A stretch of 64,000 nt of DNA from Nannocystis bainbridge (GTDB lineage Bacteria > Myxococcota_A > Polyangia > Nannocystales > Nannocystaceae), in assembly GCF_028368995.1 (NCBI RefSeq), contig NZ_JAQNDL010000002.1, positions 1,152,001 through 1,216,000 of the forward strand. The letters are read 5' to 3'. Each line of letters opens with the position of its first letter. The first letter of the stretch is position 1. The notes under the pieces are model-generated. The model did not search any database, was not told where the DNA came from, and saw only the letters and a list, made by a program, of their open reading frames with translations. Below are positions 1-64,000 of this stretch, piece by piece. Position numbers and translations under genes: made by a program.

Positions 1-584
1 GCCGGCGACAGCGCCAGATCGCAGACGGGACCGGCGCTGGCGCTGCTGAGGATGTCGCTGCCGTCGGGGCTGAGGAGCAGCGCCCGCGTCGCCGGCAAGG
101 CCTCGAGCGCCCACGTCGTCGCGGCGCGGAATACCGCCGCAAGCGAGCCGCAGCGGGCCAGCTTGTCACCGAGGGCCGCGAGCGCCGCCAGGCGGTTGCG
201 GCCCTCCGGGGCGCTGGAGATCGCCCGCGTCGCATCGAGCTCGACCGTGCCGTGGACCTGGGCGGCGGGCTCGGGCGCGGCGAAGGTGAGGGTGGTATTG
301 CCGAGCGTGAGGGCAGCGCCGGGCGCCAGCTCCTGGCCTGCTTTGAGGGCCGAGCGCTGGCCCTCGGCGACGCTCCACACCGGATTGACGCCTGCGACTT
401 CGACGACGCGGAGGCGGGCGGCGCCACGGTCCAGCTGGATCGTGAGGTGATGGCGCGAGACCGCCCCGTCGCCGAGTTGCAGGCCCTCGCCCTGGCCGCG
501 GCCGATCGTCAGCGGTCCGTCGCCGAGCTCGAACTGTCGCCCGCGATCCGGTCCGGCCTGGACGATGAGCAGGAAAGGCTGCAC
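1..584 (-). CDS. FHA domain + GAF-like domain protein, 5' part only (runs off the left edge); possibly an FHA-GAF sigma54 activator
   Basis: Translated by hand from GTG at 584: MQPFLLIVQAGPDRGRQFELGDGPLTIGRGQGEGLQLGDGAVSRHHLTI... Shows FHA motifs IGR and SRxH, then a GAF-like helical region. Not in the ORF track because it is truncated. Confidence 0.8.
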   Translation of the reverse strand, partial: MQPFLLIVQAGPDRGRQFELGDGPLTIGRGQGEGLQLGDGAVSRHHLTIQLDRGAARLRVVEVAGVNPVWSVAEGQRSALKAGQELAPGAALTLGNTTLTFAAPEPAAQVHGTVELDATRAISSAPEGRNRLAALAALGDKLARCGSLAAVFRAATTWALEALPATRALLLSPDGSDILSSASAGPVCDLALSP

Positions 585-742
585 TTCCCGCGACTATAAC
601 ATCGTCGCACTGCCCGGCCGGGGCGCGCGCCGATTCTCGCGGACTATCAGCGAGATTGACGACGCGTCCGTCCGCGCCCGCGACCGCGAATTCGGTCCTC
701 GGGGCCACGAATCAGCCGTCCGTACGCGTGGAACTCGCGTGG

Positions 743-770
743 TTGACAGCCTAGGGCCGAGTGTTACGTT
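743..770 (+). promoter_or_regulatory. Putative sigma70-type promoter of lon
   Basis: TTGACA (743-748), 16-bp spacer, TACGTT (765-770), 12 bp upstream of the GTG start. Confidence 0.5.
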
Positions 771-782
771 TCCGGCACTCTT

Positions 783-3233
<2,451 letters not shown>

Positions 3234-3383
3234 GCGCGGCTTTTGCGGACCGTCGGGCCCCGGGTTCGTCCCTGGGCCCCGCGGTCCGCGTTCGCGTGCG
3301 CCCGTTTTCCCGGCCGTTGCGAGCGCCCGTGGCACGGTGCATTTTCCGGGCCCTCGCGCTGGCTCGGCCCGCTCGACGGCCGA

Positions 3384-3411
3384 TTGACATGCGAGAACCG
3401 GGCCTTACTCT
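3384..3411 (+). promoter_or_regulatory. Putative sigma70-type promoter of dnaK
   Basis: TTGACA (3384-3389), 16-bp spacer, TACTCT (3406-3411). Confidence 0.45.
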
Positions 3412-3508
3412 GCGCCCGTAACGCTTCCCGGCCTTTCTGGGCCCGAGAGGGAAGCAGAAGTCCCCCGGCCCGTACAGGCCAAGTCCCGAGAAAGGTCAGA
3501 GTTCCACA

Positions 3509-5449
<1,941 letters not shown>

Positions 5450-5467
5450 CGCGCTCCGGCGCGCAGC

Positions 5468-5500
5468 GGGCCGAGTCCCTCACGGGGGCTCGGCCCTTTC
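5468..5500 (+). terminator. Probable intrinsic terminator after dnaK
   Basis: Hairpin gggccgagtccc-tcac-ggggctcggccc followed by TTTC. Confidence 0.6.
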
Positions 5501-5722
5501 TATTGGGTCACCGCGAGCTCGTGGCCCAGCAGCGGTGGGAGCGGGGTCTCCTGCACCGATCTTCGGCCTCGGCCCGACTGCGCCGGGAGGGGCCCTGCGG
5601 CCCGGCCTCCGGCGATCCGCGCGGGTCTGCAATCACGGACGCGCGGCCCGTCCTGATGCGCGCCAGCGCGAGTCTGCCCGTCTTTGGACAGCGCGACGCG
5701 GAGGGACTAAAAGAATTGGGTC

Positions 5723-6592
5723 ATGCCCCTTCGCGCGAAGGCCGTCGCTACGCTCGCGTTCGGGCTCGTCCTCACCAGCTGCGCCGGTCCCAACCTCTGG
5801 ACCGACGGCACCAGCGTGTCGACCGGCCTTTCGAGCCGCGGCCGCCTGCGTCGCCCGGCGAAGCTGGAGCTCACAGGCAGCGGCTTCACGGTGCCGGAGC
5901 GCTGGACGAAGCGAGGCTTCCAGTACGGCACCGAGGAGCTGGTGGCGGCGCTCGGCCGCGCGGCCAAGACGGTCCGCGGCGGCGCCAAGAAGGTGACGCT
6001 CGGCATCGCCGACCTCAGCCCGCAGCGCGGCGGCAAGTCGAAGTGGCACAGCAGCCACCAGAGCGGCCGCGACGTCGACCTGATCTTCTACAGCGCGGAC
6101 GAGCAGGGCAAGCCGCTGGCGCCGCCCGAGAACGACATGATCCGCTACGACGGCGAGGGCAAGCCGTACATCCGCGGCAAGGGCACTTACAGCGACGCGA
6201 TCTGGCAAGAGCGCCGGTTCGACACGGCCCGCAATTGGGCCCTGGTCGAAGCGCTGCTCGGCGACGCGACCATCCGCGTGCAGTGGATCTTCGTCTCGCA
6301 GCCGCTCGAGGATCGGCTGGTCGAGTACGCGACGCGGCACAAGAAGCCGCGCTGGCTCATCGAGTACGCGCGCGCCGTGATGTACGACCCGCCCGACGCG
6401 CCGACGCACAGCGACCACTTCCACGTCCGGATCTACTGCCCGCGCGACGACCGGTTCCACGGCTGCGTCGACCGCGGTGTCGTCTGGCAGCACGAGAAGA
6501 AGTCGTACAAGTACGGCGGCCCCGAGCGCTACGATCCCATCGCGTGGCGCTCGCTGGCGTCGCTCTCGGCGATCGCAATGGCGCCGGGCTGA
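5723..6592 (+). CDS. Penicillin-insensitive murein endopeptidase (MepA/LAS family), lipoprotein
   Basis: Lipobox LTSC; HSSHQSGRDVD and HSDHFHVRI zinc-binding motifs. Confidence 0.85.
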   Translation: MPLRAKAVATLAFGLVLTSCAGPNLWTDGTSVSTGLSSRGRLRRPAKLELTGSGFTVPERWTKRGFQYGTEELVAALGRAAKTVRGGAKKVTLGIADLSPQRGGKSKWHSSHQSGRDVDLIFYSADEQGKPLAPPENDMIRYDGEGKPYIRGKGTYSDAIWQERRFDTARNWALVEALLGDATIRVQWIFVSQPLEDRLVEYATRHKKPRWLIEYARAVMYDPPDAPTHSDHFHVRIYCPRDDRFHGCVDRGVVWQHEKKSYKYGGPERYDPIAWRSLASLSAIAMAPG

Positions 6593-6990
6593 AGCCGCCG
6601 TTTCGGCGAGAGAGCGCGTCGTGCGGGCGCGTAGAGGGTCATTCTGTCCCTGAGGACATGTGCGTCCGAGCCGCGATCGCACGTGCATCGTGACGGGTTG
6701 GAATTGCGAGCGGCGCTCTCGCAGCGCGAGTCGAGCTCGCTGGCGGAGTGCTCAGCCTCGTGGCGAGACGGGGCTGCGAGTGATGCTCTCGCTGCACGTC
6801 GGATCGAGTCCGACGGAGCGGCGCATCGAGGCGCGATCGAGCTCCCTGTGTCGTGCGACGAGCGAGCGAGCGATGGCCCGCGAGGATCCTCGCGGGTTGG
6901 GGTCGCAGGGATTGAGTGAGGGCTGGGACCCTCAAGACACGGCTGCGCGCGTACGCGCATCGCGGGGTGCCAGGGGTGCGGTCGACCGGA

Positions 6991-7387
6991 CTCGCAAGTT
7001 GCGAGCGCCGCGGGCCGGCCCGCGAGGTGCGAGCGTAGGGCCGAGCGGGTAGGGCAGATCGCAAGTTGCGAGCGACCGCCCGCGGTGGCTGAAGGCCGCG
7101 GCTCCGCGGCTGCGCTCGTTGGCCGTGCTCGAGCGGGCGGCGAGGGCAGGGGGCGAGGGCAGGGGGCGCGGCGAGCGAGCGAGGTCTCCCTCGCAACTTG
7201 CGAGCGACGATCGAGACCCGGGCGCGCGTCACGGGCCCGGTCCGGCGAGGTCTCGCGGCTTGCGAGCGAGATCTGCAGAGCCTCGCTGCGAAGTGGGGCC
7301 GGTGGGAACTTGCAGCCGCGGCAAGTCGGCTCGGCGAGCCGACTTGCCGGCTAGCGATTCTCGGAAGTCGGCTCGGCGAGCCGACTT
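6991..7387. repeat. Cluster of REP-like palindromes
   Basis: CTCGCAA(G/C)TTGCGAG-type palindromes at 6991, 7059, 7190 and degenerate at 7252; 31-bp hairpin CGGCAAGTCGGCTCG-G-CGAGCCGACTTGCCG at 7319-7349 with a second copy at 7365-7387. Confidence 0.8.
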
Positions 7388-7839
7388 GCTGAGACACTGT
7401 CACGAGGACCCGCAGCGCGAGCCGGCCGCGCTCGTGGCGATTTTCGGAATCGCCGCTGATCGCCCGTTTGCTGGCTTATACGGGTGAATCGCTTGAAGCG
7501 ATCGGGCGACTGCGCGGCTGCGCGCGTCCGCTGCGCCTGGCTCGAAGGTCAGGCGTGGCTGCGAGATCTCGGCCGATGGAGATCTGCACGTCGAGCATAC
7601 GAGCGTGCAGCGCTCCGATCTCTTGAGTAGATCGACGCGGCGATCGGCCCTCGCGCCACGGCTGCGAGATCTCGCGTCTCCGTGGTGCTGCACCGGCTGA
7701 GGCTGATGCTTGCGCTTCGAGACTCGCGGCCGCGACAGCTGCTCGTACGGCGCGTGAACTGAATGCTTGGGCAGGGGGGTACTGAACGTTCTCGCAGAAT
7801 GCGAGGCGACCGAAACTTGCCGGTCTCGCGTGAAAGTGC

Positions 7840-7868
7840 TTCTAGTGATCTACTCAGTAGATTATATT
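7840..7868 (+). promoter_or_regulatory. Putative promoter with a palindromic operator in its spacer
   Basis: TTCTAG-17bp-TATATT; spacer holds perfect ATCTACT-C-AGTAGAT (7848-7862); related site at 7617-7633. Confidence 0.5.
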
Positions 7869-8006
7869 GCGGACCCACAAGCCAACCTGATCGCGCCAAA
7901 GGAACTACACGGCTTGGATCGCTCCTCCGCTACCTTGTGAAGCCTCTCCGCCCGGGTTCTGCAGCCCACGCGCTCCCGACCGCGACTCTCTCCGCCGCAC
8001 GCCGCC

Positions 8007-8552
8007 ATGCCGACCTCGCTCACCGAAGCCCAGATCCGCGACATCGAAGTGACCAGCCCCGAGGGGCTGTCGTCGCAGCAGCTCGTCGCGGCCTTCGAGG
8101 ACGCCGACGTCAAGTTCAGCGAGGCCAACCTGCGCCGCTACGTGCAGCTCGGCCTCGTGCCGCGCTCGCGGCGAGTCGGCCACAAGGGCAAGCACCTCGG
8201 CTCGCACGGCGTGTACCCGATCCGCGCGGTGCGGCGCATCAACACCATCAAGAAGCTGATGGCGGAGCGCTACACGATCGAGGAGATCCAGGCCAAGTTC
8301 CTCACCTTCAAGGACAGCATCGAGATCCTCGACGAGGCGCTCGAGGAGCTGCTGTCCGCCTTCGCCGCGAAGATCGACGCCGAGGATCCGTCGCCGCGGC
8401 GCGAGAGCCTCTACGGCGAGCTCCGCTCGCTCCGCTCGGCCGCTGACTCGCTGCTGTCCGGCGTCTACCGCCTCGAGAAGCTGCTCATCGCCGGCGGCGG
8501 CGCTGTCCGTCCGCGGGGCGGTGGGGCCGCGAGTCCGACTGAACTTCTGTGA
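8007..8552 (+). CDS. MerR-like winged-HTH DNA-binding protein with a C-terminal helical/coiled-coil region
   Basis: [20 protein letters not shown]...GVYP...[18 protein letters not shown] fits the MerR HTH pattern. Confidence 0.8.
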
Positions 8553-8553
8553 C

Positions 8554-8586
8554 TGTCCTTTTAGACCTGTCCTTTTAGACCTGTTC
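8554..8586. repeat. 14-bp element tandem: (TGTCCTTTTAGACC)x2 plus TGTTC
   Basis: Exact 14-bp duplication immediately after the stop of the MerR-like gene. Confidence 0.85.
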
Positions 8587-8655
8587 GTTCGTTCCGCTCA
8601 CCTCCGCGCATTGGGTATACCGGCGCCGCTTCGCGCGCGCCGCCAGGGGATCATC

Positions 8656-9231
8656 ATGTTGAAGCACGACTCTTTCGCCACCGGCAGCGACCTCGATCGC
8701 GACAGCGACCTCGACGAGGTCCGCGACCACGACACCGACCAAGAAGTCGCGAGCGACGCCGGCGAAGAAGCCGGCGACGCTGACGCCGGCGACGATGGCG
8801 ACGGCCCGCCGCCGATCGTGCGGCGCGCCCGCGCCAAGACGATCGCGATGAAGCGGCTCACCAAAGAAGAGCTGCGGATCGGCGCGCTGCTGTACCCCGA
8901 GCGCAGCTATTGGCGGCCCAAGGCCCGCGGCGAGTGTGCCAACGTGTCCCGCCCGTGCCCGTACGTGAGCTGCAAGCATCACCTCTACATCGACGTGAAC
9001 CCGGCGACCGGCAGTATCAAGATCAACTTCCCCGACCTCGAGGTGTGGGAGCTACAGCACTCGTGCGCCCTCGACGTCGCCCAGACCGGCGGGATCACGC
9101 TGGAAGAGGTCGGTGAGATCCTCAACCTGACGCGCGAGCGCATCCGTCAGGTCGAGGTCCGCGGCCTGCTCAAGCTGAAGGAAGCGGGCGGCGAGGATCT
9201 CCTGTCGTATCTGGCCCGCGAAGAGGGTTGA
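8656..9231 (+). CDS. Stand-alone sigma70 region-4 HTH protein with a Cys/His-rich domain and acidic N-terminus
   Basis: [20 protein letters not shown] (sigma region 4.2); [17 protein letters not shown]...SCALD; no sigma regions 2/3 seen. Confidence 0.8.
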
Positions 9232-9265
9232 CCGGGCCGCCGCGCGGGTGGTACCGCGGGCGCGC

Positions 9266-10873
9266 ATGACCGCGCCCACGCCGATCCGTCGCGCCCTCGT
9301 CAGCGTCAGCGACAAGACCCACCTCGAGGTCCTGGCGCAGATCCTCATCGACGCCCAGGTCGAGGTGCTGTCGACCGGAGGCACGTTCAAGTCGCTCGAA
9401 GCGCTCGGCGTCGCGGTCGTCAAGGTGAGCGAGTACACCGGTGCGCCCGAGATCCTCGGCGGGCGCGTCAAGACGCTGCACCCGAAGATCCACGGCGGCA
9501 TCCTGGCCCTGCCGACGCCGGCGCACGAGGCCGAGCTGCGGCTCCATGGCATCGCCCCGATCGACCTCGTGGTCGTCAACCTCTATCCGTTCCGCCAGGT
9601 GGTGGCGAAGCCCGGCAGCAGCTTCGAGGACGCGGTCGAGAACATCGACATCGGCGGCCCGGCGATGGTGCGCGCGGCGGCCAAGAACTGGCAGCGGGTG
9701 GCGGTGATCGTCGACCCGGCCGACTACGCGCGCGTCGGCGCGGCGCTGCGCGAGCACGGCGGCGCGCTGCCCGAGAGCCTGCGGCGGTCGCTGATGCGCA
9801 AGGCCTACGCGCACACGGCCGCCTACGACGCGGCGATCGCCGGCTACCTGGCGCGCTTCGACGACGGCGGCCTGTCCCTCGAGACAGATGCGCTGCCCGA
9901 GCAGCTGCTCGTCGCCGGCGCCGCCCAGGGCGAGCTGCGCTACGGCGAGAACCCGCACCAGCCGGCCCGCTTCTACGCCACCGAGCAGGCGGCCGGCGAG
10001 CCGGCGGGGCTCCACCGAGCCGTCCAGCACCAGGGCAAGGCGCTCTCGTACAACAACCTGCTCGACGCCGACGCGGCGCTCGGCCTGTGCCGCGACCTCA
10101 GCCGCCTGGGCCCGGCGGCGGCCGTCATCAAGCACGTGTCGCCCTGCGGCGCGGCGATCGCCCGCGGCGACGAGACGCTGGCCGACGTGTACGTGCGCGC
10201 CCGCGAGGCCGACGCCGAGAGCGCCTTCGGCGGGATCGTGGCGCTGTCCGGCCCGGTCGATCGCGCCGTCGCCGAGCGCCTGGCCGAGACCTTCCTCGAG
10301 GTCGTGATCGCGCCGTCGTTCACCCCCGAGGCGCTGGCGCTGCTGGCCGCCAAGAAGAACCTGCGCCTGCTCAGCCTCGAGGACATGTTCGTCGGGACAG
10401 GTCCCGAGAGCCAGCCGGCGCTGCGCCTGCGCTCGATCGCCGGCGGCCTGCTGGCCCAGCGCGAGGACGCGGTGTCGGTCGCGGCGGCGCAGGGCCGGGT
10501 GACGACCCGCCGCGCGCCGACGGCCGCGGAGCTGCGGGACCTCGAGCTGGCGCAGATCGTCGGCAAGGCGGTCCGCTCCAACGCGATCGTGCTGTGCAAG
10601 GACGGCGCGACGGTCGGCATCGGCGGCGGGCAGACCTCGCGCGTCGAGGCGGCCAGGCAAGCGACGGCCCGCGCGGGGGCGCGCGCGCAGGGGGCGGTGC
10701 TCGCCTCCGACGCGTTCTTCCCGTTCCGCGACGGGGTCGACGCGGCGGCCGCGGCCGGGGTCACGGCGATCGTCCAGCCCGGCGGCTCGGTCCGCGACGA
10801 GGAGGTCGTGACCGCGGCCGACGAGCACGGCGTGGCGATGGTGTTCACCGGTCAGCGGCACTTCCGGCACTGA
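9266..10873 (+). CDS. purH: Bifunctional AICAR transformylase / IMP cyclohydrolase
   Basis: [56 protein letters not shown]. Confidence 0.98.
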
Positions 10874-10882
10874 GGCCGCGAC

Positions 10883-10938
10883 TATCTCTCCAAACAGGTC
10901 CGAAAGGACAGGTGCGATCGTGCATGTCCCGAAGAGCA
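10883..10938. repeat. Four phased 14-bp elements filling the purH-purD gap
   Basis: TATCTctccAAACA GGTCCgaaaGGACA GGTGCgatcGTGCA TGTCCcgaaGAGCA. Confidence 0.75.
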
Positions 10939-10940
10939 GC

Positions 10941-12212
10941 TTGAAGGTCCTGATCGTCGGCGGCGGCGGCCGCGAGCACGCGCTGGCGTGGCGCTGCCGG
11001 ATCGAGGGCCATGAGGCCCACGCCGCGCCGGGCAGCGACGGCATCGCCGAGGACGCGACCTGCCACGCCGTCGGCGTCGGCGACCTCGCCGGCCTGGTCG
11101 CGCTGGCCGACGCGCTGGGCCCGGACCTGGTGATCGTCGGGCCCGAGCAGCCGCTGGTCGACGGGCTGGCCGACCGCCTGCGCGCGGCCGGACACGCGGT
11201 GTTCGGGCCGTCGGCGGCGGCCGCGGAGCTCGAGGGCAGCAAGGCGGTGGCCAAGGCGTTCATGGCCCGCCACGCGATCCCGACGGCCAAGCACGTCACG
11301 GCCACCAGGCTCGACGAGGCGCTGGCGGCGGTGCGATCGTTCGCCAGCCCGCCGGTGATCAAGGCCAGCGGCCTGGCGGCGGGCAAGGGCGTGGTCGTGC
11401 CCGAGAGCTTCGAGGAGGCGGAGCTGGCCGTTCGTTCCTGTCTCGAAGGACATGTCTTCGGCGACGCCGGGGCGACGGTGGTGCTCGAGGAGCGGCTGCA
11501 CGGCGAGGAGGCGTCGCTGTTCGTGCTGACCGACGGCGAGCGCTGGAGCCTCCTGCCGCCGGCGCAGGACCACAAGCGCCTGCGCGACGGCGACCAGGGG
11601 CCGAACACGGGCGGGATGGGCGCTTACTGCCCGGCGCCGGTGTGCGACGCGGCGGTGCTGCGGCGGGCGGAGCAGGAGATCGTGGCGCCGACGCTGGCCG
11701 GGCTGCGCGCGGAGGGACGGACGTTCGTCGGCGTGCTGTTCGTCGGCCTGATGATCGCGCCGGACGGCACTCCGAAGGTGATCGAGTACAACTGCCGCTT
11801 CGGCGATCCGGAGGCGCAGCCGGTGCTGTTCGGGCTGCAGACGCCGATCGTCGCCGACCTGCTGGCGGCCGCCCGCGGCGAGTTGACGCCGCGGACCTAC
11901 GCGGCCGCACCGGCCGCCAGCGTGGTGGTCGCCGCGGCGAACTATCCCGGCGAGACCCGGCCGGGCGCGGCGCTCCGCGGGCTCGAGGCCGCCGCAGGGC
12001 TCGCCGACGTCAAGGTGTTCCACGCCGGCACGCGTCGCGGCGCGCACGGCTGGGAGACCCGCGGCGGGCGGGTGCTGGGGGTCTGCGCTCGCGGCGACGA
12101 TCTGCGGGCGGCCATCGAGCGCGCCTACGCGGCGCTGGCCGCCATCGAGGTCGAGGGCGGCCAGTACCGCCGTGATATCGGCGTGCGAGCGCTCACCCGT
12201 CGCGGCGATTGA
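10941..12212 (+). CDS. purD: Phosphoribosylamine-glycine ligase
   Basis: [52 protein letters not shown]; TTG start at 10941 chosen. Confidence 0.97.
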
Positions 12213-12279
12213 GGCGGGCCCGTCCGCGCGGGCAGGGGTCGGCCACGCCGCGCGGAGGAAGCGTGGTATACGCCCGGCA

Positions 12280-13575
12280 ATGGCACACGTCCGCCCGCTC
12301 CGCGGCTTCCGTTACGACCTCCCCCGCCTCGGCGACGCCGGTCTTCTGCTCGCGCCCCCGTACGACGTCGTCGACGCAGCCGGCCGGACCCGGATCGGCG
12401 CACGCTCGCCACACAACTGCATCCACACGATCCTGCCCGAAGGGGAAGGGGACGCGAAGTACGCCGAGGGCGCGCGGCAGTTCGCGGCGCTCGAGGCCGA
12501 GGCGCTGGTGCGCGACGCCAGCCCGAGCTTCTACGTGTACCACCAGACGTTCACGTCCGAGGGTCAGCAGTACACCCGCAAGGGCTTCATCGGCCTGATC
12601 GAGCTGACCCGCTTCGGCGCCGGCCCGGTGCTCGCGCACGAGCGCACGCTCTCGGGCCCGAAGGCCGACCGCCTCAAGTTGATGCGCGCGTGCGAGGCCC
12701 ACCTCGAGCTGGTGTTCGGCATGTTCTCCGATCCAGGTCGCGCGTGGGAGGCCGCGACCACGCGGGCGCTCGGCGACGCGGTGCTCGAGTGCGATTTCGA
12801 CGGCACCCACCACACGCTCTATCGCGTCGACGATCCGGCGGCCACCGCCGCGCTCAGCTCCGTCCTCGAGGACAAGCAGATCTACATCGCCGACGGTCAC
12901 CATCGCTATGAGACGATGTGCAGCTTCCGCGACGAGCTCGCGGCCGCGGGCAAGGGCGAGGTGGCGCGCTGGGGCCTCATCTTCCTGTCGAACCTCGACG
13001 ACCCGGGCCTCGTCGTGCTGCCGACGCACCGCCTGATCCACAGCGTGCCCGGGCTCGACCTCGCGGCCGCGCTGGCGCAGGTCGAGCCGTTCTTCACCAT
13101 CACCCGCGAGCCGCTGCCCGCCAGCGGCCCGGCCGTGCGCGCGCGCCTGGCCGAGGCGGGGGCCCAGGGCGCGGCGTTTGGGCTGGCGGCGCCGGCCAGC
13201 GGCGAGCTGGTGGTGCTGTCGCTGCGGCCCGACTTCGACCCCGCGGTGGCCGGCCTGCAGCACCTGGCGCCGGCGCTGCAGCGCCTCGACGTCGCGCTGC
13301 TGCACGAGCTCATCCTCGACCGCGGGTTCGGCGTCACGCGCGAGGCCCAGGCGCAGAACACCAACATCCGCTACTACAAGTCGACCGACGAGGCGCTGGC
13401 GGTGGCGCGTGACGGCGGCGGCGACGTGCAGCTGGTGTGCTTCATGAACCCGACCCCGGTCCGCGACGTGCGGGCGGTGTGCGACAGCGGCGAAGTGATG
13501 CCGCAGAAGAGCACCTTCTTCTATCCGAAGATCCCGACCGGCCTGGTGTTCCACGATCTCAAGGCGGGCCTTTGA
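12280..13575 (+). CDS. DUF1015 family protein
   Basis: PPYDVV, LAHERT, YIADGHHRYET, MPQKSTFFYPKIPTGLV. Confidence 0.9.
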   Translation: MAHVRPLRGFRYDLPRLGDAGLLLAPPYDVVDAAGRTRIGARSPHNCIHTILPEGEGDAKYAEGARQFAALEAEALVRDASPSFYVYHQTFTSEGQQYTRKGFIGLIELTRFGAGPVLAHERTLSGPKADRLKLMRACEAHLELVFGMFSDPGRAWEAATTRALGDAVLECDFDGTHHTLYRVDDPAATAALSSVLEDKQIYIADGHHRYETMCSFRDELAAAGKGEVARWGLIFLSNLDDPGLVVLPTHRLIHSVPGLDLAAALAQVEPFFTITREPLPASGPAVRARLAEAGAQGAAFGLAAPASGELVVLSLRPDFDPAVAGLQHLAPALQRLDVALLHELILDRGFGVTREAQAQNTNIRYYKSTDEALAVARDGGGDVQLVCFMNPTPVRDVRAVCDSGEVMPQKSTFFYPKIPTGLVFHDLKAGL

Positions 13576-14822
13576 GCGCAGGGCTGCCCGAGGGCGCCCT
13601 CGCGGTGCTGCCGCGCGGCGCCCGTGACCTGCTGCCCGGCGCCGCCCGGCGCCGGCGCGCGCTGACCGAGGCGCTGCTGGCCGGGTTCGACCGCTGGGGC
13701 TATGACCCGGTGGTGACGCCGGCGATCGAGTACTTCGCGGTGTTCGGCCGCTGGCTGGCCGAGCGCGAGCGGCAGCGCTGCGTCCGCTTCATCGAGGCCG
13801 GCTCGGGCGAACTCGTGACGCTGCGCTCCGACATCACGCCGCAGATCGCCCGCCTCGCCGAGCAGCAGCTGCGCGAGCGGCTGGCGGCCGGCGAGGCGGT
13901 GCGCCTGTGCTACGCGGCCGACGTCGTCCGCCTGTCCGAAGGGACACGTGAGCAGGCCGAGCGCCACCAGGTCGGGGTCGAGCTGCTCGGCGACGACGCG
14001 CCCGAGGCCGACGCCGAGCTGATCCTGCTGGCCGACGAGGCGCTGCGGGCCGCAGGCGTGACGGCGGCCACGATCGAGGTCGCCGACGTCGGCATCGCCC
14101 GCGGGGTGTTCGAGCGCCTGCCGAGCTGCGACGTGGAAGCGCTGCACGGGCTGCTGGCGCGCAAGGACGCCGGCGGAGTGGCGCGCTTCGCCGCCGGGCT
14201 GGCGCTGGGCGAGGCGCCGCGGCGCTGGCTCGGGCTGCTCTGTGAGCTGTTCGGAGCGCCAGGTATTTTGGGACATGTCCCCGCGGACATCCGCGCGCGC
14301 TGGCCGTGGCTGGCCGAGCGGCTGGCGCGGCTCGAGGCGACGCTCGCGGTGGTGGAGGCGCGCGCGCCGGAGCTGCACGCGCGCCTCGTGGTCGACCTCG
14401 GCGAGGTGCGCGGCTTCGACTACTACACCGGGCTGCGGCTGCGCGCCTGGGCTCCGGGCTCGGCGCGGCCGCTGGTGGTCGGCGGGCGCTACGCCGGCGG
14501 GGCGGGCTTCGCGGTCGAGCTCGACGCGCTCGAGGCCTCGCTCGACGCCGATGCGGTGACCACGGCGACCCGGGCGGGCGGGGTGATGATCGCGATCCAG
14601 AGTCGAGAGCCGCGGGCGCGAGCGCTGGCGGCGGGGCGCGCGGGGGTCGAACGGGCCGCCGGGCGGCGCGCATGGGTCCAGGTGGGGCTGTCCCTCGAGA
14701 CAGCTCAGGCCGCGGCCGCGGAGGCGGACGCGCTGGTGTACTTCGGCGCCGACGAGCGGGCCGAGATCTGGTCGCAAAGACAGCCGGGCGCGTGGCGCCG
14801 GGCGGAGGAGAGCGGAGCATGA
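13572..14822 (+). CDS. hisZ: ATP phosphoribosyltransferase regulatory subunit
   Basis: LPRGARDLLP, TPAIEY, LRSDITPQIAR, QVGVELLG, DYYTG, GGRY; TTG start overlaps the upstream stop; lies directly before purA. Confidence 0.88.
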   Translation: MSAGLPEGALAVLPRGARDLLPGAARRRRALTEALLAGFDRWGYDPVVTPAIEYFAVFGRWLAERERQRCVRFIEAGSGELVTLRSDITPQIARLAEQQLRERLAAGEAVRLCYAADVVRLSEGTREQAERHQVGVELLGDDAPEADAELILLADEALRAAGVTAATIEVADVGIARGVFERLPSCDVEALHGLLARKDAGGVARFAAGLALGEAPRRWLGLLCELFGAPGILGHVPADIRARWPWLAERLARLEATLAVVEARAPELHARLVVDLGEVRGFDYYTGLRLRAWAPGSARPLVVGGRYAGGAGFAVELDALEASLDADAVTTATRAGGVMIAIQSREPRARALAAGRAGVERAAGRRAWVQVGLSLETAQAAAAEADALVYFGADERAEIWSQRQPGAWRRAEESGA

Positions 14823-16102
14823 CGACGCTGATCGTGGTCGGCGCTCAGTGGGGCGACGAAGGCAAGGGCAAGGTGGTCGACTACCTGGCCAGCCAGGCGC
14901 AGCTGGTGGCGCGCTACGCCGGGGGCAACAACGCCGGGCACACGCTCGTGATCGGCGGGCGCAAGCTGGTGACGCACCTGGTGCCGTCGGGCTGCGCGTA
15001 TCCGGGGACGCCGTGCGTGCTCGGTGCGGGGATGGTGATCGACGTCGAGGTGTTCCGCGCCGAGGTCGAGGAGCTGCAGTCGGCCGGGATGCTGCAAGGC
15101 GACGAGCTCCGGGTGTCGCGCGACGCCCACGTGATCTTCCCGCATCATCGGCTGCTCGACGGGCTGCGCGAGGATAGGGCCCAGGCGGCCAAGATCGGCA
15201 CGACGCGCCGTGGCATCGGCCCGGCGTACGAGGCCAAGGCGGGGCGCCGCGGGGTGCGGGTGCGCGACCTGTTCCGCCCCGAGCGGCTGCGAGCCCGGCT
15301 CGAGCTGGCGAAGGAGGTCGTCGACGCCGAGATCGCCCGCCTGGGATCCAGCGAACGGGTCGACGTCGCGGCGGAGCTGGCCCGCGCCGAGGCGTGGTCG
15401 GCGTGGCTGGCCGACAAGGTGTGCGACGCCGGCGAGCTGGTCGACACGGCCATCCGCGCCGGCAAGCGCGTGCTCTTCGAGGGCGCGCAGGGGGCCCTCC
15501 TCGATCTCGATCACGGCACGTATCCGTTCGTCACCTCGTCGACGACGCTGGCGGGCGGCGTGTGCTCGGGCATCGGCGTCGGTCCGACGGCGATCGACGG
15601 GGTCTGGGGCATCAGCAAGGCCTACGCCACGCGCGTCGGCTCCGGCCCGTTCCCGTCCAAGCTCGAGGGGGCGCTCGGCGATCAGCTGCGCCGCGCCGGC
15701 GACGAGTTCGGCGCGACCACGGGCCGCCCGCGCGACTGCGGCTGGCTCGACCTGCCGGCGCTGCGCTACGCGGCCCGCCTCAACGGCCTCACCGGCCTGT
15801 GCATCACCAAGCTCGACGTGCTCGCGGCGCTGCCCGAAGTCCACGTCTGCCGCGCCTACGCCGACGGGGCGATGCCCGGCGACGTCGAGCTCGACGAGGT
15901 CGTGCCCGTGCTCAGCCCGGCGCCGGGCTGGGGCGATCCCTCGCTGCACGGACAAATCTTGGCCGCGCGCCGCCTCGAAGATCTCCCTGCCGCCGTGCGC
16001 GCCTACCTCGACCTGATCGCAGACGAGGTCGGCGTCCCCATCACCCTGGTCTCGCTCGGTCCCGATCGAGAGCAGACCATTCTGCTGCGGGACCCGTTTT
16101 GA
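14819..16102 (+). CDS. purA: Adenylosuccinate synthetase
   Basis: GAQWGDEGKGK, GGNNAGHT, FEGAQG, GTYPFVTSS, EFGATTGRPRDCGWLD, TKLDVL. Confidence 0.98.
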   Translation: MTTLIVVGAQWGDEGKGKVVDYLASQAQLVARYAGGNNAGHTLVIGGRKLVTHLVPSGCAYPGTPCVLGAGMVIDVEVFRAEVEELQSAGMLQGDELRVSRDAHVIFPHHRLLDGLREDRAQAAKIGTTRRGIGPAYEAKAGRRGVRVRDLFRPERLRARLELAKEVVDAEIARLGSSERVDVAAELARAEAWSAWLADKVCDAGELVDTAIRAGKRVLFEGAQGALLDLDHGTYPFVTSSTTLAGGVCSGIGVGPTAIDGVWGISKAYATRVGSGPFPSKLEGALGDQLRRAGDEFGATTGRPRDCGWLDLPALRYAARLNGLTGLCITKLDVLAALPEVHVCRAYADGAMPGDVELDEVVPVLSPAPGWGDPSLHGQILAARRLEDLPAAVRAYLDLIADEVGVPITLVSLGPDREQTILLRDPF

Positions 16103-16508
16103 GCCCGTTGCCCGTGATCCCCCGTCACGACCCTGCAGCGCGCCAGCCCTTCTTCGGGCCCGCAACGCCGCGGCGTGACGACTCGAAGGTCGCGCCGGCA
16201 CCGCAACTGCCTCGCGCTCGCTCCATGAACGGGCGCCGGCGCAGCGCATTTGACGCGGGTGGCGTGCAAACCCGCGCTGACGGCCGTTGCGGGGCTACTG
16301 GGCAGATGTCCGGTGGCGTGGGTCCGAGCTCGCGTCGGCCCTTTACCGGCTCGCGGCGGCTCCAGGCGACGCCTGCTGCGGCCGTCGGCTGTTTTCTCCG
16401 TCTGGTTGTACCTACCAGCCGCATTTCCTATACTGGCGCCCTCGCGGACGTTGTCAGTTCTGCAGGACGCCGTCGCGCCTTGGCGAGCGACTCCCAGGAA
16501 TCACGCTC

Positions 16509-18200
16509 ATGAAGATCGAATGCGATAAGTGCGGAGCCAAATACTCCATTGCGGACGACAAGGTCCGCGGCAAGACCTTCAAGATCCGCTGCAAGAAGTG
16601 CAGCAACGTCATCATCGTCCGCGACAAGGCGGGCGGCGCAGACGACGGGGGTGATGCGCCAGCCGACGAGCCGGGCTGGCACCTGGCGATCGGTGGCGAG
16701 ACCGTGGGGCCGATCAGCGAGGCCGAGGTCCGCGATCGCTTCGCAGCCGGCGAGATCGACAAGGACACGTCGGTCTGGCAGGAGGGCTTCGAGGACTGGT
16801 TGCCGCTCGGTGAAGTGAGCGCGTTCTCCGATCTGGCCGCCGCGGCGCCCAGCCACAGCTCCGCGCCGGATCCGTTCGCGGGCGGCAGCGACGACGACTA
16901 CAGCGCGCCGGCGTCGACCCCGAGCCCGGCGAGCTACAGCTCGCCCGAGCCCGCGCGGCCGGCCGTCGCGGCGACGCCCGCGGCTGCGTCCAGCGGCCCG
17001 AAGGCGTCGGCCTCGCCGGCTGCTGGCGGCGCCGACCCGCGCGTGTCCTCGTTGACCGGCGCGCGCAACGAGAACTCCGTGCTCTTCTCGCTCGACAGCC
17101 TGTCGTCGATCGCGATGGGCAGCAAGCAAGGCGGAGGCGGCGCGCCTGCTCCCAGCGGCCCGTCGTTCTCGCTCGGCGGCGGTGGCGGCGGTGGCGGTGG
17201 CGCTCCGGCGGCCTCGCCGACCGGCAACAGCGAGGGCTCTGGCCTCATCGACATCCGTGCCATGAGCGGCATGATGGGCGGCGGTGGCGGCGGTGGCGGC
17301 GGTGGCGGCGGCGGCGAAGAGGGTCGTGACGACTCGATGCTGCCGAGCTTCGGCGGCACCGGCTTCGGCGGCCTCTCGGCCGCGCCGCTGCTCGTGACGC
17401 CGGCGCAGCCGGTCGTCGAGCACGTGGCGGCTCCCGAGCCGCAGCGGTCCAACGCGCCGCTCTACGCGCTGATGGCCATCCTGCTGCTCGGCATGGGCGG
17501 CATGGCTTGGTACATCCTCACCCGGCCACCGCCGACGGCCGAGACGAAGATCGTCGAGGTCATCAAGCCGGTCGAGGTCAAGGCGACGCCCAGCGACGAG
17601 GACGACGGCGACAAGCCCAAGAAGAAGAAGAAGGAAGAGGACGAGGAGGCGGACGAGACCGGCGCCGCCGACACGCCGCCCGCCAACCCGGACGACAAGA
17701 AGGGCACGGTCGCCAAGACCACCCCGAAGAAGACCGACAAGAAGGGCGAGAAGACGGACGGCAAGTCGGCCGCCGTCGACTCCAAGCCCGAGCCGAAGAA
17801 GGAAGACAAGAAGGAAGACAAGAAAGAGGACTACAGCGTCGACTGCATCCTCGATCCTTCCAAGTGCGGCAAGAAGGGCGGCGGCAGCGGCGACAGCGGC
17901 TCCAAGCCGCCGTCGGACGCGAGCATGCCGGAGAAGCTCGAGCTCTCCGACATCCAGGCGGGCGTCAACCCGGTCAAGGCCAACGCCAAGTCCAACTGCG
18001 CCAAGAATGCCAAGGGCGGCGAGAAGGTCTCGATCAAGCTGTCGATCAGCGGCCCGTCGGGCACGGTGCTGAGCTCGACGGTGGTCGACGCCGCGGGCAA
18101 CGACGGCCTCGCCAACTGCGTGGCTGCGGAGCTCAAGAAGGCGACCTTCAAGAAGGTCCAGAAGGAGCAGATCGGCACGCAGGTGTCCGTGAGCTTCTGA
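16509..18200 (+). CDS. Zinc-ribbon / GYF_2 / TM protein, GltJ(AgmX)-like gliding-motility protein
   Basis: CDKC...CKKC zinc ribbon, GYF_2 (GP...VWQEGFEDWLPL), low-complexity linker, one TM helix, Lys-rich stalk, C-terminal TonB-C-like domain (ANCVAAELKKATF). Confidence 0.75.
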   Translation: MKIECDKCGAKYSIADDKVRGKTFKIRCKKCSNVIIVRDKAGGADDGGDAPADEPGWHLAIGGETVGPISEAEVRDRFAAGEIDKDTSVWQEGFEDWLPLGEVSAFSDLAAAAPSHSSAPDPFAGGSDDDYSAPASTPSPASYSSPEPARPAVAATPAAASSGPKASASPAAGGADPRVSSLTGARNENSVLFSLDSLSSIAMGSKQGGGGAPAPSGPSFSLGGGGGGGGGAPAASPTGNSEGSGLIDIRAMSGMMGGGGGGGGGGGGGEEGRDDSMLPSFGGTGFGGLSAAPLLVTPAQPVVEHVAAPEPQRSNAPLYALMAILLLGMGGMAWYILTRPPPTAETKIVEVIKPVEVKATPSDEDDGDKPKKKKKEEDEEADETGAADTPPANPDDKKGTVAKTTPKKTDKKGEKTDGKSAAVDSKPEPKKEDKKEDKKEDYSVDCILDPSKCGKKGGGSGDSGSKPPSDASMPEKLELSDIQAGVNPVKANAKSNCAKNAKGGEKVSIKLSISGPSGTVLSSTVVDAAGNDGLANCVAAELKKATFKKVQKEQIGTQVSVSF

Positions 18201-18229
18201 GTTCGGCACACGCACCGACTCGCAGTCAG

Positions 18230-18265
18230 GCGGGGTCGTCCTTCGGGGCGGCCCCGTCGCGTTTT
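18230..18265 (+). terminator. Probable terminator hairpin
   Basis: gcggggtcgtcc-TTCG-gggcggccccgt followed by a T run. Confidence 0.55.
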
Positions 18266-18480
18266 GGTCGGTCGTCGCCCGCGCGAGTTCGTCGCTGCAG
18301 CGCGTGGCCGGCCGCACGGCGCCGCTGTGAGCGCGCCGACACGAGGGACTAGGCAGGGCGGCTGATTTGCGGCAACCTGAAGTTCTCCGCGGCGCCGGCC
18401 GAGACCTGTCCCTCGGTCGCTCGCGTCGGACCGCCTTCCCGGCCCTCCACGGGCCCCGAATTCCAGGAGCACCGCTCGCC

Positions 18481-19278
18481 ATGTCGAACACCGAGAACTC
18501 CGCCCTCATCGCCCTCAGTGAGCTCAAGAACCTCGAGGCCAATCGCGTGGCCGAGGTCGAGAGCGAACGGCGCGCCAAGGAAGACGCCGAGCGTCGCGCC
18601 CGTGAAGAGGCCGAGCGCAAGGCGCGTGAGATCGCCGAGCGCAAGGCTCGCGAAGAGGCGGAGCGGATCGCCAAGGAGACGGCGGAGCGCGAGGCCCGTG
18701 AGCGAGAGGAGCGCCTGCGGCTGCAAGAGGCCGACCTGCGCGCCCGCGCCGAGCAGGAGGCCCGCCTCAAGGAAGAGCAGATGCGCCTCGACGCGCAGGT
18801 CAAGCTGGCCGAGAAGAAGGCCCGCCCGATGTGGCTGTACGGCATCGCCGGGCTCCTCTTCCTCGCTCTGGTCGGTGGCGTGTACTGGATCTACGACTAC
18901 ATGGAGCGCCAGGAAGAGGCCCAGCGTATCGCGGCGATCGAGCAGAAGAAGAAGGATGACGCCGAGGCCGAAGCGCGGGCCGCTCTGATGAAGGACTTGG
19001 CCTCTCTCCGCGAGGAGCAGAACAATCTCAAGTCGCAGAAGGACGATATCGAGAACCAGCTCAAGAACGTCCAGGACGAGACGGAGCGGCAGAAGCTCCT
19101 GGCCAAGCAGGCCGCCCTCGACGCGCAGTTGGTCGCCAACGAGGACAAGCAGAAGAAGAACAAGGGCAAGTCCGGCAGCAGCAGCAAGTCGAGCGGCGAC
19201 GGCGAGCCCAAGTCCGAGAAGCCGAAGGGCGGGATCTCGGTCAGCAAGAACGTCGACGATCCGCTCGACGGCCTGTGA
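18481..19278 (+). CDS. Coiled-coil, single-TM membrane protein
   Basis: MSNTENSALIALSEL, E/R/K-rich coiled coil, TM helix, second coiled coil, C-terminal DDPLDGL. Confidence 0.85.
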   Translation: MSNTENSALIALSELKNLEANRVAEVESERRAKEDAERRAREEAERKAREIAERKAREEAERIAKETAEREAREREERLRLQEADLRARAEQEARLKEEQMRLDAQVKLAEKKARPMWLYGIAGLLFLALVGGVYWIYDYMERQEEAQRIAAIEQKKKDDAEAEARAALMKDLASLREEQNNLKSQKDDIENQLKNVQDETERQKLLAKQAALDAQLVANEDKQKKNKGKSGSSSKSSGDGEPKSEKPKGGISVSKNVDDPLDGL

Positions 19279-19396
19279 TCGAGGTTTGCTGGCGGCGCGC
19301 GTGAGGTGCTCGCGCCGCCGCCCGCACGGGGCCCGGAAAAATGCGCTGCGTGGTCTTGCGAGGCGTTTTTTCCCGTGATACAGAAGTCGCCCCTTC

Positions 19397-19468
19397 GGCC
19401 TGGTAGCCAAGTGGTAAGGCAGAGCTCTGCAAAAGCTCTATTCGCCGGTTCGATTCCGGCCCAGGCCT
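19397..19468 (+). tRNA. tRNA-Cys(GCA)
   Basis: Acceptor stem GGCCTGG/CCAGGCC, anticodon arm gagct-ctGCAaa-agctc, T arm GGTTCGATTCC; CCA not encoded. Confidence 0.97.
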
Positions 19469-19476
19469 CCCCGAAG

Positions 19477-19510
19477 AAAAGAGCCCCTGCGACCCCGCAG
19501 GGGCTCTTTG
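19477..19510. terminator. Bidirectional intrinsic terminator after tRNA-Cys
   Basis: aaaagagcccctgcg-accc-cgcaggggctcttt. Confidence 0.8.
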
Positions 19511-19761
19511 CTTTGGTCGCCGCTCAGCGGAACTTCAGCGCGAGCCGCGAGCTTCGGATGTTGTCGGCGGTGAGCATCGTCGAGGCCAGGACGTAGTCGT
19601 CGCTGCGGCTGCCGTCAGCCAGTAGGTGCTGCGAGTCGGCGGGCCGAGCCAGGCGCGGACGTCGGCCAGTGACGCGAGCCAGGCGCGCGGAGGGGCCGGG
19701 CGCATGCTCTTCGAACGGGTGGGCCGTGGGGCGCGAGTGCGGGCCCTCGCGCTCGCATGGC

Positions 19762-20556
19762 TCAACGGACAGGTGGGCCTTCGAGCTCGAGGTCGGCCAG
19801 GCGCGCGCGGACCCTGGCCATGAACGCGGGCCCGGGGTCGACCTTGCGGGTGCGGTACTTGGGATCGCGCTCGACGAAGTAGGGGTGTCCCTCCATCGCC
19901 AGGTACTCGTGGTGCCCGATCAAGTGCGTGATCGCGGGGAAGCGGGCCTTGAGGTGGCGGACCAGGGCCGCGTCGGCCTCGACCTGGGCGTCGGTCAGGA
20001 GGTGCGCTTCGAGGTCGCCGACGTTCTCGACGCCGATGGCGACGTGGTTGAGTCCGACGCAGTGACGCGCCATCGAGGTCTCCGGCATGAGGCGGAAGAT
20101 CGTGCCGTCGCGGTCGACCAGGAACTGCGAGGAGACGTTGAGATCGCCGGCGGCGGCGATCGCCTTGCGCCCGCTCTCGATGGTCGGGCGGTCGAAGTAG
20201 CGCCAGGTGGCGTCAGCCGAGCCGCCGCCGGTGTGGTGGAGGACGATCATGCGCGGCTCGATCGCTACGCTGTCGGCGGCGGGATCCTGGTGCGCGCGGC
20301 GGTAGGCGATCGTGCGGGCGACCCGGGCCTCGTCGTAGGTGATCGGGCGGTCGACGAGCACCGGCGCCGACGGGGCCGAGGGCTCGGTCGGGGTCGGAAC
20401 TTGGATGTCCTCGGGGGCATGTCCGATAGGACCGGACCCTTCGGGCAGGTTCGAGGGGACATGTTCCGAAGGACGCGTGATGGGAGGCGCCGGCGCAGGC
20501 TCGGGCGGGGCGCAGGCGGCCGCGAGCGCCGCAGCCAGCAGCCAGCCGAGAGCCAC
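19762..20556 (-). CDS. N-acetylmuramoyl-L-alanine amidase (Amidase_2 / PGRP-like), lipoprotein
   Basis: IVLHHT, SSQFLV, ARHCVGLNHVAIGVENVG, LIGHHEY, KVDPG; lipobox-like LAAAC. Start uncertain (GTG 20556 or ATG 20727). Confidence 0.88.
   Translation of the reverse strand: MALGWLLAAALAAACAPPEPAPAPPITRPSEHVPSNLPEGSGPIGHAPEDIQVPTPTEPSAPSAPVLVDRPITYDEARVARTIAYRRAHQDPAADSVAIEPRMIVLHHTGGGSADATWRYFDRPTIESGRKAIAAAGDLNVSSQFLVDRDGTIFRLMPETSMARHCVGLNHVAIGVENVGDLEAHLLTDAQVEADAALVRHLKARFPAITHLIGHHEYLAMEGHPYFVERDPKYRTRKVDPGPAFMARVRARLADLELEGPPVR
20406..20475. repeat. Five phased 14-bp elements inside the amidase coding linker
   Basis: TGTCCtcggGGGCA TGTCCgataGGACC GGACCcttcGGGCA GGTTCgaggGGACA TGTTCcgaaGGACG. 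Confidence 0.8.
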
Positions 20557-20564
20557 GGCCCGGG

Positions 20565-20670
20565 GTTCGCTCGCTCGCCGGCGGGCGCGCGTGAAGGACC
20601 GGAGCTCGCTCGCCCGGCGGGCTGCGACGCGCGTGAAGGACGGGGGCTCGCTCACCCAACGGGCCGCGAC
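20565..20670. repeat. Imperfect 42-bp tandem repeat (about 2.5 copies)
   Basis: gcgcgtgaaggacnggngctcgctc recurs at 20587 and 20629. Confidence 0.65.
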
Positions 20671-20716
20671 GGTCGTGACGAGCTGTGACGGGCCGCGGGC
20701 GGCAGGGCCCGGGCGC

Positions 20717-21667
20717 TCACCGCTCATCGTCGTCGCCTTGCGGGCGGGTGCGGGCGGCCTTGCGCTCGCGTTTGACCCGCTTCGCCTCGACCTGCTGGAT
20801 CCGCTTGTTGCGCTGCTTCTCGGTCGGTGGGCGGCCGGGCAGCGGGGGCTGGTCGACGTGGTGCTCCTCGAAGCTCCCGGGCGCCGCGCCGAGCTCGAAG
20901 ATCGTGACCTCGCGGCGGGCCCGTTCGCCGAGGCGCAGCGGGACGACGGCCGCGCCGATGCCTGCGCCGACGTACACCGCGCCGCGCGGGCGCTCGTCGA
21001 TCCGCGAGCCGTAGAGGCCGTGGACGTATTTGTGGCCGATGAGGCGGCCGAGCGCGAGCTCGTTGAGGCGAGCGAGCGTGACCTGTCCGGCGTGGGTGTG
21101 CCCGGACAGCACCAGCTGCACGCCGGTGGTCCACAGGTGATCGGCCTCCTCGGCGATGTGCGACAGGCCGAGGGTCGGGAGGTCGTGGCGCAGGCCCCGG
21201 GTGGCGCGCTCGACGTCGGCGTGGCCGGTGTAAGCGTCGTCGAGGCCGACGACCTGCAGCGCCTGGCCGCGCAGGGTGATCGTGGTGTGGATGTTGTCGA
21301 GGACCTCGGCGCCGGCGCGGCGCAGGGCGGCGCGCACCTCGGGGCCGCCCGACCAGTGATCGTGGTTGCCGAGCACCGCCATCACCGGGGCCTGGTAGCC
21401 GCGGATGAGCTCCCCGAGCTGGTCGAGGAACGCCTGGCTGTGGCACACGAAATCGCCGGTGATGCACACGAGGTCGGGCCGCTCGGCGTTGACGAGGTCG
21501 ACCGCGGCGCGCTGGACCTTCATCGGCGTGATCCGGCCGACGTGGATGTCGGTGACGTGGGCGACGCGGAGCGGGCTGGCGAGCTGGGCCACGTACGAGG
21601 CCGGACCGGCGAACCGGCGCACCTCGATCTGCGCGCTGGTGTCAAACCATGCCAGCGGGTTCAGCAT
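20717..21667 (-). CDS. Metallophosphoesterase (YkuE/YaeI-like)
   Basis: TDIH, ITGDF, VLGNHD, LSH, LSGHTHAGQ. Confidence 0.92.
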   Translation of the reverse strand: MLNPLAWFDTSAQIEVRRFAGPASYVAQLASPLRVAHVTDIHVGRITPMKVQRAAVDLVNAERPDLVCITGDFVCHSQAFLDQLGELIRGYQAPVMAVLGNHDHWSGGPEVRAALRRAGAEVLDNIHTTITLRGQALQVVGLDDAYTGHADVERATRGLRHDLPTLGLSHIAEEADHLWTTGVQLVLSGHTHAGQVTLARLNELALGRLIGHKYVHGLYGSRIDERPRGAVYVGAGIGAAVVPLRLGERARREVTIFELGAAPGSFEEHHVDQPPLPGRPPTEKQRNKRIQQVEAKRVKRERKAARTRPQGDDDER

Positions 21668-21835
21668 CCGCGAGCGCGCGAGGGCGGCGGCAAGTCCTGC
21701 TCCGGCGGGCTTGGGCGGCGAAGCGCACACGTGCTGGTGAGTATAGGGATCACGCGGCCAAGTTCCAGCGGGGTTGTCGCCTGGACCGCGGGGGAGGTCG
21801 GTGATAAAGGCAGGCGAGCCTCGTCGGGGTTCGCC

Positions 21836-23905
21836 ATGAGCGCCGCGCCCGTCCCTCGTCCGTCTCGCCGTCTGCAGGCGGCCCGCGTCGCAGGCGCGAG
21901 TCTGCTCAGCGTGTTGGGCGTGCGGATCGTGGCCGACATGCACCGCGCCAGCTTTCTCGGGCCGGTCGACGAGCTGCTCAGCCTCGGCAACCTCTACGCG
22001 ATCGCGGTCGGGCTCACCACGCTCGCGGTGATCGCCGGTCTGCTCGGCGGGCGCCGCTGGGCCTTCGTGCTGGTGCCGCTGCTGCTTTCGCTCAACGTCG
22101 GGATGTTCGTGCCGGTGCTGGCGTCGGACGTCCAGATCGGCGGCTTCCTCATCGTCTGGAACCTGTCGCTGATCGGCGACAGTCTGTTCTCGCTCACGAC
22201 CGCGAGCGCGCGGGCAAAACGCGTCGGCGATCGCGGGGCCTCGTTCGCGTGGCTGCAGCGCTACGGAGCCGCGGCGCAGCACCTGCTGCTGGTGTCGCTG
22301 CTGGCTGGGTTGGCGCTGTTCGGCTTCGAGGTCGAGCACGAGCTCGTCCCCGATCTGCTGGGCCTCGTGTTCGCGCTGACGACCCTCGCGTTGGTCTCGC
22401 CGTACGTGCTGGAGCTGCTGCGGCAGCGGCGACGCTACGTGCTCGTGCCGGTGGCCCTGCTCGCCGTGCTGATCTCGCTGGCGCTGAACAGCCCGGGCGC
22501 CGCGATCGGTCTGCTGTGGGCGCTGCAGGCGGTGGTGCTGCTGGTGATCGTCGCCCGCGGGCCGGTGTTCGCCGATCTGCTGCAGAGCTTCTACTCGCGG
22601 CCGGCGCTGCTGATCCTTGCGACGTTCGGGCTCATCGCGTTCGCGGGGGCGCTGGTGCTGACGTTCCCGGCGGCATCGGCCACGGAGCGATCGATCGCGT
22701 TCATCGACGCGCTGTTCACGGCGATGAGCGCGACCTGCGTGACCGGGCTGATCGTGCTCGACACGCCGGTCGCGTTCTCCCACTTCGGGCAGGTCGTGAT
22801 CCTGCTGCTGATCCAGCTCGGCGGCCTCGGGATCATGGTGCTCTCGACGTTCGCGGCGGTGCTGCTCGGCGGTCGCCTGGCGCTGCGCGGCGAGCAGGCG
22901 CTCGAGGAGGTGCTCGACCTGACCAGCCCCGGCTCGGCCTACGAGCTGACGCGCTTCATCGTCGTGTCGACGCTGCTCATCGAGGCCGCGGGCGCGCTGC
23001 TGTTGGCGCTGATGTTCTACTTCGGCTACGGCTTCGAAGCCGCGGCGGCGCTGTGGCGCGGGACGTTCCACGCGGTGTCGGCGTTCTGCAACGCCGGCTT
23101 CGCGCTGTGGAGCGACAACCTGATCCAGTTCCAGTCGGACGGCCCGATCCAGGCGGTCCACGGCACGCTCATCACGCTCGGCGGGCTCGGCTTCCCGGTG
23201 CTGCTGGCGCTGTGGCTGCGGGCGCGCGGCGGCGCGCGGCGGCTGCCGCTGCAGGCGCGGGTGGTCCTGTGGATGTCGCTGAGCCTGGTGGTCGTCGGCG
23301 CGGTCCTGTTCGCGGTCGCCGAGTGGGACGCGTCGCTGCACGGGCTGTCGCTGGTCGACAAGCTCATCAACTCGCTGTTCCAGAGCGTGACGCTGCGGAC
23401 GGCGGGCTTCAACAGCGTCGACTTCTCCGCGCTCGAGCGCTCGACGATCCTGATGATGATCGTGTGGATGTTCATCGGCGCCTCGCCGGGCAGCACCGGC
23501 GGCGGGATCAAGACGACGACGCTGGCGGTGGTGCTGGCGGCGATCCCGGCGCTGATCCGCAACCAGGCGCGGGCGCAGCTGTTCGGGCGCACGATCCCCC
23601 ACGACATCGTCTATCGCGCCGGGACCATCATGACCCTGGCGGCGATGGTGGCGGTGGTCATCACCTTCGCGCTGCTCGCCAGCCACGACATGCCGTTCGA
23701 GCGGGCCGCCTTCGAGACCGTCAGCGCCCTGGCGACCGTCGGCCTGTCGATCGGGGCCACGGCCGAATTGAACGCGCTGGGCAAGTGGCTCATCATCATC
23801 ACGATGTTCGTCGGCCGCGTCGGCCCGATCTCGCTCGCCCTCGCGCTCGGCACGCCGCGCGGCGCGCACGTCCAGTTCCCCGAGACCAAGATCATGGTCG
23901 GCTGA
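21836..23905 (+). CDS. ktrB: KtrB/TrkH-family K+ uptake membrane subunit with an extra N-terminal multi-TM region
   Basis: SATCVTGL, SAFCNAGF, TLRTAGFN, SPGSTGGGIKTTT, SALATVGLSIG, MFVGRVGP. Confidence 0.9.
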   Translation: MSAAPVPRPSRRLQAARVAGASLLSVLGVRIVADMHRASFLGPVDELLSLGNLYAIAVGLTTLAVIAGLLGGRRWAFVLVPLLLSLNVGMFVPVLASDVQIGGFLIVWNLSLIGDSLFSLTTASARAKRVGDRGASFAWLQRYGAAAQHLLLVSLLAGLALFGFEVEHELVPDLLGLVFALTTLALVSPYVLELLRQRRRYVLVPVALLAVLISLALNSPGAAIGLLWALQAVVLLVIVARGPVFADLLQSFYSRPALLILATFGLIAFAGALVLTFPAASATERSIAFIDALFTAMSATCVTGLIVLDTPVAFSHFGQVVILLLIQLGGLGIMVLSTFAAVLLGGRLALRGEQALEEVLDLTSPGSAYELTRFIVVSTLLIEAAGALLLALMFYFGYGFEAAAALWRGTFHAVSAFCNAGFALWSDNLIQFQSDGPIQAVHGTLITLGGLGFPVLLALWLRARGGARRLPLQARVVLWMSLSLVVVGAVLFAVAEWDASLHGLSLVDKLINSLFQSVTLRTAGFNSVDFSALERSTILMMIVWMFIGASPGSTGGGIKTTTLAVVLAAIPALIRNQARAQLFGRTIPHDIVYRAGTIMTLAAMVAVVITFALLASHDMPFERAAFETVSALATVGLSIGATAELNALGKWLIIITMFVGRVGPISLALALGTPRGAHVQFPETKIMVG

Positions 23906-23947
23906 GCGCCGGGGCTCCTCGTCACCTGAACTCAAGGACATGTCCTC

Positions 23948-24604
23948 ATGAGCGGAGAATTCGCAGTCATCGGCCTCGGGCAGTTCGGACGGGCGGTCGC
24001 GCTGAGCCTGGTGCGCGAGGGCGCGGCGGTGCTGGCGATCGATCAGCTCGAGGAGCGGGCGCAGTTGGTCGAGTCCGAGGTCGACGCGGTCGCCTGCGCC
24101 GACGCGACCGACGAGCGCGCGCTCAACGAGCTGGGCCTCGAGCGCATGTCGTGCGTGGTGGTGGCGATGGGGGCTCGCGCCCGCGAGACTTCGATCCTCA
24201 CGACCTCGCTGCTGCGCCAGCGCGGGATCCCGCGCATCATCAGCCGCGCGGCCAACGAGCTGCACGCGCGCGTGCTGCTGGCCGTGGGCGCGCACGAGGT
24301 CATCAACCCGGAGCTGCAGATGGGCCAGCGTCTGGCCCGCAACCTGGCCCACCCGACGATCCTCGAGCAGATCGCGCTCGACGAGAACACCAACCTGGTC
24401 GAGGTCGCCACGCCCGAGCAGTTCATCGGCAAGTCGATGACGGAGGTCGACCTGAAGCGCCGCTACGGCGTGTCGGTGATCGCGGTCCGCCGCGCCGGCC
24501 AGGTGCTGCCGCAGCTCGCCGGCGACGATCGGCTGCAGCGCGGCGATCGCCTGCTCATCGTCGGCCAGCCGGCCTCGGTCCGCCGGCTGGCGAGCCTGGC
24601 GTAG
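23948..24604 (+). CDS. ktrA: KtrA/TrkA-family RCK regulatory subunit
   Basis: FAVIGLGQFG Rossmann motif plus a TrkA_C domain. Confidence 0.92.
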   Translation: MSGEFAVIGLGQFGRAVALSLVREGAAVLAIDQLEERAQLVESEVDAVACADATDERALNELGLERMSCVVVAMGARARETSILTTSLLRQRGIPRIISRAANELHARVLLAVGAHEVINPELQMGQRLARNLAHPTILEQIALDENTNLVEVATPEQFIGKSMTEVDLKRRYGVSVIAVRRAGQVLPQLAGDDRLQRGDRLLIVGQPASVRRLASLA

Positions 24605-24622
24605 TCCCCTGGAGCTTCTGCG

Positions 24623-25870
24623 ATGACCCTGCGCACCCGCCTCCTGCTCGGCTACGGCTACCTGATCGCGCTGCTGCTGCTCAGCGTCGGCACGGCCGCG
24701 TTCAACTCGCAACGCGTCGCCCGCAACGTGCAGGTGGTCGTGCAGAACAACCTGGTCAGCCTCAGCGCGGCGGTGGCGATGCTCGACCAGATCGAGCGCC
24801 AGGACAGCGCGACGCTGGTCGGGTTGATGCAGCGCAGCGAGCCGACCGAGATGACGGCGGCCGAGGAGGACTTCGAGAAGGCGCTGGTGCAGGCCCGCAG
24901 CGCGGCGATGACGGACGACGACATCGCCATGCTGAAGAACCTGCAGGAGAACTACGAGGTCTACCGCAAGGCCCGCGACGAGCTGCTGCGCAGCATCCCG
25001 GAGGAGCCGTACGCGGCCTACCACGAGTCGGTGTTCCGCGTGTTCGAGGAGCTGAAGCGCGACGTAAACCAGTACCTCGAGGCGAAGAAGACGGCGCTCG
25101 GCGACGCCAACATCGAGGCGTCGCAGTCGGCGATCGAGGCGGCGGTGCTGCTCGGGGTGTTGGTCACGGTGGCGCTGCTGTCGCTCGGGCCGCTGTCGCG
25201 CAGCCTGCAGCGCGACGTGCTCGGGCGCCTGTCGGAGGTCGGCAGCGTGACCGAGGCGATCGCCAGCGGCGACCGCCGCCGCCGCGTCCGCGACTTCTAT
25301 CAGGACGAGCTGGGGCAGGTGGCGCGCCAGCTCAACGCGGCGCTCGATCGCCAGCAAGAGCTCGAGTCGCAGATGCAAGGCCGGTTGCTCGAGCAGCGGC
25401 GCGTGCTGGTCGGACTGATGAAACAGTGGCCGATGCCGGCGGCGCTGATCGGGATCGACGGCGAGCTGGTGGCGTCGACGCTGAGCGAGGACGACGAGGA
25501 CGAGCTCGATCGCCTGACGCCGCGCGTGCGTATGGCCGCGAAGGTGCTGATGACGCGCCGCTTCGTCCGCGCCGAGGAGCTATCCGCCGACATCAAGGCG
25601 AGCGACGCGGTGCGCGTGGTGCAGATGCGCGCGCTGGCCTCGGGCGACAATCAAATCGCGGGCTGGCTGGCGTCTTTCGTCGATCCGCGGGTCGGCGTGC
25701 TGGCGCCGCGCGGGCCGGGCGATCCCGAGCCGAGCGGCGACACACCGGTGAGCGAGGCGAGCGACGCGCCGGCGAGCGAGAACGCCGAACCCGCGGTGAC
25801 CGCCGAAGCGAACGACGAACCCGCAGTCGCCGCCGTCGTCGCCGAGGATCCCGCGTCGCGGTCGAGCTGA
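24623..25870 (+). CDS. Membrane sensor protein (TM, four-helix periplasmic domain, TM, HAMP) with no kinase output domain
   Basis: MTLRTRLLLGY TM, helical periplasmic domain, HAMP (IASGDRRRRV...DELGQVARQLN), PAS-like remnant; no H-box or G-box seen. Confidence 0.75.
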   Translation: MTLRTRLLLGYGYLIALLLLSVGTAAFNSQRVARNVQVVVQNNLVSLSAAVAMLDQIERQDSATLVGLMQRSEPTEMTAAEEDFEKALVQARSAAMTDDDIAMLKNLQENYEVYRKARDELLRSIPEEPYAAYHESVFRVFEELKRDVNQYLEAKKTALGDANIEASQSAIEAAVLLGVLVTVALLSLGPLSRSLQRDVLGRLSEVGSVTEAIASGDRRRRVRDFYQDELGQVARQLNAALDRQQELESQMQGRLLEQRRVLVGLMKQWPMPAALIGIDGELVASTLSEDDEDELDRLTPRVRMAAKVLMTRRFVRAEELSADIKASDAVRVVQMRALASGDNQIAGWLASFVDPRVGVLAPRGPGDPEPSGDTPVSEASDAPASENAEPAVTAEANDEPAVAAVVAEDPASRSS

Positions 25871-25915
25871 GCCGTCGCCGGCGGCCTCGCGCGGCGCCTG
25901 GTGTACGATGCGGAC

Positions 25916-27054
25916 ATGGCGCAACAGCGGAAATCAGGCCAGCCGAGCGGCGGCCAGATCCTGGGAAATCTCCAGGGGAAGCTCAAATCGGTGACGGGAG
26001 GCGGCGGCGGTTCGGGCTGGTTCGACTGGGTGTGGATCGGCGGGGCGCTGATCGCCGGGCTGGTCTTGATGACGACCTCGTTCACGGCGATCGAGCCCGG
26101 CCAGGTCGCGGTGCGGATCAACAACATCACCGGCGGGCTGACGACAGTGACGCAGCCGGGCTGGATCACGCGGATGCCGTTCGGCATCCACTCGGTCTAC
26201 GTGCTCGATGCCAGCCCGCAGACGTTCTCGATGCACGGCTCGAAGAACGTCGACGACCTCGAGGTCAGCGAGCTGACGGTGCGCGCGAGCGACGGCTCGA
26301 ACTTCCACTTCTCCGACACGACGATCATCTTCCAGCTGTCCGGCGCCGAGGCGCAGACGGTCATCCGCGACGGCGGTGAGGACCGCGGCTTCCTCAAGTG
26401 GATGCGCCCGTACGTGCGCGCCATCCTGCGCGACGAGTTCGGCCGCGAGTCGACGATCTCGGTGTCGAACCCGACCAAATTCGGCGAGGCGACCGAGCGC
26501 GCCAAGAGCCGGCTCAACGAGCTGCTCGGGGTGCACGGGGTGATCGTGACCCAGATCGTGACGCCGCGGCCGCAGTTCAACGACGAGTACGAGAAGCTGA
26601 TCGAGGAGCGCAACAAGCTCGGCAACCAGCTCGAGGTCATCAAGTCCAACCTCGCGGCGGCCGGGACCAGCCGCGAGCGCCGGCTCGCCGAGGTCAACCG
26701 CGATCAGAACCGCCTGATCCAGGAGAAGCGCACCGAGCTCGAGTCGGCGCTGGCGACCGCGATCGCGGCCCAGGCCGACGCGACCCGCGAGGCCGACACT
26801 TACAAGATCTCGAAGGTCGCCGAGGGGCAGGCGGCCCTCAGCGCCGCCAGGCAGCAGGCGACCGAGCTGCGCGGCCAGCTCGAAGCGGTCTACCGCGCGC
26901 GCAAGGCCGAGATCGACGCGTTCCGCACGCAACCGGTCGAGCGCGTGATGGAGCGCCTGGGTGAGCGCCTGCGCGGAGTGACGATAGCGATCGAGCCGTG
27001 GGCCAACGACGCCAGCCCGTCGCGCGTCGAGATCGAGAAGATCGGGGGTGCGCA

Positions 27055-27058
<4 letters not shown>
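25916..27058 (+). CDS. SPFH (band 7/prohibitin) domain protein
   Basis: N-terminal [28 protein letters not shown]-terminal coiled coil. Confidence 0.85.
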
Positions 27059-28266
<1,208 letters not shown>

Positions 28267-28372
28267 GCGAACCCGTGAAGGGGTGAAGCAGCGACGCGTG
28301 GCCGTGAGGCGCGCGTCGCTTTTCTGTTCGTGGGTCGCGCGCTTCGCTCGTAGTTCGCAGAGCGACGGCGAC

Positions 28373-29119
28373 CTACGGTCCGCGCGCGACCAGCAGGCCG
28401 TCGGCGACCAGGCCGGCCAGCAGCTCGTCGGCCTCGTGCGGCTCGGCGCCCAGGCGCACCGCCTCGGCCGTCAGCTCGGCGCGCGGGCGGCCGTCGCCAG
28501 CGAATTGAAGCAAGCGGACGAGCGGTTCGCTGGCTGTCCCGAGAGACACCTCGCCGCCGGGGCCGGCCTCGACCAGCAGCGGCTCGCGGTCGGGCCCGCG
28601 GGGCGGCTTCTCGCGTGCGGAGCGGGCGGTCGCCAGGGTCGTCGCGGGGTCGGGCCCGAGGCGGGCGCGCATGCGCTCGAGGCAGGCGAGGCTGCCTTTC
28701 GGGACCCGCAGCGGGGCCACGCATGGGTTGCACGCCAGGCCCTCGCCGGCGCCGGGGCGCGGGCGGCGGGCGTGGGCGATCGCCGCTTCGATCCGGCCTG
28801 GGCCACCGGCCTGTCCTCCGAGCCATGTCCCGAAGGACATGGCCATCGAACCATGTTCGAACACGCAGGTGCGGAACGCCGCCGACGAGAAGAACGCGTC
28901 GACCGCCGGCACGCCGAGCAGCGCCGCCGTGGCCGGGTACTCCTCGAGCAGGGCGTGCACGGCCCGGGCGCGGCGGTACGGATCGACGGTCAGGGCCCGG
29001 GGGTCGACGGCGCGCAGCAGCGACCGCTCGCGCTCGGCCAGCTCGGGCAGCGGCCCGGCGCCGCGCACCGCCGCGGCGTAGGCGGGGTCGAGGTGCATGC
29101 AGACGAGCGCGGCCTGCAC
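28373..29119 (-). CDS. Putative MNIO partner protein (DUF2063/HvfC-like position)
   Basis: Directly downstream of DUF692 (possible CTG start at 29143 overlapping its stop); LLEEYPATAALLG segment and C-terminal wHTH-like ADELLAGLVADGLLV. Confidence 0.6.
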   Translation of the reverse strand: MQAALVCMHLDPAYAAAVRGAGPLPELAERERSLLRAVDPRALTVDPYRRARAVHALLEEYPATAALLGVPAVDAFFSSAAFRTCVFEHGSMAMSFGTWLGGQAGGPGRIEAAIAHARRPRPGAGEGLACNPCVAPLRVPKGSLACLERMRARLGPDPATTLATARSAREKPPRGPDREPLLVEAGPGGEVSLGTASEPLVRLLQFAGDGRPRAELTAEAVRLGAEPHEADELLAGLVADGLLVARGP

Positions 29120-29139
29120 GCGGCGAGGGTCGAGGCGGC

Positions 29140-30021
29140 TCAGGCGGCCTCCGGGCCGCGCGCGGGCCACAGCGCGGCCACGCGGTCGAACAGCGGCAGC
29201 ACGGCGTCGATCGGGTTGCGCTCGCACTCGACGACGATCGAGCGCAGGTTGACCGCGCGCCGGGCCGCCTCGTTGGCGATGTCCCAGGTGTCCGGGAGGA
29301 CCTCCGTGCCGTGATCGTCCTCGACCCACGCGAGCCCGGCGGTGTCGTGGACGCGACCGCCGGCGACGTGCAGCTCGACCACGCGGTCCCACGGGAACCC
29401 GTCGAAGCCGGTCCGCGGGGCGTGGCCGCGGGCCCGCTGGAACATGGCCAGGTGGGCGCAGTCGAGCAGCAGCCCGGTGTCGGCGCGCTCGGCGACGCGG
29501 GCGAAGAAGTCGAGCAGGTGCATGTCGCCGACGAACGCGGCGCCCGGCGGGTTCTCGGGCAGCACCTCGAGGCCGGTCGCCTCGCGCAGCGCCTGCAGGC
29601 CGTCAGCCAGCGGCCCGATCGCCTCCTCGACGAGGATCGGCGGCAGCAGCAGCATGTGCCCGCGGTCGCGGCGGCCGAGGTGCCACAGCCCGGCGTCGCC
29701 GCACAGCCACGCCGGCCGCAGCTCGCCGGCGATCGTGCGCACGGCGGCCAGCCACTCGGGGTCGAAGTCTTCGGGCTCGTCGAGGTTGATGTCGAGGAAG
29801 TGGTAGGTGGTGGGCAGGCCGGCGGCGGCCCACGCCCGCGCGTCGTCGTCGAGGCCCTTGACGACCTCGACGCCGACCTCGAGGAAGCCGGCGCAGTCGG
29901 GCCGGCGCCGCCGCAGCTCGAGCGGGTCGAGCGCGCCGTCCTGGCGCCGCGCGCCGTACTCGGTGCTGACGCCGAGGCCGAGGCGCGGCAGGGCGCGGAC
30001 GCGGTCGAGGAAGTCGGGCAT
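29140..30021 (-). CDS. DUF692 / multinuclear non-heme iron oxidase (MNIO; MbnB/TglH family)
   Basis: LGLGV, FLEV, YHFLDINL, LLLPP, PENPP, GLLLDCAHL, VELHVAGG, EDDH, IVVECER. Confidence 0.88.
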   Translation of the reverse strand: MPDFLDRVRALPRLGLGVSTEYGARRQDGALDPLELRRRRPDCAGFLEVGVEVVKGLDDDARAWAAAGLPTTYHFLDINLDEPEDFDPEWLAAVRTIAGELRPAWLCGDAGLWHLGRRDRGHMLLLPPILVEEAIGPLADGLQALREATGLEVLPENPPGAAFVGDMHLLDFFARVAERADTGLLLDCAHLAMFQRARGHAPRTGFDGFPWDRVVELHVAGGRVHDTAGLAWVEDDHGTEVLPDTWDIANEAARRAVNLRSIVVECERNPIDAVLPLFDRVAALWPARGPEAA

Positions 30022-30085
30022 TCGGGACAGGTCCGTGAGAACATGTCCGATCGGGCAGGTCCTCAAGGACATGCCCGTTCGGACA
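30016..30085. repeat. Phased 14-bp element array between the GST and MNIO genes
   Basis: GGGCAttcgGGACA GGTCCgtgaGAACA TGTCCgatcGGGCA GGTCCtcaaGGACA TGCCCgttcGGACA. Confidence 0.85.
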
Positions 30086-30096
30086 TGGCAGATCGG

Positions 30097-30720
30097 TCAG
30101 CCGGCTTCGACCGCGCGGTTGGCCGGGCGGCTGACGCAGCGCTCGATCCACGCGCCGACGGCCGGGTAGGCGGCGATGTCGGTCTTGATGAAGCTCAGGG
30201 CCCAGGCGAGCGCCGCGGCGTTCGCGGCGTCGACGAGGGTGAAGCCGCTGCCGACCAGGTACTCGCGGCCCTGCAGGCGCTGGTCGAGGACCTTGAGCGC
30301 GGCCTCGAACTCCTTGGTGGCGGCCTCGGCCTGGAGGGCGTTGCGCGAGTCGGCGGGGAACCACTCGCTGGTGTTGAAGAAGATGCGGAAGATGGTGCCG
30401 CCGAGGGTGACCGAGCCCCACACGCTCCACGACAGCGCCTCGGCGTACTCGCTGGAGCCGACGCGCGGCCACAGGCCCTTGTCGACGCCGAAGCGGTCGC
30501 CGAGGTAGAGGATGATCGCCAGCGACTCGAACAACGGGGTGCCGTCGACGACCAGCGCGGGCACCTTGCCGTTGGGGTTGATGGCCAGGAATTCGGGCTT
30601 GTGCTGGTCGCCGGCGCGGAGGTCCAGCTTGACCTTGTCGTAAGGGACGCCGAGCTCCTCGAGGACCCAGTGGACGCGTGAGGCGCTCGTGTGGGGGGTG
30701 TAATAGAACGTGATCGACAT
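30097..30720 (-). CDS. Glutathione S-transferase family protein
   Basis: RVHWVLEELGVPY, INPNGKVPAL, LFESLAIILYL, YLVGSGFTLVD. Confidence 0.95.
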   Translation of the reverse strand: MSITFYYTPHTSASRVHWVLEELGVPYDKVKLDLRAGDQHKPEFLAINPNGKVPALVVDGTPLFESLAIILYLGDRFGVDKGLWPRVGSSEYAEALSWSVWGSVTLGGTIFRIFFNTSEWFPADSRNALQAEAATKEFEAALKVLDQRLQGREYLVGSGFTLVDAANAAALAWALSFIKTDIAAYPAVGAWIERCVSRPANRAVEAG

Positions 30721-30795
30721 GGGGCCTGGTCTCCGCGGGTTATGTACGCGATCGGGCGGCGCAGGGGTAGGCGAGCGCAGCGGTCGGGGCTCGGG

Positions 30796-32673
30796 TCAGG
30801 TGGGGATGCAGTGGACCAGCAGCCACTGGTTGCTGGTGCCGGGGCCGATCTCGCGGCGCTCGAGCGCTTCGAGGCGCAGGTCGAGCGCGGCGGCGGCGGC
30901 CTCGATCCGCCGGACGGCCGCGGCCGCGTCGTCGTTGCGGTAGTGCTCGCGGCGGGCGCTCGAGCGCTCGCCGCGGGTGGTCTGCGCCGGCGTGCGAGCC
31001 AGGCCGAACGCTGTGTTGTCGCAGACGACGAGCACGCCGCCGGGCCGCAGTCGCGACAGGGCCGTGACGAGCACGCGATCGGGGTCGCGCAGGTGGTTGT
31101 AGCTGCGCAGGATCGTGACGGCGTCGAAGCGGCGTTCGCCGAGCTCGAGCGCCTCGGCGTCGCCGCGCTCGAGCGTCGCGCCGGGCGGCAGGCGGGCGCG
31201 CAGGCGGGTCAGCGCGGCCTCGTCGGGGTCGACGCCGGTGTAGCGGATCCCGCCGGCGGCGATCCGCGGGGCCAGGACCTCGAGGTAGGGCGCGTCGCCG
31301 CAGCCGAGGTCGAGGACGTCGCCGACGAGCGCGGCGAGGCGGGCGCGCACGGCCGCGTCGTCGCGGGTAAAGATGTCCTCGAAGACAGGTTCGAACATCC
31401 CCGTGCACGCGGAGAAGTGCGGGCAGCCGGCGCACAGCGGGCTGCGGGTCAGCGGCACCAGCTCGCGGGCGAAGTCCTGCGGCGCCGGACCGCGGGCGGC
31501 GTCGACGTAGACCTGGCCGAGGTCGTGCTTGACCGCGGCGATCTCCTCGTCGGTGAAGTCGCGGGTGTCGGCGCGGTAGCGGGCGATCGCGGCGCCGCGG
31601 CGGACGAACAGGTGACGGCCGCGCTCCCACGGGGTGACGCCGAGCGGCCCCTGTCGCAAGGGACAGGTGCCCTCGGCGGCCTCGTGCACCGCCTCGAGCG
31701 TGTAGTTGAAGGAGTTGGCGCGCGGGCGATCGGTGACCGGGCGCAGCTCGCCGGCGCCGTGGACCTCGTGGTAGCCGCGGTAGAGCCCGGGGCAGCCGCC
31801 GCGCAGGCTGCAGCCGTCGCAGGCCGGCGGGTGGCGCTTGTTGTCGTCGTCGACCGGGAACAGGTCGGGCTCGCCGATCTCGACCATGGTCCAGTAGCGG
31901 TGGCTGCGGAGGTCGCTGTAGCTGTCCTCGAGGCCAGGTACGAGGCAGCGTGGGATGCCGCCGTGCTGGACCCGGACGCCGCGCTCGCGGGCGTGCGCGG
32001 CGGCGGCGACGACGGCCTCGGCGACGGCGGCGACCCGCGGGACCAGCAGCTCGAAGTTGCGGGCCGCGCCGCCTTTGGGCTCGACCATCGAGAACTTGAG
32101 GGTGACGCCGGCGAACCCGGCGACGAGGTCGACGAGGCCGCGCAGGTGGGCGACGTTCTGGCGGGTGACGACGCAGTTGACGGTGAGGTCGAGGTCGCGG
32201 CCGGCGAGGTTGCGCAGGGCGGCCACGGCCTGATCGAAGGCGTCGCTGCGGACCAGGCGGTTGTGCACCGGGGCGCTGCCGCCGTGCAGCGAGAGGTAGA
32301 CGTAGCGCAGGCGGTGGGCGAGGAGCTTGTCGGTGAGCTCGGGGTAGGCGAGCGCGCGGCCGTTGGTGACGAGGCCGAGGTCGAGGCCGAGGTCGGCGAT
32401 CCGCGCGGCCCAGCGGAGCAGCTCGGGCCGGATCGTCGGCTCGCCGCCGGACAGGACGACCATGCTGTGTCCGAGCTCGGCGGCGCGGAGGATCTTGCGC
32501 TCGACCTCCTCGGCGTCGCCGTCGATCGGGCGCACATCGAGCGTGTGACAAAAGGTGCAGTGCTCGTTGCAGCCGTAGCCGACCTTGATCAGCGCCTTGT
32601 AGTCGCCGGGCTGGAGCCTCGGGGGCCGCGGGGGCCGCGGGCCGGCCCATGCGGGGTGGGAGCGATCGTCCAT
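30796..32673 (-). CDS. Radical SAM enzyme fused to a C-terminal class I SAM methyltransferase
   Basis: CNEHCTFC, SGGEPTI, VTNG, SLHG, two CX2CX5C motifs (CDGCSLRGGCPG, CAGCPHFSACTG), VLDLGCGDAPY, SYNHLRDP. Confidence 0.9.
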   Translation of the reverse strand: MDDRSHPAWAGPRPPRPPRLQPGDYKALIKVGYGCNEHCTFCHTLDVRPIDGDAEEVERKILRAAELGHSMVVLSGGEPTIRPELLRWAARIADLGLDLGLVTNGRALAYPELTDKLLAHRLRYVYLSLHGGSAPVHNRLVRSDAFDQAVAALRNLAGRDLDLTVNCVVTRQNVAHLRGLVDLVAGFAGVTLKFSMVEPKGGAARNFELLVPRVAAVAEAVVAAAAHARERGVRVQHGGIPRCLVPGLEDSYSDLRSHRYWTMVEIGEPDLFPVDDDNKRHPPACDGCSLRGGCPGLYRGYHEVHGAGELRPVTDRPRANSFNYTLEAVHEAAEGTCPLRQGPLGVTPWERGRHLFVRRGAAIARYRADTRDFTDEEIAAVKHDLGQVYVDAARGPAPQDFARELVPLTRSPLCAGCPHFSACTGMFEPVFEDIFTRDDAAVRARLAALVGDVLDLGCGDAPYLEVLAPRIAAGGIRYTGVDPDEAALTRLRARLPPGATLERGDAEALELGERRFDAVTILRSYNHLRDPDRVLVTALSRLRPGGVLVVCDNTAFGLARTPAQTTRGERSSARREHYRNDDAAAAVRRIEAAAAALDLRLEALERREIGPGTSNQWLLVHCIPT

Positions 32674-32734
32674 GCGCGGCGCCGATGCTATCGCGTCCTC
32701 GCGGCGCTCGGCAGCGAGGGCTCGCGTAAAAGTC

Positions 32735-32836
32735 GGGGGCCGAGGTCGCAGCGGCGATGGGGGCGTGAGGGCGGCGAGGGCTCACGCACCACCTCGGGGC
32801 CGAGGGTCGCGGCGGTGGTGGGGGCGTGAGGGCGGC
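32735..32836. repeat. About 41-bp direct repeat (60-bp period) in the divergent intergenic region
   Basis: ggggccgag(g)gtcgc(a/g)gcgg..tgggggcgtgagggcggc present twice. Confidence 0.65.
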
Positions 32837-32852
32837 CGGCGCCCGGGTCGCC

Positions 32853-32882
32853 TTGACGCAGGCTGTGGGGGGCGGGTACGTT
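32853..32882 (+). promoter_or_regulatory. Putative sigma70-type promoter for the right arm of the radical SAM cluster
   Basis: TTGACG-18bp-TACGTT, with the same -10 hexamer as the lon promoter. Confidence 0.4.
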
Positions 32883-32904
32883 GGCTCCGATCAGGAACGA
32901 CTGC

Positions 32905-33393
32905 ATGAAGTCTTCGCCGCGTGTCGCTCGTCGCAAGGTCCTCGCCGTCCTCGGAGTCGCCGCTGCCGGCGTGTCGACCGCGGTGTGCACGCTCCGCCCG
33001 CGCACGACGGCCCCGTCGTCCGCGGCGCCGCTGGCCGGTCTGGTCGGGCCGCTCGGCGAGTGGCGCGTCGAGCAGGTGCTGCCGCTGGTCGCAGGCGCGG
33101 TGCCGGTGCTGATGCGCACCCCCGCGGGCCAGAAGTTCCAGGTCGATCTGCTGCGCGCCGAGGACGAAGGGCCCCGCGCGGTCGCCCAGGCGGGCGGGCT
33201 GGCGCTGTACCTCGCCAACGGCGGCGCGGGCGACCGGCCGTCGACCGCGGTCGAGGAGCAGGGCGCCCGGGCGCTGGCGCAGCGGCTGGCGCAGCTGGCG
33301 AGCGAGCGCGGGGCGCCGGCGATCCCCGGGCTGCTGACGCTGTCCGAGCGGCTGGCGTCGCACCGCCAGGCCGTGCTGACGCCGTGGGCCTGA
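32905..33393 (+). CDS. Hypothetical protein with a Tat-like signal
   Basis: ARRKVLAVLGVAAAG twin-Arg plus hydrophobic stretch; GC3-rich codons. Confidence 0.7.
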   Translation: MKSSPRVARRKVLAVLGVAAAGVSTAVCTLRPRTTAPSSAAPLAGLVGPLGEWRVEQVLPLVAGAVPVLMRTPAGQKFQVDLLRAEDEGPRAVAQAGGLALYLANGGAGDRPSTAVEEQGARALAQRLAQLASERGAPAIPGLLTLSERLASHRQAVLTPWA

Positions 33394-33413
33394 GCGGCGC
33401 CGCGGCGAGGCCC

Positions 33414-33579
33414 TGTCTGGAGGGACAGGGCGTTCGGGACATGTCGTATGGGGCAGGTGCGAAAGGTCCTGTCCGAACGGACAGGGCGCTGCGAACATGG
33501 CGCGAGGGACAGAGCGCCTGTTTGAAAGGACAGGCGTGGTGCGTGGTGCGTGAGGCAGGAGCGCCTGTCCGAAGGGACA
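33414..33579. repeat. Long phased 14-bp element array (7 contiguous units plus 2 more)
   Basis: TGTCTggagGGACA...TGTCCgaacGGACA...TGGCGcgagGGACA (33414-33511), TGTTTgaaaGGACA (33519), TGTCCgaagGGACA (33566). Confidence 0.85.
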
Positions 33580-33580
33580 G

Positions 33581-34426
33581 GTGGATGTGAGCCTGGCGGG
33601 CGTCGAGCCGGCGAGCGCGGACGGCCAGAGCGCTCTCGCGGCGCTCGTGCGCGCGGGCGGCGGGACGCTGACGCTGGCGGGGGCCGAGGTGCCGGTGCTC
33701 GCGGCCTGGGCTGCGGCGGCGCGGGCGGCCGGGTTCGCGCGCGTGTGGGTCGCGGCAGGGCCGGCGGGGCTGACGGCGGAGGCGCTCGCGGGGCTCGCGG
33801 GCGCGGGGCTGGGCGGGCTGCGGCTGCGACTGTACGCGGCCGAGGCGGCGGCGCACGACTACCACGCCGGTCACGAGGGATCGTTCCGGGCCACGCTGGG
33901 GACGGCCCGGGCGGCCCGGGCGGCGCGGCTGCCGGTGACGGTGACGACGCCGCTGACGCGCTCCAATTCGCGGGTGATGGCGGCGCTGCCGGGGCTGCTC
34001 GCGGACATCGGCGCGCTCGGGTGGCAGGTAGCGACGGTGGCGGCGGGCGGCTCGGCGAACCACGGGGCGGTGGCGCCGCGGCTGGCGGTCGCGCTGCCCT
34101 ACGCGCTGCAGGCGATGGTGGCGGCGGAGCGCGTCGGTCTGTTGGCCGCGATCGCCGGGGCGCCGCTGTGCTTGCTCGGGCCGCTGCGCGATCGCTCGGT
34201 GGCGACGCCGGTGCGGGCGTTCGCCGACGCGTGCAGCGGTTGTGCGCTGCGGCCGGGCTGTCCGGGGCTCGACGCCGCGTACCTGGGCCGCTTCGGCGCG
34301 GGCGAGCTGGTGCCGGTGACGCAGGGCGGGGGGCCGGTGGCGAGCGGCGCGCGGTCGATGAAACTCCGGGACATGTTCTCGGGGCCATGGCTCGAGCTGT
34401 CGGAGGGCCCGTGCTGGCCGATCTGA
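33581..34426 (+). CDS. Radical SAM-fold homolog lacking the CX3CX2C motif, with a C-terminal CX2CX5C
   Basis: AHDYHAGHEGSFRATL, PLTRSN, PLCLLG, CSGCALRPGCPG; in-frame stop at 33551 rules out an upstream cluster motif. Confidence 0.7.
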   Translation: MDVSLAGVEPASADGQSALAALVRAGGGTLTLAGAEVPVLAAWAAAARAAGFARVWVAAGPAGLTAEALAGLAGAGLGGLRLRLYAAEAAAHDYHAGHEGSFRATLGTARAARAARLPVTVTTPLTRSNSRVMAALPGLLADIGALGWQVATVAAGGSANHGAVAPRLAVALPYALQAMVAAERVGLLAAIAGAPLCLLGPLRDRSVATPVRAFADACSGCALRPGCPGLDAAYLGRFGAGELVPVTQGGGPVASGARSMKLRDMFSGPWLELSEGPCWPI

Positions 34427-35577
34427 CGCTGCCGGATTTCGGCTCGGACACGGCGCGCGGGCTGTTCTCGATGGCGCTGCGGCGGGCGCTGACGGAGCTC
34501 GTGCGGCTGCCCGCGGGGCCGGGGCCGAACGGGGCGGCGTGGGGGCGGTTTGCGCCCGAGCTGCGGCGGATCGCCGGGCGAGCGCCGGGGGCTCTTGCGA
34601 GCGCGGTGCGACGGCCGACGATCGGGACGCTGATCCGCTGCCTGCGCGGGCGGCCCGACCCGGCGCTGCAGGGCGAGCTGCTGGCGACGCTGGCGCTCGA
34701 GCTGGCGGTGGCGGGTGTGCTCGAGGACAGGTGCGTCGTGCCGCAGCCGCCGGCCGAGGTGCTGTGCCTGGCCGCGCGCTGCGCCCTGCGGCCGCCGCCG
34801 GGCCCGCTGACGATCGGGCCGGGCGGGTGGCAGGCGGGCGGGGTCGGCGGGGCGATCGCAGAGGACTTCGGGACATGTGCTTCGGAGCATGTCGTGAAGG
34901 ACATGTACGAGAGCGTCGCGGGGCCGGTCGCGCTGGCGCTGCGGCGCGACAACAACCCGCTGGCGCAGCTCGAGGCGCACCCCGACAAGTCGGGCAGTGG
35001 GCTCGATCTCGGGGGGCAGCCGGTCGCGGCCTGGGTGGCGGGGCTGCGCGCGGGGCTCGAGCAAATCGCGGCGCACCTGCCGGGGCTGCGGGCAGAGCTC
35101 GACGTCGGGCTGTCGCTGATCGTGCCGGTCGGTCACGACCGAGAACGGCACCTGTCGGCGTCGTACCAGGAGGCGATCGGGACGGTCTACCTGAGCCTGC
35201 ACCCGAGCGCGCTCACCCTGGCGGAGGCGCTGATCCACGAGTTCTCGCACAACAAGCTCCACGCGCTGCTCGAGCAGGGGCCGCTGCTCGAGAACGCCTG
35301 GTCGCCGCTGTACGCCTCGCCGGTGCGGCCCGACCCGCGGCCGCTGCACGGGGTGCTGCTGGCGGCCCACGCGTTCCTGCCGGTGGCGGCGATGCTCGAG
35401 TCGATGCTGTCCTCCGGGACAGGCGAGGTCGAGGGCCGGCTGCAGCAGGTGGCGCGCGGCAACCACGAGGCGGTCGAGACGCTGCGGCTGCACGCGCGGC
35501 CGACGGCCCTGGGGGCGCCGCTGCTGGCCGAGATGACGCGGCTCGACGATCGCTTCCGGCGCTGGTGGGAGGGCTGA
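34411..35577 (+). CDS. HExxH-motif peptide-modifying protein (alphaKG-HExxH beta-hydroxylase-like)
   Basis: SASYQEAIGTVYLS, LAEALIHEFSHNKLH, YASPVRPDPRPLHGVLLAAHAF; GTG start overlaps the upstream gene. Confidence 0.85.
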   Translation: MLADLTLPDFGSDTARGLFSMALRRALTELVRLPAGPGPNGAAWGRFAPELRRIAGRAPGALASAVRRPTIGTLIRCLRGRPDPALQGELLATLALELAVAGVLEDRCVVPQPPAEVLCLAARCALRPPPGPLTIGPGGWQAGGVGGAIAEDFGTCASEHVVKDMYESVAGPVALALRRDNNPLAQLEAHPDKSGSGLDLGGQPVAAWVAGLRAGLEQIAAHLPGLRAELDVGLSLIVPVGHDRERHLSASYQEAIGTVYLSLHPSALTLAEALIHEFSHNKLHALLEQGPLLENAWSPLYASPVRPDPRPLHGVLLAAHAFLPVAAMLESMLSSGTGEVEGRLQQVARGNHEAVETLRLHARPTALGAPLLAEMTRLDDRFRRWWEG

Positions 35578-35578
35578 G

Positions 35579-36508
35579 GTGCCGGGGCTGCTCGACATGA
35601 TCCTCGGCTACGACTGCAACCTGTGGTGCGACTACTGCACGATCGGTCCGGAGCTGCGCGGGCGGGCGATGTCGACGGCGCACGCGCTGGCGTCGCTGCG
35701 GCAGGGGCGGGCGCAGGGGCTCGACGCGCTGTCGCTCACGGGCGGCGAGCCGACGATCCGCCCCGACCTGCTGACGATCGTGCGCGCCGGTCGGACGCTC
35801 GGGTTCGTCGACATCAAGGTGCAGTCGAACGGGCTGATGTACGCGCACGGCGACAACCTGGCGCGGCTGCTCGCGGCCGGGGCGACGCGGCTGCATGTGT
35901 CGGTGCACACCCACCGGGCCGACCGCTACGAGCAGCTGGTCCGAAGGACAGGTACGTACGCGGCCATGGTCGGCGGGCTGCAGCGGGCGGTCGAGAGCGG
36001 GGCGGCGCTGGTCGTCGACCTGATCGTCAAGCGCGATACGATGGCCGACCTGCCGGCGGCGATCGAGTGGCTGGGCGAGCTCGGGGTGCGCGCGGTCGAC
36101 CTCTGGTACGTGTCGCTGACCGACGCCAACGCGGCCCACCCCGAGTCGCTGCCGCGCATGACCGAGGCGCTGCCGTTCGTGAAGGAGGCGCTGGCGCGCG
36201 GGCGCGAGCAGGCGATGACGCTGCGCTCGCTGCACGTGCCGCGCTGTCTGTTGGGTGAGGATCATCCGCACGCGTGGGACCCCGGCGCCGACGAGGTGGT
36301 GGTGGTGACGCCGGAGGCCACGTTCGCGCTGAAGGACAGCCGCCTGGCCGGGCGGGTCAAGGTGCCGGCGTGCGCGGGCTGTCCTTTCGAGCAGGTCTGT
36401 CCGGGCGTGCGGCCGGACTACCTGGCGCGCTTCGGCGACGGCGAGATCGCGGCGGCGCGCGGACAAGCGGCCTCGCGCGGACCGACGCACCTGCCGATCG
36501 CGCCGTGA
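35579..36508 (+). CDS. Radical SAM enzyme (HxsC-like) with C-terminal CX2CX5C
   Basis: CNLWCDYC, TGGEPTIR, VQSNG, PRCLLG, CAGCPFEQVCPG. Confidence 0.9.
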   Translation: MPGLLDMILGYDCNLWCDYCTIGPELRGRAMSTAHALASLRQGRAQGLDALSLTGGEPTIRPDLLTIVRAGRTLGFVDIKVQSNGLMYAHGDNLARLLAAGATRLHVSVHTHRADRYEQLVRRTGTYAAMVGGLQRAVESGAALVVDLIVKRDTMADLPAAIEWLGELGVRAVDLWYVSLTDANAAHPESLPRMTEALPFVKEALARGREQAMTLRSLHVPRCLLGEDHPHAWDPGADEVVVVTPEATFALKDSRLAGRVKVPACAGCPFEQVCPGVRPDYLARFGDGEIAAARGQAASRGPTHLPIAP

Positions 36509-36510
36509 GG

Positions 36511-36641
36511 CGCGCGGGCAGGGGGCGACCGACCGAGCGCGCCATGACGACGCGCGGGCAGGGGGCGACCGACCGAGCGCGCCATGACGACGCGCGGGCA
36601 GGGGGCGACCGACCGAGCGCGCCATGACGACGCGCGGGCAG
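36511..36641. repeat. Perfect 40-bp tandem repeat, 3.25 copies
   Basis: cgcgcgggcagggggcgaccgaccgagcgcgccatgacga x3, followed by a duplicated gggccgactctgctgccgat (36652, 36694). Confidence 0.95.
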
Positions 36642-36776
36642 AGTGGCGTGCGGGCCGACTCTGCTGCCGATAGCGCGGGCAGGGGCGCTTTGTGGGCCGA
36701 CTCTGCTGCCGATCGCGTCGTGATGCCGCGGCGCTCGGCAGTTCGGTAGCGGTCGGGCGGCTCGCCGGGTTTCACA

Positions 36777-36837
36777 TGTCGCGGAGGACATGCGCGAGAG
36801 GACATGTCCCCGACGACCTGGCGCCCGGGACATGTCC
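36777..36837. repeat. Phased 14-bp element array downstream of uvrA
   Basis: TGTCGcggaGGACA TGCGCgagaGGACA TGTCCccgaCGACC TGGCGcccgGGACA TGTCC. Confidence 0.85.
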
Positions 36838-36852
36838 CTCGCTGAGGACGAC

Positions 36853-39783
<2,931 letters not shown>

Positions 39784-39929
39784 GGCCGCGCCCCTGTGCA
39801 GGTGAAAGTTTGCGCACGGGTGCAGGTGTTCAGGTGCGATCGCGCTCAGTCCGCAAACCGGCTCCAGGGCCGGCGTCGACTTCAAAGCTTCTCAAGCGCG
39901 CCGGCTGCCCCTATTAACAAGGGCCCCGC

Positions 39930-40009
39930 GCCCGGGTGGTGGAATCGGTAGACACAGGGGACTTAAAATCCCCGGCGCAAGCGTGCGGGTTCGAGTCCCG
40001 CCCCGGGCA
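39930..40009 (+). tRNA. tRNA-Leu(TAA)
   Basis: GCCCGGG/CCCGGGC acceptor, gggga-ctTAAaa-tcccc anticodon arm, variable arm, GGTTCGAGTCC; CCA not encoded. Confidence 0.96.
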
Positions 40010-40101
40010 CATCGGATCCTGGCCGCCGTCGGCCACGATCCCGACGCGGCGAGAGCGGCGGCGATCGCGGCGCCCCGCCGCGGTCGGGGCGGCGAGTTCG
40101 G

Positions 40102-40266
40102 CGTCGCGGCGGACATGGCCTTGCGAACATGTCCTTCAGGGCATGGCCGCAGAGGCATGTCGACACGAGGTGATTCTGCTGTCTCTTCGGGCATGTCCTT
40201 CGGGGCATGGTCGAAGGGTCATGCGGCGCTCGGGGACCTGCCTCGCGCCATATGGCCTGCGGGACA
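40102..40266. repeat. Several phased 14-bp element arrays between tRNA-Leu and the convergent lipoprotein gene
   Basis: TGGCCttgcGAACA TGTCCttcaGGGCA TGGCCgcagAGGCA; TGTCTcttcGGGCA TGTCCttcgGGGCA TGGTCgaagGGTCA; TGGCCtgcgGGACA. Confidence 0.85.
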
Positions 40267-40268
40267 GG

Positions 40269-41366
40269 TCAGGGCTTGAAGGCGTCGGCCAGCCACAGCC
40301 AGCGGAACTCGCACTGCGCGGGCGGGGCGGCCCAGGAGCGCAGGTTGTAGAAGCTGCCGGCGATCGTCTCGACCTGGTCGTGGTTCTGGTCGAACAGCGG
40401 GATCTTGGCCGGCTTGGCCTCCGCGATGCCGGCGACGACCGGCTCGCCGACGAACTGGCCGACGAGCTCGTAGCTGCCGGGCGGGCTGCCGCAGGAGGTG
40501 TTGCCGGCGCACGGGGCGACGAGGTCGGCCTCGACGCCGAACTCGAGCACCTCGGGCCACGGGGCCGGCAGCAGCTCGGTGCTCCCCACGCCGGCGGCGG
40601 CGACGAACAGGCTCGAGGCGAGGTTGTTGAGGTTGCCCGGCCTGGCGAAGCGGACGATGCGGGTGTTGCAGGTGTTGGGGTCGGCGAAGCCGGTGCCGAC
40701 GTAGCCGACCATCAAACAGGTGCCGATGGCGATGTCGGGCAAGTGGGTGGCGGGCGCGTCGACGTGCACGGTGATGGTCTGGTTGGCGAGGCACTGGGTG
40801 TTGCCCTGCACGCAGTCCTGGGCCGAGTTGCAGGCGCGGACCTTGTAGGTGCCGGCGCTGGGCTTGGCCTCGAGCACGCCCTGGATGATCGGGCCGAGCG
40901 GGGCGTTGCAGCCCTGCGGGGCGGGGCTGTGCTGGACGGTGACGGCGAGGGTCGGGGCGTCGACCTGCGAACACAGGTCGGGCTGGCCGAGGTCGAGCTT
41001 GGGCTCCGTGGTGTCGCCGATGGTCGTGCTGGCGGTCGCGTCGCTGTCGGAGCTGCTCGTCGCCAGCGTGTCGCCGTCGGTGGTGGTGTCCGGCGCGGTG
41101 GTCACGGGCGCGGTGGTGCCGGTGCTCGCGGGGGCGGTGGTGTCGCTGGTGCCGCCGTGGGTGGTGCTCGGGTCGGTGGCGCTCGAGCCGCCGCTGCCGG
41201 TCGCATCGCTGGTGCTGACGGTGCTCGATCCGGCGCTCGTGGAGCTCAGGGAATCGCCGGAGCTGCTGTCGAGGTGGCCCTGGGTGGCGTGATAGGCCGG
41301 GTTGGGCATCGTGCAGGCCGCGAGGAGGACGATGCAGAGGCCAGGCGAGCAGATCGGGCGGCGCAT
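40269..41366 (-). CDS. Lipoprotein with a Ser/Thr-rich stalk and Cys-containing C-terminal domain
   Basis: Lipobox LAAC, long S/T linker, KLDLG motif, paired cysteines. Confidence 0.8.
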   Translation of the reverse strand: MRRPICSPGLCIVLLAACTMPNPAYHATQGHLDSSSGDSLSSTSAGSSTVSTSDATGSGGSSATDPSTTHGGTSDTTAPASTGTTAPVTTAPDTTTDGDTLATSSSDSDATASTTIGDTTEPKLDLGQPDLCSQVDAPTLAVTVQHSPAPQGCNAPLGPIIQGVLEAKPSAGTYKVRACNSAQDCVQGNTQCLANQTITVHVDAPATHLPDIAIGTCLMVGYVGTGFADPNTCNTRIVRFARPGNLNNLASSLFVAAAGVGSTELLPAPWPEVLEFGVEADLVAPCAGNTSCGSPPGSYELVGQFVGEPVVAGIAEAKPAKIPLFDQNHDQVETIAGSFYNLRSWAAPPAQCEFRWLWLADAFKP

Positions 41367-41554
41367 GATGCGAGGCTAGTCGGCGCCCGTGCGCGGGGGC
41401 AAGGGCAACGACGCGCCGGCGCAATTTCGCCCGTGGGACCGCTGCGCGGCGGATTGGCTGGATCTGGAGGGAATGGACCTGGCGGAAGGGACAGGTCGCG
41501 CGAGGTGGGGGCTTCTGGCGACGACATGTCCCGGGGCTCGTGACGCGCACGAGC

Positions 41555-41802
41555 GATATGTCGGAAGGGACAGGTCGTGTGCTCGCGGCGGGTGAGGTTG
41601 ATATGTCGGAATGGACAGGTCGTTCGCTCGCGGCGGCGAGGTCGACATGTCGCAAGGGACAGGTACATCGTGCTCGCGGCGGGTGAGGTTGATATGTCAG
41701 AAGGGACAGGTCGTGCGCTCGCGGCGGGCGAGGCCGACATGTCGCAAGGGATAGGTCGTTCGCTCGCGGCGGTCATGTCGACATATCGCAAGGGACAGGT
41801 CG
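41555..41802. repeat. About 45-bp tandem repeat, 5.5 copies, each carrying one 14-bp element
   Basis: gaYatgtcgSaagggacaggtcgt..gctcgcggcgg.gagg starting at 41555, 41600, 41644, 41691, 41736, 41780. Confidence 0.9.
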
Positions 41803-41811
41803 CAGGGAAAC

Positions 41812-43218
41812 TCAGGCGGGCGGGTTGTTCTCGGCGAAGGCCAGGTGGAGGACCATGCGGGCGCCGTCGGTGTGGCGGGTGTCGAGGGCGAGGCGGCCGC
41901 CCGACCCCTCGGTGAGGCCGCGAGCGATCGCAAGGCCGAGGCCGGCGCCCTCGTGGCTGCCTTCGCCGCCGGCGCCGCGGAAGAACGGGGTGAAGATGTG
42001 CGGCTGATCCTCGACGGGGACCCCCGGACCCTGATCGACGACGGCGAGCTCGACGCCGCCGTCGACGACGACGACCTCGACGCGGACCTCGCCGCCGGGC
42101 GGGCTGTGGACGACGGCGTTGTCGATCAGGTTGCGCAGGGCGCGGGCGAGGTCGGCCGCGGCGCCGCGCACCTCGACCGGGAACTCGGCGATCGCGGGCG
42201 GGACGGTGATGGTGACGCCGCCCTCGGCGTGGCCGCGGGCCATTCGCACGGCCTCGCGCACGACGTCGGCGACTTTGGCTCGCGCGCGCGTGGCCGGGGC
42301 GCCGCCCTGGGCGCGAGCGAGCCGCAGCAGATCCTCGGCGAGGGCGATGAGGGCGTCGACCGAGGACAGCATCTCGCGCAGCGCGGCGCGGTACTCGTCG
42401 GCGTCGCGCTCGCGTCGCAGGGCCAGCTGCAGCTCGCCGCGCAGGGTGGCCAGCGGCGAGCGCAGCTCGTGGGCGGCGTGGGAGATGAAGCGCCGCTGCG
42501 ACGACACGACCTCGTCGAGGCGGCTGATCATGTGGTCGAGGTCGGAGGCGAGCGAGCGGGTCTCGTCGGCGCCCATGACCCGCGGGTCGCCGACGCGCGC
42601 GGCGAGGTCCCCCTCGGCGACCAGGCGCGCGACGTGAGCGACCGAGTGGACGTCGCGGGCGAGCCGCTCGCCGAGCAGGCGGGCGATCAGGGCGGTGGCG
42701 GCGGCGGCACAGACGAAGATGAGGAGGAGCAGCTCGAACAGGGCGTTGGTGTCGTCCTCGACGGTGCTCTTGCTGACGGCGTAGAGCAGGGCCTCGCCCT
42801 GATCGCCGGTCGGCATGACGACGCCGCGGAGCCGCGTCTCGCCGAGCTCGAGGTCGACGGCCATGCCGTCCCACGGCAAGGCGCGCCGCAGACCGAGCGC
42901 CTCGAGCGAGGCGGGGGCCTGGCCGACGAAGCTCTCGGACGAGGTCTCGAGCAGGGTGTCGGGGCCGTAGATCGCGGTGTAGCGCGGGGTCGGATCGATG
43001 CTCTCGGGCACGTCGGCGTGGCCCTCGTCGAGCGGGTGGCCGGCGTAGTAGGTGCCGGGCAGGTGCTGGGCGAGGGCGGTGGCCTGGCGGAACAGGGCGT
43101 TGTCGAGGTCGGAGATCTCGAGCGCGCGGATCAGCAGGTAGAGCGGGACGAACGACAGCGCGAGGGCGACGACGGTGACGCCTGTGACCGCGGCGACCAG
43201 GCGGTTGCGGAGCTTCAT
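41812..43218 (-). CDS. Sensor histidine kinase (HAMP-HisKA-HATPase)
   Basis: Two TM helices, HAMP, AAHELRSPL, RNLIDNA, DQGPG, GAGLGLAI. Confidence 0.95.
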   Translation of the reverse strand: MKLRNRLVAAVTGVTVVALALSFVPLYLLIRALEISDLDNALFRQATALAQHLPGTYYAGHPLDEGHADVPESIDPTPRYTAIYGPDTLLETSSESFVGQAPASLEALGLRRALPWDGMAVDLELGETRLRGVVMPTGDQGEALLYAVSKSTVEDDTNALFELLLLIFVCAAAATALIARLLGERLARDVHSVAHVARLVAEGDLAARVGDPRVMGADETRSLASDLDHMISRLDEVVSSQRRFISHAAHELRSPLATLRGELQLALRRERDADEYRAALREMLSSVDALIALAEDLLRLARAQGGAPATRARAKVADVVREAVRMARGHAEGGVTITVPPAIAEFPVEVRGAAADLARALRNLIDNAVVHSPPGGEVRVEVVVVDGGVELAVVDQGPGVPVEDQPHIFTPFFRGAGGEGSHEGAGLGLAIARGLTEGSGGRLALDTRHTDGARMVLHLAFAENNPPA

Positions 43219-43877
43219 GCCTCGTTTTGCCAGCGGTAGCCGACGCCGCGTACGGTCTCGATGCGGGCGGCGTGCTCGCCCAGCTTGGTGCGCAGGTTCT
43301 TGACGTGGACCTCGACGACGTTGGAGCCGGGATCGAAGGACAGCTCCCAGACTTTCTGCAGCAGCTCGGTGCGCGGGACGACGCGCCCGGCCTCGCGCAC
43401 GAGGTAGCTGAGCAGCAAGAACTCGCGCGGGGTGAGGTCGAGCCGGCGGCCGGAGAGGGTCACGGTGCGCTCGTGACGATCGATGCGCACGGGGCCGACC
43501 TCGAGGTAGCGATCGCCGTGGCCGCGCCGGCCGAGCGCGCGCACGCGGGCCAGCAGCTCGCCGAGGTCGAACGGCTTGGGCAGGAAATCGTCGGCGCCGG
43601 CGTCGAGGCCGGCGACGCGCTCCTGGATCTCCGCGCGCGCGGTCAGCATGAGGATCGGCATGGTGGCGCCGGTCGAGCGCAGGGTCCGGCACACGGTCAG
43701 GCCGTCGACCGAGGGCAGCATCCAGTCGAGGATCACGAGGTCGTAGCTGATGCTGCGGCTCTGGGTGATGGCGACGCCGCCGTCCTCGACCAGGTCGACG
43801 ACGTAGCCCTCCTCGGCCAGCGCGCGCAGCAGGAAGCTGGCGAGCTTCTTGTTGTCCTCGACGATGAGGATCTTCAT
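43215..43877 (-). CDS. OmpR-family response regulator
   Basis: KILIVEDN, DLVILDWMLP, GADDFLPKPF, ETVRGVGY. Confidence 0.96.
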   Translation of the reverse strand: MKILIVEDNKKLASFLLRALAEEGYVVDLVEDGGVAITQSRSISYDLVILDWMLPSVDGLTVCRTLRSTGATMPILMLTARAEIQERVAGLDAGADDFLPKPFDLGELLARVRALGRRGHGDRYLEVGPVRIDRHERTVTLSGRRLDLTPREFLLLSYLVREAGRVVPRTELLQKVWELSFDPGSNVVEVHVKNLRTKLGEHAARIETVRGVGYRWQNEA

Positions 43878-44081
43878 CGCGCGGATGATAGCGCCGGTCG
43901 TGCCGGGCGGCGGGGTGGCCGGGCCGCAGGCGCGTCCGCCCCGCGCTCCGGCGGCGCGACCCGAGCGAGCGCGGGCGGGCATCGGCGGGCCCCGGAAGCT
44001 TGAGCGCAAATCGCGCTATCGGTCGCTGGCCAGGGCTTCGCGTCCCGCCGCGTCCGACTCGCGGCGGCGGGCAAAGCGGGT

Positions 44082-44672
44082 ATGCTTGCACCCGTGACGC
44101 GCGCCTCCAGACGTCTCGCGCTCGCGCTGCTGCTCGTGAGCGCCGCCTGCATCCCCTCCGGCGAGCTCGTCGCGCTCGACGGCAGTCACCGCATGTTGGC
44201 CCGCGACCCGCAGTCGGGGCTGTCCGTGGTGCTGACGACGGGGGCGTGGCAGGGGATCCCGAGCGACCTCGACGAGCAGGTGACGGTGGTCCACGTGCTG
44301 GTCGCCAACCTCGGCAACCGGCCGATCCGGCTCGCGCCCGGCGACATCGACCTGATCGACGAGCGCGGCTTCCGGCGCGATCTCCTCGACGCCGGCGGCT
44401 CGTTCGTCCAGTCGGGGCAGAACGACAACGGCTATCACCCCGGCCGGCAGCTCGACTTCGGTCGCATCGAGTGGGTCGGCGGCGACGTGGCAGCGTCGGC
44501 GCTGCCGTGGGGCGTGCTGGTGCCCGGGACTTCGATGCGCGGCTACGTGTACTTCGAGAAGGTCGATCGAGCCAACGCGGCGACCCTCACCTGGCACTTC
44601 CACGACCGCGACAGCCGTCCGGTCGTCGATCTCACCTTCGACATGTACGTCGCCCGTGGCTCGCGTACGTGA
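44082..44672 (+). CDS. Hypothetical lipoprotein
   Basis: Signal peptide ending SAAC; beta-rich domain (VLVPGTSMRGYVYF). Confidence 0.75.
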   Translation: MLAPVTRASRRLALALLLVSAACIPSGELVALDGSHRMLARDPQSGLSVVLTTGAWQGIPSDLDEQVTVVHVLVANLGNRPIRLAPGDIDLIDERGFRRDLLDAGGSFVQSGQNDNGYHPGRQLDFGRIEWVGGDVAASALPWGVLVPGTSMRGYVYFEKVDRANAATLTWHFHDRDSRPVVDLTFDMYVARGSRT

Positions 44673-44676
44673 GTCC

Positions 44677-46080
44677 GTGACCCGCGGCCGGACGAGCCGC
44701 AGGGGCCCGAGCTGTCTCTCGGGGCTGGTGCTCGCGTGCGCCGCGACGGCGGGGCTCCACGCGCGCCCGGCCGCGGCGGGCAACCGAGAGACCAACCCGA
44801 TGAGCAACGAGGCGGCGCTGGCCGGCGGGGCGGTGACGGCCCTCGGGCGCGACACCGGGGCCATCTACTACAACCCGGCCGGGCTCGGGGCGGTGCGGCG
44901 GACGCAGTTCAACCTGTCGACCCAGGCGGGCCAGTTCCGGGCCCGCATCGTGCCGTACGCGGCGGTCGCCGACCTGCCGGGCGGCGCCCGCGATCCGGCG
45001 ACGCTGAGCAGCTTGCAGGCGCTGGTGATGCCGTCGTCGCTGGCGGTGACGCGCCACGTCGGCCACGGGGTGACGCTCGGGATCGGCTACTTCGCGCCCG
45101 ACTACGACTACTACGACTACTCGGCGTCGCTGCGCGGGGCCGGCGGCGGCACCGAGTACGACGCGCGGGTGCAGGTCGACGGCTGGATCTACCGCTACCA
45201 CGCGGGGCCGGCGATCGGCTGGCAGCCGCACCCGCGGTTCCGCATCGGCGCGACGCTGTTCGGCACCTACGGCTGGCAGCGCGAGGAGATGCGGATGTGG
45301 ATCGACGCCGCCTCGGGCACCCAGGACGCGCGCACCGACGCCACCCGCACGGTCGACTACGACAACAAGCGCTCGATCTTCGGCGGCGAGGCGGTGATCG
45401 GTCTGCAGTGGGAGTTCGTCAAGAACGTCCACCTCGGCCTGACCTATCGGACACCTCGCTTCGTCGGCTTCGAGTCGCACCGCAGCTACGTGCTCAGCAC
45501 CTCCAACGTCGACCGGCCGACCGGCGACGACGAGTACAAGTTCGAGTTCGACGACTCGCCGTCGCCGTCGCGGCGGGGGCGAGTGGCGCCGATGCGACTC
45601 ACGATGGGCGTCGCCTACGCGCTGCCGAAGCGGCGCGGGTGGGTCAGCGGCGAGATGGACTTCAGCCCGGGGCTGCAGCCGAAGGGCACCGACATCAACA
45701 TCCGCCCGCTGTGGAACGTGCGCGCCGGGGCCCGCCTGCGCACGGCGGAGCGGCTGTACTTCGGCCTCGGCGTGTTCTCGGACCGCGACGACCAGGTCCA
45801 CACTTCGACGTTCCCGCAGTTCCGCATCAACTATTACGGGATGACGACCGGGGTCGAGTTCTTCTCGCCGGTCCGGCTGGGCAAGGGCGAGCGGGCCCGC
45901 AGCATCGTGTTCTCGACCTGCATCGCCGTCCGCTACAGCTACGGCCGGGGCTCGGCGGCGCAGATCATCTTCGACCTGCGCGACGCGCCGAGCGGCCGCG
46001 TGGACTACAACATCGGCACGGTCGACCGGGTGGCGTTCCACCTGTTCGCCGGCCACCTCGGCATGGGCACGTACTTCTAG
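44677..46080 (+). CDS. OmpP1/FadL-family outer-membrane beta-barrel transporter
   Basis: Signal peptide, AALAGGAVTA...AIYYNPAGL (FadL N-terminal NPA motif), beta strands, C-terminal YF; start uncertain. Confidence 0.75.
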   Translation: MTRGRTSRRGPSCLSGLVLACAATAGLHARPAAAGNRETNPMSNEAALAGGAVTALGRDTGAIYYNPAGLGAVRRTQFNLSTQAGQFRARIVPYAAVADLPGGARDPATLSSLQALVMPSSLAVTRHVGHGVTLGIGYFAPDYDYYDYSASLRGAGGGTEYDARVQVDGWIYRYHAGPAIGWQPHPRFRIGATLFGTYGWQREEMRMWIDAASGTQDARTDATRTVDYDNKRSIFGGEAVIGLQWEFVKNVHLGLTYRTPRFVGFESHRSYVLSTSNVDRPTGDDEYKFEFDDSPSPSRRGRVAPMRLTMGVAYALPKRRGWVSGEMDFSPGLQPKGTDINIRPLWNVRAGARLRTAERLYFGLGVFSDRDDQVHTSTFPQFRINYYGMTTGVEFFSPVRLGKGERARSIVFSTCIAVRYSYGRGSAAQIIFDLRDAPSGRVDYNIGTVDRVAFHLFAGHLGMGTYF

Positions 46081-46106
46081 CGCGGGGGTGCCGGTCGCTC
46101 GGGACA

Positions 46107-46188
46107 TGTCTCGCGAGACATGGCTCAGAGGACATGGGCTTTCGAGCAGGATACGAAGATGCCTCTCGGGACATGTCCCGAGAGGCAT
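46107..46188. repeat. Phased 14-bp arrays between convergent genes, including a 30-bp perfect palindrome
   Basis: TGTCTcgcgAGACA TGGCTcagaGGACA TGGGCtttcGAGCA; atgcctctcgggaca|tgtcccgagaggcat (46159-46188). Confidence 0.9.
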
Positions 46189-46209
46189 GATCGGAGGCCC
46201 GCGAGGCCC

Positions 46210-46803
46210 TTACTTCTTGGTCTGCAGCACCTTGTCGATGACGTGGACCAGGCCGTTGCTGGCGGGCAGGTTGACCTCGATCAGCTTGGCGCCGTCGACC
46301 GTCATCTCCGCGTCCTGGGTCTGCTTGATCGGCAGCTCGGGGCCAGCGGCGGTCGGCGCGGTGCGGTAGTTGCCGATCTTGGCGGTGTCGTTGATGCCCG
46401 GGATGAAGTGGTACTTGAGCGCCTTCTGCAGCTGCTCTTTGTTCTTCTTCCACTTGTCGAGGGTGCCCTTGGGCAGCTTGGCGAACGCCTCGTCGGTGGG
46501 GACCAGGATGGTGAGGCTGACGTCGGCGCTGGCGAGCTCCTTGTCGAGCTCGGCGGCGACGATCAGCTCGTGGAAGGTCTTGCCGTTCTCGAGGCCGGCG
46601 ACGACGGTGGCGAGGTCCTTGGCGGCGGGGGCCGGCTCGGGCGTGGGCTCGGGCTCGGGCGTGGCGACCTCGGGCTCGGGGTCCGGCGCGGGGGCGGGGG
46701 CAGGAGTCGGCTCGGGCGCCTCGGAGGCCGAGTCCTTCTTGCAGCCGACATTCGTGCTCGCGCTCGCGACGAGCAGGGACAGTGCGATGAGTCTCAGGTT
46801 CAT
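46210..46803 (-). CDS. Fasciclin (FAS1) domain lipoprotein
   Basis: Lipobox-like NVGC, Pro-rich linker, TILVPTDEAFAKL, LKYH, ASNGLVHVIDKVL. Confidence 0.92.
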   Translation of the reverse strand: MNLRLIALSLLVASASTNVGCKKDSASEAPEPTPAPAPAPDPEPEVATPEPEPTPEPAPAAKDLATVVAGLENGKTFHELIVAAELDKELASADVSLTILVPTDEAFAKLPKGTLDKWKKNKEQLQKALKYHFIPGINDTAKIGNYRTAPTAAGPELPIKQTQDAEMTVDGAKLIEVNLPASNGLVHVIDKVLQTKK

Positions 46804-46911
46804 GGCTTCAGGCCTCCGGGGCTGACGGTAGCCCGGTGAGCGGCTCCGCGGCAACTTTTATCGGCGACGCCAGCTTGACGACCGCCGGCGCGATGGGCTG
46901 TGCTGTTGACG

Positions 46912-48003
46912 ATGTTTCGCTCGTTTCGCTGTACTCCCCTGGTTGTCACGGCCGTGCTCGCGGCCAGCACCGTGCTCGTGGCCTGCGGCGACGCCGGGAG
47001 CGGCTCCGGCAGCGCCACGGAGGTGAGCGGCGCCTCGATCACCGGCTCGCCGACGGGCGTCGCTTCGACCGATGCGAGCACGGCGGGCAGTGATTCGGAC
47101 GGCAGCGCGAGCGACAGCACCGACGGGCAGACCGGGTCGTCGGGGGCGGCGAGCACCACGACGCCGGAGCCGACCACGGGGGTGGCTTCGACCTCGACGA
47201 CGGAGGCGACGACGGAGCCGGCGACGTCGAGCACGACTTCGCCGTTCACCACCGGCGAGACCACGGACACCGGCTGGTGGGAGACGACCAGCGGCGACGA
47301 CTGCAAGCTCAACATCGACATCGTGTTCGTGATGGACGTGTCGACCTCGATGTCGGCGATCCTGCAGAAGCTCGCGCAGGAGATCCTGGTGGTCGACCAG
47401 GCGATCGCGGCGCTCGACGTCGAGACCCAGCCGAACTACGGCCTGGTGGTGTTCGTCGACGACGCGACGATCATCAACGCCGGCATGCCGTACGCCGACG
47501 CGAACGCGCTGCAGGCCGACTTCATCGAGTGGAGCACGTTCACCCAGAGCAACTCGCAGACCAGCGGCAACGGCTCCAATGGCGACTGGCCGGAGAACAC
47601 GCTCGACGGGCTGTACCTCGGCGCCTACGCGTTCCAGTGGCGGCCGACGGAGTCGACGCTGCGGATGATCATCCACACCACCGACGACACGTTCGGGGAC
47701 AAGGGCGCCAACCAGAGCGGCGAGATTGTCCAGCACAGCTACGACGAGACGGTGCTCGGCCTGCAGGAGCGCGAGATCCGCGTGTTCAGCTTCGTCGACA
47801 ACGACATGACCGGCGGACCGGGCAACAACCAAGACGTCAGCATGGGCTTTTTCACCCCCTACCAGGGGAAGACCCCGATCCCGCAGGCGACCGACGGCGG
47901 CGCGTTCAACATCAACGACGTGTACGGCGGTCAGCTCAGCCTGTCGGCGGCGATCAACCAGTCGGTCGAAGACAGCCTGTGCAGTCAGTACATCCCGATG
48001 TGA
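46912..48003 (+). CDS. vWA-domain lipoprotein with a Ser/Thr-rich stalk
   Basis: Lipobox LVAC; IDIVFVMDVSTSM (MIDAS DxSxS), PENTLDGL, IIHTTDD. Confidence 0.8.
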   Translation: MFRSFRCTPLVVTAVLAASTVLVACGDAGSGSGSATEVSGASITGSPTGVASTDASTAGSDSDGSASDSTDGQTGSSGAASTTTPEPTTGVASTSTTEATTEPATSSTTSPFTTGETTDTGWWETTSGDDCKLNIDIVFVMDVSTSMSAILQKLAQEILVVDQAIAALDVETQPNYGLVVFVDDATIINAGMPYADANALQADFIEWSTFTQSNSQTSGNGSNGDWPENTLDGLYLGAYAFQWRPTESTLRMIIHTTDDTFGDKGANQSGEIVQHSYDETVLGLQEREIRVFSFVDNDMTGGPGNNQDVSMGFFTPYQGKTPIPQATDGGAFNINDVYGGQLSLSAAINQSVEDSLCSQYIPM

Positions 48004-48025
48004 GCCCGTGCTATAAGCGCGGGCG

Positions 48026-48427
48026 ATGACGGACGCGGCGATCGCCACTCACCCGCGGATCGATCCAAGCCTGTGCGGCGCGCCGGTCTCGGTCGCGCCC
48101 GGGCGCGCCGAGGTGCGGCTGGTGGCGACGCCGGTGATGGCGGTCGACGACCTCGGTCTGTGCCACGGCGGCTTCGTGTTCGGCGCCGCCGACTACGCGG
48201 CGATGCTGGCGGTCAACGACCCCAACGTCGTGCTCGGCGCGGCGACGGTCAAGTTCCTGAAGCCGGTGCGGGTCGGCGACGCCGTGCTGGCCCGTGCGAC
48301 ATGTCCGAACGAACATGGCCGAAAGCGCATGATCGCGGTCGAGGTCGTGCGCGAGGCGGGCGGCGAGGTCGTGTTCACCGGCGAGTTCGCGTGCTTCGTC
48401 CTCGACAAGCACGTGCTGGCCGGCTGA
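48026..48427 (+). CDS. PaaI-type hot-dog fold thioesterase
   Basis: [30 protein letters not shown]. Confidence 0.88.
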
Positions 48428-48473
48428 GCTTTCGGTGACGAGACGGACGCAATTTCGACTGGAGAAGGAGCCG

Positions 48474-50231
<1,758 letters not shown>

Positions 50232-50360
50232 AGCCCGCCGGGGCTCGCGCATGACAAACGCTTCATCCTTCGTGAGACGCCCGCAGGCCCGCTGACTCGG
50301 CCTGCGGCGTCCTGCGAGCGGGGCTTGCTGCGCGCCGGAACCTGCGGAAGAGTTCCTCTC

Positions 50361-52967
50361 ATGCTCGTCCGCCTCGCCCCTGGGACCCGCGCACTGCTCG
50401 TCTCGTCGCTCGTCGCCTGCAACCCCGCGGATTCGGGGCCGCCGGCCGACACCGAAGACACCGGCGATACCGGCTTCATGGGCGATCCGGAGGTGTTCTC
50501 GGAGCTGTCGGCGCCGGTCGACATCCACATCGACGCGCGCGGCGTGCCGCACATCTACGGCGAGACCGACGCCGACGTGTTCTTCGCTTCGGGCTACCAG
50601 GTCGCGGTCGATCGTCTGTTCCAGATGGACCTGATGCGGCGCCGCGCGTACGGGCGCGGGGCAGAGGTGCTGGGCGCGGCCAAGATCGACGAGGACCGGA
50701 TCTCGCGGCTTTTCGATTTCCCGCGCTGGGGCCGGCTCGACGCCGAGCGACTCAAGCAGGAGAGCCCCGGCGAGTACCACCTGTTCACCGCGTGGACGGC
50801 CGGGGTCAATCGCCGCATCGAGGAGGTCAACTCGGGCGCGGCGCCGCTGCCGTACGGGTTCGGCAAGGCCGAGCTGAACTACGCGCCCGAGCCGTGGGAC
50901 CCGGTCGACGCGGTGGTGATCGGCAAGATGATCAGCTTCGGCAACTCGAACGTGCTCGAGTACGAGTTCCTGGCCACGGTGGTCAGCCGCTTCGTGCCGC
51001 AGGTGCTCGAGGTCGTGCAGCTGCCGCGGCCCGGCTGGGAGGCCTACACCGTGCCGCCGGAGGATCGTCCGGCGGCCGGCGCGGCCCCGGCACCGGGTCC
51101 CGAGTCGAACAAGTCTTCGGGACATGTCTCAAAGAACAGGTCCAAAGAGCCAGCCCGCGAATTCCCGCCGGACACCGCCGCCTCGCTGCGCCGGCTGCAC
51201 TCCGCGCTGTCGGGCTTCCGCGTGGTCGGCAGCAACAACTGGGCGGTCGACGGGCGCTTCACCGCCAGCGGCAAGCCGCTGATCGCCAACGATCCGCACC
51301 AGCCGCTGCAGAGCCCCGCGGTGATGTACGCCTTGCACCTCAACAGCGCCGACGCCGGCGGCCTGTTCGACGTCGCCGGCTTCGGGTTCGCCGGCCTGCC
51401 CGGGGTGCAGCTCGGCCACAACCGCAAGATCCACTGGGCGGCGACCACCGGCTTCGCCGACTGCATGGACCTCTATGCTGTCACGCTGGCGCCCGACCAG
51501 GCCACGATCGCCATCGGCGGCGCGACGGCGCCGGTGGTCTGGCGCGACGAGGTGATCAAGGTCGCAGGCATGGGCGACCGCAGCTTCCGCGTCGGCGACG
51601 TCGAGGGCCACGGGGTGCTCGTCGGCGACGCGCTGCCGCTCGATCCGCTGCTCGCGGTCGACCCGGCGCGGCGGCTGCTGATCAACTGGACCGGCTTCCG
51701 CGCGACCAATGAGGCGCGCGCGTTCCTGCGGATGGGCAAGGCGCAGTCGATCGACGAGTGGGAGCGGGCGGTCGACATGATCGAGGTCGGCACCTTCAAC
51801 TGGATGGCCGCCGACGCCACCGGCATCACCTATCACCTCAACACCCACGTGCCCGATCGCGGCGCGCCGGCGGGGCGGCCGATGCCGATCCGCGTGGTCG
51901 ACGGCGACGACCCGGCCTACGTGTGGAGCGGCAAGTTCTTGCCGGCCGAGCAGCTGCCGCGCAGCCGCGCGCCGCAGACCGGCTTCATCGTCACCGCCAA
52001 CAACGACCCGTGGGGCTTCACCGCCGACGGCGACCTCAGCAACGACCCCTGGTACTACGGCGCCTTCTACGACCCGGGCTACCGCGCGGGGCGGGTCGAG
52101 CAGCGGCTGCAAGCGCTGACGCAGGCCGGCAAGGTCACGGTCGCCGACATGCAGTCGATCCAGTCCGACACCCACAGCCTGGTCGCCGACAAGATGCTGC
52201 CGGTGCTCGCCGAGGTGTACGCCAAGGTCGCGACCGACGACACGCTGCTGAAGTACCGCGGGCGCAAAGACCTCGAGGTGCTGCACGACCTGCTGACGAA
52301 GCAGTGGAACCGGCGCATGGATCGCCAGGAGTCGGGCGCGCTGGCGTTCCACGCGTTCGCGCATTTCCTGGTCCAGCGGATCTTCGAGGACGACCTCGCC
52401 CTGGTGTTCGGCGCGATCATGGACGCGTCGCCGGTGTACGCGCTCAAGTTCGCCGCGCTGGCGGCCACCGGCATGTATCCCAACGCCAACGAGTTGATGC
52501 AGGAGGGCCGCGATTTCCTGGTGATGGAGGCGCTGGTCGACGCCTCCGACTGGCTGGTCGCCGAGTTCGGCTCGGTCGCGCCGCACCGCTATCGCTGGGG
52601 CGACCGCCACGGCACCGGCTTCCGCAACGCCTACGGCGGTGAGCTCGACGGCGGCTGGCACCCGACCGACGGCGGCGAGGACACCGTCAACGTCTCGGGC
52701 AGCTCGTTCTTCGAGTCCGACTCGACCGACGTGCGCGAGCGCTTCGAGTCGAACGACGGCGCGGTCTTCCGTGTCATCACCGGCTTCGACGGCGAGGGGG
52801 TGCCGCAGGCGGTCGTCAACTTCCCGCCGGGCAACAGCGCCGATCCGTCCAGCCCGCACTTCGCCGACACGCTCTCGGACTGGATCGAGGATCGTTACCA
52901 TCACTACCCGTTCCGCCGGCACGAGGTCGACGCCGTGACGCAGGAGACGGTCACGCTCGAGCCGTGA
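50361..52967 (+). CDS. Penicillin acylase / AHL acylase family Ntn hydrolase, lipoprotein
   Basis: Lipobox LVAC, DARGVPHIY, DRLFQMDL, G-SNNW nucleophile, LIANDPH, TANN, PPGNS. Confidence 0.92.
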   Translation: MLVRLAPGTRALLVSSLVACNPADSGPPADTEDTGDTGFMGDPEVFSELSAPVDIHIDARGVPHIYGETDADVFFASGYQVAVDRLFQMDLMRRRAYGRGAEVLGAAKIDEDRISRLFDFPRWGRLDAERLKQESPGEYHLFTAWTAGVNRRIEEVNSGAAPLPYGFGKAELNYAPEPWDPVDAVVIGKMISFGNSNVLEYEFLATVVSRFVPQVLEVVQLPRPGWEAYTVPPEDRPAAGAAPAPGPESNKSSGHVSKNRSKEPAREFPPDTAASLRRLHSALSGFRVVGSNNWAVDGRFTASGKPLIANDPHQPLQSPAVMYALHLNSADAGGLFDVAGFGFAGLPGVQLGHNRKIHWAATTGFADCMDLYAVTLAPDQATIAIGGATAPVVWRDEVIKVAGMGDRSFRVGDVEGHGVLVGDALPLDPLLAVDPARRLLINWTGFRATNEARAFLRMGKAQSIDEWERAVDMIEVGTFNWMAADATGITYHLNTHVPDRGAPAGRPMPIRVVDGDDPAYVWSGKFLPAEQLPRSRAPQTGFIVTANNDPWGFTADGDLSNDPWYYGAFYDPGYRAGRVEQRLQALTQAGKVTVADMQSIQSDTHSLVADKMLPVLAEVYAKVATDDTLLKYRGRKDLEVLHDLLTKQWNRRMDRQESGALAFHAFAHFLVQRIFEDDLALVFGAIMDASPVYALKFAALAATGMYPNANELMQEGRDFLVMEALVDASDWLVAEFGSVAPHRYRWGDRHGTGFRNAYGGELDGGWHPTDGGEDTVNVSGSSFFESDSTDVRERFESNDGAVFRVITGFDGEGVPQAVVNFPPGNSADPSSPHFADTLSDWIEDRYHHYPFRRHEVDAVTQETVTLEP

Positions 52968-53136
52968 CGGAGGCGCCCGCGCCGGTCGACGCCGTCGCCC
53001 CTCGTGACGGGCGCACGCGGGCGTCATCGGGAGAGGGTCACGCGCACGCCCTGACGGTCGCTCGCGCCCGCGGGTGCGCGCCCGCGGGCGCCTCGCCGCC
53101 GACTTCGCGCGGGCGAATGCGGGTATAGTCCGGCGC

Positions 53137-54225
53137 GTGTCGTTCCCCCGGACACTCCGAATTTTCATGGCCGGTGCGCTGCTGGCCTGCGGCCCCAAGG
53201 GCCCGACCGAGACCACGCCGCCTGCCACCACCGGCGACGACGAGACCGTGCCCGAGGCGCCGCCGATCGAGCGCAGCGGCCAGCTGACGAACGCCGGGCG
53301 CCACGCCGAGGCGATCGCCGTGCTCGACGAGGCCCTGGCCAAAAAGCCAGGTGACCCCGAGCTCCACTACGCCCGCGGCGTCGCCCTGGCGCAGGCCGGT
53401 CGGGGCGACGAGGCCGTGGCCGCGTGGAAGGAGGCCGTGCGGATCGATCCGAAGTACTACCCGGCCCACAACGGCATCGGCGCCGTCGCCCTCGACGCCG
53501 GTCGCCTCGACGAGGCCGCTGTCGCCTTCGAGGCCGCGATCGCGGCCAAGCCCGACTTCGCCGACGCCCACTACAACCTCGGCCGGGCCGCCCGCGCGAA
53601 CGGGCAGAACGAGCGCGCCGCCGCGGCCCTCACCGAGGCCAACCGCCTCGCGCCCGAGGACGTCGACGTCCTCTTCCTGCTGGCCCAGGTCGACCGCGAT
53701 CTCGGCAAGCGCGACGAGGCCCTGGCTGTCGCCACCAAGGCCGCCTCGCTCGCCCCCGACGACCCCGAGGTGCGGCGCACGCTCGGCCACCTGTTGATGG
53801 AGGCCGACAAGGTCCGCGAGGCCCAGGTCGAGTTCTCGACCGCGCTGCAGAAGCGCCCGGACGACAACGACGCCAAGCTCGGGCTCGCGCGCGCCCTGGT
53901 CAAGCTGGAGCGCGCCGACGAGGCGCTGGTCCACCTCGCCGACCTGGCGGCCCGCTTGCCCGATCAGGCCGTCGTGTGGAGCGAGTGGGGCGCCGCCCTG
54001 GCCAAGCTCGGGCGCCTCGACGGCCCCGACGGCGCGCTCGCCAAGCTCGACAAGGCGCTGACGTTGAAGCCCGACCTCGCGTCGGCCCACATCCGCAAGA
54101 TCGGCGCCCTGGCCCAGGCCAAGCAGTGCAAGCCGGCCAAAGAGGCGCTCAAGAGCTTCACCGCCAAGAGCCCCAAGCCCGACGCCCTGGCCCAGGCCAA
54201 GGCCGCGCTGACCGGCTGCAAGTGA
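53137..54225 (+). CDS. TPR-repeat lipoprotein
   Basis: Lipobox LLAC; multiple TPRs (YARGVAL, HNGIG, HYNLG). Confidence 0.88.
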   Translation: MSFPRTLRIFMAGALLACGPKGPTETTPPATTGDDETVPEAPPIERSGQLTNAGRHAEAIAVLDEALAKKPGDPELHYARGVALAQAGRGDEAVAAWKEAVRIDPKYYPAHNGIGAVALDAGRLDEAAVAFEAAIAAKPDFADAHYNLGRAARANGQNERAAAALTEANRLAPEDVDVLFLLAQVDRDLGKRDEALAVATKAASLAPDDPEVRRTLGHLLMEADKVREAQVEFSTALQKRPDDNDAKLGLARALVKLERADEALVHLADLAARLPDQAVVWSEWGAALAKLGRLDGPDGALAKLDKALTLKPDLASAHIRKIGALAQAKQCKPAKEALKSFTAKSPKPDALAQAKAALTGCK

Positions 54226-54239
54226 GGCGCGGGCAGGGC

Positions 54240-54323
54240 TGCCCTTGAGGGCATGTCCGCGCGGACATGTCCGAGAGGGCATGTTCGCGCGGACATGTCT
54301 GACAGGGCATGTCCGTGCGGACA
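54240..54323. repeat. Six contiguous 14-bp elements (cleanest array in the window)
   Basis: TGCCCttgaGGGCA TGTCCgcgcGGACA TGTCCgagaGGGCA TGTTCgcgcGGACA TGTCTgacaGGGCA TGTCCgtgcGGACA. Confidence 0.95.
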
Positions 54324-54373
54324 TGACGCAAGCGCGGCGTCGCCATGCGCGAGGTCAGGCGCAGAAAGCGGCA

Positions 54374-54403
54374 CAGCCGCCTCCCCGAGGGGAAGGCGGC
54401 TGT
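54374..54403. terminator. Hairpin between convergent genes
   Basis: acagccgcct...aggcggctgt inverted repeat. Confidence 0.55.
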
Positions 54404-54426
54404 GACAGGCCGGTGTCGAGCCGGGC

Positions 54427-55401
54427 TCACTGCGGGAGGCCGCAGACGCCGACGTTCTCGAATCCGGGAGGGGCCATGCCCTCTTCGTACCAGGGGAGGC
54501 AGTCGGCGTTGGCGCCGGCGCACTCGGGGGCGCTGATGTCGCAGAACGCGAGGCAGCAGCCGAGGGCCATCGGGTCGCACTCGGTGGCGAGCTCCGGGTT
54601 GAGGCAGTAGAAGCCCGCGTCGCACGCGTTGGCGTACTCGCACGGGGTGAACTCCTGGCCCGCGTCGCCCGAGGCATCCAGCACGCAGATGAAGCTGTTG
54701 GGGTCCATCGGGTTCGGGATGCACAGGTCGGTGCCGGTGCAGTTCTGCAGAAGCGGGTCGCACATCGGCAGGCAGAGGATGAGCACGCCGTCGTTGACGA
54801 TCGTGCACGCGGTGCCGGCGACGTCGCACGACGGGGCGTCGGGCGAGCCGGAGCAGAACTTCACGCAGGTGCCCTCGCCGGTGTCCGGGTCGGTGTTCCA
54901 GCACATGTGGGCCAGGTCGCAGCTGTCGATGCCGCTGACGCCGGTGCCCTCGACCGTGCACGGGTCACCGGTCTGGCCGGCGTTCTCCATGATCGGCGTG
55001 CACTTGAGCGACTCCCACGAGTTGTCGCCGTCGCCCGAGTAGGGCATGCACTTCTCGCCGGCCGGGCAGTCCTGAACCCACGGGTCGCACTCCTTGGTGC
55101 CGCCGCCGCCGTCGGGGGGCATGATGAAGCTGCCGTCGGTCGTGTCGGTGTCGACGCCGGTGTCGGTGCCCGGGGTGCCGGTCGTCGGGTTGGTGGTGCC
55201 GTCGGTCGCCGAGGTCGCCGGGTTGGTGGTCTCGCTGCTGTTGCCCGTCGAGGTGTCGCTCTCGGTGCCGTCACCCGAGGGGTTGTTGGTGTTGTTGGTG
55301 GTCGGGTTGGTGGCGGTCCCGGACGCGCCCCCCTTGTCGTCGCCGCAGCCGAACATCAGAGCGGTACAGAGCAGGCTAGAAACCAAGCTGAACTTCTTCA
55401 T
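54427..55401 (-). CDS. Cys-rich lipoprotein with a Thr-rich stalk
   Basis: Lipobox-like MFGC, T/N-rich linker, ECDPWVQDCPAGEKC and many further cysteines. Confidence 0.85.
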   Translation of the reverse strand: MKKFSLVSSLLCTALMFGCGDDKGGASGTATNPTTNNTNNPSGDGTESDTSTGNSSETTNPATSATDGTTNPTTGTPGTDTGVDTDTTDGSFIMPPDGGGGTKECDPWVQDCPAGEKCMPYSGDGDNSWESLKCTPIMENAGQTGDPCTVEGTGVSGIDSCDLAHMCWNTDPDTGEGTCVKFCSGSPDAPSCDVAGTACTIVNDGVLILCLPMCDPLLQNCTGTDLCIPNPMDPNSFICVLDASGDAGQEFTPCEYANACDAGFYCLNPELATECDPMALGCCLAFCDISAPECAGANADCLPWYEEGMAPPGFENVGVCGLPQ

Positions 55402-55814
55402 GGGTCCCTCGTGAGTGCGTTTTGGAGCTGTCGGCGCGCTGACTACCGTGTGAGGCGAACGCGCATGTGGGGTTTGGCGGTTGAGGTCGCTTTGGCGAAA
55501 GTCCGTACCCGCCGAACCTCATGTCCTTGGCCGCCAGCATGGCATAGCCTACGGAACAGGCGCAACTGGCTAATTGGCTTCGCAGGCCTGCGTGTGACCG
55601 GGTCTTGCTCACTCCGTCACACGTTTCCCCCAGGGGATTTGCCGGGTGACCGGGGTTGTTTCAGGCGTCGCGGCGCCCCCGGCGAGGGGCGCGAACGTCG
55701 ATCGGACGCGGGCAGGGACGCGCCGGACGGCCGCCGGACACGACAAAGGCCCGGCGGTCGAGCCGCCGGGCCGCTGATTTTCCCGGAGATCACTCTCCTG
55801 GGGGGTCCGCGCGC

Positions 55815-58800
55815 TTACTTGCGGAGGTCCACGCCCGGGAGCTGACGCCGCAGGTGGTCGTCGAAGAGGACGATGCCGGGGATCGTGACGCCGCCCTCGA
55901 GCATCGCCGCGCCCTGGCGGCGGATGTTGTCGAGGCCCAGACGGCCGATCATGCCCGCCACGTCGTCGCCATCGACCGCCTGCACCAGGCGCCCGAGGTG
56001 GCCGTGGAGCTGCCGCGACAGCGCCTTGGCGGCCGGGCCGTCCCACGGCGACTGGTAGACCATGCGCGCCAGCGCGTCCTGGAGGGCGCGTAGGTGCATG
56101 TCGGACGCGACCTGCAAGCGCAACCGGAGCACGTCGAGCGGATCACGGCCAGTTTCGGCGGCCACCCGCAGCGACGCCAGCGCCCCGGTGAGGTGCTCGA
56201 TGCGCGCCAGACGCCCGGCCAGCGCCGGCGCGAATCCTGCCGACTCGAACTCGTGCGCGCGCGCGTGGAGCTGCGGGATCTGGCTGGCGGGCAGGGCGTG
56301 CTCGACGTGATCGAGCAGCTCGCGGGCGCGATCGATGGTCCGCTGGTCGACCGTTGCGTAGCTGTCGGTCTCGAGCAGGACCACGGTGGTCTCCTCGAGC
56401 GCGGCCTCGACCACGTGCATGGCCCGGTAGATGGCCTCCTGGCGGTTCTTGTCCTCGCTGGCGTAGAGGTCGCGGCGCAGCGCGTCGACATCGCCGGCGG
56501 CCGAGGCGGTCATGTAGGCCTCGGCGATCGCGTGCGCGGGTCGGCCGGTGCTGGTCATGAGCTCGGGGAAGAAGGTCGCGCCGGCGTTGTCGACGATGCG
56601 GTTGACGACCATCGTCGTGGCGATCTCGCGGCGCAGCAGGTGGCTCTTCACCGCGCCCTCGGCGGCCTCGACGATCGCGGCCGGGAAGTACTCGCGGACC
56701 ATACGGTCGACGAGGGCCTCGGACAGCGGCTCGGCGTCGAGGAGCACGCGGTAGACCAGCATCTTGGCGTAGGCGCACAGCGCCGAGGCGTCGGCCTTGA
56801 ACAGGCCGATGCCCTTGCGCGCGCGGTTGGCCAGCTCGTCCTCGGTCGGCAGGGCGAAGGTGTCCGGGTTGAACGGCACGTGCTGCACGAGGTACGACAG
56901 CGTGCGGGCGTAGCGGTAGACGTCGACCTTCGAGCGGCGGACGTCGTAGCTGACCATGCGGCTCTGCGAGCGGTTGTTGGCCAGCACCATGTCGCACACC
57001 TCGGTGGCGGCGGCCTTGAGGACCTCGTTGCGGCGCTCGCGGGTGACCTTGCCGCTCGCCAGCAGCGGCGCGAACAGGATCTTGATGTTGACCTCGTGGT
57101 CCGAGGTGTCGACGCCGCCGGAGTTGTCGAGGAACGAGGTGTAGTTCTGGCCGCCGATGCGGGCGAAGGCCGGGCGACCGCGATCGGTGACCGCCAGGTT
57201 GGCGCCCTCGGACATGACGCGGAAGCGCAGCTGGCTGGCGTTGACCCGCACGGCGTCGTTGGCCTTGTCACCGACGTCGGCGTGGGTCTCGTCCTTGCTC
57301 TTCACGTAGGTGCCGATGCCGCCCATCCAGCACAGGTCGACCTTGAGCAGCAGGATGGCGCGGATGGCCTCCTCGCCCGAGACGACCTGCGTCGGCGAGA
57401 AGCCGAGCAGGCTGCGCGCCTCCGGCGAGAGGTCGAGCGACTTGGCGTTGCGCGGGAACACGGCGCCGCCGGGGCTTAGCTTGCTGGCGTCGTAGTCGGA
57501 CCACTGCGAGCGCGGCAGCTCGAACAGCCGCGCGCGCTCGAGGTAGCTGACCTCGGGATCGGGCGTCGGGTCGATGAAGACGTGGGCGTGGTTGAAGGCG
57601 GCCAGCAGCTTGATGGTGCGGCTGCGCAGGAGGCCGTTGCCGAACACGTCGCCGCTCATGTCGCCGACGCCGATCGCGGTGATGACGTCGGCCTCGGGGT
57701 CGATGCCCATCTCGCGGAAGTTGCGCTTGGTGGTCTCCCACGCGCCGCGGGCGGTGATGCCGGTGGCCTTGTGGTCGTAGCCGTTCGAGCCGCCCGACGC
57801 GAACGCGTCGTCGAGCCAGAACTTGTGGCTCATGCTGACGCTGTTGGCGGTGTCCGAGAGGTGCGCGGTGCCCTTGTCGGCGGCGACCACGAGGTACGGA
57901 TCGGGGCCCTCGGTGTGGAGGATGCCGGGCGGGGTGACGATCTCGCCGTCGACGACGTTGTCGGTGACCGACAGCAGCGCCTCGACGAAGATCTGGTAGT
58001 AGCGGTCGCCGGCGGCGCGCAGCTCGTTGCGGTCGGTCGGGGCCTGGCGCAGCACGAAGCCGCCCTTGGCGCCGACCGGCACGATCAGCACGTTCTTGAC
58101 CATCTGCGTGGCCATGAGGCCGTGGATCTCGGTGCGGAAATCGTCCGGCCGATCGGAGAAGCGGATGCCGCCGCGGGCGACGCGGCCGCCGCGGAGGTGC
58201 ACGCCCTCGAAGTCGGGGTGGTAGATGAAGATCTCGCGCAGCGGCTTGGGATCGGGGCCGAACGGGACGCGCTGGCCGTCGAACTTGAAGGCCATCGCCG
58301 GGGTCTGATCGCGGCGCGAGCCTTCGGGGGTGGTGATGACGAACGCGTTGGTGCGCAGGGTGGCGCGGACGACGTCGGCGACGGCCCGCAGCACGCGGTC
58401 GGCGGTGTAGTCGGCGACGTCGCGCAGCTCGGCCTCGAGGGTCTTGTCGGTGACCTCGGCCAGCTGGGCGCTGGCGCTGGTCGGGTCGTAGCGGGCGTCG
58501 AGCCACGAGACCAGCGCCGAGGCGACGGTCGGGTAGGCGATCAGCGTCTGCCGGATCAGCGCCGAGGTGAACGGGCAGCGGACCTGGTGGAGGTAGGCGA
58601 CGTAGGCGCGCAGGATCTCGACCTCGAGCGCCGTCATCGTCGTGGCGACGATGAGCTGGTTGAGCGAGTCACGGCCCATCGTGCCGGCGTAGACCTGGCG
58701 CAGGGTGGTGCGGATCTCGTCGGCCCGGCTCATGACCGCGGGGATCCGCTCGGGGCGGACGTCGAGGCGGTAGTTGTCGAGCTCGAACGGGGTCGTGTGC

Positions 58801-60530
58801 GCGATGTGGACCGGGCGCGCGTACTCGTCGACGACCTTGAAGCCGAAGCTGCCGATCAGCGGCAGCTCGTCGCTGAGGTTCATCGCCTTGCGGCTGAAGA
58901 CCCGCAGGTTGAGGCTGCCCGGGTGATCGCCGGTGACCGAGACGTAGAGGTCGAAGTCGAACTCGGCGCCGCGGCGGATGTTCTCGATGCAGCGCAGGTC
59001 GCCGAGCAGCCGCTGGTCGCCGGCGCGGCGCTTGTGATCGTCGCTGAAGGCGCTGTGGTACAGCTCGAACAGCTCCTCGACCTGGTCGGGCGGGGCGAGC
59101 TCGGACAGCGCCTCGCGCAGGCGCTCGTTCCAGCCCTTGGCCAGCGCGAGCACCTCGGAGCGCACGCGCTCGGTGTCGACGGCCGCGAACGGGGTCGGGC
59201 CGGTCATGTAGTAGTGGATGATCGCGTTGTCGTAGCGATCCATGTACACGCCGAAGTCGGCGTAGGTCGCCCCGAACTCGCGCAGCAGCTTCTCCTGCAC
59301 CTGCAGCCGCAGCTCGTCGTTGAACTGCTCGCGCGGGAGGCTGACGAACGCGAACACGAACCGGCCGTCTTCGCCGACGTTGATGTGCACGTCGGAGCCG
59401 CCCTCGACCTCGGCCCGCAGCACGCGGTCGGTGAGCTCCCAGATGCTGTCCTCGCTCTGGGTCAGCAGGTACTCGAGCGGCAGCGAGTTGAAGGCATTGG
59501 TCAGGCTCTTGCCGCGGTGGCTGTCGATCGAGACGCTGCGCTCGGTCAGCAGCTTGCGCAGCATGACGCGCAGGAACGGGATCTCCTCCGGCGGGGTGTG
59601 CAGCGCCTTGTAGGTGAAGAGGCCGTTGATGAGGCAGGTGCCGACCGGCTGGCCGTCACGACCTACGCGGGTGACGATGAAGTGGCCCGGCTTGCCGCTG
59701 CGATGGACCGGCGACTCCTCGTTGCTGCGCTGGTAACGGACGGTGCGATCGAGGTCGCGGGCGTAGGTGGCGAAGCGATCGGCGTCGCGCTCGCCGAGGC
59801 TGACGGAGGCGGTGCCGAGCGTCGAGATCCGGTGGCCCTGATCGTCGTACTCCTCGATGCCGAGCAGCACGAGGTTCTCCTCGCACAGCCAGCGAACCAT
59901 GCCCTCGGTCTCGCGCAGGGTCAGGCTGCGATCGTTGCTCTCGGCGTTGGCGGCCCGCAGGTAGTCGTCGGCGAGGTCCTGCAGCCGGCGCTTCATCGGC
60001 TGGAAGTCGCGCACCATCGCCTGCACGATCCGCAGGCGGGTGCGGAAGCGGTCCTCGATGTCCTCGGGGACATGTTGGCCGGGGTCGAGCTCGACGCGGA
60101 TCACCGACTCCGGCGCGCCCATGCCGATGCTGGTCAGGCTGCCGGCGGCGTCGCGGCGGACCTTGATCACGGCGTTCATCAGGCTGGCGATCTCGAGCCG
60201 CTCCGCGCCGAACAGCGCGCGCAGCGAGGACACCAGGAACGGCTGGTCTTCGAGGCAGCTCTCGAGGACGACGCTGTCGCCTTGCCGGCGCACGACCGAG
60301 TTGATCTCGCTGCGGCCGCGGGTCTTGATCGTGCTCAGGACCTGCTCGAGCTGGGCGACGAGTTCGTCGCTCGCCACGCGCCGGATGTCTCGGAGGTCGA
60401 CCGAGGTCAACACCGCCTTGCAGAGGGCCGCCAGGAGGTTGACGTCGGTCCCGGGCAGCTTGGGGACGTACGAGGCGAGGACCTGCTGTACCTCGTGGAT
60501 CCGCTGGTTGCTCAGTTTTTGCGTCGCCAT
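55815..60530 (-). CDS. gdhB: Large NAD-specific glutamate dehydrogenase (Bac_GDH)
   Basis: GVHLRGGRVARGGIRFSDR, QMVKNVLIVPVGAKGGF, DPYLVVAADKGTA, GVGDMSGDVFGNG, DNSGGVDTSDHEVNIKI. Confidence 0.95.
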   Translation of the reverse strand: MATQKLSNQRIHEVQQVLASYVPKLPGTDVNLLAALCKAVLTSVDLRDIRRVASDELVAQLEQVLSTIKTRGRSEINSVVRRQGDSVVLESCLEDQPFLVSSLRALFGAERLEIASLMNAVIKVRRDAAGSLTSIGMGAPESVIRVELDPGQHVPEDIEDRFRTRLRIVQAMVRDFQPMKRRLQDLADDYLRAANAESNDRSLTLRETEGMVRWLCEENLVLLGIEEYDDQGHRISTLGTASVSLGERDADRFATYARDLDRTVRYQRSNEESPVHRSGKPGHFIVTRVGRDGQPVGTCLINGLFTYKALHTPPEEIPFLRVMLRKLLTERSVSIDSHRGKSLTNAFNSLPLEYLLTQSEDSIWELTDRVLRAEVEGGSDVHINVGEDGRFVFAFVSLPREQFNDELRLQVQEKLLREFGATYADFGVYMDRYDNAIIHYYMTGPTPFAAVDTERVRSEVLALAKGWNERLREALSELAPPDQVEELFELYHSAFSDDHKRRAGDQRLLGDLRCIENIRRGAEFDFDLYVSVTGDHPGSLNLRVFSRKAMNLSDELPLIGSFGFKVVDEYARPVHIAHTTPFELDNYRLDVRPERIPAVMSRADEIRTTLRQVYAGTMGRDSLNQLIVATTMTALEVEILRAYVAYLHQVRCPFTSALIRQTLIAYPTVASALVSWLDARYDPTSASAQLAEVTDKTLEAELRDVADYTADRVLRAVADVVRATLRTNAFVITTPEGSRRDQTPAMAFKFDGQRVPFGPDPKPLREIFIYHPDFEGVHLRGGRVARGGIRFSDRPDDFRTEIHGLMATQMVKNVLIVPVGAKGGFVLRQAPTDRNELRAAGDRYYQIFVEALLSVTDNVVDGEIVTPPGILHTEGPDPYLVVAADKGTAHLSDTANSVSMSHKFWLDDAFASGGSNGYDHKATGITARGAWETTKRNFREMGIDPEADVITAIGVGDMSGDVFGNGLLRSRTIKLLAAFNHAHVFIDPTPDPEVSYLERARLFELPRSQWSDYDASKLSPGGAVFPRNAKSLDLSPEARSLLGFSPTQVVSGEEAIRAILLLKVDLCWMGGIGTYVKSKDETHADVGDKANDAVRVNASQLRFRVMSEGANLAVTDRGRPAFARIGGQNYTSFLDNSGGVDTSDHEVNIKILFAPLLASGKVTRERRNEVLKAAATEVCDMVLANNRSQSRMVSYDVRRSKVDVYRYARTLSYLVQHVPFNPDTFALPTEDELANRARKGIGLFKADASALCAYAKMLVYRVLLDAEPLSEALVDRMVREYFPAAIVEAAEGAVKSHLLRREIATTMVVNRIVDNAGATFFPELMTSTGRPAHAIAEAYMTASAAGDVDALRRDLYASEDKNRQEAIYRAMHVVEAALEETTVVLLETDSYATVDQRTIDRARELLDHVEHALPASQIPQLHARAHEFESAGFAPALAGRLARIEHLTGALASLRVAAETGRDPLDVLRLRLQVASDMHLRALQDALARMVYQSPWDGPAAKALSRQLHGHLGRLVQAVDGDDVAGMIGRLGLDNIRRQGAAMLEGGVTIPGIVLFDDHLRRQLPGVDLRK

Positions 60531-60751
60531 CGGCGGCAACTCTCCGCCGGCCGGCGGCTGGGTGCAATCCCTCCGAGCCGGCGCGTCCACGACCGTCGTC
60601 GCGGCGCGTCGCCGCGATCGGCAGCCGAGCCACGGCCGACTCGCGCAAACCCCCGGAAGGGCTCGCGCAGGGCGTTGCGCACCGCGGCAGCATGACATCC
60701 CGCACGCGGGATCCGAAGGGGCCGCAGTGCTTGCGGTCCTATTCTTGGATC

Positions 60752-62077
60752 GTGCCTCAGCCCTCCGTCGCTGCACCGGATCTGGCGGCCTGCGCCGCGC
60801 GTCGCTCCCGCCTGTCCGCGCGCCTCGGCGACGCCGCGCTGCTGCTGTCCGCCGGCGAGCCGCCGACCCGCTCCGGCGACACGCGCTACCGCTTCCGGCC
60901 GGACTCGAACTTCTATTATCTGACCGGGGCCGCCGAGCCCGGCAGCGTGCTGCTGCTGCGGCCAGGTCGGGCGCCCGCGAGCGCGCTGTTCCTGCCGGTC
61001 CAGGACGAGCGCGACGTGCTGTACCACGGCCGGCGGCCGAGCCCGGACGAGGCCCGCGAGCAGTTCGGCGTCGACGCGGTGTTCCCGGTCGCGCAGCTCG
61101 AGCTCGAGCTGCCGCGCCTGCTCGACGGCGTCGAGGAGTTGTACCTGCCCTTTTCGACATGTCCCGTGATCGAGCGGGCGGCGTTCGCCGCGATCGAGCG
61201 GCTGCGCGCCGGCGATCGCCGGGGCGAGGTCGCGCCGACCTGGCTGGGCGACGCGCGGACGCTGCTGGCCGAGGACCGCCTGGTCAAGGACGCGGCCGCG
61301 ATGACGGCGCTGCGGCGCGCGGTCGACATCAGCGCGGCCGGCCACGTGGCGGCGATGCGGGCGACCCGGCCCGGTCGGCTCGAGCTCGAGATCGAGGCGC
61401 TGCTCGAGCACGAGTTCCGCCGCCGCGGCGCGAGCGGGCCCGGGTACGAGACGATCGTGGCCGCGGGCGCCAACGCCAACACGCTCCACTACACGTCCGC
61501 CCGCGGGGCGCTCGGCGCGGGCGAGCTGCTGCTGGTCGACGCCGGCGCGGAGTGGGAGCTGTTCACCGGCGACATCACGCGCACGTTCCCGATCAGCGGC
61601 CGCTTCACGCCGCCGCAGCGCGACGCCTACGAGATCGCGCTGGCCGCCAACGAGGCCGGGATCGCGGCGTCGGTGATCGGCTCGAGCCTCGACGCGATCC
61701 ACGAGGCGTGCCTGCGGGTCCTGTGCGACGGGCTGCGGACGCTGGGCCTGGTGCGCGCGGGCGTCGACGAGGCGATCGAGGACGAGCTTTACAAGCCTTA
61801 CTACCCGCACAAGACCAGCCACTGGCTAGGCGCCGATGTCCACGACGTCGGCCGCTACACGGTCGACGGCCGCGCCCAGCCGCTGCGCGCCGGCTTCGTG
61901 CTGACGGTCGAGCCGGGCCTGTACTTCCCGGCCACCGCCGAGGTGCCCGCGGGGCTGCGCGGGGTGGGGATCCGCGTCGAGGACGACGTGCTGGTGACGG
62001 CCGGCGCGCCGGAGGTGCTCAGCGCCGGGGCGCCCAAGCGGGTCGCCGAGCTCGAGGCGCTGGTCGGGCAGGGCTGA
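60752..62077 (+). CDS. pepP: Xaa-Pro aminopeptidase
   Basis: YRFRPDSNFYYLTG, NANTLHY, LLVDAG...GDITRTFP, HKTSHWLGADVHD, TVEPGLY, GIRVEDD; start uncertain. Confidence 0.93.
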   Translation: MPQPSVAAPDLAACAARRSRLSARLGDAALLLSAGEPPTRSGDTRYRFRPDSNFYYLTGAAEPGSVLLLRPGRAPASALFLPVQDERDVLYHGRRPSPDEAREQFGVDAVFPVAQLELELPRLLDGVEELYLPFSTCPVIERAAFAAIERLRAGDRRGEVAPTWLGDARTLLAEDRLVKDAAAMTALRRAVDISAAGHVAAMRATRPGRLELEIEALLEHEFRRRGASGPGYETIVAAGANANTLHYTSARGALGAGELLLVDAGAEWELFTGDITRTFPISGRFTPPQRDAYEIALAANEAGIAASVIGSSLDAIHEACLRVLCDGLRTLGLVRAGVDEAIEDELYKPYYPHKTSHWLGADVHDVGRYTVDGRAQPLRAGFVLTVEPGLYFPATAEVPAGLRGVGIRVEDDVLVTAGAPEVLSAGAPKRVAELEALVGQG

Positions 62078-62087
62078 CGCGCGGAGC

Positions 62088-62171
62088 TGTCCCCGGGGAC
62101 ATGCGCAATGCGACATGCTCGATCGAGCATGCTCTCATGAGCATGTTCGGACGGCCATGTCGCAACGGCCA
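62088..62171. repeat. Six contiguous 14-bp elements after pepP
   Basis: TGTCCccggGGACA TGCGCaatgCGACA TGCTCgatcGAGCA TGCTCtcatGAGCA TGTTCggacGGCCA TGTCGcaacGGCCA. Confidence 0.9.
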
Positions 62172-62393
62172 GATGCGCTGCCGGAGATCGATGGGGCGGC
62201 AGATCTGCGAGGCGCAGCGTCAGGAGACGGATCGGCGCGACGGCGATCCCGGGGCCGACCCGGACCCGCAGGGGTCGGGCCGAGGCGGTGCACGGCGTTC
62301 CTCTGAGCAGCCCGAGCGGCCGGTCGGCGGGTATTCGCGGCGCGGGCGTTCGCGCCAGGTGCCGCGGCGCGGGCGGTCTGGCATGCTGGGCCC

Positions 62394-62882
62394 GTGTCGC
62401 TCCGCAGTCGCTTCGCTCCGCTCTCGCTCGCGCTCGCCGGCACGTTCGCGTGCGCGGAGCCGGCGAGCCCGCCCACGCCCGCGCCGCCGGCCAGGGTCGA
62501 GCCGGCCAAGCCGCGCCTGATCGCCGCGCCCGAGGCCGGCGACGTGGCGACGGTGGTGCGTGAAGAGGCGGCGCGCGAGGGCGGGACGCTGGTGGTCACG
62601 GTCGGCGCGGACTGGTGCGAGCCGTGCCGGGCCTTTCACGACGCGGTGCAGTCGGGTCAGCTCGACGCGCAGCTGATGGGCGTGCGCTTCTTCGAGTTCG
62701 ACATCGACCGCGACCGCGCGCGGCTGGAGGCGGCCGGCTACAAGTCGCGCTTCCTCCCGCTGTTCGCCCTGCCGGACGCGGAGGGGCGCGCGAGCGGCAA
62801 GCAGATCGAGGGCGGCATCAAGGGGCCGCGGGCCGTCGAGCACATCATGGCCCGGCTCGGTCCGCTGGTGAAGTCGCCTTGA
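62394..62882 (+). CDS. Thioredoxin-fold lipoprotein
   Basis: Lipobox-like TFAC; GADWCEPC active site. Confidence 0.85.
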   Translation: MSLRSRFAPLSLALAGTFACAEPASPPTPAPPARVEPAKPRLIAAPEAGDVATVVREEAAREGGTLVVTVGADWCEPCRAFHDAVQSGQLDAQLMGVRFFEFDIDRDRARLEAAGYKSRFLPLFALPDAEGRASGKQIEGGIKGPRAVEHIMARLGPLVKSP

Positions 62883-62913
62883 GGGCGCGCCGCGGAGCCC
62901 GTATCGTCGTGGG

Positions 62914-63705
62914 GTGCTGCGGATCGCGGGCGCCCTGCTGTTCGGGCTCTACTTCATCCTCAGTCAGCCGCTGTGGTTCCTCGGCGCGCTGGTGATCACG
63001 GCCGTCACTGCGCCGTTCGATCGCCGGCGCGCGCTGCTCCACCGCTACACTTGCGTGTGGGGCGGGCACTACGCGCTGCTGATGCCCGGCTGGGACGTCC
63101 GCGTCCTCGGCCGCGAGCACATCGCTGCCGGCGGGGTGTACGTGCTGTGCTCGAACCACCAGTCGCACGCCGACACGCTGGTGCTGCTGACCCTGTTCCG
63201 CCACTTCAAGTGGGTCGCCAAGGCGAGCGTGTTCCGGGTCCCGTTCATCGGCTGGAACATGGCGCTGAATCGCTACATCGCGCTGCGCCGCGGCGACGCC
63301 GGCAGCATCGCGGCGACGCTGCGGACCTGCCGCGACAACCTCGACGCCGGCTCGTCGGTGTTCATGTTTCCCGAAGGCACGCGCTCGCGCGACGGACGGA
63401 TCCACGGGTTCAAGCACGGGGCGTTCTCGCTGGCGGTCGAGGCGGGTGTGCCGGTGGTGCCGGTCGTGCTCGACGGCACCAGCGCCGCGCTGCCGAAGTC
63501 GTCGTGGCGGATCGGCCTCGAGCGGGCGGGGCTGCCGATCACCGTCGAGGTGCTGCCGCCGGTCGCGCTGGCCGAGCTCGAGTCGGGTGCCGGAGCGGCC
63601 GAGCTGCGCCTGGAGGTGCGGGCGCGCATGCTGGCGGCGCTGGCGGCGAGGCGCGGCGTGCCGGTCGCCGCGGTCGACGGCGAGGCGGGTAGGGACCTGT
63701 CCTGA
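62914..63705 (+). CDS. plsC: 1-acyl-sn-glycerol-3-phosphate acyltransferase family
   Basis: NHQSHAD, WVAK, FPEGTRS, FKHGAF, PVVPV. Confidence 0.9.
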   Translation: MLRIAGALLFGLYFILSQPLWFLGALVITAVTAPFDRRRALLHRYTCVWGGHYALLMPGWDVRVLGREHIAAGGVYVLCSNHQSHADTLVLLTLFRHFKWVAKASVFRVPFIGWNMALNRYIALRRGDAGSIAATLRTCRDNLDAGSSVFMFPEGTRSRDGRIHGFKHGAFSLAVEAGVPVVPVVLDGTSAALPKSSWRIGLERAGLPITVEVLPPVALAELESGAGAAELRLEVRARMLAALAARRGVPVAAVDGEAGRDLS

Positions 63706-63792
63706 GAGACAGGCGCTCGCCCAGGGCTGCGCACGAAACGACATGTCCCGCGGACCAGGCGCACCCGGTCGCGGGACATGTCCGAAAGGGCA
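63693..63792. repeat. 14-bp elements overlapping the plsC stop and in the convergent gap
   Basis: TGTCCtgagAGACA (63698, contains the stop codon), TGTCCcgcgGACCA (63744), TGTCCgaaaGGGCA (63779). Confidence 0.8.
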
Positions 63793-63817
63793 GGCGGGCT
63801 CAGGGGCCCGCGCCGGC

Positions 63818-64000
63818 TCAGGACTCCTGGCCGGAGTCCTCGATGGTGACGGTCTTGCTGGTCGCGCCGTTGCGCGAGCCGACCTTCTCCATCGCGTCCA
63901 CGACCTCGGCGCCGGACACGAGCTTGCCGAACACCACGTGCTTGCCGTCGAGCCAGGGGGTCTCGGCGGTGGTGATGAAGAACTGCGAGCCGTTGGTGCC
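63818..64000 (-). CDS. Cyclophilin-type peptidyl-prolyl isomerase, 3' part only
   Basis: Translated by hand: [60 protein letters not shown]. Confidence 0.95.

Follow-up and report, generated by a model that had tools for sequence, protein, structure and literature searches.

The genome of Nannocystis bainbridge carries a 10-bp palindrome, GGACATGTCC, that is hyper-abundant and specific to the genus Nannocystis; it recurs in arrays of 14-bp register, between genes and within open reading frames (ORFs). The explanation that we favour, and judge fairly probable, is that a DNA-level force maintains GGACATGTCC, with intragenic copies overwriting tolerant codons and longer arrays building up as insertions. 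This force would consist either in selection on behalf of a putative factor that reads the motif or in conversion that is biased toward it, and it would operate chromosome-wide and favour the 14-bp register. The analysis started from one stretch of 64,000 nucleotides (hereafter, the 64-kb window) and was extended to the whole genome (G000) and to those of its relatives.

A phased palindrome of one genus

Regarding its structure, the base profile around 2,237 GACATGTC cores defines the element as the 10-bp palindrome plus a 4-bp variable spacer, and the same profile shows no conserved sequence, terminal repeat or target duplication in the flanks of the units. Exact copies of GGACATGTCC number 956 genome-wide against 17 expected from an order-3 Markov model, a 56-fold excess, and it ranks first among palindromic 10-mers in both G000 and a second species, G010. 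Consecutive units with at most two mismatches are spaced by 14 bp in 2,654 cases, by 28 bp in 579 and by 42 bp in 161, and any other spacing between 5 and 100 bp occurs at most 49 times genome-wide; the longest arrays have nine units in tandem 14-bp register. Of the units in the 64-kb window, 7 match exactly, 28 have one mismatch and 57 have two. Regional clustering was rejected, as arrays are distributed over all five contigs.

As for its distribution, the double unit is present in all ten same-genus genomes (7–532 matches each; 848 in G000) and in one of 20 relatives from other genera (2 matches), and a reversed-pattern control gave zero matches within the genus. When genomes of 185,579 species were searched, 75 of the 78 matching stretches were titled Nannocystis, Nannocystaceae or Myxococcales. 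A literature search returned no paper pairing the 10-mer with Nannocystis or myxobacterial terms.

Spacers within arrays are mostly unrelated to each other; the excesses of complementary or identical spacers are small, and an origin of the arrays from a long palindrome or by simple duplication was rejected on these grounds. Between genes, neighbouring spacers are identical in 77 cases (18.9 expected), pointing to recent 14-bp duplication in some arrays; in ORFs, 5 of 47 pairs of spacers at a distance of three units are identical (1.1 expected), pointing to 42-bp in-frame duplication in a few.

Arrays within coding sequence

The original prediction, that the element is written into protein-coding sequence and overrides codon bias there, is borne out by rare codons, synonymous choice and cross-species conservation. 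In ORFs from our own crude gene caller (84% coding; the lowest codon-bias quintile may include false ORFs), 1,065 arrays of at least two units lie wholly within ORFs, compared with 23–24 after codon shuffling, and they make up 32% of all arrays (1,065/3,374); arrays of 2, 3, 4, 5 and at least 6 units number 832, 152, 57, 11 and 13, respectively. Among 2,700 confident genes, 568 arrays are 30 or more codons away from both gene ends, where 6–19 would be expected. The register is strict here too: 415 partner units lie at +14 bp and 135 at +28 bp, and none of the other offsets from 10 to 30 bp has more than 12. ORFs contain 318 exact units, and 135 of them are isolated against 5 expected, a 27-fold enrichment; since lone exact units are also enriched, the single unit is favoured, and not just the hairpin pair. 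Lone two-mismatch units show no enrichment in ORFs (4,582 observed vs 5,644–5,855 after codon shuffling).

In the window, eight coding arrays are present by our gene calls, or nine counting the amidase discussed below, where the shuffle rate predicts about 0.1. Thirteen coding sites had been cited beforehand and were scored by one rule, a seed unit of at most two mismatches and phased neighbours of at most three: seven are multi-unit arrays, one is a good single unit, and five are at chance level, namely lon 2261 (best unit with 3 mismatches), purH 9873 (3,4), radical SAM 31374 (3,3), radical SAM 31652 (2, alone) and GDH 60059 (2, alone), the last two being lone two-mismatch units. The gene labels held for PurH, PurD, the HisZ-like protein, the 4HBT thioesterase, PepP, Lon, NAD-GDH, radical SAM and the MNIO enzyme beside the partner gene.

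The purH array has two units (10381–10404, plus strand; mismatches 1,1) and encodes EDMFVGTGP, which falls within a variable AICARFT/IMPCHase domain loop; the array is retained in the aligned close same-genus relatives, and more distant members of the genus have no array and a loop 4–5 residues shorter. In purD, a single unit with 1 mismatch (EGHVF; 11448–11457, plus strand) has no phased partner with at most three mismatches; it is retained in four close relatives and degenerate in G009. The two-unit array of the hisZ-like gene (14271–14294, plus strand; mismatches 0,3, the first unit being exact) encodes ILGHVPADIR and is found across the genus, including G009, G006 and G002; at this place, outgroup genera have unrelated residues and are 2–3 residues shorter.

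Other two-unit arrays face outgroup segments of equal length. In the 4HBT thioesterase (48297–48320, plus strand; mismatches 1,2), ATCPNEHG corresponds to ARYTGDEG in the outgroup, and the spacers differ among close relatives. The array of a penicillin amidase (51120–51143, plus strand), which the original prediction did not contain, encodes SGHVSKNRS in a variable low-complexity segment where outgroups have unrelated residues. In pepP (61141–61164, plus strand; mismatches 3,1), LPFSTCPV lies between the AMP_N and Peptidase_M24 domains, and outgroups have other residues, e.g., LPFHHAPD.

The lipoprotein amidase has a four-unit array (20415–20466, minus strand; mismatches 1,3,3,1), given as five units (20406–20475) in the earlier, looser count. 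Its placement in coding sequence was confirmed: a minus-strand ORF passes through the array, and the gene call had been too short. The array occupies approximately residues 33–55 of the extended ORF, between the lipobox (LAAAC) and the Amidase_2 domain (residues 105–248), and the open frame and the array phasing are retained in all five species compared. As a side observation, arrays lower coding scores, and here the gene caller shortened a genuine lipoprotein gene.

The gene adjoining that of the MNIO (MbnB/TglH/ChrH) enzyme carries a three-unit array (28807–28844, minus strand; mismatches 3,2,1), retained in four relatives, in a protein with no Pfam match. The three-unit array of the HExxH gene (ORF 34411–35577; array 34871–34908, plus strand; mismatches 1,3,1) keeps its CATG cores in four relatives, with differing spacers. 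Finally, a two-unit array absent from the earlier account lies near the 3' end of ORF 33581–34426 (34369–34392, plus strand), and the segment around it is duplicated in G001.

The codons at these sites are rare ones, as had been claimed: ACA makes up 74% of the Thr codons in arrays vs 2.2% genome-wide, and CAT makes up 90% of the His codons vs 10%; GC3 in arrays is 0.65 vs 0.94 genome-wide. At residues identical to those of a near-element-free outgroup from another genus (5 exact copies in 800 kb), A/T-ending codons of G000 amount to 38.5% in arrays (75/195) vs 3.8% elsewhere. The outgroup's own A/T third positions at those residues are raised too (22.6% vs 12.0%), and therefore part of the signal may predate the element or reflect trace copies in the outgroup.

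Conservation was assessed on a single species pair, G000 and G010, over 727 kb of synteny and on the same crude gene calls. Third positions in the CATG core are identical at a rate of 0.942 (325/345) vs a background of 0.857 (Fisher p = 7e-7). Where the core has A or T at the third position, identity is 0.889 (112/126) vs 0.409 elsewhere (n = 10,262; p = 7e-29). Intergenic cores behave likewise (0.927 vs 0.848). Arrays stay at the same positions across species, and genes that do not align with G010 hold 3 arrays in 23 kb, a count too small to indicate depletion there. The high conservation of the core does not tell selection from biased conversion.

Two routes had been put forward for coding copies, namely selection strong enough to shape the protein, as with uptake sequences, or invasion of tolerant linkers, and each holds for a different size class. 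Most two-unit arrays replace residues without changing the length, at poorly conserved positions: of the 328 arrays spanned by a paralogue alignment, 235 have no gap, as do 35 of the 62 spanned by an outgroup orthologue, and residue identity at arrays is 33% vs 42% in controls for paralogues and 41% vs 60% for orthologues. Arrays of at least four units lie in inter-domain linkers, tails or lineage-specific insertions; among the Pfam-annotated top hosts, nine of ten such arrays fall outside every matched domain stretch, and the remaining one is inserted within a PHP domain. Long arrays occupy a kinase-AAA linker, the DEAD/Helicase_C linker in both of two Lhr paralogues, and the tail at the C terminus of a transporter of the AcrB family (ACR_tran). 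Two-unit arrays are instead dispersed through proteins, and are not confined to domain boundaries. The hydrophobic fraction of flanking residues shifts little (0.275 vs 0.299).

At least half of the array faces an outgroup gap in 12 of 62 cases vs 17 of 1,156 controls, and gapped residues account for 23.4% in arrays vs 2.2% in controls, about tenfold; in the paralogue gap test, the values are 33/328 and 196/6,127. These tests cover only arrays in alignable segments, and therefore insertions are under-counted. This real minority of insertions resembles mobile or expanding DNA and counts against the explanation that we favour. Alternatively, the arrays might be small elements of such a kind, comparable to Rickettsia palindromic elements (RPEs), MITEs or REPs, which inserted in genes and survived only in tolerant linkers, so that coding copies would be insertions instead of rewritten codons; the gap excess, the exclusion of long arrays from domains, the recent 14-bp or 42-bp duplications and the longer loop of the array-bearing PurH are all in its favour. 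We nevertheless consider it unlikely, because most arrays show no length difference, their flanks carry no conserved sequence, terminal repeat or target duplication, no Y1/RAYT gene is found in G000 (see below), spacers are mostly unrelated, and lone units are 27-fold enriched in ORFs. Moreover, 77 of 92 aligned coding arrays are identical in length in G000 and G010, and 2 of the 15 length differences are a multiple of 14 bp. As for the remark that three units (42 bp, 14 codons) preserve the frame, a few 42-bp in-frame duplications exist; however, three-unit arrays are not specially favoured in ORFs.

The element leaves a footprint in the proteome. The recurring peptides that had been pointed out are enriched, with DMS at 2.58, TCP at 1.74 and GHV at 1.48 times expectation, and DMS ranks 18 of 5,579 tripeptides; the DMF of PurH does not belong with them, being ancestral and found also in other genera without the element. 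Long arrays encode a 14-residue DMS/TGP/GHV repeat. The enrichment, and the ancestral DMF, would also be expected if peptide motifs such as DMS, GHV and TGP were themselves selected, or if composition produced them with no DNA element involved. This is hardly credible, as the 10-mer is about tenfold denser in non-coding DNA, all three frames are used, synonymous codons are shifted at conserved residues, and codon shuffling removes the element.

Protein-level selection pushes back against the element, as is seen in its uneven use of frames, in the avoidance of cysteine and in the scarcity of arrays in codon-biased genes. Two-unit arrays are split 444, 276 and 111 across the three frames, and coding units 821, 641 and 1,020; position 6 of the motif is T in 49% of units in the Cys frame, vs 84–85% in the other frames and 91% in intergenic arrays; and arrays per kb drop from 0.180 in the lowest to 0.054 in the highest quintile of codon bias.

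According to the explanation that we favour, point substitutions and rare synonymous codons would gather at tolerant spots of genes until one or two units have taken the place of the earlier codons, which would keep the length and yield peptides with GHV, DMS and TCP/TGP. Longer arrays would accumulate by insertion in linkers, tails and surface loops, some of them extending by 42-bp in-frame steps into the 14-residue repeat. Protein selection would disfavour the Cys-encoding frame, turn TGT into GGT there, and exclude arrays from strongly codon-biased genes, and the intragenic copies would be tolerated by-products rather than functional parts.

Intergenic arrays, hairpins and candidate readers

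Arrays are about ten times denser between genes than in coding DNA, mostly at gene 3' ends: convergent gaps, 47% of which hold an array, have 3.32 arrays per kb, tandem gaps have 1.10, and divergent gaps have 0.35. The median distance is 53 bp after the upstream stop codon vs 186 bp before the next start. A six-unit array of the window (54249–54328) exemplifies this main habitat; it lies in a convergent gap, starts 24 bp past the stop codon, and folds as a long hairpin of −61.4 kcal/mol (z = −9.0). Other intergenic arrays of the window are a five-unit array between two minus-strand genes (30025–30090; fold z = −5.4), a seven-unit array (33409–33502; z = −5.8), and arrays of four plus two units (40111–40212; z = −4.1).

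Between genes, compensatory changes between adjacent units reach 1.55 times expectation, and sense-strand G.U exceeds A.C by only 1.32-fold. Regarding terminator features, the intergenic hairpins are strong, and the base profile beside the units is free of T runs. CGAA/TTCG and CTTC/GAAG are the most frequent spacers; a role as RNA tetraloops was rejected, as they lack asymmetry between sense and antisense (57 vs 56 and 53 vs 47, respectively). At gene 3' ends, adjacent units would pair as hairpins, which probably act as two-way transcript-end or protein-docking modules.

The same features bear on whether intragenic arrays are functional, with hairpins and rare codons slowing ribosomes or RNA polymerase at domain boundaries, or with arrays serving as internal 3'-end or processing sites. 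Long arrays do lie between domains (kinase-AAA, Lhr DEAD/Helicase_C) or in the ACR_tran tail, rare codons abound in arrays that are held in place across species, and three of the eight coding arrays of the window fold better than shuffles (z = −3.0, −4.1 and −3.4). The other five fold weakly or like shuffles (z from +0.3 to −2.1), adjacent units in ORF arrays show no compensatory covariation (0.85 times expectation; 291 observed vs 340.5 expected), and sense-strand G.U is without excess there (1.04-fold; 811 vs 782). Two-unit arrays are not restricted to domain boundaries, and the depletion from codon-biased genes is what a cost would predict; altogether, a function for the intragenic arrays seems quite improbable. 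The missing covariation also weighs on the explanation by a DNA-level force, since a drive toward single sites alone leaves the strict 14-bp register in ORFs unexplained.

As for candidate readers, a search with PF01797 for RAYT (Y1 transposase) gave no match in G000, which is 90.5% complete, and the control search matched 6 of 14 reference genomes. Among methylases, none could be tied to the motif: a search of G000 for C5 methylases gave none, and a Dam-class methylase, whose target specificity is unreadable from sequence, occurs in 9 of 10 same-genus genomes and also in 6 of 8 other-genus genomes of the same family, i.e., it is not genus-specific. That none of these searches found a motif reader is a further point against the explanation that we favour. 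A stronger form of it, which we advance only tentatively, is that Nannocystis has a putative sequence-specific system that reads GGACATGTCC in 14-bp register and maintains or writes the motif chromosome-wide, ORFs included; candidates for such a system are a DNA-binding protein that acts cooperatively, a receptor for uptake and an enzyme of conversion.

Related systems and significance

The closest analogues are DNA uptake sequences and the cyanobacterial HIP1. As for the former, intergenic copies of the Neisseria sequences (DUS) are often located downstream of genes, a trait common to the present element. Findlay & Redfield 2009 (PMC2817400) analysed DUS and the Pasteurellaceae USS in coding regions; there, encoded tripeptides rise about twofold, and table entries place 34.5–65% of copies in ORFs. 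Both types of element are short, clade-specific and present in hundreds to thousands of copies; about a third or more of copies are in ORFs (32% of arrays here); tripeptides are raised (1.5–2.6-fold here); and frame bias and a preference for poorly conserved residues are shared. Like an uptake sequence, GGACATGTCC is an over-represented, clade-specific short motif whose coding copies arise in place, at weakly conserved residues, and are frame-biased. The differences are that it is palindromic, has a strict 14-bp tandem register with up to nine units, uses rare and not preferred codons, and adds 14-residue repeats through its long arrays.

HIP1 (GCGATCGC) is a hyper-abundant palindrome of cyanobacteria, 15- to 300-fold over-represented (PMC5861425, PMC13756078), for whose function methylases and DNA uptake have been proposed. 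Both palindromes are hyper-abundant (56-fold here) and conserved in and between ORFs beyond neutral expectation, in the present case for one species pair. HIP1 differs in sequence, length and phylum; it is not known to have a 14-bp tandem phasing and, by its published abstract, does not strongly prefer the 3' ends of genes. For the present element, the methylase classes searched included none specific to the genus.

With REP/BIME and REPIN sequences, the element shares palindromic units placed just 3' of genes, rarity in divergent promoter gaps, and hairpin formation. However, G000 has no RAYT gene in the search above, the units are only 10 bp with variable spacers, and a third of the arrays are intragenic, whereas REPs by definition lie outside genes. 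RPEs consist of about 100–150 bp of one conserved sequence, inserted in frame in genes; they resemble the long arrays in being selfish-looking palindromic DNA translated as an extra peptide in tolerant regions, but most copies here are same-length overwrites of 24–38 bp made from 14-bp units. The fixed element with terminal repeats or target duplication that typifies RPEs and MITEs was not found around the units, which have no flank conservation and mostly no length change.

In conclusion, the element shows clearly how a signal at the level of DNA can conflict with the code for protein: GC3 in this genome is 94%, and yet the A/T-ending codons of the motif are kept between species twice as often as such codons elsewhere, and tripeptides and a 14-residue repeat make the footprint visible in the proteome. 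Among parallels, only uptake sequences and HIP1 have been studied well, and what HIP1 does is still debated thirty years on; the present palindrome, unrelated to HIP1, offers a second and independent system in which to ask what maintains such motifs, and its strict 14-bp spacing hints at the geometry of the putative reader. On the practical side, arrays depress coding scores, as the shortened lipoprotein gene shows. If the motif-reading system tentatively advanced above exists, hundreds of Nannocystis genes would have rare codons imposed on them by a code at the DNA level, which would be DNA-motif-driven protein evolution, and this code would have given Lhr, Mfd, a DnaE-like polymerase and kinases a new 14-residue linker repeat (DMS-TGP-GHV).

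Sequence, phasing and distribution of the element

The 14-bp element of the N. bainbridge genome (G000; 11.05 Mb, 71-72% GC) consists of the palindrome GGACATGTCC and four variable bases; in the profile around 2,237 GACATGTC cores, the consensus recurs at -14/+14 and more weakly at +/-28. Genome-wide, GGACATGTCC occurs in 956 exact, 3,160 one-mismatch and 8,718 two-mismatch copies, and it tops the palindromic 10-mers for over-representation (956 vs 17 expected); on the 2-Mb contig C3, the copies with zero, one and two mismatches number 220, 762 and 1,840, where an order-3 Markov simulation of 2 Mb gave 9, 94 and 1,028. Regarding its phasing, consecutive matches lie 14 bp apart in 2,654 cases, 28 bp in 579 and 42 bp in 161, with every other distance up to 100 bp found at most 49 times. 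Chaining yields 2,196 arrays of two units; for three to nine units the numbers are 523, 296, 202, 115, 32, 6 and 4. The arrays are distributed over all five contigs.

The window (G000:C3:1152001-1216000) also has three intergenic or gene-end tandem repeats. The perfect 14-bp repeat CTGTCCTTTTAGAC (8553-8586, 2.3 copies, intergenic) looks like an AT-rich variant of the phased unit; each copy of the intergenic 45-bp repeat at 41554-41802 (5.5 copies; periods of 91 and 136 bp also scored) is made of a two-unit array and a GC-rich 21-bp segment, which makes the element part of a longer repeat unit there; the 40-bp repeat at 36494-36641 (3.7 copies, 96% identity), which lies at the end of the ORF 35579-36508 or just beyond it, is unrelated to the element.

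As for its distribution, a double-unit pattern with up to two mismatches had 848 matches in N. bainbridge and 7-532 in each of 10 out of 10 same-genus genomes; among the relatives from other genera, one had 2 matches and the other 19 had none. The reversed pattern, used as a control, matched in none of the genus genomes and once outside the genus, in a single relative. When one genome per species (185,579 species) was scanned for exact matches, 78 stretches came up, 75 of them titled Nannocystis, Nannocystaceae or Myxococcales. A sister-genus genome (G013; C29:100001-900000, L237-L276) has a trace of the element: over 800 kb it contains 5 exact 10-mers, vs 0.3 expected, as well as 12 phased pairs. 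The literature search found no description of the element, and no methylase of the C5 and Dam classes was found to track it.

Arrays within coding sequence

Genes were called with a simple procedure built on codon log-odds (8,177 genes, 84% coding); by these calls, ORFs fully contain 1,065 arrays of at least two units and overlap 315 more, and the remaining 1,994 are intergenic, with densities of 0.11/kb in ORFs vs 1.16/kb between genes. Codon shuffling within genes left 23-24 two-unit arrays and none longer, and in 2,700 confident genes, at least 30 codons from both ends, there are 568 arrays vs 6-19 expected. Within ORFs, partner units stand mostly at +14 bp (415 cases) and +28 bp (135 cases), and at other offsets at most 12 times.

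Of the 13 coding sites cited in the original prediction, seven are multi-unit arrays and one, in purD, is a lone good unit; the other five (lon 2261, purH 9873, radical SAM 31374 and 31652, and GDH 60059) are at chance level. The gene names proposed for them are correct, and the "amidase linker" is indeed coding: a minus-strand ORF traverses the array, with a lipobox and Amidase_2 on either side, and five species keep this frame open. The gene caller had clipped this gene, which makes the count of coding arrays conservative near N-termini. Upstream of the lipobox, an open minus-strand frame holds a 42-bp tandem repeat (20586-20678, 2.2 copies), whose putative translation reads as a repeated RVAARRASE-type peptide. 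The minus-strand stretch 28373-32673 is a RiPP-like neighbourhood, with an MNIO enzyme (MbnB/TglH/ChrH; 29140-30021), an adjoining partner ORF without Pfam match that has a three-unit array inside, a GST, and a radical SAM-methyltransferase fusion.

The claim that the element overrides codon bias is borne out. GC3 is 0.940 over all genes vs 0.654 in arrays, and ACA makes up 74% of Thr codons in arrays vs 2.2% genome-wide, so that arrays, with 0.31% of all codons, hold 12.3% of all ACA codons; CAT, GGA, TGT and AGG are enriched likewise. At residues identical to those of the sister-genus outgroup, the N. bainbridge codon ends in A/T at 75 of 195 array positions (38.5%), compared with 3.8% of 19,983 non-array positions of the same alignments; in the outgroup itself, A/T third positions are raised at the residues that are array-encoded in N. 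bainbridge (22.6% vs 12.0%). The expected tripeptides are enriched in the proteome, DMS 2.58-fold, TCP 1.74-fold and GHV 1.48-fold.

The protein, in turn, is pushing back on the element, as seen in three features. Two-unit arrays favour the frame pair GHV+DMS (444) over DMS+TCP (276) and TCP+GHV (111); motif position 6, which is T in 84-85% of units in other frames and in 91% between genes, is T in 49% and G in 49% of units in the Cys frame, turning TGT (Cys) into GGT (Gly); and array density falls from 0.180/kb in the least codon-biased fifth of genes to 0.054/kb in the most biased fifth.

The 80 coding arrays with at least four units are in many unrelated, mostly long host genes, and read as a 14-residue repeat (e.g., ..DMS..TGP.GHV..). 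Pfam matches were found in nine of the ten top-scoring hosts. These nine carry 10 long arrays, 9 of them outside all matched stretches, for example between kinase and AAA domains in one gene, between DEAD and Helicase_C in two Lhr paralogues, in the variable region of an Mfd-like (TRCF) protein, and beyond the final domain in an AcrB-family (ACR_tran) transporter. The tenth, in a DnaE-like polymerase, is inside the PHP domain, opposite a 22-residue gap in the outgroup. Because long genes are favoured by the ranking, the presence of Lhr, Mfd-like and DnaE-like proteins may not reflect a functional bias. In the two Lhr loci, L291 (G000:C1:1405501-1409877) and L295 (G000:C1:2586756-2591432), the same linker holds the long array, of 4 units in one and 6 in the other. 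In ORFs, 5 of 47 pairs of spacers separated by three units are identical, vs 1.1 expected, a sign of 42-bp in-frame duplication.

Substitution, insertion and conservation

In PepP, FSTCPV aligns without gaps with unrelated residues of other genera; in the thioesterase, ATCPNEHG stands opposite ARYTGDEG of equal length; and in the penicillin amidase the array is within a variable segment of equal length in outgroups. The array region of HisZ differs in length from the outgroups by 2-3 residues, and the PurH loop that houses the array exceeds that of distant genus members by 4-5 residues; the PurH array is a genuine multi-unit site, but its DMF peptide, attributed to the element, is ancestral. 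The match to purH in another compared genome (G007:C2, L009/L030) is split into two overlapping parts, one for query residues 1-427 and one for 406-535, which suggests a frameshift or an assembly error there.

In the comparison with paralogues, 235 of the 328 coding arrays spanned were gap-free and 33 were at least 50% opposite a gap, vs 5,238 and 196 of 6,127 control segments; residue identity was 33% at arrays vs 42% in controls. Against 800 kb of the outgroup, the corresponding figures were 35 and 12 of 62 arrays, mainly longer ones among those gapped, vs 1,023 and 17 of 1,156 controls, with identities of 41% vs 60%; both comparisons see only arrays in alignable segments and thus under-count insertions. 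The unit-flank profile and these gap tests argue against RPE- or MITE-type insertion.

Conservation was measured in one species pair, N. bainbridge and G010, whose contig C2 (788 kb) shares synteny with G000:C3 over 727 kb (780207-1506963), at ~90% identity. The background values for this pair are 0.937, 0.955 and 0.857 for first, second and third codon positions, and 0.848 for intergenic sequence. Within coding arrays, the CATG core reaches 0.942 at third positions (325/345), as against 0.827 at flanking motif bases and 0.593 in spacers. The contrast is larger at A/T third positions, whose identity rises from a background of 0.409 (n = 10,262) to 0.721 in motif flanks and 0.889 in the core (112/126; Fisher p = 7e-29); hence, these rare codons are not transient. 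The 4-bp spacers are far less conserved than every background class (0.59, for third positions and between genes, vs 0.85-0.86), and their G/C third positions are 0.566 identical vs 0.882 elsewhere; within arrays, the usual pressure on GC3 seems to be missing. The motif is held in place by some force while the spacer drifts freely.

Among the 111 coding arrays of the syntenic region, 59 are kept as same-length arrays, 15 differ in length, 19 are unaligned, and 18 have the same length but miss the array cut-off in G010, in most cases because of a single additional mismatch. All coding arrays of the window are in place in four relatives, that of hisZ also in the more distant G009.

Intergenic placement and nature of the force

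Between genes, arrays are most frequent in convergent gaps (3.32/kb, 47% of such gaps holding one), followed by tandem (1.10/kb) and divergent gaps (0.35/kb); in tandem gaps, arrays lie closer to the preceding stop codon (median 53 bp) than to the next start (median 186 bp). This placement is the signature of a 3'-end element. Compensatory changes between adjacent units are 1.55-fold above expectation (1,336 vs 863), changes within a unit are anti-correlated, and intergenic arrays fold far better than shuffles (z -4.1 to -9.0). However, strand asymmetry is weak, with G.U over A.C only 1.32-fold on the sense strand of intergenic arrays; spacers have no sense/antisense bias, and the base profile beside the units has no T tract. 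ORF arrays lack both adjacent-unit covariation and G.U excess; thus, hairpin pairing matters between genes and not inside them. Isolated exact units are 27-fold enriched in ORFs (135 vs 5 expected), isolated two-mismatch units not at all, and the enrichment of lone exact units points to recognition of the duplex palindrome itself.

Regarding known systems, the element does not fit a REP/RAYT system, as no RAYT gene was found in the N. bainbridge genome and one third of the arrays are intragenic. In coding regions, the element agrees with what Findlay & Redfield (PMC2817400) describe for uptake sequences, namely tripeptides at about twice their usual frequency, a bias in reading frame and a location at residues of low conservation. 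It likewise resembles HIP1, conserved within and between ORFs (PMC5861425) and recently put forward as an uptake signal (PMC13756078). Unlike these, the Nannocystis element is a 10-bp palindrome in strict 14-bp tandem register, strongly prefers gene 3' ends and adds repeats to proteins.

In conclusion, the observation is real for multi-unit sites, and so is its interpretation upheld: across the genus, a force at the level of DNA writes the phased palindrome into genes and keeps it there against codon bias. The two alternatives offered at the outset, selection for a DNA site that reshapes the protein and invasion of tolerant linkers, both hold, for different size classes of array. Substitution at tolerant residues is the main route by which this force acts; in linkers, arrays are inserted or expand.

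Follow-up and report, generated by a model that had tools for sequence, protein, structure and literature searches.

A 2026 study (Nat Commun, PMC13128918) characterised the canonical His-Xaa-Ser (HXS) system, HxsA/B/C/D, as a defence against phages. In the accessible part of that account, 99.7% of the canonical HXS systems are found in Pseudomonadota, and the maturation of HxsA by HxsB, HxsC and HxsD takes place in the cytoplasm and precedes its arrival in the periplasm. NCBIfam also holds models named HxsA4 (NF038313) and HxsC4 (NF038332, named 'rare'); a literature search for HxsA4, HxsC4 and HxsA2 found no paper using these names, which are known as database models. Two other systems bear on the present locus, namely the TglH/TglI pair of the 3-thiaglutamate pathway (8hci, 8hi7) and the cyclophane RiPP pathways, in which, according to the available part of the source (Morishita et al. 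2024, cited in PMC12452194), a TIGR04267-type hydroxylase is encoded alongside a radical SAM enzyme.

The window (the whole 64-kb stretch of Nannocystis DNA that was analysed) contains a compact cluster at positions 28373-36508, in which third-position GC supports eight genes, here denoted A to H. Together with Pfam and NCBIfam scans, this bears out the gene count and the family assignments of a preliminary description made from the sequence alone. The features are as follows.

28373-29119, minus strand: D, MNIO partner protein, 248 aa, predicted TglI/DUF2063-like fold
29140-30072, minus strand: C, MNIO/DUF692 oxidase, 310 aa; the start is possibly the Met at about 30021 instead
30097-30720, minus strand: B, glutathione S-transferase, 207 aa
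30796-32673, minus strand: A, HxsC-like radical SAM domain, middle domain and SAM methyltransferase, 625 aa
32674-32904, no strand: divergent A-E intergenic region with a 43-nt direct repeat
32905-33393, plus strand: E, Tat-signal protein, 162 aa
33394-33580, no strand: E-F intergenic region with four tandem copies of a REP-like palindrome
33581-34426, plus strand: F, degenerate F-type HxsC-like radical SAM homolog, 281 aa
34387-35577, plus strand: G, aKG-HExxH-type peptide beta-hydroxylase, 396 aa
35579-36508, plus strand: H, HxsC-like radical SAM enzyme with an intact CxxxCxxC motif, 309 aa

The flanking genes (Trk potassium transport genes, an MCP-like gene and two SPFH genes on the same flank, and UvrA on the opposite one) are unrelated to the cluster. 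The two copies of the direct repeat between A and E (32733-32775 and 32794-32836; repeat family D19) are 84% identical, and a search of this region for a sigma-70-like promoter found none. The palindrome in the E-F gap, CCTGTCC-N4-GGACAGG, is a genome-wide element with 616 near-exact copies; the window contains 25 copies vs 0.34 expected. All eight genes are present in four complete Nannocystis loci (L006-L009), and four Nannocystis species share the arrangement; L010 is a partial contig with A, B, C and a truncated E, on which the weak (29-30%) tblastn matches of F and H lie inside the A gene. Within Nannocystis, dN/dS is 0.16-0.40 for A, C, D, E, G and H (0.17-0.28 for H), 0.45-0.60 for B and 0.50-0.74 for F, the highest in the cluster.

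The preliminary description proposed a single peptide-modifying pathway that comprises all eight genes and for which it knew no characterised counterpart. Comparative analysis leads to a different picture: we consider it probable, judging from sequence comparisons, that the locus consists of two independent modules lying side by side, one of which, comprising E, A, F, G and H, represents part of an expanded type-4 HXS system as it occurs in Nannocystis. The right-arm genes together with A match the database-named HxsA4/HxsC4 type of HXS system. Neither the canonical HxsA effector (signal peptide, peptidoglycan-binding domain and HxS repeats) nor the gene order HxsD-B-C-A was found in the window, and PADLOC 2023 yields for the window generic radical SAM and methyltransferase matches only. 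Compared with the HXS antiphage system as presented in the accessible part of PMC13128918, the window lacks the four defining genes, and the radical SAM proteins it encodes are distant paralogs.

These paralogs are A (PF04055, 82 bits; Methyltransf_25, 56 bits), H (PF04055, 67 bits) and F, for which radical SAM/SPASM matches are weak (38 bits or less). Both A and H possess a CxxxCxxC motif (CNEHCTFC and CNLWCDYC, respectively) and GGE. The HxsC4 model is the best NCBIfam match of A, the second-best of H and a weak match of F; all three score far below its cut-off of 500 bits (100.2, 74.1 and 21.9 bits for A, H and F) and are paralogs rather than members of that family. None of the other radical SAM paralogs scanned exceeds the cut-off of any NCBIfam or Pfam model. 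In a quick tree, the radical SAM domain of A is the sister of the F-type clade (SH-aLRT 87), and H groups with the clade of L123_2-1957 (SH-aLRT 85). As the preliminary description noted for F, the cluster motif is missing: the alignment shows that CxxxCxxC, GGE and QTNG are absent from all five Nannocystis sequences, and that these motifs are kept in all eight orthologs from other genera.

The G protein matches TIGR04267 (aKG-HExxH) over residues 221-383 with 99 bits vs a cut-off of 40, has the HExxH motif in the form HEFSH and thus belongs to this family; it is single-copy in this genome, and its homologs, most of them near full length, are present in 91 of 401 Myxococcota genomes. In the cyclophane pathways, the hydroxylase is reportedly fused to its radical SAM partner, a cyclophane-forming SPASM enzyme; G, by contrast, stands alone among HxsC-like paralogs.

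The remaining parts of a type-4 system are dispersed on the same contig, outside the window. An HxsA4 gene (C3:1242055-1242315; 82.6 bits vs a cut-off of 55) lies 53 kb from the cluster, next to HxsC4 (C3:1241034-1242062; 609.6 bits vs 500), so that the genome's own copies pass both models, and HxsD and HxsB (C3:1603685-1605776; 56.8 bits with a cut-off of 50 and 573.7 bits with a cut-off of 370, respectively) are located 415 kb away. HxsA4 begins with a leader of roughly 55 residues, continues with (His-Gly-Ser)9 and ends in Trp, with no signal sequence; it is short and, unlike canonical HxsA as described in the accessible part of PMC13128918, has neither a signal peptide nor a peptidoglycan-binding domain. 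The statement that no precursor is evident accordingly holds for the window, where no His-Xaa-Ser repeat ORF was found in any frame, but fails for the genome, and the accompanying suggestion that the substrate might be encoded elsewhere proved apt. A second locus, on contig C2, has the canonical order HxsD-HxsB-HxsC-HxsA-like (HxsC, 390 bits vs a cut-off of 268), and this canonical locus could also account for the presence of HxsB in the genome.

Because 53 and 415 kb separate the HXS genes from the cluster here, their link to it rests on other genomes. The E family is present in 84 of the 401 Myxococcota genomes, 71 of which also encode G, and HxsB is found in 80 of the 84 E-positive and 85 of the 91 G-positive genomes, although these co-occurrence counts overstate independence given that genomes of one phylum are kin. 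Gene content was compared in 17 loci chosen because E or G is present. All 17 contain HxsC-like radical SAM genes; HxsB is encoded in six (L164-L169; in L166, the single one scored, 504 bits vs a cut-off of 370), HxsD in four (by BLAST cluster; 64.8 bits vs 50 in L166), and a His-Xaa-Ser repeat ORF in eight, with all five repeat peptides scored passing the HxsA4 model (82.6-118 bits vs 55). In L164-L169, homologs of E, F-type radical SAM proteins and G share the locus with HxsD, HxsB and HxsA4; the gene order in L166 and L169 is E-HxsD-HxsB-HxsA4-radical SAM genes; in the remaining four HxsB loci, the order E, HxsB, repeat peptide is preserved. Among the genomes tested, the HxsC4 cut-off is passed in two of five E-positive genomes vs none of five E-negative, HxsB-positive ones.

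The methyltransferase half of A (residues ~264-620) exists elsewhere as a separate protein beside E. BLAST searches against gene calls place such a protein next to E in L171 and near the position of E in L170 and L172, with matches that start from A residues 269-386; in L174, a match to A residues 318-619 lies downstream of E, and tblastn detects a separate A-type methyltransferase beside E in two of three longer metagenome loci. E and the A-type methyltransferase are thus linked. Taken together, the comparisons place E, A, F, G and H in a set of genes widespread in Myxococcota.

The E protein has a twin-arginine N-terminus, and the RR pair is found in at least 90% of the 29 family rows, many of which read RRxF(L/I/M). 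Given the hydrophobic stretch that is also present, E is predicted to be Tat-exported, and in Nannocystis it carries a lipobox-like Cys. Residues G64, N105, G107, G109 and R149 are invariant in the family alignments. No Pfam or NCBIfam match was detected, TIGR03979 included, and the named database homologs are all 'hypothetical', so that E, which is single-copy here, is a member of an unannotated Myxococcota family. The model of E shows a confident fold (core pLDDT >90) with no clear structural match, and the N105-G107-G109 loop is the sole low-confidence stretch of its core.

These properties are also compatible with another reading, which we regard as unlikely, namely that E itself is the substrate: while still in the cytoplasm, the folded Tat protein would be modified by the radical SAM and HExxH enzymes, e.g., at the N-x-G-x-G loop, prior to Tat export, and HxsA4 would be a parallel or unrelated substrate. 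E is the non-enzyme protein conserved alongside G in the 71 genomes that the two share, and its gene usually opens the operon; export by Tat is in keeping with a protein completed before it leaves the cytoplasm; the invariant loop is modelled poorly within a confident core; and TIGR04267 enzymes, by the name of the model, act on peptide chains. However, the expected substrate, a classical leader-plus-repeat precursor, is encoded in the same eight repeat-bearing loci, and E has no repeats, no conserved Cys and no Ser/His motif resembling the SHRSS site of HxsA that is given in the available part of PMC13128918.

The second module is of a different kind. C passes the Pfam gathering score for PF05114 (MNIO; 74 bits, cut-off 25) and remains far below the cut-offs of the named MNIO equivalogs in NCBIfam (63/310 bits for BufB, 59/400 for ApyH and 45/360 for HvfB); among solved chains, TglH (8hci_D, E 5.6e-5) is the closest to it. 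D has no sequence match in Pfam, NCBIfam or PDB. The top Foldseek rows for its AlphaFold model (pLDDT 94) are TglI (8hi7_A and 8hci_A) and DUF2063 (3dee), with the probability of 1.00, E of 0.011-0.014, TM of 0.44-0.56 and 228-276 aligned columns, the next row having an E of 0.46. On the predicted model, D thus has the TglI/DUF2063-type partner fold and is encoded next to an MNIO gene. As in the 3-thiaglutamate pathway, the TglH-like and TglI-like genes are adjacent; unlike in that pathway, there is no precursor gene next to the pair, and the sequence identity between D and TglI is 13-16%. Orthologs of C (45-93% identity) were found in 80 loci from several phyla, and the D gene follows the MNIO gene in 57 of these by tblastn. 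B is a glutathione S-transferase (GST_N, 69 bits; GST_C, 48 bits) that, among the 80 MNIO loci, is limited to L006-L010, i.e. to Nannocystis. An all-against-all comparison of the 80 loci reveals no conserved ORF family besides MNIO and partner, no precursor was found among the upstream ORFs listed for 20 loci or in the gene maps of six, and in the window the gene upstream of C is B, not a precursor.

In an alternative reading, these genes would act in one integrated pathway, specific to Nannocystis, in which the MNIO pair and the GST have been recruited to the substrate (HxsA4 or E) of the radical SAM enzymes and the hydroxylase. A, B, C and D share a strand, with intergenic gaps of 20-75 nt and without a terminator-like site, so that they may be co-transcribed, which leaves room for a functional link; the conserved arrangement and the dN/dS values, except for B and F, point in the same direction. 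However, synteny within a single genus, with identical flanks, is expected from vertical descent alone. Outside Nannocystis, 75 of the 80 C loci lack B, E, F, G and H, save one weak generic H match in L016, and the A matches, present in three of the 75, are likewise weak and generic; no neighbour gene is conserved around the pair across these loci. The MNIO and partner genes co-locate with the other six genes in none of the 75 further MNIO loci, and they occur in none of the 17 loci of the Tat-protein/HExxH set. At the genome level, the distribution of C is close to independent of those of E, G and HxsB: C is present in 66 of the 401 Myxococcota genomes, of which 23 also have E, 28 have HxsB and 37 have neither E nor G, whereas in family f23, C is found in none and E in 27 of 29 genomes. 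In a relative from the same family (G210), C lies about 350 kb from E. Moreover, TglH- and MbnB-type MNIOs usually act on cysteine, and the Nannocystis HxsA4 contains none. The preliminary description had itself named a lack of co-occurrence in other genomes as counting against its pathway; with the MNIO pair absent from the loci of the other genes outside Nannocystis and distributed almost independently of them, the one-pathway idea fails by that measure. We find it quite improbable. C and D instead form a predicted self-contained, stand-alone TglHI-like oxidase/partner pair that is independent of the other six genes, was probably inserted in Nannocystis, with the GST, downstream of A, and would act on a substrate encoded elsewhere.

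Finally, it is very improbable that the right arm is a decaying remnant that lost its function after the type-4 HXS genes scattered over 415 kb, a view favored by the loss of all catalytic motifs and the elevated dN/dS in F, because the reading frames of E, G, H and A are open in five Nannocystis sequences, their dN/dS (0.17-0.40) is comparable to that of the flanking SPFH gene (0.20-0.31), and A, G and H retain their catalytic motifs.

Under the two-module interpretation, HxsA4 would be the precursor for E, A, F, G and H. If the characterised HXS system is a guide, HxsD acting with HxsB and HxsC4 would carry out the core radical SAM steps of repeat-peptide maturation in the cytoplasm; A and H would contribute further radical chemistry, the methyltransferase domain of A would methylate, and G would hydroxylate a beta-carbon using O2 and 2-oxoglutarate. 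F would be a catalytically dead paralog, its role having passed to A, and could survive as a scaffold. This scheme would share with the HXS antiphage system, to the extent that the latter is covered by the accessible part of PMC13128918, the HxsB/HxsC-type radical SAM enzymes, the small HxsD, the His-Xaa-Ser repeat substrate, cytoplasmic maturation and a periplasmic end point. E, the HExxH hydroxylase, the methyltransferase and three to seven radical SAM paralogs would be additions to the published system, as described in the same part of that source. Our best guess is that E, as the sole exported component, is a periplasmic, lipid-anchored carrier or anchor of the matured peptide and would supply the signal peptide and the anchoring domain that canonical HxsA carries itself.

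The region at 28373–36508 of the Nannocystis bainbridge window probably contains part of a variant His-Xaa-Ser (HXS)-type system, located beside an orphan MNIO pair. The G+C content of the window is 70–78%, and reading frames were therefore picked by third-position GC. The eight genes and their family labels, as assigned in the preliminary description, are confirmed by Pfam and NCBIfam scans:

A, 30796–32673, minus strand, fusion of a radical SAM domain with a class I methyltransferase (Pfam, NCBIfam)
B, 30097–30720, minus strand, GST (Pfam, NCBIfam)
C, 29140–30072, minus strand, MNIO (PF05114, 74 bits, cut-off 25)
D, 28373–29119, minus strand, no Pfam or NCBIfam match
E, 32905–33393, plus strand, no Pfam or NCBIfam match
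F, 33581–34426, plus strand, radical SAM homolog lacking the cluster motif
G, 34387–35577, plus strand, aKG-HExxH hydroxylase (TIGR04267, 99 bits, cut-off 40)
H, 35579–36508, plus strand, radical SAM enzyme (Pfam, NCBIfam)

One flank of the cluster encodes Trk, MCP-like and SPFH proteins, and the opposite flank encodes UvrA. The eight genes had also been described as one RiPP-like cluster; a single pathway including all of them is unsupported, given that the C–D pair stands alone in other loci. A PADLOC search of the locus yields only generic viperin-like and methyltransferase matches, and a search for RNA evidence lists no RNA run, only six metagenome runs with shares of 0.05–0.08.

The closest solved relative of the MNIO protein C is TglH. 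Its partner D is modelled with a pLDDT of 94, and the matches of this model to TglI and to the DUF2063 structure 3dee are well above those to all other chains. A scan for C orthologs, with one genome per species, identifies 80 loci (45–93% identity) in Nannocystis, Enhygromyxa, other Myxococcota, Eisenbacteria, Planctomycetota and Blastocatellia. When all eight window proteins are compared with these loci using tblastn, the full gene set, again flanked by the SPFH and UvrA genes, is found in four Nannocystis species only (L006–L009), one of them N. exedens DSM 71 (L009). A 3.9-kb Nannocystis contig (L010) carries A, B, C and a truncated E, and the weak matches to F and H (29–30%) fall inside its A gene. 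The remaining 75 loci contain none of B, E, F, G and H, except for one weak, generic match to H (L016), and A has a weak, generic match in three of them. Of all 80 loci, 57 have D after C, and the neighbors of the pair differ from locus to locus. No small conserved ORF is detected upstream of the MNIO gene in 20 loci, and neither all-against-all ORF clustering of the 80 loci nor GC3-filtered gene maps of six of them reveal a conserved MNIO precursor. The N. bainbridge genome encodes four additional, distant MNIO paralogs, 24–34% identical to C, on contigs C1, C2 and C3 (L002–L005). The available part of an MNIO survey (PMC12452194) mentions neither Myxococcota nor a radical SAM link; its supplementary files could list the C–D pair.

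Among 401 sampled Myxococcota genomes, 91 encode homologs of the hydroxylase G, most of which span nearly its whole length, and a profile search identifies the family of the Tat-signal protein E in at least 84 (about one fifth). Both are present in 71 genomes, G only in 20, E only in 13 and neither in 297, a count that overstates the independence of the co-occurrence because the genomes are kin. The MNIO protein C is found in 66 of the 401 genomes, of which 23 also encode E and 37 lack both E and G; conversely, 50 genomes possess E and G without C, and in one family of genomes (f23), E is present in 27 of 29 members and C in none. The contrast between the distribution of C and that of E and G is clear despite the kinship of the genomes. 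The radical SAM enzyme HxsB, detected in 144 of the 401 genomes, accompanies E in 80 of 84 cases and G in 85 of 91, but C in only 28 of 66.

Examination of E and G loci in other Myxococcota reveals their association with HXS genes. In 16 G loci fetched with about 9 kb on each side, HxsC-like radical SAM genes lie near G in four, and three of the 16 (L123, L127 and L128) also encode an E homolog of 166–171 residues with a textbook twin-arginine signal. All 17 loci that were mapped, chosen for the presence of E or G, contain HxsC-like radical SAM genes (one to seven per locus), and none contains a homolog of B, C or D. The radical SAM protein of approximately 500 residues encoded after E in six loci (L164–L169) is HxsB (504 bits against the NCBIfam cut-off of 370 in L166, the one tested), and the protein of approximately 150 residues between E and HxsB is HxsD (64.8 bits against 50 in L166). 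A six-frame search detects small His-Xaa-Ser repeat ORFs in eight of the 17 loci, directly after HxsB in six. The encoded peptides consist of a leader without a signal peptide followed by (His-Gly-Ser)n, most of them ending in Trp, and all five that were tested pass the NCBIfam model of the repeat precursor HxsA4 (82.6–118 bits, cut-off 55). In L166 and L169, the gene order is E, HxsD, HxsB, HxsA4 and then several HxsC-like radical SAM genes; an HExxH gene is located nearby in five of the six HxsB loci. A metagenome scan with a narrow E alignment finds only four loci.

Several of these loci encode additional proteins. In the type-4 loci L166 and L167 (genomes G157 and G302), genes for a DUF502 membrane protein and for an ABC-F ATPase interrupt the run of radical SAM genes. 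Very large secreted proteins (570–2009 amino acids) are encoded in E loci (L170–L172 and L175); the one scanned, from L175, contains MopE-type metal-binding motifs. Proteins of 462–636 amino acids are encoded next to the HExxH gene (L123, L127, L128 and L163), and the one scanned (L123) shows a weak match to an acidic double-disulfide repeat. Both groups are possible alternative substrates of the hydroxylase.

In N. bainbridge itself, E and G are single-copy, and the window contains no HxsB, HxsD or His-Xaa-Ser repeat ORF. The earlier remark that no precursor is visible in the window thus holds; HxsA4 is encoded 53 kb away on the same contig (C3:1242055–1242315), as a peptide of 87 residues with nine His-Gly-Ser repeats (82.6 bits). 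The adjoining gene, also 53 kb from the cluster, encodes HxsC4 (C3:1241034–1242062, 609.6 bits, cut-off 500). An HxsD–HxsB pair (56.8 and 573.7 bits, respectively) is located 415 kb from the cluster (C3:1603685–1605776), with no HxsC or HxsA beside it; this HxsB shares 39–45% identity with the E-linked HxsB of other taxa and 38% with the other HxsB of N. bainbridge. The latter is encoded in a separate locus (C2:1612788–1616384, L184) with the canonical order HxsD, HxsB (608 bits), HxsC (390 bits, cut-off 268) and an HxsA-like protein of 217 residues with a signal peptide and HRS/HSS repeats, which reaches only 28 bits where the HxsA model requires 122. This locus adjoins a gene for a 733-residue Cys-rich membrane protein. 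A relative from the same family (G210) is similarly dispersed, with HxsC4 and HxsB adjacent and E 52 kb away. In most other taxa compared (L164–L168, L175), a single Cys immediately precedes the HxsA4 repeats (…QHCSHGSHG…); at this position, the peptide of Nannocystis (L185:6055–6315) has Ala (…GHASHGSHG…).

The degenerate radical SAM homolog F lacks the CxxxCxxC, GGE and QTNG motifs in all five Nannocystis copies, and these motifs are retained in all eight orthologs from other genera. A quick tree with long branches groups F with its ortholog from G210 (SH-aLRT 96). It places the radical SAM domain of A as the sister group of the F-type clade (87) and H in another clade (85), both placements being weak at this level of support. 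The same tree rejects the equation of A with the radical SAM proteins of approximately 600 residues from other loci, which form a clade of 14 sequences (SH-aLRT 96) without any window member. The part of A that encompasses the middle domain and the methyltransferase (residues ~264–620) is a separate protein beside E in L171 and near the position of E in L170 and L172 (from residues 269–386); by tblastn, it also lies beside E in two of three longer metagenome loci. Because this part of A occurs separately beside E elsewhere, the divergent A/E layout of the window looks ancestral. A itself seems to be an F-type paralog to which this methyltransferase-containing protein was fused, and such a fusion would account for the freedom of F to decay. 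The dN/dS values (NG86), inflated in absolute terms by strong codon bias, are 0.50–0.74 for F, 0.45–0.60 for B, 0.16–0.40 for the other six genes and 0.12–0.31 for the flanking genes.

The DNA of the window contains several types of repeats. A REP-like palindrome, C[CA]TGTCC-N4-GGACA[GT]G, is present in 25 copies with at most two mismatches (0.34 expected by chance) and in 616 near-exact copies in the 11-Mb genome. Four tandem copies are located between E and F (33394–33580), where, as RNA hairpins, they could control the amount of E transcript relative to the enzyme transcripts. In-frame insertion of palindromes into D and G was considered and rejected; the D orthologs conserve, in their consensus, the stretch in question. 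The divergent A/E intergenic region (32733–32836) contains a 43-nt direct repeat in two copies (84% identity) that lie 61 nt apart, possibly a regulator binding site, and a perfect 40-nt tandem repeat with at least three copies (36511–36641) lies directly after the H stop codon, before UvrA.

The model of the E core is confident and shows a beta-sheet that packs against a long helix; within this core, only the invariant N-x-G-x-G loop is uncertain. The Nannocystis proteins have a lipobox-like Cys after the Tat signal. Our searches detect no convincing sequence or structural relative of E: a Foldseek search of the PDB returns no match at an E-value of 0.001 or better, the best match in a wide VIA-align search is Mdm12 (Z 6.3), with several lipid-binding TULIP-like proteins at Z 4–6, all below the level that the tool considers meaningful, and the ESM Atlas yields an unnamed Myxococcota cluster only (0.78). 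Complex prediction for E and F gives scores of 0.01, 0.56 and 0.01, which argue neither for nor against an interaction. That E is a disguised HxsA was rejected: it has no match to TIGR03979, and the repeats reside in a separate peptide.

According to the available part of PMC13128918, HxsB, HxsC and HxsD modify HxsA prior to its appearance in the periplasm, giving an SHRSS motif of HxsA a site-specific +8 Da change, and the matured HxsA effector blocks phage DNA entry. By analogy, the HxsA4 repeat core would be matured by HxsD, HxsB and HxsC4, with A, including its methyltransferase domain, H and G as putative tailoring enzymes, and E, the one component predicted to be exported, may handle or anchor the product outside the cytoplasm. 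A more specific scenario, which we consider unlikely, is that E is the export half of a split HxsA, so that matured HxsA4 is bound or covalently joined to folded E and hitchhikes through Tat. Under this scenario, HxsA4 would mature in the cytoplasm through up to seven radical SAM enzymes, the hydroxylase and the methyltransferase; lacking a signal peptide, it would join folded E, and the pair would cross the membrane via Tat, to become a lipid-anchored periplasmic effector in Nannocystis. Were this true, the Myxococcota type-4 system would correspond to the HXS defence effector divided between two polypeptides, and it would exemplify the export of a RiPP-like peptide by a Tat carrier.

HxsA4, HxsC4, HxsB and HxsD are already named in NCBIfam. 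Literature searches found no papers using the names HxsA4, HxsC4 or HxsA2 and, on the HXS system itself, only a 2026 study with the corresponding preprint. Within the scope of these searches, the E family, its link to the TIGR04267 hydroxylase and the methyltransferase, the many radical SAM paralogs of the E/G loci and the dead paralog F are undescribed. These observations speak against the attractive idea of a single giant hybrid RiPP pathway and indicate where the probable precursor is encoded. They define an expanded, uncharacterised His-Xaa-Ser form, common in Myxococcota, that adds an unannotated Tat-exported family, an O2-dependent hydroxylase, a methyltransferase and extra radical SAM paralogs. 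The Nannocystis arrangement provides a natural set of strains, a type strain among them, for testing both modules. The available part of PMC13128918 places 99.7% of HXS systems in Pseudomonadota; if the expanded form is a defence system, it would widen HXS beyond that phylum, and if it is not, the same chemistry would serve another purpose.
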